From NCBI GenBank assembly GCA_031552815.1, contig JAVBMG010000014.1:77251-141250 (forward strand): 64,000 nucleotides of DNA, given 5' to 3'. The position numbers and the translations under genes were made by a program. The stretch comes from Opitutales bacterium (GTDB lineage Bacteria > Verrucomicrobiota > Verrucomicrobiia > Opitutales > JAVBMG01). The notes below the pieces were generated by a model that saw only the letters and a program-made list of their open reading frames with translations, was not told the origin of the DNA and searched no databases. Within the stretch, counting starts at the first letter, position 1, and every line of letters begins with the position of its first letter. Positions 1-64,000 of the stretch are shown piece by piece.

Positions 1-479
1 CCTTCGGACAGATGGGTGAAGTGCTCTGTATGTTCCTGATTCCGCTCTTCTTTGTCCGCCTCGGTGCAAAATGGATGCTTGCGGTCGGCATGTTCGCCTG
101 GATTCTCCGTTACGGCTTCTTCGGCTATGCCGCAAGCAGCGGAATCCTCTGGATGGTCGTTGCCGGTGTGATCCTCCACGGTATCTGTTACGACTTCTTC
201 TTTGTCACGGGGCAAATCTATACCGACCAACGGACCAGCAAGTCTGTCCGAGCGCAAGCCCAAGGCTTTCTGGTATTCCTCACGCAAGGTGTCGGCATGC
301 TCATCGGCGCACAGATCATGCAGCTGATCTACAACCGCTCCGTGAACCAATACACGGATTTGCCGAGCCGTATGGCAGAATGGGATAAATTCTGGTATAT
401 CCCGGCCATCTTTGCCGCTGTCGTGCTTGTCCTTTTCATCATTCTTTTCAAGGTCGACAAGCGTCCGGAAGCAGCGTAG
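1..479 (+). CDS. MFS nucleoside:H+ symporter-like transporter, C-terminal part (5' end lies outside the window)
   Basis: The reading frame is open to the window edge. The product is TM-rich and contains GICYDFFFVTGQIYTDQ, which resembles NupG/XapB-type transporters. The family call is from memory. Confidence 0.55.
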   Translation, partial: FGQMGEVLCMFLIPLFFVRLGAKWMLAVGMFAWILRYGFFGYAASSGILWMVVAGVILHGICYDFFFVTGQIYTDQRTSKSVRAQAQGFLVFLTQGVGMLIGAQIMQLIYNRSVNQYTDLPSRMAEWDKFWYIPAIFAAVVLVLFIILFKVDKRPEAA

Positions 480-536
480 TCCTGAAACTTTTCCACCCTA
501 GAAACCGTTAATAAAGTTTAAATTAGTTTAAATCAT

Positions 537-1181
537 ATGTCTAACGATACTAAAAATCCATCAGGCGCTTCAACCGAATCGTCTCCGCGTTTTTATCCTG
601 CAGAAAACACAAGTTCCTGCTGTTCAGACAAAGCCAAGGATTCCCAGGAATCCTGCTGCTGCAGCAAGGAAGGCCAAAACGGCTGCGGTTGCGGCTGCGA
701 AAGCAAATGCCCGTGCGCTTGCGGAAGCGCCCTGGGAGCGTTTGTGCTCAGACTCAGCGTGGGACTGATCACGCTCGTAAACGGTCTCACCAAGTTTATC
801 GGCACAAAAACTTCCTTTGTTTCCGACGGTGAATACGGCGAACGCGAAGTGATTGAGAAAGTGTTCGGGCCTTCGGCTTATTCCGCAAACATGGAAACTT
901 ACCGCAACCTGTTTTCCGGTATTTTCCCTGATTTCCTTCTCAACCTGTTCCTTGCGGTATTGGGTTATGCGCTCGTCCTCCTCGGCGTGACATTGATCCT
1001 CGGTCTTTTCAAGAAAACCAGCCTCATGCTGACAGCGTTCCTCTACATGGCGCTGATGTTCGGCTTGCTGATGATCAAGCAGGAAGCAGGCGTATGTTAT
1101 CTGGCGGTTTATCTGGCAATGATCGCAGGCGCACTTGTCCTGACCAAGAAAGACCGCATTGCTGTCTGCAAATGCTTCTAA
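537..1181 (+). CDS. DoxX-like integral membrane protein with a cysteine-rich (metallothionein-like) N-terminal tail
   Basis: ATG at 537. Residues about 28-63 read CCSDKAKDSQESCCCSKEGQNGCGCGCESKCPCAC (11 Cys). About four hydrophobic helices follow, and the protein ends in CKCF. Confidence 0.5.
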   Translation: MSNDTKNPSGASTESSPRFYPAENTSSCCSDKAKDSQESCCCSKEGQNGCGCGCESKCPCACGSALGAFVLRLSVGLITLVNGLTKFIGTKTSFVSDGEYGEREVIEKVFGPSAYSANMETYRNLFSGIFPDFLLNLFLAVLGYALVLLGVTLILGLFKKTSLMLTAFLYMALMFGLLMIKQEAGVCYLAVYLAMIAGALVLTKKDRIAVCKCF

Positions 1182-1200
1182 TATAACTACCGCTTCTATC

Positions 1201-2550
1201 ATGAAAAAGATGAATTTTCTGGCTAGCCGCCGTGATTTCTTAAAAAAGACAAGCATTCTCGGCGGTAGCATGATTCTGGGAGCTCCGGCAATACTCAACG
1301 CCCAGAATAAGAGCGATGAGGTGCTCAATATTGCTGTTGTCGGTCTCGGAGAACAGGGAACTGTTCTGCTCACCGCCATCCAGGACATCCCGAACATCAA
1401 TGTACAGGCTGTCTGCGATATCTGGAACTACAAGCTGACACCGACCCAGCGCCGCCTGAAGGCCTTGGGCAAACATGACCCGAAGGCTTATTCCGATTAC
1501 CGCGAAATGCTCGACAAGGAAAAGGGATTGCACGCGGTCGTGGTCGCCACACCGGATTTCTGGCATGCTCCCGTCACCAATGACGCATTGAAAGCGGGTC
1601 TGCATGTTTACTGCGAAAAAATGATGTCCAATACCATTGAAGGAGCCAAGTCCATGGTCCGCACCATGCGCGAGACCGGAAAGCTTCTCCAGATCGGACA
1701 CCAGCGCCGCAGCAATCCGCGCTACCGTTATGTGCTCAACGAGCTCATCAAGAAGCATAATATCACGGGACGCATCATGAATGCCAACGCGCAATGGAAC
1801 CGCGGCGTGGGCAATTCCAAGGATTTGACCTGGGACAAAAAATACGAACTGTCCAAGGAAGACCTGAGCAAATGGGGGTTTGAAAACATGTACGAATTCC
1901 GCAACTGGCGCTGGTTCAAGCGTTACGGCGGCGGACCGATCTCCGACCTCGGAGCGCACCAGATCGACATTTTCCCATGGTTCTTCCAGGGCCGTCCGAA
2001 AAGCATCATGGCTATCGGCGGGAACGAATACTACACAGGCCGCGAATTGCCGGCAAACGTGATGGTACTCTATGAATGGAACACACCGGACGGCATCGCC
2101 CGCGCATTCTACCAGGTTCTGACCACCACCAGCGCAGGCGGCGGTTACTGGGAAATGTTCATGGGAGACAACGCAGCCATCAAGATATCCGAAGACGAAA
2201 GCATCACCCGTATTTTCGGTGAAGGCCACGTGGACAAGAAAGTCTGGGACAAACTGGTTTCGGAAGGTATCCTGAAAAGGCGCAAGACGGAAGCTTACGT
2301 TGCGAAGGAAGGTGAAGACCCGCGCCTCGCAGCAAGTAAGAATGTCCCGGAATTTGACTTGCCGGTGATCTTCCGCAAACGCATTCACCAGCCGCACCTG
2401 GAGAACTTCTTTGACGCAATCCGCGGAAAAGCGCACCTGAACTGCCCGGCAGACCACGCATTTGAATGCGAATTGGCTGTCTATAAGGTACAGGAAGCAA
2501 TTGCCGCAAAGACACAGTTGCTCTTTAAGGAAGAAGACTTTATCGTGTGA
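1201..2550 (+). CDS. Gfo/Idh/MocA family oxidoreductase with a twin-arginine (Tat) signal
   Basis: N-terminus MKKMNFLASRRDFLKKTSILGG is a Tat signal. A Rossmann motif VVGLGEQG is present, and the C-terminal domain is typical of this family. The ORF track starts at 1159; ATG 1201 is preferred. Confidence 0.85.
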   Translation: MKKMNFLASRRDFLKKTSILGGSMILGAPAILNAQNKSDEVLNIAVVGLGEQGTVLLTAIQDIPNINVQAVCDIWNYKLTPTQRRLKALGKHDPKAYSDYREMLDKEKGLHAVVVATPDFWHAPVTNDALKAGLHVYCEKMMSNTIEGAKSMVRTMRETGKLLQIGHQRRSNPRYRYVLNELIKKHNITGRIMNANAQWNRGVGNSKDLTWDKKYELSKEDLSKWGFENMYEFRNWRWFKRYGGGPISDLGAHQIDIFPWFFQGRPKSIMAIGGNEYYTGRELPANVMVLYEWNTPDGIARAFYQVLTTTSAGGGYWEMFMGDNAAIKISEDESITRIFGEGHVDKKVWDKLVSEGILKRRKTEAYVAKEGEDPRLAASKNVPEFDLPVIFRKRIHQPHLENFFDAIRGKAHLNCPADHAFECELAVYKVQEAIAAKTQLLFKEEDFIV

Positions 2551-2569
2551 ACCGAATAAGATTATAAAA

Positions 2570-3298
2570 ATGAAATATTTATCCAGTCTGACCATGATCC
2601 TCGCAGCGTTCATCCTGAGCGCCTGCGGCGATGACAACAAGAATGCGCCAAAAAGCGAAGGTACACCGGCACCCAGCTCGTCTTCCGCATCCGCTCCGGC
2701 ATCGGGAAGCACGATCAAGCTCGAGATTCCTTCGGAAGAACTTATCGGCACACCGGTTCCTTTCGAACTGCCTAACCTGGCTCCAGGAGGCGTTATTTCG
2801 CACCCGGCGATCTCTATTCCCAGCGACGTGAAGAACATCGCCCTCGGAAAGGAAGTTACCAGCAGCGACGATTTCCCGATCAACGGCGAACTTGAATTCC
2901 TCACGGACGGCAAAAAACGCGCATCCGGTGAATTCGTTCTCGAACTCGGACCCGGACGCCAATGGATACAGGTTGACCTCGGCGAAAAGTCGGAAGTTTA
3001 CGGTATTGCCCTCTGGCACTTCCATTCGCAGAAGCGCGCCTATCTTGACGTCGTCATCCAGATCTCCGACGATCCTGATTTTGTAAACGGCGTAACCACA
3101 CTCTTTAATAATGATGACGATAACAGTTCCGGACTCGGCAAGGGCACAGACTATGCCTATACCGAAACCAACTCGGGATTGCTTATTGACGCAAAAAAAT
3201 CGCTCGGCCGTTATATTCGTCTTTACAGCAACGGAAATACAACCGATAAATTGAATCATTACATTGAAGTGGAAGTCTACGGACGTCCCGCCAAATAA
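2570..3298 (+). CDS. Lipoprotein with an F5/8 type C (discoidin, galactose-binding-like) domain
   Basis: Internal ATG at 2570 gives MKYLSSLTMILAAFILSAC with a lipobox. The C-terminal part (WIQVDLG...YIRLYSNGN...VEVYG) is discoidin-like. Confidence 0.6.
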   Translation: MKYLSSLTMILAAFILSACGDDNKNAPKSEGTPAPSSSSASAPASGSTIKLEIPSEELIGTPVPFELPNLAPGGVISHPAISIPSDVKNIALGKEVTSSDDFPINGELEFLTDGKKRASGEFVLELGPGRQWIQVDLGEKSEVYGIALWHFHSQKRAYLDVVIQISDDPDFVNGVTTLFNNDDDNSSGLGKGTDYAYTETNSGLLIDAKKSLGRYIRLYSNGNTTDKLNHYIEVEVYGRPAK

Positions 3299-3346
3299 TT
3301 TGAACTCCTCTATTGGATAGGAGGAGCTTCATGGGATAATAAGCAA

Positions 3347-3376
3347 GGCGGTAGCATGGGGGACCATGCTACCGTT
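3347..3376 (+). terminator. Hairpin built from an inverted pair of the 9-mer motif (CGGTAGCATGG-ggga-CCATGCTACCG)
   Basis: An 11-bp perfect stem with a 4-nt loop lies 50 nt after the stop at 3298. It is followed by the T-rich sequence ttacttgtttcc. A smaller hairpin (CTCCTC/GAGGAG) sits at 3305-3326. Confidence 0.4.
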
Positions 3377-3475
3377 ACTTGTTTCCGGATGCCGCCTTCC
3401 CTGCGCCTTTCACCGTTTGACCGCCGGCATTCCCTGTTGCCTTTGCAATCATTATTTATACGCTGGTAAAAAGAG

Positions 3476-5224
3476 ATGAGTCGTTTTTTAGCATATCTGG
3501 CATTCGTGTTTATTCTTGTCGCGGGAATCTTTGTACGCTTTGACCAGCTTTCTCTCAAGCCGCTCCACGCAGACGAAGCCGTGCAGGCGACCCAACTGTC
3601 CACATTGATGGATGAAGGTGTCTACGCCTTTAACCCCAGGCATGCGCACGGCCCGACGCTCTACTATCTTTCAGATTTCCTCCTGAAAAGCATCGGTGTG
3701 GAATCCGGAGCCGGTTTAGACGAGACAAATCTCCGGTATTTTCCCGCTCTCTGCGGATGCCTGCTGTTGCTTGTTGCGCTATGCTACCGCCGCCTGCTCA
3801 CGCCGGGAGGACTCCTGTTCGCCGGCCTCTGTTTGGCCTTTTCTCCCGCTCTGGTTTACTACAGCCGCTATTTCATACAGGAAATGTTTTTCACGCTTAC
3901 TGTCACGGTTTTTGTGATTTCATTCGGCGAACTGTTCACAAACGGCAGAACCGTCAATGAATACCCCAAATGGCTATTTCTTGTCATGGGGTGCGCACTC
4001 GGCCTTGCCCATGCCACAAAGGAAACTGTTCTCGTTTCCGGATTAGCTGTTTTTCCCGCCTTACTGTTAAGCTTTGGTCCAGGAAAAACGGCGACGGCCT
4101 TTTCGCAATTATTCAAAGGCATTCTCCGGCTCCCGATACTGATTTTCCCTATCGCGGCGATCCTCTGTTCGACGGCCTTCTATTCCTCCTTCGGCACCAA
4201 TTTTCAGGGCATTCTCGACAGTTTTACGACATTTTTCTCCTACGAAGTCATGCCAGGCCATGAAAAACCATGGTACTACTTTTTTCAGCTATGGGGCATC
4301 GGCGAACTCAGAGGCGGTTTTTATTGGGGAGAATCCATTCTTTTCCTTGGCGGCAGCATGGGTTTGATTCTCGCCCATTTTCCGTCTGCCGCAGAATACG
4401 GTAAGGATCTCAGGCCCTTGCGCTTTATCGGCATTTACGGATGGATCTGCCTGATCATCTATTCATGCGTTGCCTATAAAACACCGTGGCTCATTGTCAG
4501 CATCATTCCCTCTTTCTGTATCCTTTCAGGATACGCCTTCGGCCGCCTCACGGGTAATACGCGCAATATACAGACCCAGGCAGGCATGATACTGGCCTCC
4601 GTGCTGATCCTTGTCATCGGCATCATGCTTTCCCAGCCGATTTCCCTCGGAGCGCTTCTCTTCGGACAAAGCCAGGAAACAAAACGACTGGTTTCTGGCA
4701 TGCTACCGTCGAAGTTTGTTTTGACTGCCATTGCCTGCATTCCCGTATTCTACGGGCTCCTGTCAATTCTCATCCAGCAGATCCGCCGGCGTTACTTCAG
4801 GATTCACTGGAGGACAATGCAGGTCCTTGCTGGAAGCTTTCTCTTCCTCTTCTGCCTGTACACACTCGGCACACAGGTTTTTCTCGGGAATTACGTTTTT
4901 CATTCCGATCCGCGAAATCCTTATGCGTATTCGGCCACAGCCGAAGATATCCACCGCCTGGTCAGGGACATGAACGCATTCCGGCAGGCACACCAGGAAC
5001 CGACCGTCTACGTTTACGCCAACAACTCCTGGCCGCTTCCCTGGTATATCCGGGATTTTCCCCAGGCTGCCTACTGGAAAGACCAGACATTCCGTCCGGA
5101 CGCAGACATCTACATTTTTGTTTCCGACCGTGCTTTCCCGTTCAAGCCCGATGAGGAAAAATACACCGTGCAGTTTTACGGGTTACGCTCGGAAATTCCC
5201 GCAGCGGTTTACTACCGGAAATAA
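3476..5224 (+). CDS. Polytopic membrane glycosyltransferase-like protein (GT39/ArnT-like, TIGR03663-like)
   Basis: 582 aa with more than 10 predicted TM helices. The N-terminal LHADEA...HGPTLYY motif is typical of this family. Confidence 0.55.
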   Translation: MSRFLAYLAFVFILVAGIFVRFDQLSLKPLHADEAVQATQLSTLMDEGVYAFNPRHAHGPTLYYLSDFLLKSIGVESGAGLDETNLRYFPALCGCLLLLVALCYRRLLTPGGLLFAGLCLAFSPALVYYSRYFIQEMFFTLTVTVFVISFGELFTNGRTVNEYPKWLFLVMGCALGLAHATKETVLVSGLAVFPALLLSFGPGKTATAFSQLFKGILRLPILIFPIAAILCSTAFYSSFGTNFQGILDSFTTFFSYEVMPGHEKPWYYFFQLWGIGELRGGFYWGESILFLGGSMGLILAHFPSAAEYGKDLRPLRFIGIYGWICLIIYSCVAYKTPWLIVSIIPSFCILSGYAFGRLTGNTRNIQTQAGMILASVLILVIGIMLSQPISLGALLFGQSQETKRLVSGMLPSKFVLTAIACIPVFYGLLSILIQQIRRRYFRIHWRTMQVLAGSFLFLFCLYTLGTQVFLGNYVFHSDPRNPYAYSATAEDIHRLVRDMNAFRQAHQEPTVYVYANNSWPLPWYIRDFPQAAYWKDQTFRPDADIYIFVSDRAFPFKPDEEKYTVQFYGLRSEIPAAVYYRK

Positions 5225-5285
5225 AAATCAAAAGAAAGCAAATGACCGGCTTGTCCGTTTTTCACGAACCCATACCTTATTAAAC

Positions 5286-6176
5286 ATGCCTAAACAGAAA
5301 TTCAATTTCTCACGTCATGCTACCGCCACCACATGGAATATCCATCTGTTCCATGAAGACAGGGATTTCGCTGAGTCTATCGCCAACGAATCCTTCCGTA
5401 AAATCGAGAAACTTGAAGCTGACCTCAGTCGCTTCAAAACCGGAAGCGATATCATGCGCATAAACCGGATGGAAGTCGACGAAACCATCACGATTTCCCA
5501 GGAAACCTACGACTGCCTCAGGGAAGCCATGGTATTCGCCGCACTGACAAACGGCGGGTTTGATCCGGGTCTGGGCACCGTCATGGACATGATACGCACG
5601 AGCCAGGGAACCTTTCCGGAAGCATTCGTATCCGGCGTTTCCGATCCCGGACAGTTGCTGATCCATGAGGACAAGCCCGCGGTCACCTGCCTCTCCGAAG
5701 GTATAAACATTGACCTTGGCGGTATCGGAAAAGGATTCATCATTGATCATATTGTATCCTTCATCCAGGAAGAACACGGCATCGAATGCGGCATGGTTGA
5801 CGGCGGAGGCAGCAGTATTTACGCATGGCATAACGGGGAAACAACGTGGAAATTCCGTCTGGGCAACGAAAATGATCTGAGGCGCATCGACCTGAACGGT
5901 TTCTCCATCAGTTGCTCCAGTTTTTCCGAAAAAGGAGCACACATCATCAATCCGATCACCAAACAGTTTGCCCCGCTCGAAAAGCAGGTATGGACCTTTG
6001 CCCCCTGCGCCACCTGGGCCGACGCACTCTCCACGGCATTCATGGTGCTCAACGAGGAGGAGACGAAACGCTGCTGCGACGAAAACACAGACCTTCAGAT
6101 CGGCTGTCTGATCGAGACAAAGAAAAACGCCAAAAAACTGAAAGCATTCGGCTGGCTGCCAAACTTTGACAAATAA
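5286..6176 (+). CDS. apbE: FAD:protein FMN transferase (ApbE family)
   Basis: DLGGIGKGFIIDH motif, SRFKTGSDIMRINR near the N-terminus, and ADALSTA near the C-terminus. The internal ATG at 5286 is preferred to the ORF-track start. Confidence 0.75.
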   Translation: MPKQKFNFSRHATATTWNIHLFHEDRDFAESIANESFRKIEKLEADLSRFKTGSDIMRINRMEVDETITISQETYDCLREAMVFAALTNGGFDPGLGTVMDMIRTSQGTFPEAFVSGVSDPGQLLIHEDKPAVTCLSEGINIDLGGIGKGFIIDHIVSFIQEEHGIECGMVDGGGSSIYAWHNGETTWKFRLGNENDLRRIDLNGFSISCSSFSEKGAHIINPITKQFAPLEKQVWTFAPCATWADALSTAFMVLNEEETKRCCDENTDLQIGCLIETKKNAKKLKAFGWLPNFDK

Positions 6177-6208
6177 ACGATAACAGGCTCCTGTTACCGT
6201 CGCATACT

Positions 6209-7015
6209 TCAAATCTTTTCTTCGGTTACCGTATTTGTCAGGCTGCCGATACTGTCGATTGTCACGGTCACCACATCGTCGGGCTGCAAAAAGAGACGCG
6301 GATCACGCGCCACGCCGACACCGCTCGGTGTTCCCGTCAGAATGACGCTGCCGGCAGGCAGTGTCGAACTTCCGCTCAGAAAAGCGATAATCTCCGCGAC
6401 CGAGAAAAGCATGTCCGAGGTGTTTGCCTCCTGCATGACTTTTCCGTTGAGCACCGTGCTGATTTTCAGATTTTGCGGATCGGGAATATCCTCCTTTGTG
6501 ACCAGACAGGGTCCCAAGGGACAAAAACTGTCAAATGATTTTGCACGGCAGAATTGGCCGCCGCCCAGTGTTTTCCCCTGCCATTCACGCGCACTCACAT
6601 CATTGGCGCAGGTATATCCCAAGACATAACTCAGGGCATTCTCCGGCGTCAGGTTTTTTGCCGTTCTTCCGATCACCACCGCTAATTCGCATTCGTAATC
6701 GACTTTTGTGCTCGCAAGAAAACGCGGCAATACGATCGGCTGTTCATGAGCATTCACGGCATTGATCGCCTTCATAAAGATCACCGGCTTGTTCGGTATT
6801 TCCGCGTGTGTCTCCTCAATGTGTTTTTTATAATTATGCCCCACCGCAAAAATCTGTACCGGATCAATCGGCGGAAGAAAACGCACGACCTCGGCTATTT
6901 CATCGGTTACCTTGAAGTTACCGGAACTGCCGTCGATTTTACAGAGCATCCCGTTGGCACCCTCGGTGGCAAACCCGACCGTGTTGTTTTTATCTGCATA
7001 ACGATAAAGCTTCAT
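6209..7015 (-). CDS. Fumarylacetoacetate hydrolase (FAH) family protein
   Basis: PVIFMKA...DYECELAVVIG...GTPSGVG motifs. ATG at 7015; the ORF-track start at 7024 is a GTG. Confidence 0.8.
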   Translation of the reverse strand: MKLYRYADKNNTVGFATEGANGMLCKIDGSSGNFKVTDEIAEVVRFLPPIDPVQIFAVGHNYKKHIEETHAEIPNKPVIFMKAINAVNAHEQPIVLPRFLASTKVDYECELAVVIGRTAKNLTPENALSYVLGYTCANDVSAREWQGKTLGGGQFCRAKSFDSFCPLGPCLVTKEDIPDPQNLKISTVLNGKVMQEANTSDMLFSVAEIIAFLSGSSTLPAGSVILTGTPSGVGVARDPRLFLQPDDVVTVTIDSIGSLTNTVTEEKI

Positions 7016-7090
7016 GAACACCACTATGCCTCAACGGCTGCGGAAATCAAAATCGAAAACAGTGATTTTGCACAACAGGCAAAACCTGAC

Positions 7091-8380
7091 TTACAGAATA
7101 TCTCCGATGGAACCGAAATTCGGATCAAAAAGCCGTTTGTACATGCGGATTGCCTGGGAATCCGTCAGCGAAGCGAGATAATCGCAAATCAGGCGTGGTT
7201 TCTGTCCATCGTCCGCGGCAAGAACCCATGAGTGATAACGATCAGGCAAGAGCGGCGTACTCTGCCCGCTGTAATTATCCAGCAATGTTTCAAACAACTG
7301 CCTCAGCATGTTACCGCCCTTATAGCGCATCTGCAAAATCTGCGGCGACTGGAAAATCAAATCAAAGGCCAACCGTTTGTACACATTGCATTCCTCACGG
7401 ATTGACGGATCAATTGCCAGGTCGAACTTATGACGGTTTGTCGGCACTTTTTCACTGCCTGGCCTGTGTTTCAAGGAACATGCCTTGATAAAACTGCCGA
7501 CCTTCAGGCTAAACTCGGTTTCCGTGCTGCCTTCATTGATACAGTCTATCAGACGCCCAAGGATGGCTTCCGTTGTCTGCGGCAAGTGTTTTTTCTCAAT
7601 GGATGCTACCGTGCTTTGGCGTTTCAGCCATTTGCGGATATTGCTTTCATTCAGAAACTTTCCGCGCAACCCATCCTGGATGTCATGCAACGAATAAGCC
7701 GTATCATCCGCCCAATCCATGATCTGGCATTCGATGCTTTTCTGCATCATTGCACTGAGTTTCTGCTTATCGGCTCCCTCGCAGCAGAAATCCAACCAGC
7801 AGGCCTGTTCATCGAATAAAAAATGGTTTTTCGGCGGTAATTGTCTTTCCCCGGCAAAAGCATCCCTGTGAAGCCGTTTGTATTTCAGGATGCCGTCAAT
7901 CAACGCACGGGTCGGTCGCATCCCATAGGAACCTTCGTCACGCTCGTAAATGGTTTCCGTCAGCAAACGCAACGTCTGCGCATTGCCCTCAAAGCCGCCC
8001 TGTTCGCACATCAGTTCATTCAAGGCTGCCTCACCCGTATGGCCGAACGGCGGATGGCCGATATCATGCGCCAGACCGACAGCCTCGCACAAATCCGAAT
8101 CAATGTAAAAATCGGGTCTCAACGCCGGATTACTTGCCTTTAAGTATTCACAAATCGAACGGCAGATTCGGGCGACTTCCATCGAATGCGTCAGCCGCGT
8201 ATGGTAAAAGTCATATTCGCCTGTCTGGAATACCTGGGTTTTTGATTGCAGCTTCCGGAACGCATAGGAAAAAAGAATCCGGTCGCGGTCGATCTGGAAC
8301 GGAGTCCGGTGATCGCTGCCGCGCGATTTTCTGCTCTCGGCGTAAGCAATATCGAAATCATTGTAAAACGCATTATCCAT
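7091..8380 (-). CDS. dgt: dGTP triphosphohydrolase-like HD-domain protein
   Basis: RTPFQIDRDRILFS, HTRLTHSMEV and HDIGHPPFGH motifs. Confidence 0.85.
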   Translation of the reverse strand: MDNAFYNDFDIAYAESRKSRGSDHRTPFQIDRDRILFSYAFRKLQSKTQVFQTGEYDFYHTRLTHSMEVARICRSICEYLKASNPALRPDFYIDSDLCEAVGLAHDIGHPPFGHTGEAALNELMCEQGGFEGNAQTLRLLTETIYERDEGSYGMRPTRALIDGILKYKRLHRDAFAGERQLPPKNHFLFDEQACWLDFCCEGADKQKLSAMMQKSIECQIMDWADDTAYSLHDIQDGLRGKFLNESNIRKWLKRQSTVASIEKKHLPQTTEAILGRLIDCINEGSTETEFSLKVGSFIKACSLKHRPGSEKVPTNRHKFDLAIDPSIREECNVYKRLAFDLIFQSPQILQMRYKGGNMLRQLFETLLDNYSGQSTPLLPDRYHSWVLAADDGQKPRLICDYLASLTDSQAIRMYKRLFDPNFGSIGDIL

Positions 8381-8619
8381 CAGGCAAAAGAATATGCTCT
8401 CCTTTAAAACAGATTTTCTTTAAAAAGCGAACAGCAAAGCGACGGTAGCATACAGGAAGCAAAATCCCCGCGAGCCAAACTCGTTGTACCTTCACGGCTT
8501 CACCTATCCGATTTTCCTCCGTGTTATCCTGTTCTGTTTCTTTTCTTATAACTATTCTTGCCGGCAGGTGTTTTAAATACGAACGGAAACAAATTCGATA
8601 TCCTATTTTTATCACAGTC

Positions 8620-11211
8620 ATGCGCATTTCTACTTTTCTTCTATCAATACTGTTTTCATTGACTCTGCATGCCTCCGAGCGCGTTGCCTTCAACGACGAT
8701 TGGCGTTTTAAGATGAACGATCAGGAAGGAGTGCAAGACCAGCTTACTTATGACACAATCAGAACCTGGCTTCTCCCTTCCGCCAATGAATTTCTGAATC
8801 CGGAAAAACAACATCCTGTTCCCGAGGGAAAACTGAAAGCACGCATTGATTACGCAAACAACGATTTCGACGACAATGATTGGCGTGTTTTGAATTTGCC
8901 GCACGATTGGGGTGTTGAAGGTGAGTTCAAACAGGAGTATCCGGGAGAAACCGGAAAACTCGCCTGGTGGGGCATCGCCTGGTACCGCAAGACACTTGAA
9001 CTGTCTCCAGACGAAATGAGACAGAAATATTTCCTGGATATCGATGGCGCCATGTCCTATGCAACCGTCTGGTGCAACGGACAGTTCACCGGCGGACGTC
9101 CGTATGGCTATGCTTCTTTCCGGGTAGATTTGACACCGTTTCTCTCTGCCGGAAAAAACACCATCGCTATCCGCTTAAATAATCCCCAGGAATCGGCCCG
9201 CTGGTATCCGGGCGGCGGCATTTACCGTAATGTCTGGCTGGTGAAAGCATCGCCCGTACATGTCACGCATTGGGGAACCCAAGTAACGACAAACGCTGTT
9301 TCGAAAACAAGCGCTGCGATTTCTGTTGAGTGCAAGGTACAAAATGAATCTTCCGAGACGGTGCATGCTACCGTCACAAATGCCATCTATGCATTGGGTA
9401 AAGATGGCAGCATCAGCGGCGATGCACTGCTTTCATTCCCAAAGAAAACGATTGCACTGAAACCGGGTTTCCATGCTACCGCTTCTGCGGAAAGCACTCT
9501 GGACAATCCCGCGCTATGGAATCTGGACAATCCCGTACGTTACACCGTTGTCACCACCATTGAAAGTAACGGAGAAATCCTTGATCGGCATGAAACCGCT
9601 TTTGGTATACGAAGCATCGAATTCACAGCCGACAAAGGATTCTTTTTGAATGGCGAACCGGTTTACCTGAAAGGTGTTTGCATGCATCATGACCTCGGAG
9701 CGTTGGGCGCAGCGGTACATCTTCGCGCACTTGAAAGACAATTGGAGATTTTAAAGGAAATGGGCTGCAACGCCATCCGTACCACCCATAACCCGCCCAC
9801 TCCGGAGCTTGCTGAACTTTGCGACCGCATGGGTATTTTATTGATCGTCGAGTTTTTTGACATGTGGCAAGAGGCAAAGAAAGCCAACGACTACCATAAG
9901 TATTTTAACGACTGGCACGAGGCTGATGTCCGCTCCATTATACGTCACTTCCGCAACCATCCGTCAGTGATCGCATGGAGCCTGGGCAATGAAGTACCGG
10001 AACAAAACAAGGATTCCGGCAGAACCATTGCACGGAATCTGTCGCAAATGATAAAGGAAGAAGACGGCACACGCCCCAGTACGATTGGCTGCAATTACGT
10101 TGAATCAGGATTCGAAGGCATGCAGCAGATTGTTGATCTCTTCGGTTATAATTACAAACCGCACACATACAGAAAATTCATTGAGCATAATCCCGGTAAA
10201 CCGCTTTACGGAAGCGAAACCGCATCCTGCGTCAGCACGCGCGGGTTTTATGTATTTCCCGTAAGTGAGAACAATGACGCATGCAAAGCCGACTTTCAGG
10301 TCAGTTCCTACGATCTCTGCGCAACCCCTTGGTCCCAAATACCCGAAATAGAGTTTAAGGATCAGGATGCAAATCCTTCTGTTCTGGGCGAATTCGTCTG
10401 GACGGGCTTTGACTACCTTGGCGAACCGACACCCTACCACAGTGATTCAACGATTCTTTTGAACTACAGCGATCCCGAAGCACGCAAGGCCGCCGAAAAA
10501 GAACTCCAATCGTTGGGGAAAATCAACGTCCCCTCGCGCAGCTCCTACTTCGGAATCATTGATCTGGCAGGCTTCAAAAAAGATCGTTTTTATTTGTACC
10601 AGGCACGCTGGCGTCCTGATTTTCCCATGGCACATATCCTGCCGCATTGGAATTGGGAAAACCGCACCGGACAAATCACACCGGTCCATGTTTATACTTC
10701 CGGCGACGAAGCAGAACTCTTTCTTAACGGAAAATCACTCGGACGGAAAAAGAAAGGACAATACGAGTACCGCCTGCGTTGGGATGACGTCGTCTATGAG
10801 CCAGGAACGCTTCATGTTATTGCATATAAAGAAGGAAAAACCTGGGCAGAAGATTCCATGCGCACCGCAGGAACTCCGGCTTCCATTGCCTTGGAAAGCG
10901 ATCATCCGACAATCAGGGCAGACGGCAAGGATTTGGTTTTCGTGACGGTAAAACTGCTTGATACCAAAGGGATTTTTGTTCCTGACGCGGATAATTCCTT
11001 AACATTTTCTGTCAGTGACAATGCGGAGATTCTGGCAACCGACAACGGGAATCCGATTGATCACACGGCCTTTACATCGCATACACGCCAGGCATTCAAT
11101 GGCATGGCGCTCGTTATCATCCGTGCCAGAAAAGATCAATCCGGTGAAATACAACTCCATGTTACCGCCGAAGGTCTCAAGCCGTCAGACATTCGCGTAA
11201 AAATCAGATAA
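8620..11211 (+). CDS. Glycoside hydrolase family 2 (beta-galactosidase-like), secreted
   Basis: ATG 8620 gives the signal peptide MRISTFLLSILFSLTLHA. GH2 sugar-binding, Ig-like and TIM domains are recognisable (WYRK..., NAIRTTHNP, WSLGNE). Confidence 0.85.
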   Translation: MRISTFLLSILFSLTLHASERVAFNDDWRFKMNDQEGVQDQLTYDTIRTWLLPSANEFLNPEKQHPVPEGKLKARIDYANNDFDDNDWRVLNLPHDWGVEGEFKQEYPGETGKLAWWGIAWYRKTLELSPDEMRQKYFLDIDGAMSYATVWCNGQFTGGRPYGYASFRVDLTPFLSAGKNTIAIRLNNPQESARWYPGGGIYRNVWLVKASPVHVTHWGTQVTTNAVSKTSAAISVECKVQNESSETVHATVTNAIYALGKDGSISGDALLSFPKKTIALKPGFHATASAESTLDNPALWNLDNPVRYTVVTTIESNGEILDRHETAFGIRSIEFTADKGFFLNGEPVYLKGVCMHHDLGALGAAVHLRALERQLEILKEMGCNAIRTTHNPPTPELAELCDRMGILLIVEFFDMWQEAKKANDYHKYFNDWHEADVRSIIRHFRNHPSVIAWSLGNEVPEQNKDSGRTIARNLSQMIKEEDGTRPSTIGCNYVESGFEGMQQIVDLFGYNYKPHTYRKFIEHNPGKPLYGSETASCVSTRGFYVFPVSENNDACKADFQVSSYDLCATPWSQIPEIEFKDQDANPSVLGEFVWTGFDYLGEPTPYHSDSTILLNYSDPEARKAAEKELQSLGKINVPSRSSYFGIIDLAGFKKDRFYLYQARWRPDFPMAHILPHWNWENRTGQITPVHVYTSGDEAELFLNGKSLGRKKKGQYEYRLRWDDVVYEPGTLHVIAYKEGKTWAEDSMRTAGTPASIALESDHPTIRADGKDLVFVTVKLLDTKGIFVPDADNSLTFSVSDNAEILATDNGNPIDHTAFTSHTRQAFNGMALVIIRARKDQSGEIQLHVTAEGLKPSDIRVKIR

Positions 11212-11263
11212 CCGGATTATCCTTTGCTACACGGTGAATACTTTCGTTAGCAACCGAACTCCT

Positions 11264-11455
11264 TCAGCAACACCGCATGGTCATCAGAATCTTGCTGAAA
11301 TCCTTCTGTTCGGCATCCTGTTTTCTTATCCAGAAATGTAACATTCCGCAATCGCCCCAAATCATTCCGACATCTCTATCACTGTCCAACTGCAATAATA
11401 GCTCCCAATCGGACATTTCTTTTCTGATTGCTTCGATACGCAGGTCTATGTCCAC
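11264..11455 (-). pseudogene. C-terminal remnant of a DUF1963 (YwqG-like) protein
   Basis: The 63-aa ORF WELLLQLDSDRDVGMIWGDCGMLHFWI matches only the C-terminal end of about 250-aa YwqG-type proteins. No upstream coding continuation is present. Confidence 0.4.
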
Positions 11456-11558
11456 ATTTTTGTAATACTTTAAATCACATCGGCCATGATCTCTCGCCGC
11501 CTCCGGTAAATCTTCTTTTTATTTAAGGATTTCTGTTCTACTATTTCCTGTTTTGATT

Positions 11559-12854
11559 ATGTCCTTTCAGGAAATACAGGATTATCTTTTCAATCTGCGG
11601 AATAAAGGTTCGCGGATGGGGCTTGAGCGCATGACAGCACTCTCCGAAGCCATCGGGCATCCTGAGAAAACATTTCCGTGCATTCATGTCGCCGGAACCA
11701 ACGGGAAAGGTTCCACCTGCGCAATGCTTGAGTCCATCTACCGCGGACACGGGCTGCGTGTCGGACTATACACATCACCGCACCTTGTTTACCTCGGCGA
11801 ACGCATCCAGGTAAACCGCAAAGCCATCACCGAAACGGAAATCATGCAGGCGGTAGCATGGCTTAAACCGATCGCGGCAAAAGTTGCCGGAAAGGACGAA
11901 TCGCTCCATGCAACGTTTTTCGAGTTCATGACAGCAATCGCCTTCCGTCATTTCGCCGAGCAAAAAGTGGATATTGCCATCATTGAAACCGGTTTGGGCG
12001 GCCGCCTGGACTCTACAAACATCGTCTCTCCGCTTGCCAGCGTAATTACCTCTATCGGTCTTGACCATCAGGAATATCTGGGAAACACGATTGAAGCGAT
12101 TGCCTTTGAAAAAGCCGGTATCATCAAGGACGATACACCGCTGATTATCGGCAAAATGCCCGCGAACGCCGAAGCGGTCATCCGGGAAATAGCAATGCAA
12201 AAGAAAGCGGCTGTCTATTCCGTGAACACGGTTTTCGGCGAAACCATCAACCCTGCTTTCCCGGTCACGAACCTGCGCGGTTCTTTTCAACGGGTTAATG
12301 CCGCGGTAGCATCACTGACAGTTGATACCCTTCAAAAACATGTTTCCGTTTCCAAGGAAACGGTAGCCTCAGCCCTGAAAAAAGTCCGTTGGGACGGACG
12401 CTGGCAGGAGATGCCCCTGGACGGAAACAAAACACTTGTCCTGGACGGAAGCCACAACGAAGAAGGCGTGGCGAACATCGAGGAATTACTGAGCGAATGG
12501 GTCAGCGATACCGGCATTAAACCGCTTATCATTGCGAGTTCGATGACAGACTACCGTGCGGAAAAATTATTTCCCGTACTCGGAAAATTTGCCGAGAAAT
12601 TATCATTGATCGAGGTGAATGCCGGCCGAGGACTCCATGCCACGCAAATGCTCGCTTATGCTGCCAAAGCAAAGATTACCTGTCCGGCAGAAGGCATCAC
12701 CTGGGATCAATTACTGACACAGGAGGGAAAACTTACGGACAGTTTTTCCGGTAAAAATATCCTGGTAACAGGCTCGCTTTATCTGATCGGCGAATTCATG
12801 CAACGTTTCCACCCCGATAAAAAGCAGACACTGCATCTTCAGGACAAACTGTGA
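11559..12854 (+). CDS. folC: Bifunctional folylpolyglutamate synthase / dihydrofolate synthase
   Basis: HVAGTNGKGST P-loop and Mur-ligase fold motifs. The first ATG is at 11559. Confidence 0.85.
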   Translation: MSFQEIQDYLFNLRNKGSRMGLERMTALSEAIGHPEKTFPCIHVAGTNGKGSTCAMLESIYRGHGLRVGLYTSPHLVYLGERIQVNRKAITETEIMQAVAWLKPIAAKVAGKDESLHATFFEFMTAIAFRHFAEQKVDIAIIETGLGGRLDSTNIVSPLASVITSIGLDHQEYLGNTIEAIAFEKAGIIKDDTPLIIGKMPANAEAVIREIAMQKKAAVYSVNTVFGETINPAFPVTNLRGSFQRVNAAVASLTVDTLQKHVSVSKETVASALKKVRWDGRWQEMPLDGNKTLVLDGSHNEEGVANIEELLSEWVSDTGIKPLIIASSMTDYRAEKLFPVLGKFAEKLSLIEVNAGRGLHATQMLAYAAKAKITCPAEGITWDQLLTQEGKLTDSFSGKNILVTGSLYLIGEFMQRFHPDKKQTLHLQDKL

Positions 12855-12936
12855 ATTTGTTCCTGAGAAAAATCCATCAGATGCAACCGAATCATGGATT
12901 ACAGGAAAATACAGGGTTGCGCCCGTGCTTTTCAGC

Positions 12937-13683
12937 TTACATCTCGAAATTCTCGCCGAGATAAAACTTCCGGCTTTGCGGATCACTCACCAGAAAATCG
13001 GCATTACCTTCCGCAAGCACTTCTCCCTGGTGAATCAGGTAAGCACGGTCGACAACACTCAGGGTTTCGCGGACATTATGGTCGGTTATCAGGATGCCGT
13101 ATCCGCGTTCGCGGAGTCTTCGCACGATGTCCTGCACCTCTGCCACGCTGATTGGGTCAACGCCGCTGAATGGTTCATCCATCAATAAAAATTTCGGTCC
13201 GGGAATCAAGGCGCGCGAAATCTCAAGACGACGGCGTTCACCTCCGCTCAGCGTATACGCCATTTGATCGGAAAGATGACTGAGCCGCATTTCTTCCAGG
13301 TGCTGGCCGACATGAACCTTACGCTGCTTGGAACTCATTTTCAGCGTTTCGGCAATCGCCATCAGATTATTCCAGACACTCAGCTTACGGAAAGCGGAAG
13401 GTTCCTGGGGAAGATAACCGACCCCGATACGCGCACGCTTGTACATGGGATAATCGGTCACATCCAGGTCATTGTAAAGAACACGGCCTGCGGTCGACTG
13501 AATCAACCCGACAATCATGTAAAATGTTGTTGTTTTCCCCGCTCCGTTCGGTCCAAGCAAGCCGACAATTTCGCCGCGGTTCACGGTAACATCCACTTTG
13601 TTGACAACGGTCCGTTTACCGTAAACCTTAACCAGTTTATCGGTGCGGATAGTTGTAAAATCGTCGTTGTTTACGTTTGCCAT
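12937..13683 (-). CDS. lptB: LPS export ABC transporter ATP-binding protein
   Basis: GPNGAGKTT Walker A motif, LSGGERRRLEI signature, and length and context next to lptA. Confidence 0.9.
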   Translation of the reverse strand: MANVNNDDFTTIRTDKLVKVYGKRTVVNKVDVTVNRGEIVGLLGPNGAGKTTTFYMIVGLIQSTAGRVLYNDLDVTDYPMYKRARIGVGYLPQEPSAFRKLSVWNNLMAIAETLKMSSKQRKVHVGQHLEEMRLSHLSDQMAYTLSGGERRRLEISRALIPGPKFLLMDEPFSGVDPISVAEVQDIVRRLRERGYGILITDHNVRETLSVVDRAYLIHQGEVLAEGNADFLVSDPQSRKFYLGENFEM

Positions 13684-13686
13684 GGA

Positions 13687-14259
13687 TTACTTCTTCTTGT
13701 TGTCGTTGAGCCCGCCCAGGTCAGGGATTTCATCCAGGATAACCGTCGGACGCTCGGTTTTGTCGGGAGCAGAAATGAATTCCGCCTCGCCTTTTCCCTG
13801 ATGGAAACGTATTTCGTGCGCACTGGCAACGGTTCCCTTCTTAAGATCGCGTAACACGGGACTGATTTTTAAAACGATCACGCCGTTATTTTTTCCGGTA
13901 GGATCGGGTTTCTTTTCAAATCCCATCGGATAGATTTCAGCGCGTCCGGCGGTAGCATCGCGGTCGTCCTGAATAATATGAACATTTCCGGTCGCGATGA
14001 TTTCTTCCATGTTTCCGACATCATTGTCAGACTTCTGTCCTTCGACTTTCACGCTCAATGCCTCCAGCGAGTCACAGGTCACTTTCAGATTTGTTCCGGT
14101 AATCACGACGTTTCCCGTGAGATAGAAGCGTGTCTTTTCGTCTTCCGTTTTTATTTTCAGAAAATCACCTTTGAACACGGTCTGCTCTTTTTTTGCCTGT
14201 CCGAAAGAGACAGTTGCGCAAACAAACAAAACCGAGAAAAGTAGAATAATGTGTTTCAT
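13687..14259 (-). CDS. lptA: LptA/OstA-like periplasmic LPS transport protein
   Basis: Signal peptide and an OstA-like beta-jellyroll repeat pattern. It lies immediately upstream of lptB. Confidence 0.65.
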   Translation of the reverse strand: MKHIILLFSVLFVCATVSFGQAKKEQTVFKGDFLKIKTEDEKTRFYLTGNVVITGTNLKVTCDSLEALSVKVEGQKSDNDVGNMEEIIATGNVHIIQDDRDATAGRAEIYPMGFEKKPDPTGKNNGVIVLKISPVLRDLKKGTVASAHEIRFHQGKGEAEFISAPDKTERPTVILDEIPDLGGLNDNKKK

Positions 14260-14708
14260 TTTAGTTTGATAAATTCGTTTATTTCCTGAGCAAAGACGAT
14301 TTCCACATCCTTGCGGATTTCAATGGTTTTTTCCTTGTCGTACCATTGCCAGTTTTTACCCGAAACGGTGTAGCCGGGACCTGCAACGTAAATGTCACTG
14401 GGCCCGGAAGCCGTGCTGTTTTTTACGTCAATTTTCGCCAGCGGGCTTTTTATCGTTACTTGCCGGATGTTGGCAGCATTACCGCTGAAGGTCCTCAGTT
14501 CCATCTCGTTGATGTCAATGATTTGCCTGTCCTCCGAATAACCGGCGGCTTCGTGTCCGCGCAATTCCCATAATTTGTAACCGGTCTCATCATCATACTT
14601 CGGCAGGACAAAATCCTCCATCGGCGCAAGTGTTTTGATCTGCGCAAACACTGCCATTCCGCCAAGGAAAAGCAATGCTACCGCCACTATGTTACCGCCA
14701 AGTTTCAT
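14256..14708 (-). CDS. LptC-like membrane-anchored protein
   Basis: N-terminal anchor, about 150 aa, and position directly upstream of lptA with an ATGA start/stop overlap. Sequence similarity was not verified. Confidence 0.4.
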   Translation of the reverse strand: MKLGGNIVAVALLFLGGMAVFAQIKTLAPMEDFVLPKYDDETGYKLWELRGHEAAGYSEDRQIIDINEMELRTFSGNAANIRQVTIKSPLAKIDVKNSTASGPSDIYVAGPGYTVSGKNWQWYDKEKTIEIRKDVEIVFAQEINEFIKLK

Positions 14709-14995
14709 TGAAAATCGTATACGCGTACCTTGTCGACGAGTTTTCTGACCACATTCTCCGTAAAGGCCTTATGCAAGGGATGTGTCTGATATGCATCCGC
14801 ACCGGCAGCATCGTCAAACAGCATGGAGATACCGACCGAATAGGAACTATCCACCACAGGACGCTCACTCGGGATCGGTAAACCTGCCTGCAAATACTTT
14901 GCGGTAGGAATTACGGCGAGTTTTTTCGCTTCCTCGAGAATGGTTTTCGTCATCTCCGGCTCTCTTGCCCAAAGTAAAACAATATGGGTGATCAT
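14705..14995 (-). CDS. Dabb (stress-responsive A/B barrel) family protein
   Basis: MITHIVLLW...HPLHKAF...VRVYDF pattern. Its stop overlaps the start of the lptC-like gene (ATGA). Confidence 0.7.
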   Translation of the reverse strand: MITHIVLLWAREPEMTKTILEEAKKLAVIPTAKYLQAGLPIPSERPVVDSSYSVGISMLFDDAAGADAYQTHPLHKAFTENVVRKLVDKVRVYDFQ

Positions 14996-15084
14996 CCTAG
15001 AAATATCGCCAAGAAAGCTTATCAAATCAAACCTTTTTAAAAGGCGTTACCCAACCGGCAACGCATCAACAATAGCGGTTCTTC

Positions 15085-16887
15085 CTATTCCGTGTTCTTC
15101 AAGACCTGAATAAAGGCTTCCTGAGGAATCGACACTTTACCGATCTGCTTCATCCGTTTCTTCCCTTCCTTCTGCTTTTCAAGCAACTTGCGTTTACGGG
15201 TAATATCACCGCCGTAACACTTGGCGGTAACATCCTTGCGCAATGCGCTGATCGTTTCGCGCGCAACTACCTTGCCCCCGATGGCAGCCTGAATCGCCAC
15301 CTTATACATCTGTGCCGGCAGAATTTCCTTTAACTTGGCGCAAAGCTGACGTCCGCGCGATTCCGCTTTTGCCCGGTGAACGATCGAAGAAAACGCATCG
15401 ACAGGGTCTGTATTTACCAGAATCTCCAAACGGACAAGATCGGAAACTATGTACTCGCCCATTTCGTAGTCCATCGAGCCGTAACCGCGAGTAATGCTTT
15501 TCAGACGGTCATTGAAATCCACCAGGATCTCGTTCAACGGCAGCATGCATTTGAGCATCACACGAGTTTCGTCAATTGTCTCCGTGTGGTCACAGTTTCC
15601 GCGTTTTTCCGAGATCAATGCAAGCATGTCGCCGATACAATCGTTCGGCGTGTGGATCGTTGCGCGTATCGTCGGTTCCTCAATGGTGTCTATAGTGGAA
15701 ATTTCCGGCAACATGACCGGATTATCGACTTCCAGCTTGGAACCATCTGTCAAAGTTACTTTATAAACAACGCTAGGATAAGTGGAAATAATATCCAGAC
15801 TGTACTCGCGGCGAATACGTTCCTGAATGATTTCCATGTGCAGCAGGCCGAGGAATCCGCAACGGAACCCGAATCCCAAGGCAACCGAGCTTTCAGCCTG
15901 ATAAACAAACGCGGCGTCATTCAGGCGCAGCTTTGCGATGCTCGTCTTTAACTTCTCATAGTCGGAAGTATCCAGCGGATAAATGCCGCTGAAAACCATC
16001 GGACGGACTTCCTTGTATCCTGGCAACATGTCTGTGGCAGGACTGTGCAAATGCGTGATCGTATCGCCCAGCTTGATTTCGGAAACATCGCGGATATTCG
16101 TCACAATATAACCTACCTGGCCCGGACCGAGTTCGTCCTGCGCAACCATTTCGGGAGCGAAGCGCCCGATTTCCTTGACCTCCGTCTTGCTTCCCGTGCT
16201 CATCATCAGCACCTGATCGCCTTTTTTAATGGTACCGGAAAAGATTCTGACATAACAAATAACACCTTTATACGTATCGAAAACACTGTCAAAGACCAGG
16301 GCGCGCGTACCGTTGTAATCACTCCAGCGCGGCTGAGGAACACGGTCAACCACAGCATTCAGAATGTCGGAGATACCGATTCCCGACTTGCCGGAAGCTA
16401 AAATGGCGTCTTCCGCGGGAATCGCCAGGACATCTTCCAACTGGCGCGAGACCCCCTCAGGATTTGCACTCGGCAAATCGACTTTATTAATGACCGGAAT
16501 AATGAATAGATTCTGGTTCATTGCCAGCGTGGCATTTGCCACGGTCTGGGCCTCAACGCCCTGCGCAGCGTCAATCAGAAGCAACGCCCCTTCGCAGGCA
16601 GCCAACGACCGGGAAACCTCGTAGGAAAAATCCACGTGCCCGGGCGTATCAATGAGGTTCAGGCGAAACTCACCCTTGGTCGGGTGCTTGTAAATCATGG
16701 ACACCGGATGGCTCTTGATAGTGATCCCGCGTTCGCGTTCCAGATCCATCGAATCAAGCAACTGTTCCTGCATCTCGCGCTTTGCTACCGTCTGGGTTGA
16801 TTCCAGCAAACGATCCGAGAGCGTCGTTTTACCATGATCAACGTGCGCGATAATACAAAAATTCCGTGTCCTTGAAAGTTCGTCCAT
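15085..16887 (-). CDS. lepA: Translation elongation factor 4
   Basis: NFCIIAHVDHGKTTL and DTPGHVDF motifs plus the LepA C-terminal domain. ATG 16887 is preferred; the ORF runs to 16938. Confidence 0.95.
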   Translation of the reverse strand: MDELSRTRNFCIIAHVDHGKTTLSDRLLESTQTVAKREMQEQLLDSMDLERERGITIKSHPVSMIYKHPTKGEFRLNLIDTPGHVDFSYEVSRSLAACEGALLLIDAAQGVEAQTVANATLAMNQNLFIIPVINKVDLPSANPEGVSRQLEDVLAIPAEDAILASGKSGIGISDILNAVVDRVPQPRWSDYNGTRALVFDSVFDTYKGVICYVRIFSGTIKKGDQVLMMSTGSKTEVKEIGRFAPEMVAQDELGPGQVGYIVTNIRDVSEIKLGDTITHLHSPATDMLPGYKEVRPMVFSGIYPLDTSDYEKLKTSIAKLRLNDAAFVYQAESSVALGFGFRCGFLGLLHMEIIQERIRREYSLDIISTYPSVVYKVTLTDGSKLEVDNPVMLPEISTIDTIEEPTIRATIHTPNDCIGDMLALISEKRGNCDHTETIDETRVMLKCMLPLNEILVDFNDRLKSITRGYGSMDYEMGEYIVSDLVRLEILVNTDPVDAFSSIVHRAKAESRGRQLCAKLKEILPAQMYKVAIQAAIGGKVVARETISALRKDVTAKCYGGDITRKRKLLEKQKEGKKRMKQIGKVSIPQEAFIQVLKNTE

Positions 16888-17118
16888 AACTGCTAAAACG
16901 CATGGATAAAATCGATCTTCCGCCTTGGAAGCAAGCACAGAGATTCAGGAATACGCTTTGACGAACGGGAACAGAACGACTCGCAGCCAAACAACGGTAG
17001 CATGCGTTTCCCCAAAGCAGCCTCATGGCTGCATGATTTATGACCTTTTCCATGCTACACCATTGATATAAAAATTATTTGCGCTGACCTGAAAAATCCG
17101 TGTAAAATCACCTACTAT

Positions 17119-17967
17119 ATGAAGACACAGGTTGTTTCCACGGTTGAAGAAATGCAAAAGATCTGCATGACGCTACGCGCGCAGGGAAAACGTATCGGTC
17201 TTGTTCCGACAATGGGTGCGCTCCATGACGGACATGTTTCGCTCATAAAGCAGATAAAACCGCATGCGGACATTATTGTGGTCTCGGTTTTTGTGAATCC
17301 GATCCAGTTCGGCCCGAATGAAGATTTCTCACGTTATCCCCGCCCCTTTGACGAAGATGCCAAGAAATGCGAGACTGAAGGCGTTGATTACATTTTCTCA
17401 CCCGAAGCGTCCAACTTCTATGAACCGAACGCCTCCACTTATGTCGTCGAGGAATCCTGTTCAGAGGGACTTTGCGGCATTTCCCGACCGGGACATTTCA
17501 AGGGCGTAGCCACGGTTGTCGCAAAACTGTTCAATGTAACTGTTCCCCATGTTGCTATTTTCGGAAAAAAAGACGCGCAGCAACTCGCTGTCATCAGGCG
17601 GATGGTACGCGATTTGAATTTCCCGATAGAAATCATCGGCGCACCCATCATACGCGAATCCGACGGACTGGCCATGAGCTCGCGCAACCGCTACCTCACG
17701 TCGAAGCAGCGTTCCGATGCTACCGTCATCCCGCGCAGTCTCAACCGGGCGAAGGAAATGGTGGCAAAGGGGGTACTAAGCAGCGACCGCATCATTTCCG
17801 AGGTGCAGCATATGCTGAATGATATGTTGAACATCCGCGTCATTTATGCGGTCGTTGTCGATCCCGACACCATGAAACCGCTCAAGGAAGTCGTCCCCGG
17901 CAAATCGCTGCTGGCGGTAGCTTTATGGATGGACCGCGTCCGCCTGATTGACAACACGGATTTGTAA
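17119..17967 (+). CDS. panC: Pantoate--beta-alanine ligase
   Basis: PTMGALHDGHVSL, FVNPIQF and SSRN motifs. Confidence 0.9.
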   Translation: MKTQVVSTVEEMQKICMTLRAQGKRIGLVPTMGALHDGHVSLIKQIKPHADIIVVSVFVNPIQFGPNEDFSRYPRPFDEDAKKCETEGVDYIFSPEASNFYEPNASTYVVEESCSEGLCGISRPGHFKGVATVVAKLFNVTVPHVAIFGKKDAQQLAVIRRMVRDLNFPIEIIGAPIIRESDGLAMSSRNRYLTSKQRSDATVIPRSLNRAKEMVAKGVLSSDRIISEVQHMLNDMLNIRVIYAVVVDPDTMKPLKEVVPGKSLLAVALWMDRVRLIDNTDL

Positions 17968-18014
17968 TCGTCCCCAATAAAAATCCGAAAAAAATCTCAT
18001 CAGGATTCTCATTC

Positions 18015-19604
18015 ATGAAATTTGACCTTCTTGTAGTAGGAAGCGGAGTGGCAGGACTCAGCTTCGCACTCAAAGCCGCAGAAAAAGGATTTCGGGTAGG
18101 AATCATCACGAAAAAAGCGCGTGCGGATTCCAACACAAACCATGCGCAGGGCGGTATCGCATGCGTGACCGACAAGGATGATGATTTTGAATCACACATT
18201 CACGATACACTGGTGGCCGGTGACGGGCTTTGCGATCTGACAGCAGTCCGTGAGATCGTCAGTGAGGGTCCTCAGCGCATCAGGGAGCTTTTTGACATGG
18301 GTGTTGCCTTTTCCCAGCAACAGGACGGCAGTATATCGCTCGGCCGCGAAGGCGGACATTCGAGACGCCGCATCCTCCATGTCAAAGACATGACAGGCAA
18401 AGCTATTGAGGAAGCCTTGCTGCATGCTATCAGCCAGCACGGTAACATCACGCTTCTCGAATATCATTTCGCGGTCGATCTGATAACGACACAGAAAAGC
18501 GGTATCCTTGAGAAACAAAACCGCATCATCGGACTCTATGTCTTCAACCGCAAAACACGCAAAGTGGAAACTTTTGCGGCAAATGCCGTCTTGCTTGCAA
18601 CGGGCGGAGTCGGACAGGTTTACCAATTTACAACCAACCCCGACATTGCCAACGGGGACGGCATTGCGATGGCTTACCGTGCGGGAGCAACCATCGCAAA
18701 CATGGAATTCATCCAGTTCCACCCGACAAGCCTTTACAGCCTGAAGGATGAACGTTTTCTCATCAGCGAGGCGGTTCGCGGCGAAGGGGCCGTTTTGCGG
18801 AACACGGACAAAATCGCCTTCATGAAATCTTACGATGAGCGCGGTGATCTTGCCCCGCGCGATATTGTCGCGCGCGCGATCGACTCGGAGATGAAGAAAT
18901 CGGGAGCAAAGCATGTCTGGCTGGACATTACGCATGTTCCCGAAGCGGAACTGAAAGAACGTTTCCCGAAGATTTATGAAAGCTGCCTTGCCGCCGGTAT
19001 CAACATAGCAACAGACTATATTCCCGTGGTTCCGGCAGCCCATTACCTTTGCGGCGGCATTGCCTGCGACCTCGACGCACAAACGGATATTCCGGGGCTT
19101 TATGTTTGCGGCGAAGCTGCCTGTACGGGCCTTCACGGCGCAAACCGCCTGGCAAGCAACTCCCTGCTGGAAGCTGTGGTTATGGCTGACAGGGGTGCAA
19201 ACGCAATGGAGCGTTATTTAAAACAAGTGCCGGAAACCGCAGTAACATTATCCGAATGGATTGACGGTAACGTCAGCGATTCCGATGAACGGGTTATTCT
19301 TACCCACAATTGGGACGAACTGAAACGTACCATGTGGGACTATGTCGGCATTGTACGCAGTACCAAGCGCCTTCTGCGCGCGCAATCCCGTCTGCAGCTT
19401 TTTCAACAGGAGATATACGATTACTACTGGAATTTCAAAATTGAGCCGCGGCTGCTTGAACTGCGCAATATGATCTGCGTTGCCGAGCTCATCGTGAAAT
19501 GCGCCTTGCAACGCAACGAAAGCCGCGGCCTCCATTACACGCTGGACTATCCTGACCACCTGCCGGAAGCAAAAAATTCCATTGTCCGGGAAGAGACGGT
19601 TTAG
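18015..19604 (+). CDS. nadB: L-aspartate oxidase
   Basis: VVGSGVAGL FAD-binding motif, AQGGIA, and NRLASNSLLE. Confidence 0.9.
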   Translation: MKFDLLVVGSGVAGLSFALKAAEKGFRVGIITKKARADSNTNHAQGGIACVTDKDDDFESHIHDTLVAGDGLCDLTAVREIVSEGPQRIRELFDMGVAFSQQQDGSISLGREGGHSRRRILHVKDMTGKAIEEALLHAISQHGNITLLEYHFAVDLITTQKSGILEKQNRIIGLYVFNRKTRKVETFAANAVLLATGGVGQVYQFTTNPDIANGDGIAMAYRAGATIANMEFIQFHPTSLYSLKDERFLISEAVRGEGAVLRNTDKIAFMKSYDERGDLAPRDIVARAIDSEMKKSGAKHVWLDITHVPEAELKERFPKIYESCLAAGINIATDYIPVVPAAHYLCGGIACDLDAQTDIPGLYVCGEAACTGLHGANRLASNSLLEAVVMADRGANAMERYLKQVPETAVTLSEWIDGNVSDSDERVILTHNWDELKRTMWDYVGIVRSTKRLLRAQSRLQLFQQEIYDYYWNFKIEPRLLELRNMICVAELIVKCALQRNESRGLHYTLDYPDHLPEAKNSIVREETV

Positions 19605-19645
19605 CGGCCCCGTTCTCGGATACGCGCCCTGCTCCGTGCCAATAC

Positions 19646-20008
19646 CTATACCCGCATTCCGACCCACGCGGCAAGCAATCCGGAACAAAGCGTCACGGTC
19701 ACATAAACCAGCATAATGATCGACTGCCTGCGGACACGCATTTCAAACAATTGCACGGCAAAGGACGAATAGGTACTCAGACTGCCGCAAACACCAACCA
19801 ACGCGAAAAAATACAGCCAATCCTGTGATTGTTCAGGGAAATGTCCGATGATGAAACCTGCGGAAAACGATGCCAGAACATTTGCAAGCAAGGTACCGTA
19901 CGGAAACCTGTCCCTGTTAAGGAAGCTGACAACGTGCCTCAGAAGCGCACCGACAGCGCCACCAAGAAAAACGGCACAAATCACGGCAGCATGGATTTCC
20001 GTTTTCAT
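19646..20008 (-). CDS. crcB: Fluoride channel CrcB/Fluc, paralog 2
   Basis: About 120 aa with 4 TM helices and GGAVGALLR...GSLSTYSSF motifs. Confidence 0.8.
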   Translation of the reverse strand: MKTEIHAAVICAVFLGGAVGALLRHVVSFLNRDRFPYGTLLANVLASFSAGFIIGHFPEQSQDWLYFFALVGVCGSLSTYSSFAVQLFEMRVRRQSIIMLVYVTVTLCSGLLAAWVGMRV

Positions 20009-20418
20009 GCGGCAGCTCCCTTGATTTTATTTCTCAGTACGGTCATCAGGTACACCAGTCCGCAACCCAGTGCTACCGCCAGAAAACAGAAGAAGAAGTT
20101 GTTCATCACAAGATAAAACAAGCGGTATCCGTTTTGATAATCCTGGAAATCCACGATTTGCTCAATGCAAACCGAGGAAAATGTGGTGAACCCACCGCAA
20201 AATCCGGTTACCATAAACAGCGTAAACCATTGACGGTGGGAGCTTTCGCTCCGCCTCATCGCTTCCATGACGCATCCGGTCAGAAAACAACCGATTACAT
20301 TGATCCAGAAATAACCCCCGTACATGAAGCTTCCGAAGAATAAACCAAACAGGTAGCGGGCGCAGGACCCTAATCCGCCGCCCAAGGCTATCAACAGATT
20401 CTGTTTCAAATGACGCAT
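20005..20418 (-). CDS. crcB: Fluoride channel CrcB/Fluc, paralog 1
   Basis: GGGLGSCARY...GFCGGFTTFSS motifs. ATGA overlap with the downstream paralog. Confidence 0.75.
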   Translation of the reverse strand: MRHLKQNLLIALGGGLGSCARYLFGLFFGSFMYGGYFWINVIGCFLTGCVMEAMRRSESSHRQWFTLFMVTGFCGGFTTFSSVCIEQIVDFQDYQNGYRLFYLVMNNFFFCFLAVALGCGLVYLMTVLRNKIKGAAA

Positions 20419-20488
20419 CGGAAAACCGGAGGAAAAATGTCAGCCGATCGCCATCCCGGACAATCGGCATTCATTGTTTTTTCCTTGG

Positions 20489-21247
20489 TTAAAAATCAAA
20501 ACCGGACACACGGACATCGTACGCAAACGGAGCAGCCGGCGATGCTTTTATGCTGTATTTTGCGCCTACTGCAGCAGCCAAAGCAAGCCCGGCGGCAATA
20601 TCCCAAATACGCACGCTGTCTTCCGCATAAACATCGCCGCGACCGCAAACCACCGCTGCCACAGCAGAAGCGGCACTGCCGATCATGCGTATTTTTTTGT
20701 ACTTCTGCACATCCTTGATAAATACCTGCATCGCGGCATCAGACGTATCCCGGGCCGCAGGAAAACCGGTGTACATCACCGCCTGGCTTTCACGGGTAGC
20801 CCAGGCCGGTTTCACCTGTTTACCGTTAATAAACAATCCTTTGTCCGCGATTCCCGAAAATAATTCATCGCGGTTAAAATCATAAATCACTCCCAGCACC
20901 GGTTTCATTCCGCGCCAAAGCCCAATGCTCACGCAAGTCATCGGAATATCGCGGAGATAATTGAAAGTTCCGTCAAGCGGATCAACGATCCAGTAGAGTT
21001 CATCACCGTTCAGCAAAGCCTCGTCTCCGCCCTTTTCCTCGCCGATTACCGGAAAATCAGCCAATTCCGAGAATAATTTCCGGATCAGGGTTTCCGATTC
21101 GATATCAGCCTGAAGCTTTACGTCATTACGGTCTTCAAAATTGATCTGCCGCATTTTTTCTGCGCCGGCCTTCAGTATGGCCCCCGCTTTTTTTGCGACA
21201 TCACATGCTACCGTCAACAGTTGTTCTTCGGAGAATGTCTTTTTCAT
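20489..21247 (-). CDS. suhB: Inositol monophosphatase family protein
   Basis: IGEE, WIVDPLDGT and GSAA motifs. Confidence 0.8.
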   Translation of the reverse strand: MKKTFSEEQLLTVACDVAKKAGAILKAGAEKMRQINFEDRNDVKLQADIESETLIRKLFSELADFPVIGEEKGGDEALLNGDELYWIVDPLDGTFNYLRDIPMTCVSIGLWRGMKPVLGVIYDFNRDELFSGIADKGLFINGKQVKPAWATRESQAVMYTGFPAARDTSDAAMQVFIKDVQKYKKIRMIGSAASAVAAVVCGRGDVYAEDSVRIWDIAAGLALAAAVGAKYSIKASPAAPFAYDVRVSGFDF

Positions 21248-21336
21248 ATCACTTGTTCGGTTTTGTTTTCAGACATGATTTACAGAATGACCGGAATCGC
21301 CGTTGTATTCATTCTGTCTGTTTTCGTGCTACCGCA

Positions 21337-23907
21337 TCAGAAAGGATCATCGCCAATCGCATTCTTTGTCTTCTTGCCTTTGATTTCGGTGGTCTTTCCT
21401 GCTGTCGGTTTCTTGAATTTTGCGGTTCCTTTGGCTGCCGGCTTTTTCCCATCCGCGCCTGCTTTTGCTTTCGGTTCGCGCGGCGGAAATTCCCAGCCCA
21501 TTTTCCAGCCCGGCCTGATAATCAGGAAAGCGTCAAACAACTTTCCTGTCTTGTTTGACTTGAAGCCTTGTATCAGCTCGGTTTTCCCCTCCTGGATGAG
21601 CTTAAGCGCATTTTCGCGCGTCAGTTCCTTGCCCAGCAGTTTCTTGCCAATACGGAAAATTTCTTTGTCTTCGCCGGATTTCTTTGAAATCACGCGGTAG
21701 GCCGCACCGGTTTCGACAATATCAGCCTCGTCCTTGTAACGTCCGATAAGCTCGCGCATGCTACCGTCGTCAACCGTTTGGCCTCCGTCGGTCTCGCGCT
21801 TTTCAAATTCAAACTTCACCTTGTTTTCCTCGTCGAGCACCAGACTTGCATTATACGGCTTGCCCAGTTTCGAACGGAATCCGGTAAGCGGGCCGATACG
21901 GCGGTTTGCAATAAGCTCACGGACTTCCTCCTTCTCCATGATCCGGTTACCGATGTTTTTGTACACCTTGAAGCTACCGTCTTTCGTCTGATAAGTCCGC
22001 AAGGTCTCGACAAGCGCTTCGCCGTTCACCGGCGAAATAAGATCGGTCGGTGTGGCTTCTTCCATGTTTTCCTGGAAATCACTTGCCTGCTTCACCACAA
22101 CGGTCGTCAATCCGGCAATTTCCTGCATAAACGCATCCCGGCTCAATTTACCTTCCTCAATCTGGCGCAGCTTGTATTCCCATTCGCCAGTCAGACTCGG
22201 GCTGGTCAACACGGCAACGCCGATCGCCTGAAGATAATCGATAAGCTGTTCTGCTTTCGGGAACGGACGCAACTCCTTGTTGTCGCGTTCGATATATTGC
22301 ATGTGGAGGAGATTCTCAATGGTCTGGGCACGGGTCGCAGGTGTGCCCAAGCCCTTTTCTTTCATGGCAAGCGCAAGCTCCTCATCCTCGACGAGTTTTC
22401 CAGCACCTTCCATGGCGGCAAGCAATGTGGCTTCCGTGTAGCGCGGAGGCGGATTGGTTTTCAGTTCTTCCAGATACACTTCCTTCACGCCAGCCTTGTT
22501 TTCATCGGACGGGCTAAGCAACGGCAACATGGTTTCCGTTTCTTCTTTGCCGTAAACAGCCAGATAGCCAGGAACAACGAGCACCTTGCCTTCCGTCTTA
22601 AATTCATGCTCGCGGATTTTCGAGGTACGCACGGTAACATCAAATTCCGCAGCAGGATAAAATATGGCTACGAACCGTTTCGCAATCAGGTCGTAGATCC
22701 GCTGTTCCTTATCATCGAGTTTATCGGCAGATAGTTTTGTCGGAATGATCGCAAAGTGATCGCTTATTTTCTTGTTATCAAAAATACGCTTGTTCGGTTT
22801 GACCCAATCGTTTTTCAAAACATGGGCTGCAAAAGCGCGGTTCTCTCCTCCGAGCGCTCCCAGTGTCTCGCGGCACACGCCGAGATAGTCCTCAGGCAGC
22901 GCACGCGAATCGGTTCTCGGATAGGTGATCACCTTGTGCTTTTCATAAAGGGACTGGGCAACGCTAAGCGTCATCGTCGCAGGGAACCCGTAGCGCTGGT
23001 TGGCCTCGCGCTGGAGCGAAGTTAAATCATACAAGAGAGGACAGTTCTGTTTTGTGCGCTTGCTTTCGTCGCTGACATCAGCCTTTTCTCCCTGGCTAAT
23101 ACTTTCGGCAACCTGATCGGCAACTGCTTTGTCCCAGATACGGTCAGCCCGGTCCTGAGTATCTTCCTTGTCTTTTTTACTGAAATCAGGCCTTTGGTAG
23201 ACACCGACATAGTCGCCGTTTTTCACGGAAAATTCCACAGACAGTTTCCAGTACGGGCGGCTGACAAAATCACGGATGGCTTTTTCGCGCTCGACAATCA
23301 TGGCAAGCGTCGGGGTCTGAACACGACCGACCGATGCCACTTTTCCTCCACCGCGCATACCGAACATCCGGGTGGTAAAAATACGCGTCCCGTTAATACC
23401 GACCAGCCAGTCCGATTCCGAACGGCAACGGGCGGCATCCTGCAACGGTTTCATGATACTCTGCTCGCGCAGGTGTCCGAATGCCTCGCGGATCGCATCG
23501 GGAGTCATGGATGTCATCCAAAGCCGTTTGCGCGGCAACTTGCTCCCTGTCAGCTCATAAATATAGGTGAAGATGAGTTCGCCTTCGCGCCCGGCGTCAC
23601 AGGCATTGATAACTTCGTCAATGTCCTTCCGCTTAAGCAACTTTTTCAGCTCATCGAACTTCTTCTTTGTTTTCTCAATAGGTTTTACGCCAAACTGTTC
23701 CGGTATGATCGGCAATGTCTTCGGGGACCAGGCTTTCAATTTCTTGTCATAGTCCTCCGGCATATAGAGCTCCACCAAATGTCCCACCGCAGATGAAATG
23801 ACATAACGGTCATTCTCATAAAATTCCCCTTTTTTCGGAACTTTTCCCAGAACATTGGCCAGATCACGCGCAACGCTCGGTTTTTCAGCTATAATCAAGG
23901 ACTTCAT
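21337..23907 (-). CDS. topB: Type IA DNA topoisomerase (topoisomerase III-like) with a Lys-rich C-terminal tail
   Basis: MKSLIIAEKPSVARD Toprim N-terminus, an ITYPRTDS active-site Tyr region, and a basic tail KAKAGADGKKPAAKG. ATG 23907 is preferred. Confidence 0.85.
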   Translation of the reverse strand: MKSLIIAEKPSVARDLANVLGKVPKKGEFYENDRYVISSAVGHLVELYMPEDYDKKLKAWSPKTLPIIPEQFGVKPIEKTKKKFDELKKLLKRKDIDEVINACDAGREGELIFTYIYELTGSKLPRKRLWMTSMTPDAIREAFGHLREQSIMKPLQDAARCRSESDWLVGINGTRIFTTRMFGMRGGGKVASVGRVQTPTLAMIVEREKAIRDFVSRPYWKLSVEFSVKNGDYVGVYQRPDFSKKDKEDTQDRADRIWDKAVADQVAESISQGEKADVSDESKRTKQNCPLLYDLTSLQREANQRYGFPATMTLSVAQSLYEKHKVITYPRTDSRALPEDYLGVCRETLGALGGENRAFAAHVLKNDWVKPNKRIFDNKKISDHFAIIPTKLSADKLDDKEQRIYDLIAKRFVAIFYPAAEFDVTVRTSKIREHEFKTEGKVLVVPGYLAVYGKEETETMLPLLSPSDENKAGVKEVYLEELKTNPPPRYTEATLLAAMEGAGKLVEDEELALAMKEKGLGTPATRAQTIENLLHMQYIERDNKELRPFPKAEQLIDYLQAIGVAVLTSPSLTGEWEYKLRQIEEGKLSRDAFMQEIAGLTTVVVKQASDFQENMEEATPTDLISPVNGEALVETLRTYQTKDGSFKVYKNIGNRIMEKEEVRELIANRRIGPLTGFRSKLGKPYNASLVLDEENKVKFEFEKRETDGGQTVDDGSMRELIGRYKDEADIVETGAAYRVISKKSGEDKEIFRIGKKLLGKELTRENALKLIQEGKTELIQGFKSNKTGKLFDAFLIIRPGWKMGWEFPPREPKAKAGADGKKPAAKGTAKFKKPTAGKTTEIKGKKTKNAIGDDPF

Positions 23908-24168
23908 CTGATTGCTTTTTACTCTAAAAATTAATTTGGCAAGTTTTGCAAATTGAAGACTCAACAGAAAATAGCAAGCCTTTTACATAATCACCATAGT
24001 GGCGAAACGGAATTTTACTTTTTTATCCGTAAATATAATACTCATCGATGGTTTTCATGATAAGACATATCCGCTTTAAGCAGACACAATGATGATTTAT
24101 ACCATAGAAAAATAGCTCCTGATAAATTGAAATGATACCAGCTCCGTTAAGACATCAACAGAAGCAAC

Positions 24169-25380
24169 TCAGTTCGCCTTTGCCTTGCCGGAAAGCAAAG
24201 CCGTACATAATCCGAGAAAAGCAATCAGCGTGAACGACAAACGCAGACTGGATGCTTCGGCAATAAACCCGATAACGGAAGGTCCGAGAAGAAATCCCAG
24301 GAATCCGATACTGGAAACCATGGCCAAAGCGACCCCGGGCCGGATATCCTTCGATTTCCCCGCCAATCCGTAAACCAGGGGAACCACCGATGAAGTTCCA
24401 AAGCCGACAAGAAGAAAGCCTATTGTCGCCATCACGATATTTGGAAAGATCACGGAAATCAATAATCCGGTCAGCATTAAGCATCCGCTTATTTGCAGCA
24501 CCCGCTTTATGCCCAGATGCGTCACAAAAAAATCGGCGACGAAACGACCGCCCGCCATCGTGCACATAAAGGCAACGTAACCGAGTTGCTTCAAATCGTT
24601 CGGTGCTTTTACAACCGTCTCGAAATAAACGCCTGTCCAGTCAAACATGGTTCCTTCACAGATCATGCAGGCAAATGCAATAACCCCTAAAGTGAAGATA
24701 TGCCTGCTCGGCTTCACAAAAATAGGTGTTTTTGCACCACCCTTCCTGGAATCACGCGGCAGCATATACCAACGCATTGAGAACAGGACAGTAAAGGCGG
24801 CGACATAAATGAACATGAAATGGTCTACCGGCGGCACTTCACGCGCCACCATCAACGCTCCGATCAGACCGCCCGTGAATCCCCCGAGACTCCACAACCC
24901 ATGGAATGAAGCCATGATACTGCGCCCGTACAGACGCTCAACCCCTATCGCCTGGGTATTCACGGAAATATTGCACATGTTACCGAAAATACCGTAGGCA
25001 AACAACACTGCCGCCAGATGCCAGACATTGGAGGCTGCGCCGACCGCTATCAGCATAGCCGGATAAAAGAGAATGCCGATGGTCAGCATTCGCTTACTGC
25101 CAAAACGCCCCACAAAATAACCGGACAGACCCATCGCCACCATCTGGCCGACAGGCAAGGCTGACAATACCGCCCCCAAACCGGCATCGCTCAGCCCCAA
25201 CGCATTTTTTATATCGGGGATACGGCTTGCCCAACTGCCAAAGACAATACCCTGCATGAAAAAAAACGAACCGACGGCCAGGCGGTAATATTCCCGCGTA
25301 GCCAGTTTTCTTTTCCTGCGGACCGGTAACGGCTTTCTTGCCTCCCTGGCGCTATCGCCATGTACTGCTGTTTTTCCCAT
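24169..25380 (-). CDS. MFS transporter
   Basis: About 12 TM helices with MFS-like loop motifs. The first ATG is at 25380. Confidence 0.8.
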   Translation of the reverse strand: MGKTAVHGDSAREARKPLPVRRKRKLATREYYRLAVGSFFFMQGIVFGSWASRIPDIKNALGLSDAGLGAVLSALPVGQMVAMGLSGYFVGRFGSKRMLTIGILFYPAMLIAVGAASNVWHLAAVLFAYGIFGNMCNISVNTQAIGVERLYGRSIMASFHGLWSLGGFTGGLIGALMVAREVPPVDHFMFIYVAAFTVLFSMRWYMLPRDSRKGGAKTPIFVKPSRHIFTLGVIAFACMICEGTMFDWTGVYFETVVKAPNDLKQLGYVAFMCTMAGGRFVADFFVTHLGIKRVLQISGCLMLTGLLISVIFPNIVMATIGFLLVGFGTSSVVPLVYGLAGKSKDIRPGVALAMVSSIGFLGFLLGPSVIGFIAEASSLRLSFTLIAFLGLCTALLSGKAKAN

Positions 25381-25488
25381 TGCGTCCAAAATCTTTACGG
25401 CGAATAACCCTTTTGCATAGCAAAAGCATTATTCGCCGATCCGATCTCGTTAAAAAGTGTCCGGGAAAAATTTCCCGAACGGAAATGT

Positions 25489-26565
25489 TTATGCGATTTC
25501 CTTAATGATTTCGCTCAGTTGACCGAGCAAGTCACCGATCGTCTTGTCCGTCTCATTACCCATGTTCGAAATACGGAATGTCTTTCCTTTGATTTTTCCG
25601 TATCCGCCGTCGATAACCGCCTTGTAACGGCTCTTCAGCGTTTTGTTCATGGCGGCAACGTCAATATTACGCGTATTCTTGATACAGCTCAGCGCCTTTG
25701 ATTCACAGCCTTTTTCAGGGAACAATTCAAAACCTTCCTTTGTTGCCCAATCGCTGACCATTTTATTCAGGCGCGCATGGCGAGCGTAACGGTTTTCAAT
25801 GCCTTCCTTTTCGATCACGTCAAGAATCTGGCGCAATCCAAACATCAGTGAAATGCACGGAGTGCTCGGTGTCATATGCTTGAGCCAGTTTTCATGAAAC
25901 TCAACAAAGTCAAAATAGTAACCGCGGTCGGGAATGCTCTTCGAACGCTCAAGCGCGCGTGCCGAAACAGAAGCGAACGACATGCCCGGAGGCAAGGCCA
26001 ATGCTTTCTGGCAACCGGTAACAAGCACGTCGATACCCCATTCGTCCTTAAGAATCGGAACAACGGAGAAAGAAGATACGCAGTCAACAATGGAAATCAC
26101 ATCCGGAAATTCACGGACAACATCCATGATTTCCTTTAACGGGCTCATCGTTCCGGTAGAGGTTTCATTGTGGATCAGCGTGATGGCATCAAATTCTCCC
26201 GTGGCAAGCTTTTCGCGAACCATCTCGGGTTTGATTGCACATCCCCACTCCACCTGAAGCTTGTCAGCCTTTTTTCCGCAACGGAGACTGACATCATACC
26301 ATTTGTCCGAAAACGCACCGTTCATGCAATTAAGCACTTTTTTTCCGCAAACATTACGGACGGCACCTTCCATGACTCCCCAGGAACTGCTTGTTGAGAT
26401 GTACACCGGATCCTTGGTGTAGAAAAGCTTCTGCAAACGGGGTTGCAACGAAGCGTAAAACTCGACGAAGTCGTTACTGCGGTGCCCGAAGACAGGCGTT
26501 GTCATCGCCGCGTAGGTTTCCGGCGCAACTTCGATAGGTCCTGGAATGAATAACTTGTAGCTCAT
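25489..26565 (-). CDS. Class V aminotransferase (serine-pyruvate / alanine-glyoxylate type)
   Basis: MSYKLFIPGPIEV N-terminus. The HNETSTG and GCQKAL (Lys) region is typical of class V PLP enzymes. Confidence 0.8.
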   Translation of the reverse strand: MSYKLFIPGPIEVAPETYAAMTTPVFGHRSNDFVEFYASLQPRLQKLFYTKDPVYISTSSSWGVMEGAVRNVCGKKVLNCMNGAFSDKWYDVSLRCGKKADKLQVEWGCAIKPEMVREKLATGEFDAITLIHNETSTGTMSPLKEIMDVVREFPDVISIVDCVSSFSVVPILKDEWGIDVLVTGCQKALALPPGMSFASVSARALERSKSIPDRGYYFDFVEFHENWLKHMTPSTPCISLMFGLRQILDVIEKEGIENRYARHARLNKMVSDWATKEGFELFPEKGCESKALSCIKNTRNIDVAAMNKTLKSRYKAVIDGGYGKIKGKTFRISNMGNETDKTIGDLLGQLSEIIKEIA

Positions 26566-26614
26566 GGTAAAAAATAAGTGAGTTAAGGAATAAAAATAAT
26601 GTTACCGCCAAGGC

Positions 26615-26974
26615 TCAGATGCCTTTGACTACTTTTGTGTTTTTCTCGGAAAGCACGATTATCTGCGGCTTCCATGAAGCGATCTCCTTCTCGTCCACCT
26701 GCGCAAAGGACATGATAACCAAAAGGTCTCCCACCTGTCCGAGACGGGCGGTAGCACCATTCAGCGAGAAAGTCTTTGATCCTGCCGGTGCGGGAATCGC
26801 ATAGGTTTCAAAGCGGTCCCCTGATGAAATATTGCCAACCAATATTTTTTCGTACGGGAGCATACCCACACGCTCCATTAATTCGGCATCGACGGACAAA
26901 CTGCCCTCATAGTGCAGACTGGCGTCCGTAACCATGGCTCGATGAATCTTTGACTTTAATAATGTTACTTGCAT
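26615..26974 (-). CDS. panD: Aspartate 1-decarboxylase
   Basis: [24 protein letters not shown] contains the self-processing G-S site. Length is 119 aa. Confidence 0.9.
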
Positions 26975-27187
26975 GCGGTAATCGCTTTAAAACGCGGACT
27001 TATTTTATCCCAGTACTTCCCCTCGTCAACAGGGAAATAACATTTGCCGAAGAAAGGAATACATAGCCCTTTTGCTTATGGATTTGCATTGAAAATGGCG
27101 GTATTGTCATGCTTTAAACTCGGCATACATTACGCGGTAACATCAAATCTTGCCCCGGAGAAACATTCATAGCATCTAATATAACTT

Positions 27188-27571
27188 ATGCGGATAGAAC
27201 ACATTGCGATATGGGTCAAAGACCTTGAAAACATGAGGGCCTTTTACGAGCGTTATTTTCATGGTACCGCCGGAGCAATGTATATTAATCCTAAAAAACA
27301 GTTCCGTTCCTACTTCATTACCTTTGAGACAGGTTGCCGGCTGGAACTGATGCATAAAACAGATATTCCTGAAAATCAAACCGAGCAACCGTTTACCGGC
27401 ATCACCCATTTTGCCTTTTCAACCGGAAACCGGGAATCAGTCGATCGATTAACCGATATGCTGAAAGCTGACGGGTATTTGATTGCTTCCGAACCACGCG
27501 TGACAGGAGATGGGTATTACGAAAGCGTAATAAAAGATCCGGAGGGTAATCTTGTGGAAATCACTGAATAA
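27188..27571 (+). CDS. VOC/glyoxalase family protein
   Basis: [10 protein letters not shown]...HFAF...DPEGNLVEI pattern. Confidence 0.75.
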
Positions 27572-27637
27572 TACCCAAATCGCTTCCGAAACAGAAATCT
27601 TGTGAATTGGCCCTATTCTGTCTTAACATGATTTATC

Positions 27638-28990
27638 ATGTTACCGCGCGAGAATCAGGAACATATCTGGACCATTTCCGAACTGAACCAAAAGATAGAC
27701 AGCTTTTTCAGAAGCGAGTTTTCACCTATCTGGGTTACGGGAGAAATATCCAACTTCCGCCGCCAACCGAACGGGCACTGTTATTTCACGCTCAAGGATC
27801 AACAGTCGCAGCTATCCGCTGTGCTTTTCCGGGGTAATGCCGAACGCATCGAAACGCCCCTGAACGACGGACGGCAGATATTCGCATTCGGTGAATTATC
27901 CGTTTACGCCCCCAGAGGCACTTATCAGATTATCATCCGTCACATTCTCGACAAGGGGTTCGGCGAACTGCAAATAAAATTCGAGCAACTCAAGAACCGT
28001 CTCACGGAAGAAGGGTTATTTGCGCCTGAACGCAAGAAAAGCATTCCCATGCTACCGCGGCGTATCGGCTTTATCACATCTTCCGAAGGCGCTGCCTTGC
28101 GCGACTTTATCAGCGTTCTCAAACGGCGCGGCTGGCGCGGGGAGTTCATCCTTCTCCCAGCATCCGTCCAGGGAAAACAGGCCGTTTCCGAATTGACTGC
28201 CATGCTCAGGATCGCCCCTAAACTCAATCTCGACCTTGTCGTCATCGGGCGCGGCGGCGGTAGCCTGGAAGACCTGTGGTCATTCAATGAGGAAGCGCTT
28301 GTCAGAGCAGTTGCGGACTGTCCGGTTCCCACTATTTCAGCCGTAGGCCATCAGACTGATTTCACGCTCTGCGATTTTGCGGCCGACTTACGTGTTGAAA
28401 CGCCGACTGCCGCAGCGGAAAAAATCACCTCTGCCTATCTCGCGGAAATCGAACGCATCACGCAGCTCAGGCATAACCTCATCCGTTGGGCAAACGAACA
28501 ATTCCAGGCAAAACGCCATGACGCCCTCCTGCTGATTTCGGCGCTCAAAGTCCACTCGCCGGAAAAACTGCTGGAGAACGCCATGCTGCACCTTGACGAA
28601 ATCACCCAGAGGCTCTGGCATGCCGGTTTGCAGCAAATAAACGGAAAAACCGCACAACTCCACCGGTGCAATCTCGCCCTGGCACAGCTTTCACCGGAAC
28701 AAACATTGGAACGCTCACGGCACAAGATTGAACACCTCACTTTCCGTTTCGAACAGAATATTTACTCACGGATGGTTTCCCAGCTTGAACGGCTTCAACA
28801 GCTTGAACGCAGGCTCCAGGCGGGGAATCTGAATAAGACCCTGGCACGCGGTTTCTCCTATCTCCGAAAAACGGACGGTAGCATCGTCAGTTCCGTCGCC
28901 CAGACTGCCATCGGCGAATCACTCACCGCCCAGCTCCGGGACGGTAGCATGGATGTAAAAGTGATTTCCGTGCAGACAAACAATCCTTAA
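27638..28990 (+). CDS. xseA: Exodeoxyribonuclease VII large subunit
   Basis: OB-fold N-terminus (WVTGEISNF...GHCYFTLKD) and the RGGGSLEDLW motif. Confidence 0.9.
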   Translation: MLPRENQEHIWTISELNQKIDSFFRSEFSPIWVTGEISNFRRQPNGHCYFTLKDQQSQLSAVLFRGNAERIETPLNDGRQIFAFGELSVYAPRGTYQIIIRHILDKGFGELQIKFEQLKNRLTEEGLFAPERKKSIPMLPRRIGFITSSEGAALRDFISVLKRRGWRGEFILLPASVQGKQAVSELTAMLRIAPKLNLDLVVIGRGGGSLEDLWSFNEEALVRAVADCPVPTISAVGHQTDFTLCDFAADLRVETPTAAAEKITSAYLAEIERITQLRHNLIRWANEQFQAKRHDALLLISALKVHSPEKLLENAMLHLDEITQRLWHAGLQQINGKTAQLHRCNLALAQLSPEQTLERSRHKIEHLTFRFEQNIYSRMVSQLERLQQLERRLQAGNLNKTLARGFSYLRKTDGSIVSSVAQTAIGESLTAQLRDGSMDVKVISVQTNNP

Positions 28991-29003
28991 ACGCCTTAAC
29001 CCA

Positions 29004-30572
29004 ATGCATCCTGATTCTTCTTCCGCTGAAAATACAAGCTTACCCTGGCGCCTGTGGCTGGCAGTCTTCCTGTTGATTCCCGTTGCGGATCTCTGCCTTT
29101 ACGAAATCCAATACCCAAGGCTCGGTTTTGCCATCGTAACTGCCTGTATGGCAGCACTGGGATTATTTGTGTCGCGATGCAGGGGCCGTATTATTCCCGG
29201 CATGCTCTTCATGGTACCGACGATCCTGTCAACCGTGATTAATGTGAATGGTATAAATGTCCTTGCCATACTCATCGGATTCACGCTTCTCTTCTGGAAC
29301 AACCGGGCAAACGCACTGTCCTGGAATCTCGTGGGTATCCCCATGGCATTACTGTGCTCTCCGTTCACGGCCATCAGGTTGTTCTTACAAAGTCTTATCA
29401 GCCTCTCAAGCAGCACAAGGAACCCACCGCGCCATCTCGGCCGCTTGTTACGTATCGTAATACCGACCATTGTCGTTTCGGTCCTGTTCTTCCTTTTTCT
29501 TGCCGCCGGCAATGCCGTCCTTTTCCAATGGACAAAGGATATCGCTTCCTGGTTTTCCGGACTCTTGAGTCCTGTTCAGATGCCCGACCCCGAGCGGATG
29601 GCTTTCTGGGTACGCATCGCTGTCTTCGGTGTGGTTTTTCTTATCCCTGCCTGGCTTTGTTACAGGAATCAGATTGCGCAACGCACGCTGAAATCGCCGT
29701 TCGACATCAGCCAAAACAAGCCTTTGCTCAGGCAGCAGTTCATTTTTGTCCTTGCCGGGGTAAATCTGGTTTTCCTGCTCACCAACACGCTTGATGCCGT
29801 TTACCTGTGGATACGGCGAGCACCGCCGGCAGGTATCAACACCACAGCCTATCTCTACGAAGGGTTTTACGCATTGTTATTTACCGTTATGCTTGCCGGC
29901 GTCTTGTTGGCATTCATGTTCAACCACTCCGACGAGGTGAAAAACTCAAGATGGCTCATCCGGCTCGCCGTCTGCTGGACCATCCAAAACATCATTCTCG
30001 TTGCCGGAGTCGCCTTCCGCCTCTGGCTGCATGTCGATAAATTCTGCCTTACCCCGCGACGTCTCCAGGTCGGACTTTTCCTTATACTGGTTCTGGCAAG
30101 CTTAATCCTTCTCATGCTCTACATACTCCGGAAACGTTCGCTGGACTGGTTGCTTTCCTCCAATGTCATCACCTTGTTTTCCTTTGTTTTCTGCGTGCAA
30201 TTCCTGAACATCGGGGACATCTGCGTACAATCGGCCATCAGCAAACTGAAAACAAACCAGCAATTACGCTTCGACGCCGATTTCTTCGACTCCGTCGGCA
30301 TTTCCGGCTGGCAACTGCTCAGATTCATGGCTGAAGACAAGGAACATGCGAACCTGCCAGAATATAAAAACGCCTCCGTCTATTGGCGGGAACTAACGCA
30401 AGACATAAAGGCAAAACCCAGACCTTTTTCCTGGCAAAGCTTTTCCTGGCACTCATACGGGGAATCAAAAGCGCTGTGTTCTTCGCTAGGCATCCCCGAA
30501 ACAGATATAACACGGCAATGGGATTCGACGGTCTCACTGATGCACAGGCACGCAACGGAAACACGCCCATAG
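29004..30572 (+). CDS. Polytopic membrane protein of unknown function (possibly DUF4153/DUF4173-like)
   Basis: 522 aa with more than 10 hydrophobic segments. The family assignment is tentative. Confidence 0.4.
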   Translation: MHPDSSSAENTSLPWRLWLAVFLLIPVADLCLYEIQYPRLGFAIVTACMAALGLFVSRCRGRIIPGMLFMVPTILSTVINVNGINVLAILIGFTLLFWNNRANALSWNLVGIPMALLCSPFTAIRLFLQSLISLSSSTRNPPRHLGRLLRIVIPTIVVSVLFFLFLAAGNAVLFQWTKDIASWFSGLLSPVQMPDPERMAFWVRIAVFGVVFLIPAWLCYRNQIAQRTLKSPFDISQNKPLLRQQFIFVLAGVNLVFLLTNTLDAVYLWIRRAPPAGINTTAYLYEGFYALLFTVMLAGVLLAFMFNHSDEVKNSRWLIRLAVCWTIQNIILVAGVAFRLWLHVDKFCLTPRRLQVGLFLILVLASLILLMLYILRKRSLDWLLSSNVITLFSFVFCVQFLNIGDICVQSAISKLKTNQQLRFDADFFDSVGISGWQLLRFMAEDKEHANLPEYKNASVYWRELTQDIKAKPRPFSWQSFSWHSYGESKALCSSLGIPETDITRQWDSTVSLMHRHATETRP

Positions 30573-30629
30573 CCGCAGATTTTTACTGCTTTCGGAATCC
30601 CGTTTCCTATCCTTTGTGTTTTCCATCTT

Positions 30630-32300
30630 ATGTTGCAGTTGCTCAACATCCAAAATCTGGCTCTTCTTGATGAAGTAAAGCTCGAGTTCAACGAAGGCTT
30701 CACCACCATCACGGGAGAAACAGGCGCAGGCAAAAGCATCCTGCTCGGCGCACTTGCGCTGCTTGCCGGTGACCGGGCGGAAAAAACCGTTATCCGCCAG
30801 GGCGCGCCTTCCTGCCAGGTAAGCGCATCGTTATTCATCAAGGATACGCATACGCTCAATCAGCAACTGGAAGCGCTCGGTCTCCCTCCCTGCGAGGAAA
30901 ACGCACTGTTGCTTTCACGCACGATTTTCCGCGAAAAGAAACTCCCCCAGTTCCGTATCAACGGGGAAATCGCCACGCTCTCCAACCTGCAACAAATCAG
31001 CGAGTACTGGATCGATTTCCACGGTCCGGGCGAACCGCAGAAACTCTTTCATGCCGGCAACCAACTCAGCATGCTCGACCAGTTTGCCAGGCTGGATGAG
31101 AAACTGTCCTCCTACCGTCAGGATTTTGAGGCGTGGAATAAAACCCTGAATACGATCAACGAACTTATCCACGCGGAAAAACTCACGCCCGAGGAAATCG
31201 AATTTTATTCAGTCCAGCTAAAAAGTATCGAAGCGCTCAAACTCAGTGAGGAGTCCATCGAGGAACTGGAACGCGATTTCAAACGCATCGATAACGCCCG
31301 CGAATTTGTCGAATACAGCAGTCAGATCTCGCAATCATTGACGGGTGACGGCAAAAGCGCCGCAGCCATCATGCGTCAGACGCTCCGCGCCGCGCGCGAA
31401 CTGGCAAAGCTGGATAACGATGCGGAAACGCTCGCCCAGCGCATCGAAAGCCTGATCATCGAGAGCGAAGACATTGCCACATGCTACCGTGATCTCGCCG
31501 AAGCCAGCGATTTCGACAGATCCCAAGCCGAGCAGATCCAGAGCCGCATGCATCAATGGATGGAGCTCAAGAGGAAATACGGGAGCTCCGTCCCGCTCAT
31601 CCTGAACAAACGCGACGAGCTCAGAAACAAACTGGAGAAACAGGGCGACGTTGAGGGCAAAGTCGAAACACTGAAAGAAGAAGCGGCAAAGATGGAAGCC
31701 CGTTTGCGGAAACAGGCAACAGCCATCACCGAACAGCGCAATCAATGCGCCCGGGTGCTTTCCAGGGAAGTAGCGGAAAAACTGAGCCAGCTCGGGTTTA
31801 AGAAAGCACAGTTCGTAATAGAAATCAAACCCACCCCTCAGCTCCATGCTACCGGCAATTCCGTCTGCGAATTCCTGTTTTCCGCAAACAGCGGGCAATC
31901 CATGCTGCCTCTAAACAAGATTGCATCCAGCGGGGAAATGGCCCGCGTCATGCTCGCCATCAAGACCGTCCTGGCTGAAGTCGACCAGACGCCTGTCCTC
32001 GTATTTGACGAAGTGGACGCAAATGTCGGCGGAGAAATCGGAGCCGTCGTCGGCAAGTTACTTTCCAACCTCGCCAAAACCCATCAGGTTTTCTGCGTCA
32101 CGCACCTTCCCCAGGTTGCCGCTCTCGGCGATTCCCACTTCCTTGTTCAGAAGGACCAGGAAAGCGACCGTGCTACCGTCAGCATCGAAACCATCCATGA
32201 TGACAGAAGACACCGTATCGCCGAACTCGCCCGCATGCTCGGAGACAGGAAATCAGCCTCCGCACTCAGGCATGCCGAAGAATTGCTCAAGCAATTATAA
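30630..32300 (+). CDS. recN: DNA repair protein RecN
   Basis: ITGETGAGKSIL Walker A, a long coiled coil, and C-terminal FDEVDANVGG. Confidence 0.9.
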   Translation: MLQLLNIQNLALLDEVKLEFNEGFTTITGETGAGKSILLGALALLAGDRAEKTVIRQGAPSCQVSASLFIKDTHTLNQQLEALGLPPCEENALLLSRTIFREKKLPQFRINGEIATLSNLQQISEYWIDFHGPGEPQKLFHAGNQLSMLDQFARLDEKLSSYRQDFEAWNKTLNTINELIHAEKLTPEEIEFYSVQLKSIEALKLSEESIEELERDFKRIDNAREFVEYSSQISQSLTGDGKSAAAIMRQTLRAARELAKLDNDAETLAQRIESLIIESEDIATCYRDLAEASDFDRSQAEQIQSRMHQWMELKRKYGSSVPLILNKRDELRNKLEKQGDVEGKVETLKEEAAKMEARLRKQATAITEQRNQCARVLSREVAEKLSQLGFKKAQFVIEIKPTPQLHATGNSVCEFLFSANSGQSMLPLNKIASSGEMARVMLAIKTVLAEVDQTPVLVFDEVDANVGGEIGAVVGKLLSNLAKTHQVFCVTHLPQVAALGDSHFLVQKDQESDRATVSIETIHDDRRHRIAELARMLGDRKSASALRHAEELLKQL

Positions 32301-32390
32301 CGGCGGATATGAATGATTTGCTGAACGCAAAAACACAGAACGGTCTCTGTGCACTCTGCGACGACAACCAACCATTGAAATCACTTACCG

Positions 32391-32834
32391 TTATTTCCTC
32401 TTGCGCTTGTAATCTTTTGTTTTCAGCAACAAGACCGGCATATCCACCGCATGGCGCACTTTGTCCACGGTGTTTCCCAAAAGAATGTCTTTAACTAATC
32501 CGTGTCCGTGGGTGGACATGGCTATCAAATCAATTTTCCGCGAATTGGCCATCTTGATGATTTCCTTGGAGGGTTCTCCCAAGGCAAGCACATGCTCGAC
32601 GTAGAAACCTTCCTTACGCAGTTTCTCCGCGCATTCCTCCAGGTACTTCCGGTCACGCTTGATCTCCTCGCTTTCCGCCAAATCAAGCTGCTTGTAATTA
32701 CGGGCAGCCCAACCATCCGCCACATGCATCAGTAAAATATGTGAGTTTCCGATGTGTGCCAGCGGCTTTATATGTTCGAGAATCGAATCATCCGCAAGGC
32801 TATGTTCAAGGGGTATCAAAATATGCTTGTACAT
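32391..32834 (-). CDS. Universal stress protein (UspA family)
   Basis: MYKHILIPL...DLIAMSTHGHG...GNTVDKV pattern. Confidence 0.8.
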   Translation of the reverse strand: MYKHILIPLEHSLADDSILEHIKPLAHIGNSHILLMHVADGWAARNYKQLDLAESEEIKRDRKYLEECAEKLRKEGFYVEHVLALGEPSKEIIKMANSRKIDLIAMSTHGHGLVKDILLGNTVDKVRHAVDMPVLLLKTKDYKRKRK

Positions 32835-32846
32835 GATCTTACCGTT

Positions 32847-34199
32847 TTAAGAAGTTAATAAACTATAACCGAAGTCATAGAGCAGTTTCATATTTAATCC
32901 GATAATCAACACCGTCATTGCCCAGCCGACGAACTTGACCCATGCCGTGTTCGCAAATTCGCCCATCTTTGCCTTTTCTCCCGTGAAACGCATCAACGGC
33001 CAAACCGCAAACCCTAACTGCATGCTCAGGATCACCTGGCTGCAAACCAGCAATTCGGTGGTTTTCCCTTCCCCGAAAATCCCGATCACGATTACTGCCG
33101 GAATAATCGCAATCAGACGGGTAATCAAACGCCGCAGCCAGGGACGCATGCGGAAATTAATAAAGCCTTCCATCACGATCTGGCCTGCCAAGGTTCCAGT
33201 CAGTGTCGAATTCTGGCCGGAAGCCAAAAGCGCCAACGCAAATAATACGCTTGCAACACCGACACCCAATACAGGGCTCAGCATCTGGTAGGCATCCTGG
33301 ATTTCGCTGACATCATGATGCCCCGTCTTATAAAACGCGGCGGCGGATACCACCAGAATGGCTGCATTGATGAAGAACGCGAAGAATAACGCGGACGTGG
33401 AATCAATCGTCGCAAATCGGATTGCCTCACGCTTGCCCTCAGGCGTAAGCTCGTACTTGCGTGTCTGCACGATCGACGAATGCAAATACAGGTTATGCGG
33501 CATGACGGTAGCACCAAGGATACCGATACTGATATACAGCATTTTCGGATCGGTAAACAGTTCCGTTGTCGGAACCAGCCCCATCATCACTCCCGTCAGG
33601 CTCGGTTTTGAGAAAAACAGTTCCAGTCCGAAACAGATGCCGATTGTCGCAATCAGCACAATAACCAGTATCTCCACGTAACGGAACCCCTTGTGTTGCA
33701 GGAATAAAATCACCATCACATCCAGGCTGGTGATAATGCATCCCCAGACCAACGGAATGCCGAACAAGAGCTCCAACCCGATCGCCGTCCCGACCACCTC
33801 CGCCAGGTCGCACGCCGCTATCGCCAATTCGCAGATCACCCACAGAAACCATACCATCGGTTTAGGGTAGTGGTCACGACACGCCTGCGCCAAATCACGA
33901 CCTGTCGCAATTCCGAGCTTGATGCATAAATGCTGCAGAAAAATCGCCATCAGGTTCGAAACCAGAATCACGAACAAGAGTTTGTATCCGAAAGCAGAAC
34001 CGGCTGCCAGGTCAGTCGCCCAGTTCCCCGGATCCATGTAACCGACCGCGACCAGAAAACCGGGGCCCGCAAACGCGAACCATTTCTTCAGAAACGACGC
34101 CTTGCTCGGAACAACAATGCTTCTGTGCACTTCAGGCAACGACGGATGCTCCACGTCTTTCCGCCAGGCCCTTTCTCCGCTCTGCTTATCCTCAGACAT
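32847..34199 (-). CDS. mntH: Nramp-family divalent metal (Mn2+/Fe2+) transporter
   Basis: DPGNWATDLAAGS and MPHNLYLHS motifs. Confidence 0.9.
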   Translation of the reverse strand: MSEDKQSGERAWRKDVEHPSLPEVHRSIVVPSKASFLKKWFAFAGPGFLVAVGYMDPGNWATDLAAGSAFGYKLLFVILVSNLMAIFLQHLCIKLGIATGRDLAQACRDHYPKPMVWFLWVICELAIAACDLAEVVGTAIGLELLFGIPLVWGCIITSLDVMVILFLQHKGFRYVEILVIVLIATIGICFGLELFFSKPSLTGVMMGLVPTTELFTDPKMLYISIGILGATVMPHNLYLHSSIVQTRKYELTPEGKREAIRFATIDSTSALFFAFFINAAILVVSAAAFYKTGHHDVSEIQDAYQMLSPVLGVGVASVLFALALLASGQNSTLTGTLAGQIVMEGFINFRMRPWLRRLITRLIAIIPAVIVIGIFGEGKTTELLVCSQVILSMQLGFAVWPLMRFTGEKAKMGEFANTAWVKFVGWAMTVLIIGLNMKLLYDFGYSLLTS

Positions 34200-34348
34200 A
34201 TAAAATACTTTACACCGCCGTCCTGAATTTTGTCCAGACCCGTTTCCTTTTATGCTACCGCCTCAATGCAAAAAGACAAATTGTTCTCCGAAAAAAAGAT
34301 TTTGTCTCCGCTTAAGCCTTCGTGATATAAAAGGGAAAATTGCTTATC

Positions 34349-35326
34349 ATGAATGATTTAAATCAGCAGATCGAAACATACGCCGGGAAAATCAACCAGT
34401 TGCGCGGTAGCATCAAACAAGTGATTATCGGACAGGATTATCTCGTCGACCGCCTGCTCGTCGGATTGCTGGCAAACGGACACGTCCTGCTCGAAGGGGT
34501 ACCCGGACTGGCAAAGACGCTTTCCGTGCGCACGCTTGCCCAAGCCGTCCAAGCAGATTTCAAGCGCATTCAGTTCACGCCGGATCTCTTGCCGGCCGAT
34601 ATTGTCGGAACACTCATTTACAATCCCCGCGAAGGTAACTTTGCCACAAAGAAAGGACCGATATTTGCCAATATCGTGCTCGCCGACGAAATCAACCGTG
34701 CGCCGGCGAAAGTACAGAGTGCGCTTCTCGAAGCCATGCAGGAAAAGCAGGTCACTATCGGCGACACCACTTACAAGCTACCGTCCCCCTTCCTTGTGCT
34801 CGCGACCGAAAACCCGATCGACCAGGAAGGAACCTATCCGTTGCCGGAGGCGCAGGTGGACCGTTTCATGCTGAAACTGAAAGTCGGTTACCCGAGCATC
34901 GAGGAGGAACGCCAGATTCTCGACCGCATGGCAAACAGCAATCCGAACATCGATGTCCAAGGCGTCATCACACCGGAAAACATTCTGGAAATGCGCAGAC
35001 TCACGGACGCCATTTACATCGACGACAAAGTAAAGGATTACATCGTAAAACTGATTTTCGCGACCCGTTATCCTGCCCAGTTCAAATTGGAAATGTCCGC
35101 TTATATCCAGTTCGGCGGTTCACCGCGAGCCACGCTTGCCCTCACACAGGCAGCACGCGCATGGGCATTTTTACAAAAACGCTCCTACGTCACCCCGCAG
35201 GATATAAAGACCATTGCCCACGATGTCTTGCGTCACCGCATCATCCTCAGTTACGAGGCGGAAGCAGAAGGTATTACCGGTGAACAACTCATCGACAAAA
35301 TCCTCGCAACCATTCCGGTACCGTAA
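34349..35326 (+). CDS. MoxR-family AAA+ ATPase
   Basis: LLEGVPGLAKT Walker A, LADEINRAPAK Walker B and FLVLATENPIDQEGTYPLPEAQVDRF. The first ATG is at 34349. Confidence 0.9.
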   Translation: MNDLNQQIETYAGKINQLRGSIKQVIIGQDYLVDRLLVGLLANGHVLLEGVPGLAKTLSVRTLAQAVQADFKRIQFTPDLLPADIVGTLIYNPREGNFATKKGPIFANIVLADEINRAPAKVQSALLEAMQEKQVTIGDTTYKLPSPFLVLATENPIDQEGTYPLPEAQVDRFMLKLKVGYPSIEEERQILDRMANSNPNIDVQGVITPENILEMRRLTDAIYIDDKVKDYIVKLIFATRYPAQFKLEMSAYIQFGGSPRATLALTQAARAWAFLQKRSYVTPQDIKTIAHDVLRHRIILSYEAEAEGITGEQLIDKILATIPVP

Positions 35327-35376
35327 GGAAAATATCAACAGGCTGTAGATAACCGTTTTTAGAAAAGTTAACAGAA

Positions 35377-35577
35377 ATGTCTGCCAACATACAAAGGTGT
35401 GAAGACTTGAAGCTGTATACTCGCTCTTATAAATCAGCGATGGATGTATTCTTTCTTTCAAAGCAATTCCCCAAGGCAGAATCCTATTCGCTCTCAGATC
35501 AGATAATCCGTGCTTCGCGGTCCGTTCCGGCAAATACTGCTGCGCCTGCAGACAGAACTATTTACTCTCCTCTATAG
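35377..35577 (+). pseudogene. Truncated four-helix-bundle protein (23S rRNA intervening-sequence protein family)
   Basis: Only 66 aa, against about 120 for the family. The N-terminal match (FPKAESYSLSDQIIRASRSVPAN) diverges exactly where the conserved IAEG would follow. Confidence 0.5.
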
Positions 35578-35594
35578 ACCGTTTTCGCCTTCCC

Positions 35595-36494
35595 ATGGAC
35601 ACTTCCATTTCAGAGATTCTCAAAAAAGTCCGCCAGGTTGAAATCCGGACAAACCGGCTTTCCGGCGGAGCTTTCGCGGGAGCATACCACAGCGCCTTCA
35701 AGGGACAAGGAATCGACTTTGCGGAGGTACGGGAATACCAGCACGGCGACGACGTACGCGCGATTGACTGGAATGTTACCGCCAAGATGGATCGTCCGTT
35801 TATCAAGGTTTTCCACGAGGAACGCGAACTCACGCTCATGCTGCTGGTGGACATCAGCGCGTCCGGCTGGTTTGGTTCCTCCTCCAAAACCAAGCGCGAA
35901 CTGATTGCCGAGATCAGCAGCGTCCTCGCTTATTCCGCAACCCGTAACAACGACAAAGTGGGATTGCTTTTGTTCACCGATCAGATCGAACATTTTGTTC
36001 CGCCAAAAAAAGGACGCCAGCACATCCTGCGCATCATCCGCGATCTTTTGTTCTTCAAACCCAAAAGCAAAGGAACGGATATCGCGGCCGCTCTCGAATA
36101 CTTCAACCGGATGCAGAAACGACAGGCCATTACCTTTCTTCTTTCCGATTTCATGCTACCGTCCGAACAGGAGAAGCATTTCCAAAAATGGCTTTCCATC
36201 TCCAAAGTGCATCATGACCTGATCTGCATGCATGTGCATGATCCGCGCGAAAGCACTTTGCCCGACATAGGCAACATCACGCTTGAGGACGCCGAGACAG
36301 GCGAACAGATCGCCCTGAACACAAGGAGCCAAAAGGCTCGCCTCGCCTACGCCCGGGAAAATATAAAACGGATGGAAAACCGCCGCCGCCAGTTCCAGAA
36401 ACTGGGGATTGCCACGCTTCAGTTTTCCACCGAAAAACCGTACATAAACATCCTCCGTAAGTTTTTTGAAACACGCACGCGCAAACGGAAATAA
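35595..36494 (+). CDS. DUF58 domain protein (MoxR-associated, VWA-like)
   Basis: GIDFAEVREYQHGDDVRAIDWNVTAK motif. Position directly after moxR. Confidence 0.85.
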   Translation: MDTSISEILKKVRQVEIRTNRLSGGAFAGAYHSAFKGQGIDFAEVREYQHGDDVRAIDWNVTAKMDRPFIKVFHEERELTLMLLVDISASGWFGSSSKTKRELIAEISSVLAYSATRNNDKVGLLLFTDQIEHFVPPKKGRQHILRIIRDLLFFKPKSKGTDIAAALEYFNRMQKRQAITFLLSDFMLPSEQEKHFQKWLSISKVHHDLICMHVHDPRESTLPDIGNITLEDAETGEQIALNTRSQKARLAYARENIKRMENRRRQFQKLGIATLQFSTEKPYINILRKFFETRTRKRK

Positions 36495-36509
36495 AAGCGG
36501 CACTTATTT

Positions 36510-37022
36510 ATGCACGATATCGAAGATAATATTTATTTAAACCCGGAAACACCGCTCTGGGTATGGATTGCGCTTGGACTGGGATGTGTTTTCTTCGTAC
36601 TGCTTGTTTGTTTCATTATCCGGAAACTCCGCGCAAAGAAACCGGCGGTAGCATTGACTCCTTTCGAGACCTCCCTGAACCTTCTCCAGGCAACGGCCCA
36701 ACAGTTGCTTATACAAGCGATGTCCGTTTCCGCGCATGCCATCAGCACGGCGTTACGCAATTATCTTGCCCGTGAAATCGCTCCGGAATCCGAAACCTGC
36801 ACGACTGCGGAATTACAGAAGATTTTTGACCATACCCCGGAACTCGCTTCATTCGCCGAAACCTGGATACCGCTACTCAAACAGTGCGATGCGATCCGCT
36901 TCGGCGGTAGCATGCTTTCCCAACAGGAATTGTCCGCACTGCTCACCCAGGCAGAAAACCTCCTGAGGGCATTGCACGAAAAACGCAGCACAGCCCTCGC
37001 CGAAAAGGAAACAGCAAAATAG
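36510..37022 (+). CDS. Single-pass membrane protein, DUF4381-like (third gene of a Bat-like operon)
   Basis: One TM helix near the N-terminus followed by a helical C-terminal part. The call rests mainly on operon position. Confidence 0.45.
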   Translation: MHDIEDNIYLNPETPLWVWIALGLGCVFFVLLVCFIIRKLRAKKPAVALTPFETSLNLLQATAQQLLIQAMSVSAHAISTALRNYLAREIAPESETCTTAELQKIFDHTPELASFAETWIPLLKQCDAIRFGGSMLSQQELSALLTQAENLLRALHEKRSTALAEKETAK

Positions 37023-37916
37023 TCAGCTTTCCTGTATATCGACGTCACCCCAGATGCTTTCGTCGAAATCCCACAGTTCATCGACGATGCCTGTCACAAA
37101 CGTTTCCACATCCTCATCCCAGGCAAGAAACCGTCCGAAGATAAAGGCGATTCCGTACTCGTGCCAATCCTTGTACTGTTTCTCTGCATGCTCCGATATC
37201 GTTTTCAGGTGTTGCCAGGCCTCGTCCTCATCAATAAAGCCGGCATTGAATCCAAGCCTTGCGACATTTGCCGCGCGTGCATAATTCCACGCAGCAAGTG
37301 TTTCGACATCCGTAAACGTCTTTTCATCAAAATACCCTTCCTCATACTCCTCCTCGATTATTTCCATGATCGATGCACGCACGGCATAAAAGGATTTGTA
37401 CGTATCCTTTTTTTCCTCATCCGAAGCCAATTCCGGATAAGCATGCGCAAAAGCCTCATACGTTTTATGGAGCTTGAGGACATTGTACACGGCATCAATG
37501 CGACCTGTATCCTCATTCAGAAAGCGGGTGATTTTTTTGCGGACAGCATCTGCGTCGTGGCATCCCCATAGCTTCTTCAAGCTGCCGCGGTGAAACCCTT
37601 TCTGGTAAATGCTTTCCAGTGAACGCGTTGCGTCATGCTGGCTGTTTGTCAGGATAGCACCGAAGGCAAGCCAGCGCAATCGTTCCTCATCCAGGTCGGC
37701 CGCCTCGTCAAAATTCCTTATCAGTTTCTCGTTTTTTTTCCAATCCGTCTCGGATTCCTCCCATTCCGACCAATCTTCGTTTTCGTCATCCTGATTGTCG
37801 TCCTCATCCGTTCCCAACGCCTTGTCGATTCTTTTCCTCACAAAGCTCCCGATAAGATTCCTCAAGAAATTTCTCATGGGAAAATCATCATTTCCTCCGA
37901 AAGATAAGGCAATCAA
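37023..37916 (-). CDS. DUF1266 domain protein with an acidic N-terminal region
   Basis: AAWNYARAANVARLGFNAGFIDEDEAWQHL matches the DUF1266 signature. An alternative ATG lies at 37877. Its stop abuts the stop of the convergent gene with no spacer. Confidence 0.6.
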   Translation of the reverse strand: MIALSFGGNDDFPMRNFLRNLIGSFVRKRIDKALGTDEDDNQDDENEDWSEWEESETDWKKNEKLIRNFDEAADLDEERLRWLAFGAILTNSQHDATRSLESIYQKGFHRGSLKKLWGCHDADAVRKKITRFLNEDTGRIDAVYNVLKLHKTYEAFAHAYPELASDEEKKDTYKSFYAVRASIMEIIEEEYEEGYFDEKTFTDVETLAAWNYARAANVARLGFNAGFIDEDEAWQHLKTISEHAEKQYKDWHEYGIAFIFGRFLAWDEDVETFVTGIVDELWDFDESIWGDVDIQES

Positions 37917-38046
37917 ATAGAATGCAGCAAAAACAGGGATTCATAGTCTAAGCCATCACATCAAAACTTGCCTCCGGCACAAAAATTTGCGTGAATCCGA
38001 AGCTTCCGCTTGATAATAAAAAGCACTATTCACGATTGATACATCC

Positions 38047-40371
38047 ATGAACGAACAGCACATTTTTAAAATTTCCAATGAACTCAAACTGGGCGTTGCC
38101 CAAGTCCTTAAGACCGCAGAATTACTGAAGGAAGGCGCAACGGTTCCCTTCATCTCACGTTACCGTAAGGAAGCTACCGGCTCATTGGATGAAGTCGCCA
38201 TCACCGCCATCCGGGACCGCCTTGAACAACTGGCTGAACTGGATACACGGCGCGACGCCATCATCAAATCACTGGAAGAACGAAACCTGCTGACCGACGA
38301 TCTGAAAAAAGCCATTGCGACAGCCGAAACGCTTGCCACCCTTGAAGACATTTATCTTCCCTACCGTCCGAAGCGCCGTACCCGCGCAACGATCGCAAAA
38401 GAAAAGGGACTGGAACCCCTCGCCCAATTCATCTTTGAAAACCAGTCGGCCGATCCGGCCGCAGAGGCAAAGAAATATCTTGTCGAATCCGAGGACAAGG
38501 ACAAGGCGGTAGCATCCGTTGAGGATGCCCTGGCAGGCGCGCGCGACATCCTCGCCGAACAGTTTTCCGAAGATGCCGAAGCCCGGGCGGAAATCAGAAA
38601 AATATTCATGGAGGAAGGCACCCTTTCCTCCAAAGTCGTGGACGGAAAAGAAACCGAAGGAGCCAAGTTCAAGGATTACTTTGACTGGAAGGAGCCGCTG
38701 AAGACTGCGCCCTCGCACCGCATTCTCGCCATCCGGCGAGGTGAAGAAGAAGGTTTTCTCTTCTATCGCATCACGCTTCCCGATGACCGCGCCGAAGTCA
38801 AACTCAAGGCACGCTTCATGCAAGGCAAAGGCGCCGGAGCCGAACAAGTCGCCCTTGCCGCAGAGGATTCTTTCAAACGCCTGCTGAGCCCATCGCTCGA
38901 AGGCGAGGCCCGTTTTGAATCAAAAAAGCGCGCCGATGCAGAAGCCATCAAGGTTTTTGCGGACAATCTCCGCGAACTTCTGCTCGCCTCCCCGCTCGGA
39001 CAACGCTGGACGCTTGCCATCGACCCGGGATTCCGCACAGGCTGCAAAACCGTTGTCCTTGATCCGCAAGGCAAGCTGCTTTTTGACACCGTGCTTTACA
39101 TCACTGCCGGTTCGGACATGCAAAAGACCGAGGCGGAAACCATTATCCGCGGGCTCATAAAGCAATTCAAGATTCAGGCCATTGCCATCGGCAACGGTAC
39201 CGCCAGCCGCGAAACAGAAACCTTTGTCCGCGGACTCAAGCTACCGGCAGACATTGCGGTCTGCGTGGTTAACGAAAGCGGCGCATCCATTTATTCCGCA
39301 TCCGAAGTAGCGCGCAAGGAATTCCCGGACAAGGATGTTACCGTCCGTGGAGCGGTTTCCATCGGACGCCGTCTTATGGACCCGCTCGCCGAGCTGGTAA
39401 AGCTCGATCCCAAATCCATCGGCGTAGGCCAATACCAGCACGACGTGGACCAACGTATGCTGAAAACCTCGCTGGATGATACCGTCACGAGCTGCGTAAA
39501 CAAGGTCGGCGTGGAATTAAACACCGCCAGCGCGGAACTGCTTTCCTACGTTTCCGGACTCACGAAAGCTACCGCCGAAAACATCGTTGCCTACCGCAAT
39601 GAAAACGGCGCCTTTGCCGCACGTTCCGATCTGAAAAAAGTGCCGCGCCTCGGACCGAAAGCCTTTGAACAATGCGCCGGATTCCTGCGCATCCGCAACG
39701 GGAAACACCCGCTCGACGGATCAGGCGTACACCCCGAAAGTTACCATATCGTGGAACAGATGGCAAAAGACCTCAACTGCACGATTCCCGATCTTTTATC
39801 CAATGACGCCCTCCGCAAGAAAATCAAACCGGAGAGTTATCTCACGGACACCGTTGGTCTTCCCACCCTGCAAGACATCTTACAGGAACTTGCCAAACCC
39901 GGACGCGACCCGCGTGCGGAATTCGAAAGTTTTTCCTTTGATGCCGGCGTCCATGAAATCACGGACCTGAAAGAAGGCATGAAACTTCCCGGTATCGTCA
40001 CGAATGTGACGGCCTTCGGCGCCTTTGTGGATATCGGTGTCCACCAGGACGGACTCGTTCACGTCTCGCAGCTTTCCGACAGTTTTGTCACTAATCCCGC
40101 CGATGTCGTCAAGGTACACCAGAAAGTGATGGTTACCGTCACGGAAGTTGACGTCGCGCGCAAACGCATCGGCTTATCCATGAAAACCGTTGCGGACAAA
40201 CCGGCCCGCAGTGTCGGCGACAATCGCGGCGGCAGCATGGGAAGCCCGGGCAGAGGCGGTAACATGAACCGCCCGCAAGGCGGCCAACGGCCCAACAACC
40301 CTTCGCGCGGCAATCAGAATTTCGGGAACAGTTTCGGTTCGCTCTTTGACGACGCATTCAAAAAGAAATAA
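38047..40371 (+). CDS. tex: Transcription accessory protein Tex (S1 domain) with a Gly/Arg/Asn-rich C-terminal tail
   Basis: PFISRYRKEATG, a YqgF-like region, HhH motifs and a C-terminal S1 domain (GIVTNVTAFGAFVDIG). Confidence 0.9.
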   Translation: MNEQHIFKISNELKLGVAQVLKTAELLKEGATVPFISRYRKEATGSLDEVAITAIRDRLEQLAELDTRRDAIIKSLEERNLLTDDLKKAIATAETLATLEDIYLPYRPKRRTRATIAKEKGLEPLAQFIFENQSADPAAEAKKYLVESEDKDKAVASVEDALAGARDILAEQFSEDAEARAEIRKIFMEEGTLSSKVVDGKETEGAKFKDYFDWKEPLKTAPSHRILAIRRGEEEGFLFYRITLPDDRAEVKLKARFMQGKGAGAEQVALAAEDSFKRLLSPSLEGEARFESKKRADAEAIKVFADNLRELLLASPLGQRWTLAIDPGFRTGCKTVVLDPQGKLLFDTVLYITAGSDMQKTEAETIIRGLIKQFKIQAIAIGNGTASRETETFVRGLKLPADIAVCVVNESGASIYSASEVARKEFPDKDVTVRGAVSIGRRLMDPLAELVKLDPKSIGVGQYQHDVDQRMLKTSLDDTVTSCVNKVGVELNTASAELLSYVSGLTKATAENIVAYRNENGAFAARSDLKKVPRLGPKAFEQCAGFLRIRNGKHPLDGSGVHPESYHIVEQMAKDLNCTIPDLLSNDALRKKIKPESYLTDTVGLPTLQDILQELAKPGRDPRAEFESFSFDAGVHEITDLKEGMKLPGIVTNVTAFGAFVDIGVHQDGLVHVSQLSDSFVTNPADVVKVHQKVMVTVTEVDVARKRIGLSMKTVADKPARSVGDNRGGSMGSPGRGGNMNRPQGGQRPNNPSRGNQNFGNSFGSLFDDAFKKK

Positions 40372-40491
40372 CGCGGACGGATGAGCGGAACGTGGAGACA
40401 GGTATGGGGAAATAGCTTGCCCCTATCTGAAATCCGTGGCATCTGTATTTTACTCCTGCAACCGTATTCCGTTCGCATGGTTTAACCTATT

Positions 40492-42510
40492 ATGATCAGA
40501 AAACCCTTACTTTTACTTTCCCTGTCATTATTACTTGCGATTTCCGCCAAGCTTACAGCCAAAAACAATAGTGACTACGTAAACCTCTTTATCGGCACTT
40601 CCGGCGACAACGGACAGGTCGATCCGGGCGCAGGCGTTCCTTTCGGCATGGTACGCGTCTGTCCTGACACGGAACCCAGACAGCATCCGGGCTATGACTA
40701 CTCCGCAGAAAAAATCCGCGGTATTTCCATCAACCGCCTTTCGGGTGTCGGCTGCAGCGGCGCAGGCGGTAACCTCCTTATCAAACCCGCCCCTTTCGAC
40801 CAGGAAGTAAAAATCAGGAAGAGCACGGAGAAAGCGTTTCCGGGATATTACGAAACCGGCTTTGACAACGGTGTTACCGCCAGGCTCACGGCAACAAACA
40901 ATGTCGCTGTCGAAGAATATACATTCACCCAGGGAGACAAGTCTGTTCTCAGCATCAATTTTTCCTCCGCCTTTGAAAATTTCCGTGAGGAAAACCACAG
41001 CTTCATTTCCGACACGGAAATCGAAGGTTTCGTGCGCGCTGCCAACGTGTGCGGCCACGGCCGTTACAAGCTGTTCTTCCATATAAAGACAAGCCAGCCT
41101 TTCACGGTAGAATCAGATAAGGACCACAAAGCGCAACTGGTTTTCCCGCAGGGAAAGAGCAAACCGGTTGAAGTCCGCATCGCCATTTCATCCGTGGACC
41201 AGGCCACGGCCAAAGAAGAAAATGTTCTCGCCGGTAAACAGAGCGCTGCCGCGATACGCGCAGAAGCCGCAAAACAATGGGAAGCAAAACTCGCGCGGAT
41301 CACCGTGGAAGGCGATGAAAACGAGAAGACCATTTTCTATACCTCGCTTTACCGTGTTTATCTCAGCCCGGCCAATGTTACTTCCTGCGACAATAAATAT
41401 CTCGGTACCGACGGAAAAATCCACGTAGCAGAAGGATTCACTTACTACAGTTCATGGTCACTCTGGGATTCCTTCCGCACAAAGTTCCCGTTGATTGTTC
41501 TCACCGAACCCAAAATCATGCGGGACATTTCCTGCTCGCTGATCAAACTCTACGAGACAGGAAAGGAAGACTGGTCCACGCGCAATGAAGCCACGCCAAC
41601 CGTCCGCACCGAGCACGCCGTTATTCTTTTATTGGATGCTTACCGCAAAGGCATCACCGACATTGATTTCAAAGACGGTTATTTCGGGATGCTGGAAGAA
41701 GCGGAACGCCTTCCGATGAAATCACCCGACCAGAAACTGGAATCCAGTTACGACCTCTGGGCGCTTGCCCAGATCGCCGATATTGTCGGAAAAGAAGAGG
41801 ATGCCAAAAATATCCGGGAAAAATCCGAAACGCTTTTTGAAGAAACCTGGAAAAAAGATTTCATGAATGTGGATTCCACCTACGGACAGATGCGTGGTAA
41901 TGGCTTGTATCAGGGAACCCGCTGGCAGTATCGTTGGGCAGCCCCCCAATACATTGACAAAATGATCGAGTACGTCGGCAGCCAGGAAACACTCCGCAAG
42001 CAACTGGAAACCTTCTTTGCCGAAACCCACTACAATCAGGGTAACGAACCCGACATCCATGTGCCTTTTCTTTTCAACCGTTTCGGCGCTCCCGAGAAGA
42101 CACAGGATATTGTCCGCAGACTCCTGACCGACGATACCATGATCCACCGCTACGGCGGTAACGCCGAATTTCCGAAACCTTATGTCGGCAGGGCTTTCAA
42201 AAACGGACCTGAAGGCTTTATGCCTGAAATGGACGAAGACGACGGTACCATGGGAGCCTGGTATGTATTCAGCTCAATGGGTTTCTATCCGATGATTGTC
42301 GGTTCACCGGAATACGAAATTGTTTCCCCGATTTTTGACAAGGTAACGATCCATCTTGAAAACGGGAAAACATTCAAAATTCTGACCAAGAACAGAAAGA
42401 ATATAAATGACCCGATAAAAAGCATAACCTTAAATGGGCAGGCATATACAAAATATCAACTGCGACACGCCGCCATTGAAAATGGCGGGACGTTAGAACT
42501 CTGCTATTAA
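40492..42510 (+). CDS. Glycoside hydrolase family 92 (alpha-mannosidase-like), secreted
   Basis: Signal peptide, and DYVNLFIGTSGDNGQVDPGAGVPFGMV, the typical GH92 N-terminal signature. Confidence 0.75.
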   Translation: MIRKPLLLLSLSLLLAISAKLTAKNNSDYVNLFIGTSGDNGQVDPGAGVPFGMVRVCPDTEPRQHPGYDYSAEKIRGISINRLSGVGCSGAGGNLLIKPAPFDQEVKIRKSTEKAFPGYYETGFDNGVTARLTATNNVAVEEYTFTQGDKSVLSINFSSAFENFREENHSFISDTEIEGFVRAANVCGHGRYKLFFHIKTSQPFTVESDKDHKAQLVFPQGKSKPVEVRIAISSVDQATAKEENVLAGKQSAAAIRAEAAKQWEAKLARITVEGDENEKTIFYTSLYRVYLSPANVTSCDNKYLGTDGKIHVAEGFTYYSSWSLWDSFRTKFPLIVLTEPKIMRDISCSLIKLYETGKEDWSTRNEATPTVRTEHAVILLLDAYRKGITDIDFKDGYFGMLEEAERLPMKSPDQKLESSYDLWALAQIADIVGKEEDAKNIREKSETLFEETWKKDFMNVDSTYGQMRGNGLYQGTRWQYRWAAPQYIDKMIEYVGSQETLRKQLETFFAETHYNQGNEPDIHVPFLFNRFGAPEKTQDIVRRLLTDDTMIHRYGGNAEFPKPYVGRAFKNGPEGFMPEMDEDDGTMGAWYVFSSMGFYPMIVGSPEYEIVSPIFDKVTIHLENGKTFKILTKNRKNINDPIKSITLNGQAYTKYQLRHAAIENGGTLELCY

Positions 42511-42519
42511 CCTTCAAAG

Positions 42520-42551
42520 CAGCATGATTGGCTATGGCCGATTTTCAATTC
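42520..42551 (+). repeat. Left arm of the inverted repeat flanking the GH78-like gene
   Basis: cagcatgattggctatggccgattttcaattc is the exact reverse complement of 45050-45081. Imperfect similarity (20 of 31) continues inward to about 42582. Confidence 0.9.
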
Positions 42552-42600
42552 CCCCATTAATTGACATGACGATTGCTTTTGTTTTCTTATTTAATCTTTT

Positions 42601-44919
42601 ATGAATGTGATGAATAAAATATGTACTTTTTCTTTGTTCCTGATCTTTTTATGTTTTTGTCCGGTTTGTTTTGTAAAAGCAATTGATCTGGAAGGTACAA
42701 AATGGATATCTGTGGATGAACAACTTTTCGGGGAAAACCAATGGATTTGTTTCCGTAAAGATTTTCATGTAAGCAAAAAAAATGAAAAAGCGGATTTTTA
42801 TATTGCTGTTGATTCCAAATACTGGTTGTGGATAAATGGTGAACCGGTTGTTTTTGAAGGAGGATTAAAACGTGGTCCCAATCCAAATGACACCTATATG
42901 GATCATATAAATATAGGGCCGTATCTTACGAAAGGTAAAAATACGATTGCCATATTGATGTGGTATTGGGGAAAAGATGGTTATTGTCATAAGAACAGTG
43001 GCAAGCCGGGATTATTAGCAAAGCTTATGTCAGGTAGGAACTATATTTCTACGGACGAAACATGGAAAGTCAAAATACATCCGGCATATGGAAAATCGGG
43101 TGAGCCTTATCCGAATTATCGTCTACCGGAAACAAATATTCATTTTGATGCAAGAAATGATATGGAGGGCTGGGAAACGTCTGATTTTTCGGATATCCAT
43201 TGGGAAAATGCAAGTGTACAGGGAGTCTATCCATGTGAACCATGGAATATATTGCATGAGCGCCCAATTCCGAACTGGCATGATTCAGGAATTGTCAGTT
43301 ATAAGGAAATATTGAAACAGACGGATGGAGAGAAGCAGATAATCAAGGCTAGGCTTCCCCGAAATATCAGTATAACGCCTTATATGAAGATAATAGCAAC
43401 AGAAGGAAAGTTAATCGATATACGTACGGATAATTATAAAGGTGGTAGTGAATATAATGTGAGGGCAGAATATATTACGAAAGACGGAATCCAAGAATTT
43501 GAGGCATATAATTATGTAAACGGACAGTATGTAATCTATACAATGCCTGTTGATGTGGCAATTATCGAATTGGGTTATCGGGAAACAAGATATAATACGG
43601 AGCATATCGGAAAGTTTGAATGCAATGATGATTTTTATAATGTTTTGTGGCAAAAAGCCCTCAACACGATGAATCTGAATATGCGTGATGCTATACAGGA
43701 TCCGGACCGGGAACGGTCGCAATGGTGGGGAGATGCCGTAATTGTTTCAGGCGAGATTTTTTATAGTTGTGATGCGAATGGCGTTCAGGCAATTAAAAAA
43801 GCAATCCGGAATCTGGTTGACTGGCAAAAAGAGAACGGGGTATTATATTCTCCTGTTCCGGCAGGTTCATGGGATAGGGAACTACCTGCGCAGATGTTGG
43901 CTAGTATCGGTAAATATGGATTCTGGAATTATTATGTATATAGCGGTGACCGTGAAACAATTGAATATGTTTATCCTTCGGTAAAAAAATATTTGTCTTT
44001 ATGGGGATTTGATGAAAAAGGACTTGTGATACATCGTAATGGTGACTGGGATTGGCAGGATTGGGGTACGCATGTAGACGTTGCCGTCATTGATAATGCG
44101 TGGTATTATCTGGCATTGGAAGCAGCAGAAAATATGGCAAATCTTCTTGGGCACAAAGAGGACGCGCTGGCATATGCTCAAAAAAGAAAAATTATAAAAG
44201 AAGCGGTGAACCGGCATTTTTGGAATGGGAGAGAATACCGAGATCCTCTATATAAAGGAAATACTGATGACCGGGCAAACGGATTGGCTGTATTGGCCGG
44301 CTTTGCAAATGTGGAAAAATGGGAAACGATCCGGCATTTTCTGAACGAATATGCCAATGCAAGTCCCTATATGGAAAAGTATATACTGGAATCATATTTT
44401 CACCAAAATGATGCAGTAGGTGGGTTGGAAAGAATGAAAAACCGTTATCAATACATGGTAAATCATGAGCTTACGACTTTATGGGAAGACTGGCAGATTG
44501 GTGGTCATGGCGGTGGCAGCATCAATCATGGTTGGGCAGGAGGACCTTTAACGCTTTTATCTCAATATGTGGCAGGAATAAAGCCTTTGGAATCCGGTTG
44601 GAAATCCTTTATCATCAAACCTCAGTTAGGGAACCTGGAATGGGTAAATTGTATTGTTCCGGCAGGAAATGAAACAATCCGGGTACAAATAAAAAAACAA
44701 AATAACCATTTCTCAATTGAAACGGATAATACGCTCCAATCTGCTTTTATAATAGCTGTCCCGAAAATGAAAGGGAAACAAATTATTATTAATGAAAAAG
44801 TATATGATTTTAATAATTTTTCGAAGGTAAATGAAAAATATATCCAGTATGAAGAATCTGATGAGGAGTATATCTATTTTAAATCTGATTTGCAGAAAAT
44901 AAAAATTGTAGTTCAGTAA
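42601..44919 (+). CDS. GH78-like alpha-L-rhamnosidase (six-hairpin glycosidase), secreted; AT-rich gene
   Basis: Signal peptide, and a DRERSQWWGDA motif typical of the rhamnosidase (alpha/alpha)6 domain. Composition is markedly AT-rich. Confidence 0.6.
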   Translation: MNVMNKICTFSLFLIFLCFCPVCFVKAIDLEGTKWISVDEQLFGENQWICFRKDFHVSKKNEKADFYIAVDSKYWLWINGEPVVFEGGLKRGPNPNDTYMDHINIGPYLTKGKNTIAILMWYWGKDGYCHKNSGKPGLLAKLMSGRNYISTDETWKVKIHPAYGKSGEPYPNYRLPETNIHFDARNDMEGWETSDFSDIHWENASVQGVYPCEPWNILHERPIPNWHDSGIVSYKEILKQTDGEKQIIKARLPRNISITPYMKIIATEGKLIDIRTDNYKGGSEYNVRAEYITKDGIQEFEAYNYVNGQYVIYTMPVDVAIIELGYRETRYNTEHIGKFECNDDFYNVLWQKALNTMNLNMRDAIQDPDRERSQWWGDAVIVSGEIFYSCDANGVQAIKKAIRNLVDWQKENGVLYSPVPAGSWDRELPAQMLASIGKYGFWNYYVYSGDRETIEYVYPSVKKYLSLWGFDEKGLVIHRNGDWDWQDWGTHVDVAVIDNAWYYLALEAAENMANLLGHKEDALAYAQKRKIIKEAVNRHFWNGREYRDPLYKGNTDDRANGLAVLAGFANVEKWETIRHFLNEYANASPYMEKYILESYFHQNDAVGGLERMKNRYQYMVNHELTTLWEDWQIGGHGGGSINHGWAGGPLTLLSQYVAGIKPLESGWKSFIIKPQLGNLEWVNCIVPAGNETIRVQIKKQNNHFSIETDNTLQSAFIIAVPKMKGKQIIINEKVYDFNNFSKVNEKYIQYEESDEEYIYFKSDLQKIKIVVQ

Positions 44920-45049
44920 CTTAATCTTTTCCCCTTTAAGGCAATGTTGTTATAAGTTAAGAAATAGTCATTGCGAGTACCCACCCAAAAATTGGGCGCC
45001 AAAGAGATAATGACGAGCATTAAAACTATCGTCATTTCGATCGAAGAGA

Positions 45050-45081
45050 GAATTGAAAATCGGCCATAGCCAATCATGCTG
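45050..45081 (-). repeat. Right arm of the inverted repeat flanking the GH78-like gene
   Basis: gaattgaaaatcggccatagccaatcatgctg is the exact reverse complement of 42520-42551. Confidence 0.9.
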
Positions 45082-45086
45082 TTTTT

Positions 45087-45342
45087 TTAATCCGCAAGCC
45101 TTTGATACATAATTGTAACTATACTTTTTATTTGATTGCCCAACTCGGGTGGATTCAAAACCTGAGCATGTTCCCCCCCAGCTCAAAACCCAGCGAATTA
45201 CTTCCTCGAAATGCGTCAGTTTAAGTTGCAGTTCTAATTCGCCATTCGTCTGCTCAACAATCTTTTGGGAATCATGCCACAATCGTTCCCGAATAAATGC
45301 TGCCGAAAATAAGAACCTAGAAAGCCTAGTCGCGACAACAGA
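45087..45342 (-). pseudogene. 3' remnant of a WYL-domain transcriptional regulator (C-terminal WCX-like domain only), frameshifted in a C7/G7 run
   Basis: The minus-strand translation reads FIRERLWHDSQKIVEQTNGELELQLKLTHFEEVIRWVLSWG. Removing one G from the G7 run (plus-strand C7 at 45173-45179) continues it as EHAQVLNPPELGNQIKSIVTIMYQRLAD-stop (stop at 45087-45089). This is the canonical WYL-protein C-terminus. The HTH and WYL domains are absent. Confidence 0.5.
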
Positions 45343-45517
45343 TCATACACTTGGGAAACCTGATCTGCCTAAAATCGGAGATATTGATGCAACATATGTA
45401 TCTAAAGATGCATCCAGAATTAGAAGAGAATTAGAAAAAAATCCAAAATTGAGAGATGCTTTCCGACAAGCAAGAGACCCAAGCATAAATGATTTAGATA
45501 AAACAAAAAAACAGTAG
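45290..45517 (+). pseudogene. 5'-truncated coding fragment, upstream part of the 45601-46140 ORF, separated from it by a frameshift at an A7 run
   Basis: This frame-2 segment (NLESLVATTDHTLGKPDLPKIGDIDATYVSKDASRIRRELEKNPKLRD...) has no start codon of its own downstream of the WYL remnant. It ends at TAG 45515-45517. Frame 1 is open from 45502. Confidence 0.3.
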
Positions 45518-45600
45518 TTCATAATAATCAAAGCAATCGTTATACAGATACTTCACTAATTAAAATCAAAGAATCTCCATTTAGAAAGGTTTCTCGCAGG

Positions 45601-46140
45601 ATGTCGTTCCTACTTGGTATTAGTGGTGCAGCTTTCACAACAGTTCAAGATGGATATGAAGCATGGGAAGCATTCAGTGACCCATCACAAAGTTTAGCAC
45701 TCGCCTCACTTAAAGGAATTAAAGCAACGGGAAGAGGTGCTGAAACCGGAATATTATTTTTCCGTCATTTCATCAAAAGCGCTAATAAATATTTTTTGCC
45801 TGTAGCTATCGGAGTAGAATATACATCTGGAGCAATTACGGTTTATGAGTATAATTTAGGAAAGATCTCAAATTTTGATTTTTATAGAAAAATAAGCGGA
45901 CCTTCTATTTTTGCTGCATTCACAGCAGGAGGCGCCGTCATTGGAGGTTTTACTGGAGGAGTTTCTAGTGCAGGAGCTGGAGCTGTCCCTGGAGCATTGA
46001 CAGGTGCAGAGATCGGAGCCCTAATTGCCATTCCTGTACAAATTGGTGTAGATTATACCTTTGAATGGTGGTACAAAAAATTTAATGAAGAGCAAGAGGC
46101 CCGGGTTGAAATTGCGATTCGTAGCTTATACTTCAATTGA
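45601..46140 (+). CDS. Hypothetical glycine-zipper membrane protein (possibly the C-terminal part of a decayed pore-forming toxin-like gene)
   Basis: 179-aa ORF containing GGAVIGGFTGGVSSAGAGAVPGALTGAEIGALIAIP, a run of GxxxG repeats. The sequence is very AT-rich. I recognise no family. Confidence 0.35.
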   Translation: MSFLLGISGAAFTTVQDGYEAWEAFSDPSQSLALASLKGIKATGRGAETGILFFRHFIKSANKYFLPVAIGVEYTSGAITVYEYNLGKISNFDFYRKISGPSIFAAFTAGGAVIGGFTGGVSSAGAGAVPGALTGAEIGALIAIPVQIGVDYTFEWWYKKFNEEQEARVEIAIRSLYFN

Positions 46141-46192
46141 AAGATTTTTTGAGCGACAAGGGTTGCCATTCAGGTTTATAATCGCCGGCAAG

Positions 46193-47395
46193 ATGAAAAC
46201 GTTCTGTTATTCGCTTATCGTTTTTTTTATTTCGCTAGGATCAAGCTTCTGCCTGGGAAATCCCAGTGATGCTACCGCCGAAACCACTGATCTGAATGCT
46301 GATTCCATACGGTTCACGGCAACGCCGGCCGATGACTGGAACGCCGTACTCACCCGCACGTCCGGCTGGCTGGCCGCGGACGGTGTTTACTCCATGAACC
46401 TGTCTTCGGGGAAAGAAACGCCTGCCGGATCCAGAGACCGCATTCTCTTTATATTCAGCGACAGTTTTCTCGGCGAAATAAAGGACGGTAAACTGCAACC
46501 GGGTTGCACGATGGTAAACAATACGGTGGCCTTGCTTGAAGGGAAAACACCCGACCCCGATAAGATTACTTTTTACTGGCGCAAGCCGGGTAATAAGACG
46601 CAAAGTGTTTTCCTACCGGAAAAACCAAAGGACGGAAGTTATTTCTGGCTCGGAGACGGTTTCGTGAATACGGATAACTTCGGCGAATTATGTCTGTTTG
46701 CCTATGAAATGCGAAACACGGGAAAAGGCGCTTTTGGGTTTGAGCAAATCGGAACCAGCATCCTGACCGTCGACAAGGGCGAGAAAATGCCATTCAACCG
46801 TTACCGCCAAACAGAATTGCCTTTTTCCTTCAAAGAGAAGGCGGATAAAATGACCAATCCGTTCGGTGCGGGCATTTTTATGAATACCGAAAAAGCGGGA
46901 GCCAAAAACCCTGACGGCTACGTTTATATCTACGGTGTCTACGGTGAAAAGAAACAGGTACTTGTCGCCCGCGTTTTACCCAAGGAATTTACGCAGTTCT
47001 CCGCATGGCGTTTCTGGAACGGAAGCGAATGGGACAGCGATGTAAACCACGCTGCCGCCGTCACGGACAGAGCCTCGCATGAGTTGAGCCTTACTCAGCT
47101 TTCCGACGGACGCTACGCCCTGATTTTCCAGATCGATACGATTGGCGCACAAATCGGGATGCGGCTGGCAAAACAGCCGCAAGGCCCTTTTGGCCCAATC
47201 ATTAAAGTCTGGGATTGTCCTGAGGTTAAAGTGTCCCCGAATTTCTATGTCTATAACGCCAAGGCGCATCCCGTGCTCTCATCCGCGAATGAACTGATTA
47301 TTTCCTACAACGTGAATTCATTCAAATTCCTTCAGGATATAAACAGCTATCCGAATTATTTCCGCCCGCGGTTTGTCCGCGTGACCTTTGAATAG
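46193..47395 (+). CDS. Secreted hypothetical protein, possibly a DUF4185-like (glycosidase-like beta-propeller) protein
   Basis: ATG 46193 gives the signal peptide MKTFCYSLIVFFISLGSSFC. Host-like GC resumes here. The family call is tentative. Confidence 0.5.
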   Translation: MKTFCYSLIVFFISLGSSFCLGNPSDATAETTDLNADSIRFTATPADDWNAVLTRTSGWLAADGVYSMNLSSGKETPAGSRDRILFIFSDSFLGEIKDGKLQPGCTMVNNTVALLEGKTPDPDKITFYWRKPGNKTQSVFLPEKPKDGSYFWLGDGFVNTDNFGELCLFAYEMRNTGKGAFGFEQIGTSILTVDKGEKMPFNRYRQTELPFSFKEKADKMTNPFGAGIFMNTEKAGAKNPDGYVYIYGVYGEKKQVLVARVLPKEFTQFSAWRFWNGSEWDSDVNHAAAVTDRASHELSLTQLSDGRYALIFQIDTIGAQIGMRLAKQPQGPFGPIIKVWDCPEVKVSPNFYVYNAKAHPVLSSANELIISYNVNSFKFLQDINSYPNYFRPRFVRVTFE

Positions 47396-47507
47396 AATGA
47401 GGTTGTCAGCAAGAGAACGGTAGCATGGGAAGAGCATCGTTTTCCTTTTTTCATCGTTTTCTTTATACTTCCCAAAAATAATTACTCTGCCATGCTGATG
47501 CCATCAT

Positions 47508-48167
47508 ATGGAAAGTTATTCAAAGATTCTCGCGCCTTCCCTGCTGGCAGGTGATCACGGAAATCTGGCGGAAGGCATCCGCCTGATGGATGATTCGGGT
47601 ATTGAATGGGTGCACCTTGACATCATGGACGGGCATTTCGTGCCGAACCTTTCTTTCGGCCCGCAGACACTTGCCGCGCTCCGCCCACGGACAAAACTTT
47701 TCTTTGATACGCACCTGATGCTGGACAACCCGCATAAGTATATTGAAGCCTTTGCCAAGGCAGGAAGCGACCTGATCAGCATCCATGTGGAACCGGATTA
47801 CCCGATAGCGGAAACCCTCAAACGGATCCGCGAACTGGGTTGCAAGAACGGTATCGTTCTCAACCCGAAAACGCCGGTAGCATCCCTATTGCCCTTTCTA
47901 CCCGATGTTGACCTCGTACTCGTGATGTCCGTCCAACCGGGTTTCGGCGGACAGTCGTTCCAGAAGCACACGATTGAGAAAATGAGGCAGATCCATGACT
48001 GGCGTAAACAGCACGGCTATCGGTTTCGCCTTGAAGTGGACGGCGGCATCACCCGCGACAATATTGCCTCCTGCGCTCAGGCAGGCGTGGATACGTTTGT
48101 CGCCGGGACTTCCTTTTTTAAAGACAAAGATCCGGCAGCATTCACACGGTTTGTGAAGACGCTGTAA
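47508..48167 (+). CDS. rpe: Ribulose-phosphate 3-epimerase
   Basis: ILAPSLLAGD, HLDIMDGHFVPN and VQPGFGGQ motifs. Confidence 0.9.
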   Translation: MESYSKILAPSLLAGDHGNLAEGIRLMDDSGIEWVHLDIMDGHFVPNLSFGPQTLAALRPRTKLFFDTHLMLDNPHKYIEAFAKAGSDLISIHVEPDYPIAETLKRIRELGCKNGIVLNPKTPVASLLPFLPDVDLVLVMSVQPGFGGQSFQKHTIEKMRQIHDWRKQHGYRFRLEVDGGITRDNIASCAQAGVDTFVAGTSFFKDKDPAAFTRFVKTL

Positions 48168-48188
48168 CGGTTTTCCCCGGCGGTAACA

Positions 48189-49484
48189 TCATTCCCCGCT
48201 GGGTTCTTCTTCCTCTTCTTCCTGAAGACGGACTTTCACGGAAATCACACGGCGTTTATCGACCTGAAGCACCTGGATTTCCATCCGCCCGATCTGCATG
48301 CGTTCATCCTTGGCGGGAATCCGGCCAAGCTCCGATGTAATTAATCCGGACAGGGTAGATACATCCTCGTCATCGGACATCTCGATGTTCAATGCGTCCT
48401 CGACATCGTGCAAGGGTGTAAGCCCTGAAATCAGGAAAACATTTTCCGAAAGCTGGACAATATTGCTTTCCTCCTTGTCGAATTCGTCACGTATATCGCC
48501 GACGAGTTCCTCAATCAGGTTTTCCAGCGTGACGACTCCCATGCTGCCGCCGAATTCATCGGTCACCAGCGCCATATGCATCTCCGTGCGGAGCATACGC
48601 TCGATCGCACGGTCCACGGTAACATTCCATTCAATGCTGATGATCGGGCGTTTGATGGTTTCCAGGCGCAACGTTTCAATCGGCCCGCGATAACGGAAAA
48701 TATCCTTGATGTGAATCAGCCCGACGCAGTGATCCAGATCGCCCTTGCACAGAGGGAAACGGGTATGCCCGCAGCTCTTTGCTTTTTCCAGGACCTCGGA
48801 AACCGCGTCTTCCTCGTCAAAGTAAACAACCTTGTTGCGCGGAATCAGTACGTCATGCACATCGATACTTTGCAATTGCAACGCATTTTCCAGAAAGGTG
48901 CGCGTCATCGGCTGCAAATCATCCAGTTCAACGCCAAGCGCTTTCAGTTGCAACTCGGCATCGGGAATTTTCGGAACCACCACATCCGGTAAACGGAATA
49001 TGCGTTGAAGACGGCTGAACACGAAACGGATCAAAAGCACAAACGGGTACACGATGTTACGGATCAGCAACATCCATGTTACCGTCATACGAAGAAAGCG
49101 CTCCGAGGCGTTCAGCGAGATTGAACGGGGCATCATTTCGCACAAAAGAAAATAAACAAAGATGAAGAGGATGAACGCAAACAGGCATATGCCCCGGAAT
49201 GCATGAGACCCGGAAAAGAGATTGTATACCAGATTGTAAAAAAGAAATCCGGACACGATAGAACAGCACACCGACACAAAGCGCATGGCCTGCACATTGA
49301 GTTCCGCATGTTTTGCGAGTTTCTTGATCCTCGGATCTTTACGGACAATATCGGCGCTGGTCGTATGCAAGCGCACCACCGCATGAATCCCGGCGGTAAA
49401 TGTTCCGTGGATTCCGGTCACCGCCAGCAGGCTGACGACGAACCAGAATAAGTCCGAAAGTAAAACTTCCCTTAGAATATTCAT
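48189..49484 (-). CDS. CNNM/CorC-HlyC family transporter (DUF21 + CBS pair + CorC_HlyC)
   Basis: N-terminal 4-TM DUF21 region, a CBS pair, and a C-terminal CorC domain (VFLISGLTPLHDVEDAL...RIPAKDE). Confidence 0.85.
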   Translation of the reverse strand: MNILREVLLSDLFWFVVSLLAVTGIHGTFTAGIHAVVRLHTTSADIVRKDPRIKKLAKHAELNVQAMRFVSVCCSIVSGFLFYNLVYNLFSGSHAFRGICLFAFILFIFVYFLLCEMMPRSISLNASERFLRMTVTWMLLIRNIVYPFVLLIRFVFSRLQRIFRLPDVVVPKIPDAELQLKALGVELDDLQPMTRTFLENALQLQSIDVHDVLIPRNKVVYFDEEDAVSEVLEKAKSCGHTRFPLCKGDLDHCVGLIHIKDIFRYRGPIETLRLETIKRPIISIEWNVTVDRAIERMLRTEMHMALVTDEFGGSMGVVTLENLIEELVGDIRDEFDKEESNIVQLSENVFLISGLTPLHDVEDALNIEMSDDEDVSTLSGLITSELGRIPAKDERMQIGRMEIQVLQVDKRRVISVKVRLQEEEEEEPSGE

Positions 49485-49506
49485 TTTGTTTAATGTTTCT
49501 GACTAC

Positions 49507-50604
49507 TTACCGGATCTGGTCACGCTGCAATTCCATCAGTTCAAGAAACTTTGCATTCTGCTCCGGCTTTCCGACAGAAACCCGCATATACTGTCCGCTG
49601 GCATGTTTTGTCGGACGCACGATGACGCCCTTTGATTGCAGCTCGGAAAACAATCCCTCAGCGTCGCGGACAGGAAAAAGAATGAAATTGGCCGCGCTGG
49701 GAATCGGCGAAAACCCCATGCCCGTCAATGCTACCGTCAGGCGTGCACGCTCCTTGCGATTAAATTCGCGGCAGAACGTCACAAAGTCCTGGTCTTCCAG
49801 GGCCACCTCGGCCGCACGCAATCCGAATCCGTTCACGTTGAATGGCTGGCGGACGCGTTGCAGAAAACTGATGAATTCTTTTGACGCGTATGCATATCCG
49901 ACCCGCAACTGGGCCAAGCCGTAAATTTTGGAAAAAGTACGGAGACAGACCACCTTCCGCCCTTCCCTGACAAGCTCGCGCATGTCCGGCTGTTCATCCA
50001 GATACTCGGCGTAAGCCTCATCAAAGACAAGCACCACATGTTCCGGCAAAGCGCGCGCAAATGCCAGAATATCGTTTGCCGAATTAGCCGGACCGGTAGG
50101 ATTATTCGGGCTCGCAACAAAAACCACACGGGTGCGCTCGGTGACCGCCGCCAACAGTGCATCAAAATCGTTGGCGTAATTTTTCATGGGAACCGGCACG
50201 GGCTTAGCGCCGAACATCATCGTCACCAATCCATAAACAGGAAAACTGAAATCACTGAAAACCGCCTCCGTTTCGTCATCCAGGAACAAGTGCCCGATGA
50301 ATTCCAGAATCTCATTTGATCCTGCCCCGATCAGGAACTGGTCCTGGGAAAGATTCCAGAACCGGGCGAGTTTTGCCCTGAGAAAATGTGCGGACCCATC
50401 CGGATACAGGTTTGTGTGATCCAGCATTTCCGTCAACGCAGCCTTTACCTTCGGCGAACAGCCCCAAGGTCCTTCATTTGAGGCCAATTTGTAAACGTTC
50501 CCTACATCCAGACCGTACTCGCGGGCAACCGCTTCAATGGGTTTCCCCGGAACATAGACAGGTTGATTCAGCAAATGCGAAAAAATCAAATCTTCGTATT
50601 TCAT
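49507..50604 (-). CDS. hisC: Histidinol-phosphate aminotransferase
   Basis: KLASNEGPWG, SPNNPTG and RTFSKIYGLA (PLP Lys) motifs. Confidence 0.9.
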   Translation of the reverse strand: MKYEDLIFSHLLNQPVYVPGKPIEAVAREYGLDVGNVYKLASNEGPWGCSPKVKAALTEMLDHTNLYPDGSAHFLRAKLARFWNLSQDQFLIGAGSNEILEFIGHLFLDDETEAVFSDFSFPVYGLVTMMFGAKPVPVPMKNYANDFDALLAAVTERTRVVFVASPNNPTGPANSANDILAFARALPEHVVLVFDEAYAEYLDEQPDMRELVREGRKVVCLRTFSKIYGLAQLRVGYAYASKEFISFLQRVRQPFNVNGFGLRAAEVALEDQDFVTFCREFNRKERARLTVALTGMGFSPIPSAANFILFPVRDAEGLFSELQSKGVIVRPTKHASGQYMRVSVGKPEQNAKFLELMELQRDQIR

Positions 50605-50782
50605 TTATGGGAATTGTTTTAGCCTACCTGAGTTCTTTTCGCAAATAAAAACCCAGACGCGCGCGGCAACATGAAAACCATCTGCCACAAAAACGGTTCA
50701 CACTGTCACTTCATCCGCTGATTTATTCGTCTTTTGTTTTCTTTGCCTTGCCAAAAAGCGGCTTAATAATAATGCTACCGTC

Positions 50783-51550
50783 ATGCTCAATGTACGAATT
50801 ATTCCCTGTCTTGATATGAAGAACGGCCGTGTCGTGAAAGGCGTCAAATTTGTTGACCTGATTGACGCGGGAGACCCTGTCGAATCTGCAAAGGCCTACC
50901 AACAGCAAGGAGCCGACGAACTGGTTTTCCTCGACATAACGGCAAGCCACGAGGAGCGCGACATCATGCACAAGGTAGTGGAACGTACGGCTTCGGAATG
51001 TTTTATGCCGCTCACTGTCGGCGGCGGATTGCGTTCCGTGCAAAACATCCGCGACATGCTTTCAGCGGGCGCGGACAAAGTCAGCCTGAACACATCAGCT
51101 ATCCTTGATCCTGATCTCATTTTCAAATCCGCCTCGCACTTCGGTTCGCAATGCATCGTCGTTGCCATCGACGCAAAAAAGGTTCCCGGAGAAGACCGCT
51201 GGATGGTTTACACGCACGGCGGACGCAAGGAAACAGGCCTGGATGTCGTTGACTGGGCAAAACATGTCGAACAACTCGGCGCGGGAGAAATCCTGCTCAC
51301 GAGCATGGACCAGGACGGAATGAAATCAGGCTACGATGTTGCCATGACGCGGAGAGTCGCGGAAGCAGTCCGCATTCCGGTCATTGCTTCCGGCGGCGCA
51401 GGCAGCATCCAGCACATGATCGACGTGGTCAAGGAAGGGAAAGCCAACGCGGTTCTGGCCGCATCGGTTTTCCACTTCGGTACCTATACGATTTCGCAAG
51501 TAAAAGCTGAGATGCAAAAGGCAGGCATCAGCGTACGGATCACGGAATAA
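50783..51550 (+). CDS. hisF: Imidazole glycerol phosphate synthase cyclase subunit
   Basis: [25 protein letters not shown] and ASGGAG motifs. Confidence 0.95.
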
Positions 51551-51591
51551 CTTTCAACAGGCGGTAGTATCCATGCTGCCGTCTGCATTTT

Positions 51592-52428
51592 ATGCTCAGC
51601 ATCCTTGAGATTATCCAACGTACCACGGACTATTTCCGGAAAAGCGGCATAGACAATCCGCGTATTGACGCGGAATGGATCGTCGCCCATGCACTCGGTT
51701 GCAAACGGCTGCAAATGTTCCTGCGTTTCGACGAACCGCTCAGCGAGGACATGCTGGCAAAAATCCGCCCGCTCGTGAAACGACGAGCCATGCGCGAACC
51801 GCTCCAGTACATCCTCGGGAATGTGGATTTTTGCGGACTCAATCTGCTCTGCGATAAACGCGCGCTCATCCCGCGACCGGAAACGGAAGAACTGGCAGAA
51901 TGGCTCTCATCCCATGTTACCGCTCCCAAGACAGTATTGGATCTGGGTACGGGCACGGGAGCCTTGGCACTGGCCTTGCTGACCTTTTTCCCGGAGGCCC
52001 ATGCTACCGCCGTGGATATCAGTCAGGATGCCTTGGCGCTCGCAGAGGAAAATGCGCAACGAAACCAGTTGGCAACACGCATTGCGTTTATCCATTCCAA
52101 CTGGTTTGAAAAGATCGACGGTAGCTTTGACCTGATTGTCAGCAATCCTCCCTATCTTTCGCAGGAGGAAGTCGCGTCCGCCCAGCCGGAAGTAAAGGAT
52201 TTCGAACCTTATAATGCACTCGTTTCCGACGAAAACGGATTGAAGGATTTACACAGCATCCTTACACAGGGATACGAACATCTGAATGCAAACGGTGTTT
52301 TGGCCTGTGAAACCGGCATCGCCCAACACGAACAACTGAAAGCCATTGCCGAAAAAACGGGATACTCAGAGACATTATCCCTCAAGGACGTACACCATCG
52401 TTTGCGTTTTTTTGTAGCCAAGAAGTAG
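51592..52428 (+). CDS. prmC: Peptide chain release factor N5-glutamine methyltransferase
   Basis: DLGTGTGALAL SAM-binding motif and the NPPY motif (VSNPPYL). Confidence 0.85.
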   Translation: MLSILEIIQRTTDYFRKSGIDNPRIDAEWIVAHALGCKRLQMFLRFDEPLSEDMLAKIRPLVKRRAMREPLQYILGNVDFCGLNLLCDKRALIPRPETEELAEWLSSHVTAPKTVLDLGTGTGALALALLTFFPEAHATAVDISQDALALAEENAQRNQLATRIAFIHSNWFEKIDGSFDLIVSNPPYLSQEEVASAQPEVKDFEPYNALVSDENGLKDLHSILTQGYEHLNANGVLACETGIAQHEQLKAIAEKTGYSETLSLKDVHHRLRFFVAKK

Positions 52429-52564
52429 GAATACAGTTGATAGAAAAGAGACGATGAAGGGAGAAAATGGCCCGGGGCTCCTTCACTCTTACCTATATTT
52501 ATTCTTTGCTTTTCAATGACGGTATTTCCTCTCCATTCTGATTTCTGTTTTCTCCTGCCATCGA

Positions 52565-54109
52565 CTATTTATCCCACGGCAACCTGGCAACGATACGGTT
52601 GTGTTCCCAGACATTGAACGGCGTAAATATCTTTCCCGGATTCAATATGCCGTTGGGATCGAGCGCCTGCTTGACTGATTGCATGGAGTCAATCTCCGCC
52701 TGGCTGTACTGTAAGGACAGGAACGGAGTCTTTGCCAACCCGATACCATGCTCGCCGCTGATCGCTCCGCCAAGTGCAACGGCCTTTTCCATGAGTTCAA
52801 GCACCGCCTTCTCTGCGTGCGCGCTTTGAGCCGCGTCCGCCTTATTGTACATGATGTTCACATGAAAATTTCCGTCGGCAGCATGGCCGAAAGTCGGTGT
52901 CGCCAATCCGTAGCGTCTTTTCAAATCGAGCGTAAACGCAATCAGTTCCGGTTGGGTATGGATAGGCACCACCACATCCTCATTCAGTTTTGTGTCGCCC
53001 ATCTGAAACATCGCCTGCGAACAGTTTCGGCGGATTTCCCAAAGCCGTTCGCTTTCTGATTCCGTATCGGCTTCTTTCCATGCTACCGTCTTTTGCCTGA
53101 TGACTTCCTGCAAGCGGATCTTTTCTGATTCAATCGCATCCGATGAACCGTCCAGCTCAATCAATAATAACGAAACGGTAGCATCGGAAATGCCCAGAAG
53201 CGATCCGTGCTTTTTCAACGTACAGGCAACTGTCTGCGAATCAAGGAATTCCAGGATGGAAGGAAGCACACGCGCCTTCACAATGGCCTGCACCGCCTCC
53301 AAGGCCGCGTTCTCTGATGCAAACACGGCAAGGCATGTCCATCGTGTTTCCGGCAAAGGAACCAAGCGTAAAATAGCCTCGGTCACAATACCGAGACAGC
53401 CCTCTGAACCAATCATCAGGTCGCGCATATTAAACCCGGCAGAATACTTCCGGACAGCCCGTCCGAACGCAAACGGTTCGCCATTGGCAAAAAAACCTTT
53501 CAACCCAAGCACATAATCGCGGGTTACGCCGTATTTTGCACCGCGCAATCCGCCGGCATTCGTGGCAATGCTGCCGCCGACGGTTGCATAACGCAAAGAA
53601 GACGGATCGGGCGGATAAAACCACTGCTGTTTTGCGGCAGCATCCTGCAACGCCGCGATGGTGACGCCTGCCTGGGCAAATGCAATACCGGCAACCGCAT
53701 CAATGCGCACTCCGTTCAGCGGCGAGAAATCCAGGACCCACCCCCCGTTCAGCGGTGTGGCGGAACCGGTCGTTGAGGAACCTGCACCACGGCTGGTTAC
53801 CGGAATACCATACTGATTCGCAACCTTGAGAATAGCCCCGACAGCAGAAGCCTCCCGTATACGGAAAAGCACATCCGGCAACCGTGATATTTTCAGGCTG
53901 TCAAAAGATGCCGCGAGCCTCGCTGAATCCTCATGGACCACTTCTGCTCCCGGTAAATGGTTCAACTGCTCCAATGCGAGAATATGCTTTTTCTCATTTT
54001 CCACAAAGAACACAATAGCCTGTATTGCAAAAAATTCACGCTCTATTCTTATGGGAAATAATTGAGGAAATTCTTCCCGTTTCTCTGATGCTACCGTTAT
54101 TTCCTGCAT
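52565..54109 (-). CDS. FAD-linked oxidase (GlcD / D-lactate dehydrogenase-like)
   Basis: FAD_binding_4 motif IPVTSRGAGSSTTGS and C-terminal GEHGIGLAK. ATG 54109 is preferred, because the longer ORF-track start would overlap glgB. Confidence 0.8.
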   Translation of the reverse strand: MQEITVASEKREEFPQLFPIRIEREFFAIQAIVFFVENEKKHILALEQLNHLPGAEVVHEDSARLAASFDSLKISRLPDVLFRIREASAVGAILKVANQYGIPVTSRGAGSSTTGSATPLNGGWVLDFSPLNGVRIDAVAGIAFAQAGVTIAALQDAAAKQQWFYPPDPSSLRYATVGGSIATNAGGLRGAKYGVTRDYVLGLKGFFANGEPFAFGRAVRKYSAGFNMRDLMIGSEGCLGIVTEAILRLVPLPETRWTCLAVFASENAALEAVQAIVKARVLPSILEFLDSQTVACTLKKHGSLLGISDATVSLLLIELDGSSDAIESEKIRLQEVIRQKTVAWKEADTESESERLWEIRRNCSQAMFQMGDTKLNEDVVVPIHTQPELIAFTLDLKRRYGLATPTFGHAADGNFHVNIMYNKADAAQSAHAEKAVLELMEKAVALGGAISGEHGIGLAKTPFLSLQYSQAEIDSMQSVKQALDPNGILNPGKIFTPFNVWEHNRIVARLPWDK

Positions 54110-54214
54110 TTTCCCATGTATTTTACCGAAAAACCCGTGTTTATCTTTGCGCTCGACGCTTTTTGGATGAACTCCTACAATTTCCGTAAAAACTATACCT
54201 CTGCTTTTAAACTT

Positions 54215-56494
54215 ATGAAACCAATTCCTCAATCCCCGGAAAAACCATCACGCAAGCAAAAATCCGTGAAATCCGAATCCATACAAAAACGAAAAGAACC
54301 TTCCGACCTGGAACTGCTTCTGTCCGTGCATCATTCCCAGCCTCACAGGTTTCTCGGCATGCATCCCTTCACGCAAGGCAAGACCAAGGGCGTGGTCGTC
54401 AGGGCTTACCTGCATGACGCCATCAATTGCGAGGTCGTCGACGCCATCACGGATAAACGCTACGAGCTGACGCGCATCGACAATACGGATTTGTTCGAAG
54501 GCTTTATCAGCGAACAGAAAAACGTATTTCCCTATCGTCTTCGTATCGAACGGCACAACGGCGAAATAAAACAGTTCTATGATCCTTATTCATTTTTACC
54601 GACAATAAGCGATCAGGACCTGTATCTTTTCAACGAAGGCACGGAGCATAAAGCGTATAAAAAACTGGGCGCACGTCCGCGCGTAATCGACGGTGTCGTC
54701 GGTGTTTCCTTTGCCGTATGGGCCCCGAGCGCAAAGCGCGTTTCCGTGGTAAGCGAATTCAATAATTGGGACGGACGCTACCATCCCATGCGCATACTGG
54801 GCAATTCAGGAGTCTGGGAAATTTTCATCCCCGGCATGCGGGCCGGAACAAAATACAAATACGAGGTTCTTTGTTCCGATGATACCATGCGACTGAAAAC
54901 CGATCCTTACGGAACATCCTTTGAAGCGCCGCCTTACAATTCCTCCATTGTTTGCGATGTGGATAATGATTACCAATGGAATGACAACGGCTGGATCAAT
55001 TACCGCGACTCCACGGACTGGCAAAAGAAACCGGTTTCGGTTTACGAGGTGCATCTTGGTTCGTGGAAACGCAATACCGAGGACGGGAACCGTCCGTACA
55101 CTTACCGTGAAATCGCCCACGATCTTGCCAACTATGTCAAAGAGCAAGGATTCACCCACGTCGAGTTTCTCCCTGTTGCGGAACACCCGTTCGAAGGATC
55201 ATGGGGTTATCAGGTAACGGGTTATTTTGCGCCGACACATCGTTTCGGCTCCCCGCATGATTTTAAATACCTCGTGGATACGCTCCATCAAAACGGTATC
55301 GGTGTCATCATGGACTGGGTTCCGGGTCACTTTCCGCGCGATGCGTTTGCCTTGGCCGAATTTGACGGCACCCATCTTTACGAACACGCCGATCCGCGTC
55401 AGGGTGAACACAAGGAATGGGGTACATTCATTTTCAATTATGACCGCCGCGAGGTGCGTTCTTTTCTTCTAGGCAGCGCGTTGGCCTGGCTCGACCGCTA
55501 CCACATCGACGGCTTGCGCGTAGACGCGGTAGCATCCATGCTTTATCTTGATTACGGACGCAAAGACGGCGAATGGATACCAAACCCTTACGGCGGCCAC
55601 GAGAATATCGGTGCGCTGGAATTCCTGCGTTACACGAACGATACTATCCACGAGTATTTCCCTGGCGCACTCATGATTGCCGAGGAATCAACCTCCTGGC
55701 CGGGCGTAACCAAGCCAACTTCTGAACTCGGACTGGGATTCGACCTGAAATGGAACATGGGCTGGATGCATGATACCATCCACTACATCAATCAGGACTC
55801 CCTGTTCCGCAAGCATTACCACAACTCGCTCACCTTCGGCATGCTTTACCAGTACTCCGAAAACTTCATGCTCGTTTATTCGCACGATGAAGTGGTTCAC
55901 GGTAAAGGTTCCATGCTGAACAAGGTCTCCGCCGGCAGCATCAAGGAAAAAGCACAAACCCTGCGAGCCCTCTATGCTTTCATGTGGACATGGCCGGGTA
56001 AGAAAACGCTGTTCATGGGCGGTGAATTCGGACAATCCCGCGAATGGAAATACGACGCAGGACTCGACTGGTTCCTGCTCCAATACAAGGATCATTCGGG
56101 CATACAAGCGGTTGTTAAAGACCTGAATTATTTTTACCGCAATAATCCCGGACTCGCCGAGAGGGAAAACGATTCGCATGCATTCACATGGATCAATGTA
56201 GGCGACTGGCAACAGTCCGTACTGAGTTTTGCGCGTTTTGGAAACACTCCGGACGAGATGTACCTGGTTGTCACCAACTTCACCCCGGTCATGCGCCAAA
56301 GATATCGTATCGGTGTACCGAAAGGCGGCTACTGGACAGAGCTTATCAATACAAATGCCGGAGAATACGGCGGGAGCGGAGAAGGCAACCTGGGAGGCGT
56401 ATCAAGCGAAACTATCCCATGTGACGGACGCAACGACAGCATCGAAATCACATTGCCTGGATTAACGACTGTTATCTTCAAGCTTCACGTTTAA
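54215..56494 (+). CDS. glgB: 1,4-alpha-glucan branching enzyme
   Basis: GH13 motifs (DWVPGHF, GLRVDAVASMLY, AEESTSWP, YSHDEVVHGK). ATG 54215 is preferred. Confidence 0.9.
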   Translation: MKPIPQSPEKPSRKQKSVKSESIQKRKEPSDLELLLSVHHSQPHRFLGMHPFTQGKTKGVVVRAYLHDAINCEVVDAITDKRYELTRIDNTDLFEGFISEQKNVFPYRLRIERHNGEIKQFYDPYSFLPTISDQDLYLFNEGTEHKAYKKLGARPRVIDGVVGVSFAVWAPSAKRVSVVSEFNNWDGRYHPMRILGNSGVWEIFIPGMRAGTKYKYEVLCSDDTMRLKTDPYGTSFEAPPYNSSIVCDVDNDYQWNDNGWINYRDSTDWQKKPVSVYEVHLGSWKRNTEDGNRPYTYREIAHDLANYVKEQGFTHVEFLPVAEHPFEGSWGYQVTGYFAPTHRFGSPHDFKYLVDTLHQNGIGVIMDWVPGHFPRDAFALAEFDGTHLYEHADPRQGEHKEWGTFIFNYDRREVRSFLLGSALAWLDRYHIDGLRVDAVASMLYLDYGRKDGEWIPNPYGGHENIGALEFLRYTNDTIHEYFPGALMIAEESTSWPGVTKPTSELGLGFDLKWNMGWMHDTIHYINQDSLFRKHYHNSLTFGMLYQYSENFMLVYSHDEVVHGKGSMLNKVSAGSIKEKAQTLRALYAFMWTWPGKKTLFMGGEFGQSREWKYDAGLDWFLLQYKDHSGIQAVVKDLNYFYRNNPGLAERENDSHAFTWINVGDWQQSVLSFARFGNTPDEMYLVVTNFTPVMRQRYRIGVPKGGYWTELINTNAGEYGGSGEGNLGGVSSETIPCDGRNDSIEITLPGLTTVIFKLHV

Positions 56495-56513
56495 CACACG
56501 CCCTGCCTGAAAT

Positions 56514-56545
56514 AAAAAATCCCCGCAATGCTGCGGGGATTTTTT
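56514..56545. terminator. Bidirectional intrinsic terminator between convergent glgB and hppA
   Basis: aaaaaatCCCCGCAatgcTGCGGGGatttttt. A 7-bp GC stem with a 4-nt loop is flanked by an A-run and a T-run, so it can act on both strands. Confidence 0.85.
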
Positions 56546-56600
56546 AATTTTTCACTGTCTCATGCTACCGCCAATAAACGGCAGCACGGTTTTTATTTTC

Positions 56601-58862
56601 TCAGAAAAGACTGAAACTTGCCGTAACACCCGCCATAACGATGGCAACCATGCTCATCAGTTTAATCAGGATGTTCAAGCTGGGACCTGAGGTGTCCTTG
56701 AACGGATCACCGACGGTATCACCTACGACGGTAGCTTTATGGTTATGGGAACCTTTACCGCCATGATTACCTTCTTCGATGAATTTCTTTGCATTATCCC
56801 ATGCACCACCGGCATTAGCCATGAATACAGCCAATACGAAACCGGTCGAAAGACCGCCGACAAGTAATCCCATCACACCGGAAATACCGATAACCAATCC
56901 GGTCAAGATCGGAATAACAATGGCAATCAATGAAGGAATAATCATTTCCTTCTGCGCGCCCTTGGTAGAAATTTCAACGCAACGTGCATAGTCCGGTTCG
57001 GCTTTGCCTTCCATGATACCGGCGATTTCCTTGAACTGGCGACGCACTTCAACCACCATGCTTTGGGCAGCACGGCCGACAGCATTCATCGTCAATCCGC
57101 AGAACAAGAAGGACATCATGGCACCAATGAACATACCGGCAAGAACACGCGGATTCATCAATGTGACATCATACCATGCCATGAAATCAGTAATGGAAGC
57201 TTTTTCCACGAGTTCACGCGTGAGTTTGAAACTCCCGATGTTAATCCAATCGATACCGTTATCAGCATCAATCAGACGAATAACACCGATACGCACTTCT
57301 TCGATGTAAGAAGCAAGCAAAGCCAAAGCTGTCAAAGCAGCGGAACCGATAGCGAAACCTTTTCCGGTTGCAGCCGTGGTATTGCCAAGCGCATCCAAAG
57401 CATCCGTACGTTTACGGACTTCAGGTCCGAGATGGCTCATTTCGGCATTGCCGCCGGCATTGTCAGCAATCGGACCGTAGGCATCCGTAGCAAGCGTAAT
57501 ACCGAGCGTCGAAAGCATACCGACAGCCGCAATACCGATGCCGTAAAGACCCTGGCTGAGATAACCGGAAGAAAATACGTTCTTGATCGTTATTCCGTCA
57601 ACAAAGCATAAGCCGGCTGCAAAGGAATAAGAAAGAACAATACCGATAACAACGGTAATAACAGGAATACAGGTGGATAACATACCCACTCCGATACCGG
57701 AAATAATAACAGTAGCCGGACCGGTTGCAGAGCTTTCAGCAATCGCCTGCGTCGGTTTGTATGTGTGGGAAGTGTAGTACTCCGTGGACTGGCCGATAAT
57801 GATACCGGAAATCAATCCGACCACAACAGCCAGCGAGATACCGATCCAGTTTGGCATCTGAAGCAGATACATAACCCCAAAGGTACCCACAACGATAAAA
57901 GCGGAGCTCAGATTAACACCGCGACCGAGCGATTTCAGCAACATCTTCATGGTTGCACCCTCTTTCGTACTCACTGCAAAGATACCGAGAATTGAAAGAA
58001 CAATACCGATCGCAGCAATTAACATCGGAGCCAGAATGGCCTTGATCTGCAAATCAGCGGTCGGTTCATGCATGAAAGCGGCAGCACCCAGTGCAGCGGT
58101 TGCAAGAATGGAACCGCAATAGGATTCATAAAGGTCAGCACCCATACCGGCAACGTCACCCACGTTATCACCGACATTATCAGCGATCGTAGCAGGATTA
58201 CGCGGGTCATCCTCAGGAATACCGGCTTCAACCTTACCAACCAGGTCAGCACCGACATCGGCAGCCTTAGTATAAATACCGCCGCCTACACGGGCAAAGA
58301 GCGCCTGCGTGGAAGCTCCCATGCCGAATGTCAGCATCGTGGTAGTAATCACGATCATCTTATGCTGGATGGTAGCATCCTTGATGAAGCAATCCAGGAC
58401 GATCGCCCAGAGGGAAATGTCCAGCAATCCGAGACCAACCACAACGAGTCCCATCACGGCACCGCTGCGGAACGCAACCCGGAGACCGGCATTCAGCGAA
58501 TTTTTGGCAGCATTTGCAGTACGTGCGGAAGCGTAAGTTGCCGTTTTCATCCCGAAAAATCCTGCCAGTCCGGAAAAGAAACCACCGGTCAGGAAGGCAA
58601 ACGGAACCCAGCCGTTCTGTAAACCTTTCATTGCCAGAAAAGTAAACAGCAATGCAAGGATAATGAATACGATGGCAACTATCTTATACTGTTGCTTGAG
58701 ATAGGACATAGCACCCACACGGACGTGAGATGCAATTCTTTTCATGGTATCCGTACCTTCGCTTTCCTTCATCATTTGCCTAAAAAAGAAATAGGCAAAA
58801 AAGAGGGCCAATACCGAAGCTACCGGGACACCCCAAAACAATGGATTCGTAATAATATGCAT
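56601..58862 (-). CDS. hppA: Membrane-bound proton/sodium-translocating pyrophosphatase
   Basis: Multiple H+-PPase signatures ([53 protein letters not shown]). ATG 58862 is preferred. Confidence 0.95.
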
Positions 58863-59083
58863 GTTATGTGTATTGTGAAATAGAGGTATATAGAGCTTTA
58901 TTAACAAAAACTCATTTGATACTACGGTGTATAATTTCTCCAATTATTACAAACCGAAAAATCATCAAAAAAATAAAAGTCCGACCTGGGGACATAACAT
59001 GCCTGCAATTTTAGCTGATTTATTAAAAAATTTGACTTGCTCCACCCTGTCCGAATCTTTTTACTGCAACACTTCAATGGCAT

Positions 59084-59175
59084 GGAGAGATGGCTGAGTG
59101 GCCGATAGCGGCGCCTTGCTAAGGCGTTGTACGGGTAATACCGTACCGAGGGTTCGAATCCCTCTCTCTCCGCCA
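59084..59175 (+). tRNA. tRNA-Ser (anticodon GCU), class II with a long variable arm and encoded CCA
   Basis: Manual fold: acceptor GGAGAGA/TCTCTCC; D arm GCT...AGC; anticodon stem GCGCC/GGCGT with loop TTGCTAA; long variable arm GTACGG-gtaata-CCGTAC; T arm GAGGG-TTCGAAT-CCCTC; 3' GCCA. Confidence 0.9.
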
Positions 59176-59334
59176 CCTTCTATCTGTCTTTGCAACTACT
59201 GTCTGTTCGTTAAACCGGTTTATTCATCTATAGAAAAGTATTGTATTCAAGCCATTTGGCCGCAAAATTGTATGACATAAACAGGTATTCAAGTTTTTCC
59301 AGTTTTCCGTGTCTGACAAAACCACAAAATCATC

Positions 59335-59841
59335 ATGATTACCCTACGCAAACTCATCTTCTGTCTTCTTCTTTGCTTTTTCTCCATCCCTTTGTTTGCC
59401 CAAATAAAAGGAAGCAACGGTATTGTGAATGTCGAAACAGGCCTAAGCATCCGTCCGTATGAAGCCGGTAACTCGACCGGGAATAAAATCGTCATGTACA
59501 AAACGATTGAATGGAAATGCATGACATGGGAATTCGAACAAACCGACGGCAATACTTACTCCTTGAAAAACCTGTTCACGGGAAAAACATTTCATCCCGT
59601 CGATGACCCGGCAAAGGAGGGCAATTCCCTTGAACAGCTTCCGCTGAATAAAAAGGATAAAACACAATTATGGGAATTCATTGCCGCAGACGAAGGTAAA
59701 TATAAGATCCGCCTCCCGGGAACCGATTTGTACCTGACTGCCGCAAACAGCAAGGACAGCAATTCAGTCATCACGCTGGAGAAAGACAAGAAAAGCACAT
59801 TGCAACAATGGAAACTCGTTCCGCAATCGCCTAAAATGTAA
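59335..59841 (+). CDS. Secreted ricin-type beta-trefoil lectin domain protein
   Basis: Signal peptide and QxW-like repeats (TQLWEF, LQQWKLV). Length is 168 aa. Confidence 0.6.
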   Translation: MITLRKLIFCLLLCFFSIPLFAQIKGSNGIVNVETGLSIRPYEAGNSTGNKIVMYKTIEWKCMTWEFEQTDGNTYSLKNLFTGKTFHPVDDPAKEGNSLEQLPLNKKDKTQLWEFIAADEGKYKIRLPGTDLYLTAANSKDSNSVITLEKDKKSTLQQWKLVPQSPKM

Positions 59842-59860
59842 TAAACTTCTTTCATCATAG

Positions 59861-59897
59861 AAAACCCCTTACATTCCGGTAAGGGGTTTTTGTTTTT
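59861..59897 (+). terminator. Intrinsic terminator after the lectin gene
   Basis: aaaaCCCCTTACattccgGTAAGGGGtttttgttttt. An 8-bp stem with a 6-nt loop is followed by a T tract. Confidence 0.85.
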
Positions 59898-59940
59898 ACG
59901 ATTGATACACCATTTACCGACGGTAGCATGTGATCCTACC

Positions 59941-61230
59941 ATGAAAATGATTTCCATTGATTCGCTTGGCGAATGTACATTCCCATCACCCTTAATTGAG
60001 CGGGCCTCCCGCTTCTATAATGACGAAGGCATTGCCCGGCATATACGTTCGAATCATCTTTCAGAATGCAATTCCATTAATGACATCGAATGCTTTGAGC
60101 TGGCTGGCGCGAGAGAGAAACTTTACTTCAACCCCAGGGAAACCACGGTCGGTATCGTCACCTGCGGAGGCATTTGCCCCGGTCTGAACGACGTTATCAG
60201 GGCTATCACTTTTTGCGCCCTTGAAGAATATAAGGTAAAGCGTGTTCTCGGTTTCCGCTATGGATACGAAGGGCTTGTCGCAAAATACTACCACCAACCT
60301 GCAGAACTCACGCTGGACAGCACGGACGAAATCCATGAGAAAGGCGGTACCATCCTGAAATCCTCCCGCGGACCGCAACCATCCGAGGAAATCGTACAGA
60401 CACTGATTCATTACGGGGTCGATATTCTTTTCACCATCGGCGGTGACGGTACGCAACGCGGTGCAAGCGATATCGCAAAGGAAGTCGAGAAACGGGGATT
60501 GAAAATTGCCGTCATCGGCATTCCCAAAACCATTGACAACGATATCAACAATGTCGAGCGTTCCTTCGGATTCATGACTGCTGTCGAAACGGCAAGCCAA
60601 GTCATCACTTCCGCCCACTCGGAAGCAAAGGCATTCCGCAACGGCGTGGGACTGGTCAAGGTTATGGGACGAAATGCCGGATGGATTGCGGCGGCGGCAT
60701 CACTGGCAAACAGCAATGTCAACTTCTGCCTGATCCCGGAAGTGCCTTTTGATTTTGACGGGCCAAACGGTTTCTTTTATCACCTGAAAAAACGTCTGGA
60801 GCAAAAGGACCACGCCGTCATTGTTGTTGCGGAAGGTGCAGGACAGAATCTTTTCACCGACAATGCCCAATTCGACAAATCAGGCAACAAGAAGCTGGGA
60901 GACATCGGCATCCTGCTCCGCGACCAGATGAATAAGCGTTTCGCAGAGATGAAAGAGGAAATAAATGTGAAATATTTCGACCCAAGCTATCTGATCCGCA
61001 GCACAGCAGCAAACGCCGTCGATTCCCAATATTGCCTTGGTTTGGGCTACAATGCGGTGCATGCCGGCATGGCCGGAAAAACAAACCTTGTCATTTCTTC
61101 CCATTGCAACCGCCTGATCCACGTGCCCATTTCCATGATAAGCGGAGGGAAAACCGTTGATCCGAACGGGTGGCTGTGGCAGACAGTGCTCCAGTCGGTC
61201 CACCAACCGACACACATGTGCAACCAATAG
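59941..61230 (+). CDS. pfk: 6-phosphofructokinase (PfkA family)
   Basis: TCGGICPGLN, IGGDGTQRGA and PKTIDNDI motifs. GGDG rather than GGDD leans towards ATP- rather than PPi-dependence (inference). Confidence 0.85.
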   Translation: MKMISIDSLGECTFPSPLIERASRFYNDEGIARHIRSNHLSECNSINDIECFELAGAREKLYFNPRETTVGIVTCGGICPGLNDVIRAITFCALEEYKVKRVLGFRYGYEGLVAKYYHQPAELTLDSTDEIHEKGGTILKSSRGPQPSEEIVQTLIHYGVDILFTIGGDGTQRGASDIAKEVEKRGLKIAVIGIPKTIDNDINNVERSFGFMTAVETASQVITSAHSEAKAFRNGVGLVKVMGRNAGWIAAAASLANSNVNFCLIPEVPFDFDGPNGFFYHLKKRLEQKDHAVIVVAEGAGQNLFTDNAQFDKSGNKKLGDIGILLRDQMNKRFAEMKEEINVKYFDPSYLIRSTAANAVDSQYCLGLGYNAVHAGMAGKTNLVISSHCNRLIHVPISMISGGKTVDPNGWLWQTVLQSVHQPTHMCNQ

Positions 61231-61236
61231 CGTAAT

Positions 61237-61270
61237 AAAAAGACGGTAGCGTAATGCTACCGTCTTTTTT
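61237..61270. terminator. Bidirectional intrinsic terminator whose stem is made of the 9-mer motif core
   Basis: AAAAAGACGGTAGC-gtaat-GCTACCGTCTTTTT. A 14-bp stem lies between convergent pfk (stop 61230) and the PPIase gene (stop 61289). Confidence 0.85.
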
Positions 61271-61288
61271 ATAAACTGACCCGGGATT

Positions 61289-61945
61289 TTAGAGTGAAGA
61301 CACCGGAACAATCCGGATGCTTTTTACGTCAACCCGTTCCGTCGGTTTGCTTTTCTCCCTTCCTGCATAAGTCACAGGTGTATCCGCAATTTTTGTCAAT
61401 ACATCATCCCCTTGGATCAAATACCCAAAGACTGTGTATTTTCCGTCGAGCTGCCGCGGACTCCCGTCACAGATAAAGAACTGCGACCCCGCACTGTTCG
61501 GATCTTCGCCGCGAGCCATCGAAACCACCCCTCGCGTATGCGGACGGTTGTTAAACTCTGCCTTGATTTTATATCCGGGATCTCCCTTTCCCCACATGCC
61601 TTCCTTTGAAGCATCCTTGGTAAACGGATCGCCTCCCTGAATCATGAAGCCTTTGACTATACGGTGGAACGAAGTCCCGTCATAGAATCCGAAATTGGCA
61701 AGCCGCTTGAAATTACCGACTGTTTTGGGAGCAGTGTCAGACCAAAAACCGATAATCATCGTTCCCTTACTTGTAGTAATGACGGCGACTTCGTCCGTAT
61801 CAAGGCCGTTCACACTCAACGCAGCACGTATTTTTGAATTTGTCGGCGTATTTCCCGACGATGAAGAGTCTGTGCTACCGCATCCGGCTGTCAGTAATGC
61901 ACATAATAAAAAAAATAAACCAAACCCTGAGCAGAAATTTCTCAT
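61289..61945 (-). CDS. Cyclophilin-type peptidyl-prolyl cis-trans isomerase, lipoprotein
   Basis: ATG 61945 gives MRNFCSGFGLFFLLCALLTAGC with a lipobox. FHRIVKGFMIQGGDP and GSQFFI motifs are present. Confidence 0.85.
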   Translation of the reverse strand: MRNFCSGFGLFFLLCALLTAGCGSTDSSSSGNTPTNSKIRAALSVNGLDTDEVAVITTSKGTMIIGFWSDTAPKTVGNFKRLANFGFYDGTSFHRIVKGFMIQGGDPFTKDASKEGMWGKGDPGYKIKAEFNNRPHTRGVVSMARGEDPNSAGSQFFICDGSPRQLDGKYTVFGYLIQGDDVLTKIADTPVTYAGREKSKPTERVDVKSIRIVPVSSL

Positions 61946-62026
61946 TCTCTTATAAAAACACCTATGCCCTAAGGATTTCAATCTTAAGATTGAAATTATG
62001 AAGTGAGAGAACACAATTATTTCATT

Positions 62027-63112
62027 ATGGGAAATTCTTTCGGCAAGCTTTTCAGTATCACCACATTCGGGGAAAGTCACGGCGGAGGCATCGGTGTCGT
62101 CGTTGACGGGTGCCCTCCCATGCTACCGTTGGACGAGAACGAAATCCAGGCAGAGCTTGATCGCCGCCGCCCGGGGCAAAGCAGTGTCTCCACGCCACGC
62201 AAGGAAGCAGACAGGGTCCGGTTCCTCTCCGGGGTCTTCGAGGGAAAAACCCTGGGAACGCCCATAGCCATGATCGTCGATAACACGGATGCCCGCCCTG
62301 CAGCCTATGATGAAATGCGCTCCAAGTTCAGGCCGTCCCACGCAGACTTCACCTATCAGGAAAAATACGGAATCCGGAACCATGAAGGCGGCGGACGTTC
62401 ATCCGCACGGGAAACCATCGGCCGTGTCGCTGCCGGTGTTATCGCAAAAAAAATACTGTCATCACTGGCCCACGTGGAAATCCGTGCCTATGTGGAAAGC
62501 ATCCATACGATTTCCATGGCTCCCTCACAGGAATTTCCCTCATTCGAAGCGGTTGAAGCTACCGCCATACGCTGTCCGGATCATGCTACCGCAAAGAAAA
62601 TGATTGCTGCCGTCGAAAACGCAGCGACCCACGGAGATTCGCTTGGGGGCGTCATTGCCTGCCGTATCCGCAACGTACCGCGTGGACTGGGGGAACCTGT
62701 TTTTGACCGGATTGATGCCGATCTGTCCAAGGCGATGCTCTCCATTCCGGCAAGCAAAGGCATTGAATTCGGTCTGGGATTCAAGGCAAGTGAACTGAAA
62801 GGCAGCGAACACAATGATTTATTCGAGATCCGGGAAGGGAAAATACGGACCCAAACCAATAAGGCCGGCGGTATGCTTGGAGGCATAACGACCGGGGAAG
62901 AGATTTTCTTCCGGGTCGCATTCAAGCCCACAGCCACCATCTCGCAGCCGCAAAAAACGGTTGATACCAGCGGCAGAGAAACCGAACTGATCGGGAGAGG
63001 AAGGCATGATCCGTGCGTCCTGCCACGCGCAGTACCGATCATTGAGGCCATGGCTGCCCTGGTACTTGTCGACCACCTTATGCGCAATCATGCCCAGAAC
63101 AGATTGCTTTAA
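62027..63112 (+). CDS. aroC: Chorismate synthase
   Basis: [26 protein letters not shown] and RHDPCV motifs. ATG 62027 is preferred. Confidence 0.95.
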
Positions 63113-63191
63113 ATCCAAGCTTCGTTAACATTATTCAGGTATCCGTTTGAAATAAAGCTATTTTGATTTTTCATCTCTAATTGTCTTCATC

Positions 63192-63971
63192 ATGTATCTC
63201 ATTATCGGAACAAAAAACAGCGGACGAAGAGAAATCCTTTTCGATCTGATAAACAGCCCGGATCGTATCTCCAACGCAAAAATTTTTCTTGCCAAAGCGG
63301 AATCCCCGGATGCTTTTGATGAAAAAATAGCGGCGCTTCACCACAGTACCATCATTCGGTACGAACAGGAATTGTTTCAGGAAATACTGGAAACCGATCA
63401 TCACGACGCTGATGTTTTTCTGATACTGAACAGCCGCGAGGACATGGTGGATCAGCTGGAAACAGCAGCAACCATCCTACCCCAAAGCCAGAATACGCTC
63501 GACCGTATTCTCTTCGTCATGGACTGCGATCTTGCCATGCGCGAAACAAGGCTTAAACGCTGGTTTGAAGCCGCAACCCATTTTGCCGATTGCGTATTGC
63601 TCAATAAACGGAGCAATGTGACGCCGGGATGGATGCGCGACTGGCTGGGCCATTTTGAAAAGGAACGCTATCCGACACTGTTCACCTTTGTTAAAAAAGG
63701 CCGCGTCGAAAACCCGGATCTGGTTCTCAGCACGACCCCGTTGCGCATGACGCTTGCCTTTGAGGAAGATGACAGCGTAACGGAAGAAACCAACGCCTCC
63801 TGGAAAAGCCTGGCCGAACATATTGACGATGATACCGTTTTCACAGACGACGCGGAAGATGAGGAAGATAAAGACGACGATGAGGTCACGGAACAAGACC
63901 CATACTTCGAGCGTATTCACAACGGAACAAGAAAGATTCACCTTCCCGATCCGAACAAGTTCATAGAGTAA
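63192..63971 (+). CDS. Hypothetical protein with CobW/G3E-GTPase-like architecture, a degenerate Walker A and an acidic C-terminal tail
   Basis: IIGTKNSGRREIL sits where G3E proteins have GxxGSGKTT. The pattern DVFLILNS...ILFVMDCD...ADCVLLNKRS resembles G3E switch and NKxD regions. DDAEDEEDKDDDE tail. Confidence 0.4.
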   Translation: MYLIIGTKNSGRREILFDLINSPDRISNAKIFLAKAESPDAFDEKIAALHHSTIIRYEQELFQEILETDHHDADVFLILNSREDMVDQLETAATILPQSQNTLDRILFVMDCDLAMRETRLKRWFEAATHFADCVLLNKRSNVTPGWMRDWLGHFEKERYPTLFTFVKKGRVENPDLVLSTTPLRMTLAFEEDDSVTEETNASWKSLAEHIDDDTVFTDDAEDEEDKDDDEVTEQDPYFERIHNGTRKIHLPDPNKFIE

Positions 63972-64000
63972 GTATTCAAAAAAACGGTAGCATGGAAATG

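Follow-up and report, generated by a model that had tools for sequence, protein, structure and literature searches.

The window (the whole 64-kb stretch of DNA analyzed) comes from a rare gut-type bacterium of a small, Opitutales/Puniceicoccaceae-like verrucomicrobial clade, and its genes are strewn with one short word. Exact copies of ATGCTACCG/CGGTAGCAT number 45 (26 on the + strand, 19 on the - strand), the count given in the original prediction, and this is by far the commonest 9-mer of the window, the next unrelated 9-mers being far rarer. Of the coordinates listed earlier, 41 are exact and four are corrected here (4700 rather than 4699, 14675 rather than 14676, 52001 rather than 52011, 53080 rather than 53090). 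Each copy is listed below with its strand, its location and, inside genes, its orientation to the gene and its reading; "sister" denotes the only known sister species of the source.

1263-1271 (-), Gfo/Idh/MocA oxidoreductase gene 1201-2550 (+), antisense, G-G-S-M
3349-3357 (-), intergenic; left arm of hairpin 3347-3376
3366-3374 (+), intergenic; right arm of the same hairpin
3781-3789 (+), membrane protein gene 3476-5224 (+), sense, C-Y-R
4700-4708 (+), same gene, sense, M-L-P
5317-5325 (+), ApbE-family gene (ORF 5118-6176, +), sense, H-A-T
7603-7611 (+), HD-domain phosphohydrolase gene 7091-8380 (-), antisense, T-V-A-S
8443-8451 (-), intergenic, between divergent genes
9365-9373 (+), GalB-type beta-galactosidase gene 8521-11211 (+), sense, H-A-T
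9473-9481 (+), same gene, sense, H-A-T
11851-11859 (-), Mur-ligase-like gene 11553-12854 (+), antisense, A-V-A
12304-12312 (-), same gene, antisense, A-V-A
13950-13958 (-), hypothetical gene 13687-14259 (-), sense, D-A-T
14675-14683 (+), hypothetical gene 14256-14708 (-), antisense, A-V-A; followed by ATGTTACCG at 14689
16995-17003 (-), intergenic, between divergent lepA and panC
17717-17725 (+), panC 17119-17967 (+), sense, D-A-T
21205-21213 (+), inositol monophosphatase-family gene 20489-21247 (-), antisense, T-V-A
21758-21766 (+), topB 21337-23964 (-), antisense, D-G-S-M
28049-28057 (+), xseA 27638-28990 (+), sense, M-L-P
28876-28884 (-), xseA, antisense, D-G-S-I
28942-28950 (-), xseA, antisense, D-G-S-M
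31481-31489 (+), recN 30630-32300 (+), sense, C-Y-R; orthologous sister site is CAGCTATCA
31846-31854 (+), recN, sense, H-A-T; kept at the orthologous sister site
34252-34260 (+), intergenic, between divergent Nramp and MoxR genes
34405-34413 (-), MoxR ATPase gene 34340-35326 (+), antisense, R-G-S-I; source only
36153-36161 (+), DUF58 gene 35595-36494 (+), sense, M-L-P; common to sister
36646-36654 (-), hypothetical 170-aa gene 36510-37022 (+), antisense; source only
36905-36913 (-), same gene, antisense; source only
38507-38515 (-), tex 38047-40371 (+), antisense, A-V-A-S; common to sister
46269-46277 (+), DUF4185 gene 46193-47395 (+), sense, D-A-T; common to sister
47418-47426 (-), intergenic, between tandem + strand genes
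47875-47883 (-), rpe 47508-48167 (+), antisense, P-V-A
49728-49736 (+), aminotransferase gene 49507-50604 (-), antisense, T-V-A
50772-50780 (+), intergenic; first base 11 nt 5' of the hisF-type gene start (50783)
52001-52009 (+), prmC 51592-52428 (+), sense, H-A-T
53080-53088 (+), FAD-linked oxidase gene 52565-54109 (-), antisense, T-V-A
53176-53184 (-), same gene, sense, D-A-T
54088-54096 (+), same gene, antisense, T-V-A
55527-55535 (-), glgB 54116-56494 (+), antisense, A-V-A
56562-56570 (+), intergenic, between convergent glgB and pyrophosphatase genes
59921-59929 (-), pfk 59890-61230 (+), antisense, T-V-A
61254-61262 (+), intergenic; right arm of hairpin 61237-61269
62120-62128 (+), aroC 62027-63112 (+), sense, M-L-P
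62583-62591 (+), aroC, sense, H-A-T
63985-63993 (-), intergenic, between convergent genes; left arm of hairpin 63983-64007

A word at the DNA level

Inside genes the word is read in all five stop-free frames, as predicted, while none of the window genes uses the sixth, TAG-containing frame; the H-A-T reading at 5317 is right, since the + strand ApbE ORF is the real gene there. Genic copies lie 16 in sense and 19 in antisense to transcription. The flanks are informative only from -2 to +2 (C at -1 in 24/44, Y at +1 in 42/44, C at +2 in 30/44), which gives cATGCTACCGyc as the extended form of a free-standing word. Because the flanks are otherwise unrelated, the copies are not parts of a longer repeat, and an origin as dispersed-repeat fragments is ruled out. 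Five frames, both orientations and unrelated flanks make ATGCTACCG a DNA-level signal.

Intergenic copies account for 10/45 in 8% of the window (the excess claimed before stands, its figures of 11/45 in about 9% slightly revised), an enrichment of about 2.8-fold per base. Four of the ten lie between divergent genes; beyond this general intergenic excess, promoters in the window are not favored above terminators or coding sequence. Spacing between copies is random (CV 1.01).

The excess outscores every null model applied. Dinucleotide shuffles of the window predict 0.33 copies (maximum 3 in 100 shuffles) and Markov models of orders 1-4 predict 0.28-3.9, so that the roughly 90-fold excess first proposed holds against simple nulls but falls to about 12-fold at order 4. 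Under the codon-aware null set beforehand as the test, 35 intragenic copies compare with 1.6 +/- 1.2 expected from within-gene synonymous-codon shuffling, and with 0.43 from codon-order shuffling. The word occupies 35 of the 70 protein-compatible sites in the window genes (50%); this occupancy, together with the excess over the nulls, indicates a pressure far stronger than ordinary selection on scattered sites. Chance, codon bias or peptide bias has practically no probability as the source, with nulls rejected more than 10-fold and five frames in use; an assembly artefact is likewise dismissed, the word recurring in two species whose assemblies are independent and stem from separate sequencing runs. 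No point was found in favor of its being a non-feature through chance, bias, repeat or artefact.

Position constraint

One-mismatch variants in the window (75) fall almost entirely at positions 1, 2, 4 and 6, with almost none at 3, 5, 7, 8 or 9, and the sister, independently of the source, has none at 3, 7, 8 or 9. G3, C7, C8 and G9 are thus essentially invariant, and T5 nearly so. Uniform decay would hit C7 and C8 too, so the variant spectrum looks like that of a recognition site.

Inverted pairs at gene ends

The prediction that inverted pairs serve as terminators agrees with hairpins found at gene ends:

3347-3376 (+), inverted-ATGCTACCG-pair hairpin with 13-bp stem, GGGA loop and T-rich tail, terminator-like
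6176-6201 (unstranded), variant-pair hairpin GACGGTAACAGG-AGCC-TGTTATCGTT, between convergent ApbE and FAA-hydrolase genes
61237-61269 (unstranded), hairpin with 14-bp stem, AAAAAGACGGTAGC-GTAAT-GCTACCGTCTTTTT, between convergent pfk and PPIase genes
63983-64007, hairpin with right arm ATGCTACCG at 63998-64006, extending beyond the window end

The first lies 49 nt past the stop of gene 2570-3298 and folds at -30.2 kcal/mol (z -4.0). Hairpin 61237-61269 (-21.2 kcal/mol, z -4.2) joins ATGCTACCG to part of an inverted copy, is bordered by A/T runs at either end, and appears to be a bidirectional terminator; hairpin 63983-64007 (folded as L082:4820-4885) reaches -19.8 kcal/mol (z -5.4). Inverted-pair hairpins at gene ends number three, about 3/7 of the strong intergenic hairpins; for Pasteurellaceae and Neisseriaceae, the reported share of terminators is 22-37% (PMC13020248).

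Distribution, conservation and turnover

The count in a sister species that the original prediction proposed was made on three contigs (L081, L237 and L241), where ATGCTACCG is again the top 9-mer, with 29 copies in 30.2 kb despite a GC content of 43-45% (vs 49.5%). Density in the two species is about 1 per 1.1-1.4 kb. Across 80 lepA loci, 25 of them from other PVC/Verrucomicrobiota, the word occurs 0-1 times per locus; the compared loci of other Verrucomicrobiota and of other phyla thus practically lack it. In control loci the leading dispersed 9-mer attains no more than 5-6 copies per ~20 kb. The distribution is clade-specific, like that of DUS dialects. In orthologous genes of source and sister (9.6 kb, 74% nucleotide identity), 4 sites are common and 12 reflect gain or loss in one lineage (4 source-only, 8 sister-only), several of these 12 coming with amino-acid replacements. 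Against a neutral estimate of ~6% (0.736^9), sites are kept above expectation while gain is ongoing, and both conservation and ongoing gain have been reported for DUS (PMC2397512).

Some DNA lacks the word, including the following segment:

42530-46190 (unstranded), word-free segment of GC 0.44-0.46 with reversed GC skew, absent from the sister's syntenic contig

It holds a rhamnosidase-like gene (42601-44919) and a hypothetical gene (45601-46140) and is probably a later insertion. In all, the 4.55 kb of deviant GC and skew missing from the sister, the putative foreign DNA in which a count had been suggested, contains 0 copies (P ~0.04, small-sample and post hoc). In LepA and pyrophosphatase, the most conserved proteins, 0/7 compatible sites are occupied. 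Genome-maintenance genes (recB, recC, topB, xseA, recN) carry 0.97 copies per kb vs 0.54 in other coding sequence (P ~0.04, again small-sample and post hoc); similarly, DNA repair and RecBCD functions have been reported as enriched (bioRxiv 10.1101/2025.10.24.684340).

Interpretation

We give roughly even credence to ATGCTACCG being an independently evolved signal for uptake or recombination of self DNA, spread by molecular drive; that it is a species-group-specific recognition word on the double-stranded DNA of the core chromosome likewise stands about an even chance. The most likely mechanism, by analogy, would be that described for DUS in Neisseriaceae and USS in Pasteurellaceae. An apparatus for natural transformation would have a DNA receptor, at the surface or in the periplasm, that preferentially binds fragments bearing the word, and homologous recombination of these fragments would swap word-less alleles for word-bearing ones. 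Molecular drive would then accumulate copies where tolerated (stop-free frames, permissive protein segments, intergenic DNA), and some inverted pairs may have been co-opted as terminator stems. We infer a recognizer belonging to a DNA-uptake machine, with biased uptake and recombination as the drive. Neither the 64-kb window nor its ~13 kb flanks contain competence or pilus genes, and no description of natural transformation in Verrucomicrobiota was found in the searchable literature; ComEC is reported from almost all bacteria (PMC6299819), and finding it would therefore not be diagnostic of uptake.

Position-specific constraint, occurrence on both strands throughout the window, and the 4/10 intergenic copies between divergent genes are also consistent with a high-copy site bound by some abundant protein of the chromosome (nucleoid-associated, or a factor for condensin loading or segregation) and retained for chromosome organization. 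This is unlikely: selection on any single site would be very weak, whereas the sites are close to saturated and alter proteins, and promoters are not preferred. For the absence of the word from younger DNA this reading offers no reason but time, which all models have in common. We know of no nucleoid or segregation protein that uses an exact 9-mer about once per kb, mostly within genes.

Orientation bears on a further alternative. The earlier statement of no strand polarity agrees with 26:19 in the window but was worded too strongly: pooled over 107 kb of both species and oriented by GC skew, copies split 54:30 (64:36) toward the C-rich strand (P = 0.012 vs 0.5), where base composition alone predicts only ~54:46. 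The sister splits 21:8, and a single 15-kb sister contig 7:7. The bias is moderate, non-zero, and weaker than that of Chi or KOPS. It is not obviously predicted by pure uptake drive, although intragenic orientation biases are documented for genuine uptake sequences (PMC2346458). Such a bias makes a Chi-like or other DNA-binding role possible. As a hotspot or "self" signal of the clade's RecBCD, selected genome-wide, the word on one strand would turn the nuclease to recombination mode. [quoted passage not shown] This reading is nonetheless distinctly improbable. The 64% bias is significantly under 75% (P = 0.03), and known Chi sites are 5-8 nt long and only modestly over-represented, whereas here a word that exceeds them in length (9-11 nt), is enriched much more strongly and shows far less polarity fills half of its compatible coding sites, forcing amino-acid changes; selection for repair, weak at each site, would be unlikely to produce such saturation. 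Nor are inverted terminator pairs a feature of Chi.

A by-product of sequence-directed repair or modification, without DNA uptake, is similarly improbable. Here a methyltransferase acting with a mismatch endonuclease of the very-short-patch type, or some other form of biased gene conversion, would turn near-matches into ATGCTACCG, much as for cyanobacterial HIP1 (GCGATCGC), which is also lineage-specific, hyper-abundant in all frames and intergenic DNA, and conserved above neutral, and which demonstrates that a word of this kind need not have a proven role in uptake (PMC4390886). Of the compatible sites that are not occupied, about half differ from the word by a single step, and the commonest source variant, ATGTTACCG, is a C-to-T change at position 4, as deamination of methylated cytosine would give (18 copies in the window; at least 15 were predicted, with 14 of 15 coordinates exact and one off by 1). 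Zero copies of ATGTTACCG in the sister make this pattern inconstant. HIP1 is palindromic and has been tied to orphan methyltransferases, while ATGCTACCG is asymmetric and has no known methyltransferase link. Typical methyltransferase targets are shorter, and known effects of very-short-patch repair on word frequencies are below 2-fold.

Comparison with known uptake signals

DNA uptake signals are known to us only from relatives of Neisseria and Haemophilus; if the uptake reading is true, ATGCTACCG may mark a third, independent case of preferential uptake of own-species DNA. Judged by sequence, it appears to match DUS and USS in most hallmarks of behavior, as first proposed: all the sequence-level hallmarks examined agree, except that strand polarity is present (64:36). 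Membership of either family is rejected (different sequence, no CTG core, another phylum).

Pasteurellaceae USS (AAGTGCGGT / ACAAGCGGT) resembles the word in its 9-bp core at ~1 per kb, its intergenic enrichment and its oppositely oriented pairs as terminators, as well as in having a few core bases far more constrained than others and an accumulation explicable by molecular drive (PMC7811141). It differs in sequence and phylum and in having AT-rich flanking segments, where ATGCTACCG is informative only at -2/-1 and +1/+2 and its uptake role is putative.

Neisseriaceae DUS (GCCGTCTGAA plus eight dialects) has the minor pilin ComP as receptor, where that of ATGCTACCG is hypothetical, and all its dialects are defined by the CTG core; GCTACC, common to ATGCTACCG and the Eikenella dialect, is probably a coincidence. 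One-off variants in the source outnumber exact copies (93:55), a looser state than that reported for DUS (PMC3630211), and the putative verrucomicrobial signal belongs to an unrelated phylum. The likenesses are several: a short hyper-abundant word at ~1 per kb, in both orientations and in coding and non-coding DNA, common to a clade, with inverted pairs forming terminators and an invariant sub-core within a longer motif (PMC3630211, PMC2397512, PMC13020248). Like DUS, which is rare in recently acquired Neisseria DNA, ATGCTACCG is missing from recent-looking segments, and its sites are conserved yet turning over and denser in genome-maintenance genes.

Abundance of the word beyond composition and coding

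Exact copies of the 9-mer ATGCTACCG, counted in either orientation, number 45 in 64 kb (26 on the forward strand, 19 on the reverse), the same count as in the original prediction, most of whose copy coordinates are exact (four are shifted by 1 or 10 bases). The word is the top 9-mer of the window by a wide margin, and the next ranks are held by its own one-base variants and extensions. Dinucleotide-preserving shuffles lead one to expect 0.33 copies, and Markov models of orders 1-4 give 0.28, 0.38, 1.2, and 3.9, the higher-order nulls being contaminated by ATGCTACCG itself. The 52 curated genes span about 92% of the window and contain 35 of the 45 copies (78%). Shuffling synonymous codons gene by gene, with all proteins and the codon usage of each gene preserved, yields only 1.6 +/- 1.2 genic copies and never more than 6 in 500 trials. 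Of the 70 sites in the window where the encoded protein is compatible with the word, 35 are occupied.

All five stop-free frames are in use (M-L-P; x-A-T; C-Y-R; V-A; G-S-M/I), and the frame containing TAG has no copies. Together with the synonymous-codon null, the five frames rule out a peptide motif or codon bias as the cause, so that the earlier view of the word as "not a protein motif" holds. The intergenic excess claimed for it is real as well, at slightly different figures: 10 copies (22%) in 8% of the window, rather than 11 in 9%. ATGCTACCG is over-represented far beyond chance. As in known uptake signals, it is hyper-abundant at about one copy per kb, beyond what composition or coding would produce, and it occurs in both orientations, in all permissible frames, and in coding as well as intergenic DNA with an excess in the latter, alongside a moderate 64:36 strand bias.

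Host and distribution

The window is ordinary core chromosome, encoding lepA, topB, xseA, recN, tex, panC, panD, nadB-like and hisF-like genes, prmC, rpe, glgB, pfk, and aroC, and further a membrane pyrophosphatase and several glycoside hydrolases. Rfam and tRNA scans of the window match a tRNA-Ser and nothing else. Three further features concern its annotation, the first two being open reading frames rejected as genes that mislead naive gene calling:

1240-2913 (-): 557-aa shadow ORF opposite a Gfo/Idh/MocA gene
5310-6212 (-): 300-aa shadow ORF, the real gene opposite it being ApbE on the + strand
19646-20418: two tandem crcB (fluoride channel) genes, with no fluoride riboswitch found there by Rfam at the gathering threshold

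Among the matches listed for LepA, identity to MAGs of Puniceicoccaceae and Opitutales is 71-76%; RecN is at most 55% identical to any named relative (e.g. Cerasicoccus or Opitutales MAGs). The relatives of LepA, RecN, and the GH92 protein place the host as an Opitutales/Puniceicoccaceae-like member of the Verrucomicrobiota. Among 5.8 billion clustered proteins, only one other moderately close organism appears, in run SRR26434396 (here called the sister species), whose proteins share 78% (RecN), 80% (GH92), 91% (Tex), and 51% (RecB) identity with those of the source species. In its three contigs (L081, L237, and L241; 30.2 kb) there are 29 copies, 1 per 0.85-1.15 kb, and ATGCTACCG is their top 9-mer despite a GC content of 43-45%, vs. 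49.5% in the window; counting in sister genomes was among the checks proposed in the original prediction. Identical Logan contigs (runs SRR23967709, SRR23967707) extend the window to a source stretch of 76.7 kb with 55 copies, 1 per 1.39 kb. By extrapolation, some 2,000-3,000 copies would be expected in a genome of 3-4 Mb.

One of these, L083 on the upstream side, carries a recC-recB pair at 1768-8520, immediately upstream of window position 1. The 51% identity of RecB between the two word-bearing species compares with mostly 78-92% for other shared proteins; RecB is at most 38% identical to everything else in the database, and its best matches are scattered over phyla. By these comparisons, recB would be either fast-evolving or horizontally acquired.

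The best 80 lepA loci from GTDB representatives, including 25 from other Verrucomicrobiota, Lentisphaerota, and Kiritimatiellota, have 0-1 copies of ATGCTACCG each. In control loci from other lineages the leading dispersed 9-mer is present in only 5-6 copies per ~20 kb, and the frequent 9-mers of two of them (L017 and L065) prove to be tandem repeats. Three others show a moderate excess of some dispersed 9-mer, namely CCGCTGAAA in a Lentisphaerae MAG (L014, 7 copies in 14.5 kb), CCGGATCGA in a Thermoanaerobaculia MAG (L076, 11 copies in 21.8 kb), and CGGAGGAAA, which resembles a ribosome-binding site, in a GC-rich MAG (L238, 10 copies in 14.6 kb), all far weaker than ATGCTACCG. When JGI metagenomes and IMG/VR are searched for the signature of an inverted pair, 152 loci come up, 139 of them with the two seed copies only and the others local hairpins or tandem repeats; these scans find no further carrier lineage. 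Abundant in the sister species and scarce in the lepA loci and metagenome scans, the word is the private, shared property of a small, rare clade.

Anatomy and variants of the word

In 15 bases on each side, flank information is confined to four positions, C/T at -2, C at -1, C/T at +1, and C at +2, a result reconfirmed with 84 copies. Since the flanks are uninformative past +/-2 nt, the word stands by itself as a unit of ~11-12 bp, c-ATGCTACCG-y-c, rather than being a fragment of a dispersed repeat. The original prediction had itself raised the possibility that the copies are pieces of one longer dispersed repeat; flank comparison finds their flanks unrelated, and, with 78% of copies genic, a longer repeat, REP, or MITE is rejected. 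Artefact, chance, codon bias, and repeat are all excluded as the origin of the signal. The word is not self-complementary, as is read directly off its sequence.

One-mismatch relatives number 75 in the window against ~13 expected, spread very unevenly over positions. Change is tolerated at position 4 (28 copies, 18 of them C-to-T, ATGTTACCG), position 6 (18 copies, 14 A-to-G), position 2 (13 copies, 10 T-to-A), and position 1 (7 copies). The remaining positions are constrained, with 4 copies each at 3 and 5, 1 at 9, and none at 7 or 8; the sister species has no variants at positions 3, 7, 8, and 9 and two at position 5. Uniform mutational decay would also hit C7 and C8 (C-to-T), and the spectrum therefore resembles what a DNA-binding protein would tolerate. 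Matches to the degenerate pattern [AG][TA]GNT[AG]CCG number 131, vs. 15 expected. One-off variants and exact copies stand at 93:55 in the source species and 23:29 in the sister, and ATGTTACCG (n = 18) and ATGCTGCCG (n = 14) are frequent in the source; the sister has no ATGTTACCG in 30 kb. The many source variants could represent a second dialect, relaxed specificity, or decay.

Conservation and turnover

Across codon alignments of seven orthologous genes from source and sister (9.6 kb, 74% identical at the nucleotide level) there are 16 word sites, of which 4 are occupied in both species, 4 in the source only, and 8 in the sister only. Of the source's copies in these genes, half are conserved, against a neutral expectation of ~6% (0.736^9), somewhat more at conserved amino acids, and so copies are maintained. 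New copies arose in both lineages after the split, often with amino-acid replacements (RecN A-S-Y-Q vs. T-C-Y-R, GH92 D-G-K-I vs. D-G-S-I, RecN R-A-T-V vs. H-A-T-V). The word is common to close relatives and missing from distant ones, and its copies are conserved yet turning over, as is expected of an uptake signal. Of the compatible sites in the window that lack ATGCTACCG, about half lie a single step away from it. None of the 7 compatible sites in LepA and the pyrophosphatase, which are the most conserved proteins, carries the word, a small sample.

The longest word-free stretch in the window is 38,516-46,268. By synteny with sister contig L237, two segments are without counterpart in the sister species:

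37,023-37,916: DUF1266 gene
42,530-46,190: rhamnosidase-like gene and hypothetical gene

The second lies where GC content is lowest in the window (0.44-0.46) and GC skew is reversed, and its left edge coincides exactly with a break in a Logan assembly. Together the two have 0 copies in 4.55 kb vs. 3.3 expected (P about 0.04, from a small sample). The pressure behind the word looks as if it spares DNA that looks young. The neighboring GH92 alpha-mannosidase gene (window 40492-42510) was considered as a recent import and rejected, as the sister species has an 80% ortholog carrying a word copy, and the adjacent rhamnosidase-like segment alone is source-specific. The best GH92 matches outside the clade reach 59-65%, the only named ones being Bacteroides thetaiotaomicron proteins at 59%. 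That GH92 is closer to outside matches than RecN is to its own order (at most 55%) points to an old transfer between phyla, possibly out of Bacteroidota, and to a gut-type habitat.

Hairpins built from the word

Three intergenic inverted word pairs form strong predicted hairpins with T-runs, all at gene ends, and a fourth hairpin is built from an inverted pair of variants.

Predicted hairpins built from the word or its variants
3347-3376: inverted word pair, 13-bp stem, -30 kcal/mol
61237-61269: inverted word pair, 14-bp stem with A5 and T5 on its flanks, between the convergent genes for pfk and PPIase
63983-64007: inverted word pair, spanning the window end and complete in L082 (the Logan contig that continues past it), between convergent genes
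6176-6201: variant pair CGGTAACA / TGTTATCG, between convergent ApbE and FAA-hydrolase genes

These hairpins match the inverted pairs in terminators of the original prediction, and the predicted structures would make the word a source of intrinsic terminator stems, as uptake signals are; judging by the hairpin at 6176-6201, variants would serve in this way too. The word core is contained in 2 of the 6 perfect-stem (>=8 bp) intergenic hairpins wholly within the window, or ~3 of 7 once the window-end hairpin is added, and the seven remaining intergenic copies are single and unstructured. Separately, a hairpin with a perfect 8-bp stem, TAACATGA-TTTA-TCATGTTA (window 27624-27646), overlaps the start codon of xseA, whose first three codons, ATG TTA CCG, are the commonest word variant.

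Strand preference and spacing

The word had been described as free of strand polarity. That is upheld for the window alone (26:19) and for orientation relative to transcription, which is unbiased (16 sense, 19 antisense). When 107 kb of both species are oriented to negative GC skew, however, 54 copies fall on the C-rich strand and 30 on the other, a moderate bias (33:22 in the source; 7:0, 7:7, and 7:1 in the sister contigs). In this orientation the 64% share differs from 50% (P = 0.012) and from 75% (P = 0.03), and base composition alone (the C to G ratio) predicts ~54%. Chi sites are strongly co-oriented with replication, with about 70% or more on one strand per replichore, and KOPS or AIMS polar words are skewed above about 80-90% toward dif; the 64% bias of ATGCTACCG would be clearly weaker than that of Chi or KOPS. 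Established uptake sequences have orientation preferences inside genes as well (PMC2346458). Even spacing, sometimes cited for USS (the Pasteurellaceae uptake signal sequence), is not seen among the copies, whose spacing is random (CV 1.01).

Interpretation

The pressure behind the word works at the level of double-stranded DNA, whatever the reading frame or direction of transcription, and recognizes a defined asymmetric word with a strict sub-core. It is private to the clade and still creates and conserves copies, with half of the permissible sites filled and terminator stems supplied. Such a combination is known from USS and from DUS (the Neisseriaceae DNA uptake sequence), and for this reason an independently evolved uptake or recombination signal is ranked first among the explanations, at what we judge to be even chances. 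Every sequence-level hallmark of an uptake signal that was tested is present or points the right way, the moderate strand bias being the qualification, and the interpretation in the original prediction is partly supported. DUS and USS are attributed to a molecular drive, in which word-bearing DNA is favored in uptake and then recombines with its homologous sequence (PMC7811141, PMC2397512, PMC3630211); here, likewise, word-bearing DNA would be preferentially taken up, and homologous recombination would then spread the word. No competence genes (comEC, comEA, dprA), type IV pilus or secretin, or DNA-binding pilin were found within the ~77 kb of the source genome searched. ComEC is reported to be almost universal among bacteria (PMC6299819), so that finding it would not by itself be decisive.

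The word might instead be the trace of an undescribed genome-wide, sequence-specific drive or self-marking system, a reading we consider possible and rather doubtful. It could take the form of a clade-private signal read by the divergent RecBCD, or of a gene-conversion or repair system rewriting near-matches, and would act on an asymmetric word of 9-11 bp, mildly preferring one replication strand and strong enough to saturate half of the permissible coding sites. A binding site for a chromosomal protein is unlikely, since no precedent is known for an exact 9-mer so dense and mostly genic, and selection per site would be weak. A Chi-like signal draws on the RecB- and RecC-type genes just upstream of the window, on the striking divergence of RecB between the two word-bearing species, and on the presence of some strand bias; this bias seems too weak, however, with one sister contig at 7:7, and the word is too long and too enriched, which makes the proposal quite improbable. 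Improbable to a like degree is a by-product of repair or modification of the kind suggested by HIP1, a case of such a word without a proven uptake role (PMC4390886): the HIP1 type is a palindrome containing a methyltransferase site, whereas ATGCTACCG is asymmetric, and the most suggestive feature, the C-to-T change at position 4, is missing in the sister species.

If the word is a third uptake word, in an uncultured, probably gut-associated verrucomicrobial clade, then self-DNA preference evolved repeatedly, also outside Proteobacteria. An uptake signal would also be a strong hint of natural transformation in Verrucomicrobiota, and would offer an independent system in which to test whether molecular drive alone builds such signals. 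ATGCTACCG is a near-unique barcode by which metagenomic contigs can be assigned to the clade, and, added to donor DNA, could be a handle for its genetic tractability. If it is not an uptake signal, there is an unexplained genome-wide signal of comparable strength, at least as interesting.

Comparison with known uptake sequences

To our knowledge, sequence-specific DNA uptake is known from two proteobacterial families only. Neisseriaceae and Pasteurellaceae are still the only families treated in a survey of 177 genomes from 2025 (bioRxiv 10.1101/2025.10.24.684340) and in a terminator atlas from 2026 (PMC13020248). A literature search for the ATGCTACCG string itself turned up primers only, and nothing relevant was found on uptake sequences or competence in Verrucomicrobia; consistent with the original prediction for a PVC-like lineage, no such signal was found described in Verrucomicrobiota or outside the two proteobacterial families.

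DUS are 10-12-mers related to GCCGTCTGAA, with an invariant CTG core (+6 to +8) and A at +10 (PMC3630211). ATGCTACCG followed by Y-C has CCG where DUS has CTG, its flank logo lacks the GAA tail, and its host belongs to Verrucomicrobiota, not to Neisseriaceae, in which the DUS receptor is the minor pilin ComP. The core also differs from the USS cores AAGTGCGGT and ACAAGCGGT, and the AT-rich flank signal of USS is absent. Given the different sequence, the lack of a CTG core and of USS-type AT-rich flanks, and the verrucomicrobial host, ATGCTACCG is a member of neither family. GCTACC and an A two bases upstream are common to ATGCTACCG and the Eikenella corrodens DUS dialect (inferred as GCTACCTGAA from the description in PMC3630211), a likeness that is probably coincidental, as ATGCTACCG has no CTG core. 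In other respects the word resembles the known systems. The share of terminators using it is similar to that for DUS and USS (PMC13020248), and, just as DNA repair and RecBCD functions are enriched for uptake sequences (bioRxiv 10.1101/2025.10.24.684340), its copy density is raised in genome-maintenance genes (0.97 vs. 0.54 per kb, P about 0.04).

Follow-up and report, generated by a model that had tools for sequence, protein, structure and literature searches.

The locus described here lies in a window of 64,000 nt (the whole stretch of DNA that was analyzed) on contig C1 of a 2.49-Mb metagenome-assembled genome of an Opitutales bacterium. It holds a single glycosidase gene bracketed by a pair of inverted repeats, referred to below as the left and right arms. 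The features of the locus and of its flanks, in coordinates of the window, are as follows.

40492..42510, plus strand: GH92 alpha-mannosidase-type gene forming the left flank, of host-like GC content, with Pfam and NCBIfam matches
42516..42579, plus strand: left arm, with its perfect part at 42520-42551 and the 28-nt core at 42524-42551
42601..44919, plus strand: GH78-like gene, intact, 772 aa, with a signal peptide; sole cargo between the arms
45022..45085, minus strand: right arm, the reverse complement of the left arm, with its perfect part at 45050-45081 and the 28-nt core at 45050-45077
45087..45330, minus strand: 3' remnant of a WYL-family regulator gene (WCX / C-terminal part only) forming the right flank, recognized by three-frame translation
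45331..46190, plus strand: low-GC stretch outside the right arm and outside the repeat-bounded unit, with orphan or decayed ORFs at 45149-45517 and 45601-46140

Direct comparison confirmed what the initial annotation had reported, namely that the sequence at 42520-42551 (CAGCATGATTGGCTATGGCCGATTTTCAATTC) is the exact reverse complement of 45050-45081. A repeat search extended the pair to 42516-42579 and 45022-45085 (64 nt, 84% identity). In a fixed register the identity was 3/4 in the outer positions, 32/32 in the core and 20/31 in the inner part, amounting to about 67 nt of homology in all. The inward similarity, previously counted at the same 20 of 31 positions, is significant (binomial p = 7e-5 at a composition match rate of 0.30) and includes ATGACGAT, which is common to both arms; further inward the identity is that of chance (10/31, then 9/31). 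Among 100 dinucleotide-preserving shuffles none contained even one match like the 32-nt repeat. The inverted repeat is real and far beyond chance. Identity is distributed significantly unevenly between the core and the inner part of the arms (Fisher p = 1.4e-4), and a core of 32/32 beside an inner part of about 65% points to constraint on, or homogenization of, the core.

An assembly artefact was rejected, both junction halves being independently present in Logan unitigs of run SRR23967709. The Logan contigs of this run break at 42549, 42522, 45079 and 45052, just as a k=31 graph has to do at a 32-bp inverted repeat, and they carry no orientation information. No mobility gene was found between the arms. 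Comparison of the flanks (...AACCTTC/AAAG and TTTT/TTTAATCC) revealed no common direct repeat and hence no target-site duplication, as had been noted before. A degenerate third arm was sought at the outer edge of the low-GC stretch (46,100-46,250) and elsewhere nearby, where alignment scores stayed at the null level.

The description of the enclosed DNA as one AT-rich GH78-like gene, with neither recombinase nor transposase, was borne out by the 772-aa ORF, its Pfam matches and a GC content between the arms of 0.378 (vs 0.50 in the 5-kb flanks and 0.474 genome-wide); within the gene itself GC ranges from 0.33 to 0.43. Low GC is, however, not confined to the bracket and runs past the right arm to about 46,200. 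The protein matches Bac_rhamnosid6H (PF17389; 5.5e-33), Bac_rhamnosid_N (PF08531; 32.3 bits) and Bac_rhamnosid_C (PF17390; 23.2 bits), all three above the Pfam cut-offs. It thereby combines the six-hairpin catalytic domain with the N- and C-terminal rhamnosidase domains that characterize GH78, and its enzyme activity is predicted from these domains. Its relatives are 62-71% identical, those with names belong to the Bacteroidota, and they are labelled 'alpha-L-rhamnosidase-related protein'; homologues in the host's own order reach only 45-49% and occur in 4 of 150 genomes. Judged from such sequence comparisons, the cargo is of foreign (Bacteroidales-type) origin. The exact protein was found only in run SRR23967709, at this same locus, and the cassette was not found in a second genomic context. 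The four closest GH78-like loci (67-71%) have neither the arm nor a comparable inverted repeat; the proposal that the core belongs to a conserved upstream region of this gene family was ruled out by its absence from these four relatives. Taken by itself, the locus is an ordinary horizontally acquired glycosidase gene showing no sign of present activity.

Regarding the host, its Tex protein is 64-66% identical to those of Opitutaceae and Chthoniobacter MAGs, and no SusD gene was found in the genome. By its sequence, the host is verrucomicrobium-like.

Both junctions are close to the ends of flanking genes. On the left, the stop codon of the GH92 gene (42508-42510) precedes the arm by 5-9 nt. 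Alignments of the GH92 protein to solved structures end at residue 668-670 of 672, and the structure chains run 21-33 residues further, which leaves its C-terminus about 13-33 residues short of the solved GH92 structures. The missing 3' end was not found across the insert, which means that the insertion was not a clean cut-and-paste event. On the right, the WYL remnant is frameshifted in a G7/C7 run (45173-45179) and matches Pfam WCX (7e-4) and PADLOC WYL (6.9e-9). Its relatives at 36 loci, nearly all in Verrucomicrobiota, share the ending RWVLSWGEH..VL.P..L and have their stops 68-73 aa from the start of the alignment. Read on the minus strand, the right arm begins 5 nt past the natural stop of the WYL gene (TAA, 45087-45089). 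The core is absent from all 36 related loci and was thereby rejected as a sequence that natively follows WYL genes. Both edges of the Bacteroidota-like DNA fall at the outer ends of the arms. Beyond the right arm, the low-GC stretch yielded only a weak match to DUF6861 and a single weak relative among 300 genomes from the phylum. The cargo is intact, in contrast to the decayed genes just outside the right arm, so that the two sides have had different histories. As low GC extends 1.1 kb past it, the right arm might lie inside a foreign patch of greater extent.

The genome contains two copies of the arm, both at this locus. The arm is absent from 400 same-order genomes (allowing up to 3 mismatches; the comparison set contained no genome closer than order level), from 185,579 species genomes, from viral contigs and from plasmids. 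The exact 24-mer of the core gave one match in 241 million JGI metagenome records and none in the 185,579 species genomes, and the exact 28-nt core recurs once, in a metagenome contig (L006) assigned to the Tannerellaceae (Bacteroidales), whose TolC relatives are Tannerella and Parabacteroides. The initial annotation had counted a repeat that occurs nowhere else as evidence against its proposals; this further copy shows that the core does occur elsewhere. In L006 it lies in the leader of an efflux operon, not 3' of a gene, inside an indel of about 58-61 nt that an orthologous spacer of 90% identity (L053) lacks. L006 and the arms cease to be homologous directly after CAATTC, the same base at which the perfect arm-arm identity stops. 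That the core serves the L006 operon as a conserved regulatory site was ruled out, since the 90% orthologue lacks it.

With three known copies in all, two here and one in L006, the core is not an active multi-copy family. The earlier suggestion of a dispersed intergenic repeat family is supported neither here, with two copies, nor in any sampled genome, although such a family may exist in an unsampled donor. In that case the arms would be passive passengers: the core would be an extragenic palindrome of the REP type, multi-copy in the Bacteroidales donor, and the transferred fragment would have carried copies flanking the gene. A conserved core with variable flanks, as seen here, is typical of REP-like families. 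The core is moreover a short imperfect palindrome, extragenic and, in two of its three occurrences, immediately behind a stop codon; orthologous spacers of 90% identity differ in whether they contain it as an insertion, and the L006 organism has a short spacer repeat of its own (TTCAGTTATTCAAT..., 3 copies within 1 kb). These points are set against a 24-mer found once in the 241 million JGI records and never in the species genomes, 400 same-order genomes without the core at up to 3 mismatches, and no sampled genome in which it is multi-copy. Passive carriage also leaves unexplained that copies lie only a few bases from either end of the foreign DNA, and we consider it unlikely.

The 28-nt core (ATGATTGGCTATGGCCGATTTTCAATTC) forms a 7-bp hairpin followed by a short U-run. 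In the left arm the hairpin is GATTGGC-TATG-GCCGATT at 42526-42543, followed by TTTC; all three copies of the core, all intergenic, carry GAUUGGC-UAUG-GCCGAUU with UUUC (7-bp stem, 4-nt loop). The arms might be read as weak intrinsic terminators facing outward-in, the left one blocking read-through from GH92 into the GH78 gene and the right one antisense transcription from the WYL side, with the pair retained for isolating the expression of the acquired gene. In both arms the distance from the preceding stop codon is 5-9 nt, with the arm oriented in the sense of the gene that runs into it, and drift of the inner part contrasts with conservation of the core. A consensus terminator scan, however, called no terminator at the arms, and folding energies of the right arm (z = 0.23) and of the L006 copy (z = -0.29) were no better than those of shuffles. 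The L006 core sits in an operon leader rather than after a gene, and the WYL gene that the right arm would terminate is dead. Such an insulating role appears very unlikely. Nor is a known RNA family indicated, the arms having had no Rfam match at E values up to 10. A shared fold is supported by a single compensatory pair set among A/T runs, and neither the right arm nor the L006 copy folds better than its shuffles.

Regarding site-specific recombination, the genome was surveyed for the families PF00589 and PF00239. Serine recombinases (PF00239) gave no matches in this 97.7%-complete genome, control genomes being positive. Three tyrosine recombinases (PF00589) were found, two on contig C10 (315-320 aa) and one on C3 (377 aa), the latter a phage-type integrase adjoining a Cro/CI-like gene. 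No member of either family is encoded on the contig that holds the window. The dyad symmetry of the core is poor (best score in the arm 8/16). A dif-like site was rejected: an 11-6-11 split gives ATGATTGGCTA / TGGCCG / ATTTTCAATTC, whose arms are not mutual inverted repeats, and ATAA-N6-TTAT is lacking.

These results bear on a programmed inversion (phase variation), the second of the possibilities raised initially, in which the 32-bp sites would let a recombinase from another locus turn the 2.5-kb segment around and place GH78 sense or antisense to read-through from GH92. The perfect 32-bp repeat and the presence of three tyrosine recombinases would suit it, as would size and repeat length, which are comparable to those of the Mu G, P1 C and Salmonella H invertible segments. 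It is opposed by the missing serine recombinase, by the location of every recombinase off the contig and the phage-type character of the third, and by the poor symmetry of the core. The GH78 gene would, furthermore, keep its own proximal upstream region after a flip, so that switching would have little effect. In the MAG, the assembler settled on one orientation, which is weak evidence in the same direction. Programmed inversion is thus given little credence.

Four further unique inverted pairs were found in the same genome.

C2: 2925-3102/4117-4296, 178 nt, 92%
C5: 52546-52866/55595-55918, about 320 nt, 93%
C15: 5731-5847/7332-7453, about 117 nt, 92%
C6: 39484-39510/39725-39751

No mobility gene, target-site duplication or Rfam match was found for these four. 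They enclose ordinary genes at native GC, in contrast to the GH78 bracket, which encloses foreign DNA; because they do so, a host-side process without a mobile element could make such brackets. The corresponding explanation is a rearrangement scar formed in situ. The arms would be an inverted duplication of a once-unique sequence, made during inversion or integration by filling and rejoining of staggered breaks or by a replication template switch, with the perfect tract kept by gene conversion and with no mobile element or site-specific enzyme taking part. It agrees with arms that are unique to the locus and lack a target-site duplication, with the four additional pairs, and with a perfect 54-nt tract within a more diverged arm of C2, which recalls the one seen here. 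In Drosophila, staggered breaks are documented together with their signature, a non-repetitive sequence duplicated in inverted orientation at each of the two inversion breakpoints (PMC1885836). For bacteria the mechanism is hardly documented. A scar would leave unexplained why the same 28 nt occur in an indel of an unrelated Bacteroidales operon with homology ending at the same base, and the GH78 bracket differs from the other four in its foreign content. We regard this origin as possible, if somewhat unlikely.

The reading we prefer, at a probability of roughly 0.4, is that of a single-gene cassette derived from Bacteroidales that entered in one piece, is delimited by a small conserved non-coding element present in two inverted copies, and by now is probably static. 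The DNA at 42520-45081 would be Bacteroidales-type (the GH78-like gene and short flanks) set into a verrucomicrobium-like chromosome, with the somewhat shortened GH92 gene on one side and, on the other, a decayed WYL gene of verrucomicrobial type that ends at its natural stop. Both ends of the segment carry, in opposite orientation, a non-coding module of about 65 nt, of which the 28-nt core is probably a discrete, strictly conserved unit, and the arms would have served as boundary sequences of a non-autonomous cassette taken up whole. Whatever moved it presumably acted in trans and was not encoded within the segment. A cassette-free GH92-WYL site would be expected to read like TAACCTTCAAAG^TTTTTTTAATC. 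The cassette has most likely become a fixed relic in the host that carries it now. Rare flipping may occur, because 32 bp of perfect identity is about the lower limit for RecA-dependent exchange; the minimal processing segment in E. coli is about 23-27 bp. Among the three possibilities first raised, the non-autonomous cargo element thus fits best, in that the arms are the edges of Bacteroidota-like DNA and the core is a discrete inserted unit in L006. Against it stand the missing target-site duplication, the lack of a second context, and the lack of a partner enzyme among the PF00589 and PF00239 members searched.

The closest known arrangements are MITE-pair or composite cargo units, e.g., integron mobilization units and Tn3-derived TIME composites. 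Like these, the cassette has a gene without mobility function between inverted short non-coding copies and would be mobilized in trans; unlike them, it lacks a target-site duplication, its arms, only about 65 nt long, do not themselves end in clear terminal inverted repeats, the genome has no more copies, and no cognate transposase family was recognized. The dif modules of Acinetobacter consist of genes between inversely oriented 28-bp pdif XerC/XerD sites, each site with two 11-bp arms, a palindromic inner part and a 6-bp spacer (PMC6449649). Shared with them are the inverse short sites around one or a few genes, the lack of an internal recombinase and of a target duplication, a conserved unit of 28 nt, and the presence of Xer-like recombinases in the genome. 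The core differs in lacking the 11-6-11 layout with its palindromic inner part, and the GH78 unit is chromosomal, seen in one context only and in a different phylum. A bolder version would have crossover take place at the core through an undescribed, trans-acting and site-specific recombination system of Bacteroidales that moves single-gene cassettes with inverse sites, resembling dif modules but using an unrelated site, and that delivered this glycosidase gene across phyla into a verrucomicrobium; it strikes us as highly improbable.

Gin/Hin/Cin segments and Bacteroides-type invertons (PMC11892184, PMC11602134) likewise have perfect inverted repeats of about 30 bp around a segment of a few kb. 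Serine-invertase segments have crossover sites with dyad symmetry over about 26 bp and usually an adjacent recombinase gene. Here the genome has no serine invertase, no recombinase is adjacent, the sites are not dyad-symmetric, and the segment encloses a complete gene together with its upstream region, in contrast to the promoters or alternative gene ends of invertons. With Drosophila inversion breakpoints (PMC1885836) the locus shares a unique sequence duplicated in inverted orientation at both segment ends, without target duplication or mobile element, as well as the recurrence of the pattern at several loci of one genome; that mechanism, however, is known from eukaryotic chromosomes, and the arms here hold a unit found in another organism. 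REP and REPIN elements are similar in being short imperfect extragenic palindromes, often right after stops, with presence/absence polymorphism in close relatives; they number tens to hundreds (vs two copies here and one elsewhere), and the GTAG-type head is lacking in the core.

If the arms delimit a mobile unit, it would be a minimal vehicle, with ends of about 65 nt and no enzyme of its own, that carries carbohydrate-active enzyme genes between phyla in a common habitat, and the 28-nt core would offer a sequence handle for finding further cassettes. If they are a scar, the value would lie in the pattern of five unique inverted pairs around ordinary genes in one small genome, hinting that rearrangement there leaves inverted duplications at breakpoints, a process for which flies provide documentation and bacteria hardly any.

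The arms also contain short reading frames. ATG codons at 42524 and 45077 open ORFs of 26 and 54 aa, and the TGA of the left-arm ORF overlaps the ATG of the GH78 gene. A small protein encoded by the arms was nevertheless rejected: the 54-aa ORF has no homologue, the corresponding L006 ORF is cut to 12 aa, and the surplus of changes at third codon positions is not significant. A motif scan listed no promoter in the left arm. Read directly, the sequence of this arm has a perfect TTGACA (42561-42566), without an acceptable -10 element, and a Bacteroidetes -7 motif matching at 7 of 8 positions.

The sequence at 42520-42551 (CAGCATGATTGGCTATGGCCGATTTTCAATTC) is the exact reverse complement of 45050-45081, as the initial annotation had claimed, and 100 dinucleotide-preserving shuffles yielded no match. 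A repeat search extended the pair to arms of 64 nt with 84% identity; the locus reads:

40492-42510, plus strand: GH92 gene
42516-42579: left arm
42601-44919: GH78-like gene
45022-45085: right arm
45087-45330, minus strand: remnant of a WYL-family regulator

In fixed register, from outer to inner, identity between the arms was 3/4, 32/32, 20/31, 10/31 and 9/31. The inward similarity also claimed over about 31 nt was upheld (20/31, p = 7e-5 at a composition match rate of 0.30); the last two stretches are at chance level, and the homologous unit thus measures approximately 67 nt. Conservation is uneven, with a perfect core versus 65% in the inner part (Fisher p = 1.4e-4). A target-site duplication, reported as absent, was not found at the flanks of the arms. 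Between the arms there is one long ORF (772 aa), which matched Bac_rhamnosid6H (5.5e-33) and, above cut-offs, N- and C-terminal rhamnosidase domains; it is the single GH78-like gene originally described. The 32/67-nt inverted repeat is real and unique, and it bounds this gene.

The arm occurs in exactly two copies in its own genome (2.49 Mb, 97.7% complete, 17 contigs), as determined by blastn-short and by a pattern search allowing up to 3 mismatches. With up to 3 mismatches allowed, its 28-nt core did not turn up in any of 400 further genomes from the host's order; exact matching gave nothing for a 24-mer from it across the genomes of 185,579 species or for a 22-mer in viral contigs, and a distant blastn search of plasmids gave no significant match. 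Two copies at home and absence from these collections indicate that no dispersed family exists in any sampled genome, and to that extent the suggested dispersed intergenic repeat family is not supported. A repeat family of the donor, passively carried along, would suit the anatomy of the core but lacks copy-number support and is unlikely.

Cargo and host point to different phyla. No SusD-family gene was detected in the genome (Bacteroides control positive), and its Tex protein shares 64-66% identity with the Tex of Opitutaceae and Chthoniobacter MAGs versus 53% with that of a spirochaete MAG, from which we infer that the host is verrucomicrobium-like. The GH78-like protein shows 62-71% identity to metagenomic and Bacteroidota proteins (Proteiniphilum, Parabacteroides, Chitinophagaceae, Sphingobacteriaceae), and within the host's order (150 genomes) only 45-49% matches in 4 genomes. 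GC content is 0.378 inside the arms; the flanks have 0.50 and the genome as a whole 0.474. On identity and low GC together, the cargo is a fairly unameliorated Bacteroidota acquisition, a gene of Bacteroidales origin acquired horizontally by a verrucomicrobium-like genome. Its closest named relative lies in a Bacteroidales genome, the Proteiniphilum MAG contig JBDKVK010000018.1, where another GH78-like gene and two GH92 genes stand in line with it; a GH92/GH78-like pairing like that of the window is also found in the likely donor group.

The GH92 gene has host-like GC. Alignment of its product with solved GH92 structures stops at residue 668-670 of 672, whereas their chains continue for 21-33 residues; the protein ends in ...GGTLELCY*, and arm homology starts 5-9 nt further on. 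The 3' end appears to have been clipped at the start of the foreign DNA, and the lost part was not found beyond the right arm. At this end (42490-42510) the protein is some 13-33 residues shorter than the aligned structures; relatives in the host's order reach only 29-36%, and three paralogues occur in the genome. To the right, the minus strand carries a C-terminal piece of the WYL-family regulator (6.9e-9 against PADLOC WYL) with only the WCX part kept and the frame broken in a G7/C7 homopolymer run (45173-45179). Removal of one G from the run gives ...RWVLSWGEHAQVLNPPELGNQIKSIVTIMYQRLAD* with stop TAA at 45087-45089. Related loci (n = 36, nearly all Verrucomicrobiota) share the ending RWVLSWGEH..VL.P..L, with stops 68-73 residues after the start of the alignment. 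The gene thus ends naturally at this TAA, and the remnant is of the type found in the host's phylum. The stretch has 36-41% GC, yet its closest relatives are Verrucomicrobiota. The right arm begins 5 nt past the remnant's stop. On either side, then, the Bacteroidota-like DNA ends only a few bases from the outer end of an arm, a coincidence that would not be expected from a random donor fragment. A caveat is that low GC runs on to about 46,200, over orphan and decayed ORFs that family and relative searches traced to no origin. Arms acting as terminator-insulators would agree with their position and orientation, but neither folding statistics nor a terminator scan fits, and such a role is improbable.

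The sole match to the core in JGI metagenome contigs was L006 (Ga0099364_10050134), a Tannerellaceae contig, which holds the exact 28-nt ATGATTGGCTATGGCCGATTTTCAATTC flanked by unrelated sequence. Its proteins reach 42% maximum against the window's genome, and the relatives of its TolC are named Tannerella, Parabacteroides and Tannerellaceae; it belongs to a different organism. An ABC-transporter ATPase gene in the same orientation has its ATG 25 nt downstream of the core. In an orthologous operon (L053, with a TolC of 90% identity) the spacer around the site is the same, but some 58-61 nt that include the core are missing. The core thus belongs to an insertion/deletion polymorphism and is no conserved regulatory site of the operon. 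Homology between L006 and the arms ends at CAATTC|, the same base where perfect arm-arm identity ends, which marks a discrete unit boundary. The core is of the same Bacteroidota provenance as the cargo.

Operon spacers of this lineage turn over fast. L006 carries a short spacer repeat of its own (TTCAGTTATTCAATYACTCA...) at three places (3152-3177, 3900-3925, 4137-4157), with two of the copies standing as a 26-nt inverted pair on either side of the ATPase gene, and L053 has a different spacer repeat instead (GTAAGA units). Upstream of the ATPase gene in both (L006:3955-3975, minus strand; L053:1048-1068), TTGGCACGAT(T/A)TTTGT resembles a sigma-54 promoter (-24 GG / -12), so that the core-containing insertion would fall in the 5' leader.

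The best explanation, at a probability of roughly 0.4, is a Bacteroidales-derived single-gene cassette bounded by the arms, and the locus is most likely the relic of such a recombinase-free cassette, now probably static. Three points favor this reading: the arms fall at both phyletic junctions, a discrete core is common to them and a Bacteroidales indel, and the core is under constraint. The cargo element initially proposed stands to that extent; against it, no target-site duplication, second context or enzyme was found. The locus is related in kind to composite cargo units and dif-module-like brackets, yet a member of neither.

No serine recombinase was found in the genome. Three tyrosine recombinases are encoded, all on contigs other than the window's (C1):

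C10: two genes, both Xer-sized
C3: phage-type integrase of 377 aa, adjoining a Cro/CI-like gene

The dyad symmetry of the core is poor (best 8/16), and it has no hallmarks of a dif site (as defined in PMC6449649). A programmed switch inverting the segment is very improbable, being without a recombinase partner; flipping would also change regulation little, since the GH78-like gene would retain its own proximal upstream region. Logan contigs of SRR23967709, the only run with the locus, end or start at 42549, 42522, 45079 and 45052, the break points of a k=31 graph at a 32-bp inverted repeat; they thus confirm the sequence and are uninformative on orientation. The readings are not fully exclusive, and every one allows rare RecA-dependent flipping on 32 bp.

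When the genome was scanned for perfect inverted repeats (20 nt or longer, partners within 20 kb), the result was four further unique pairs (arms 27 to ~320 nt, 92-96% identity), three of them enclosing ordinary genes:

C2:2925-3102 / 4117-4296: arms 178 nt, 92%, PEP-CTERM protein
C5:52546-52866 / 55595-55918: arms ~320 nt, 93%, DUF418 protein and maltose-acetyltransferase-like protein
C15:5731-5847 / 7332-7453: arms ~117 nt, 92%, inositol monophosphatase and another ORF
C6:39484-39510 / 39725-39751: arms 27 nt, separated by 214 nt, no gene (segment too short)

All four have native GC inside and are without target-site duplication, Rfam match or mobility gene. Such recurrent brackets keep alive a host-side origin in which sequence is duplicated in inverted orientation where rearrangements break the chromosome, as described for inversions in Drosophila (PMC1885836). 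A scar of this kind would account for the uniqueness of the arms, the missing target-site duplication and the four sister loci, but leaves the third copy of the core unexplained; it is possible, if doubtful. The spacing of the C6 pair is the size of an invertible promoter, and local hairpins look abundant in the C5 arms.

A separate low-copy dispersed repeat with GTTACCGAGCGTAGCGACAGC has about 8-11 copies:

C5: 40480-40524, 41194-41238, 44599-44632, 44890-44923
C11: 50640-50924, 52451-52586, 58398-58451
C4: 126852-126886
C1: 11558-11584

Inverted pairs of this repeat enclose a restriction-modification set with two methyltransferases, a GxxExxY gene and a second GH78 gene (1055 aa).
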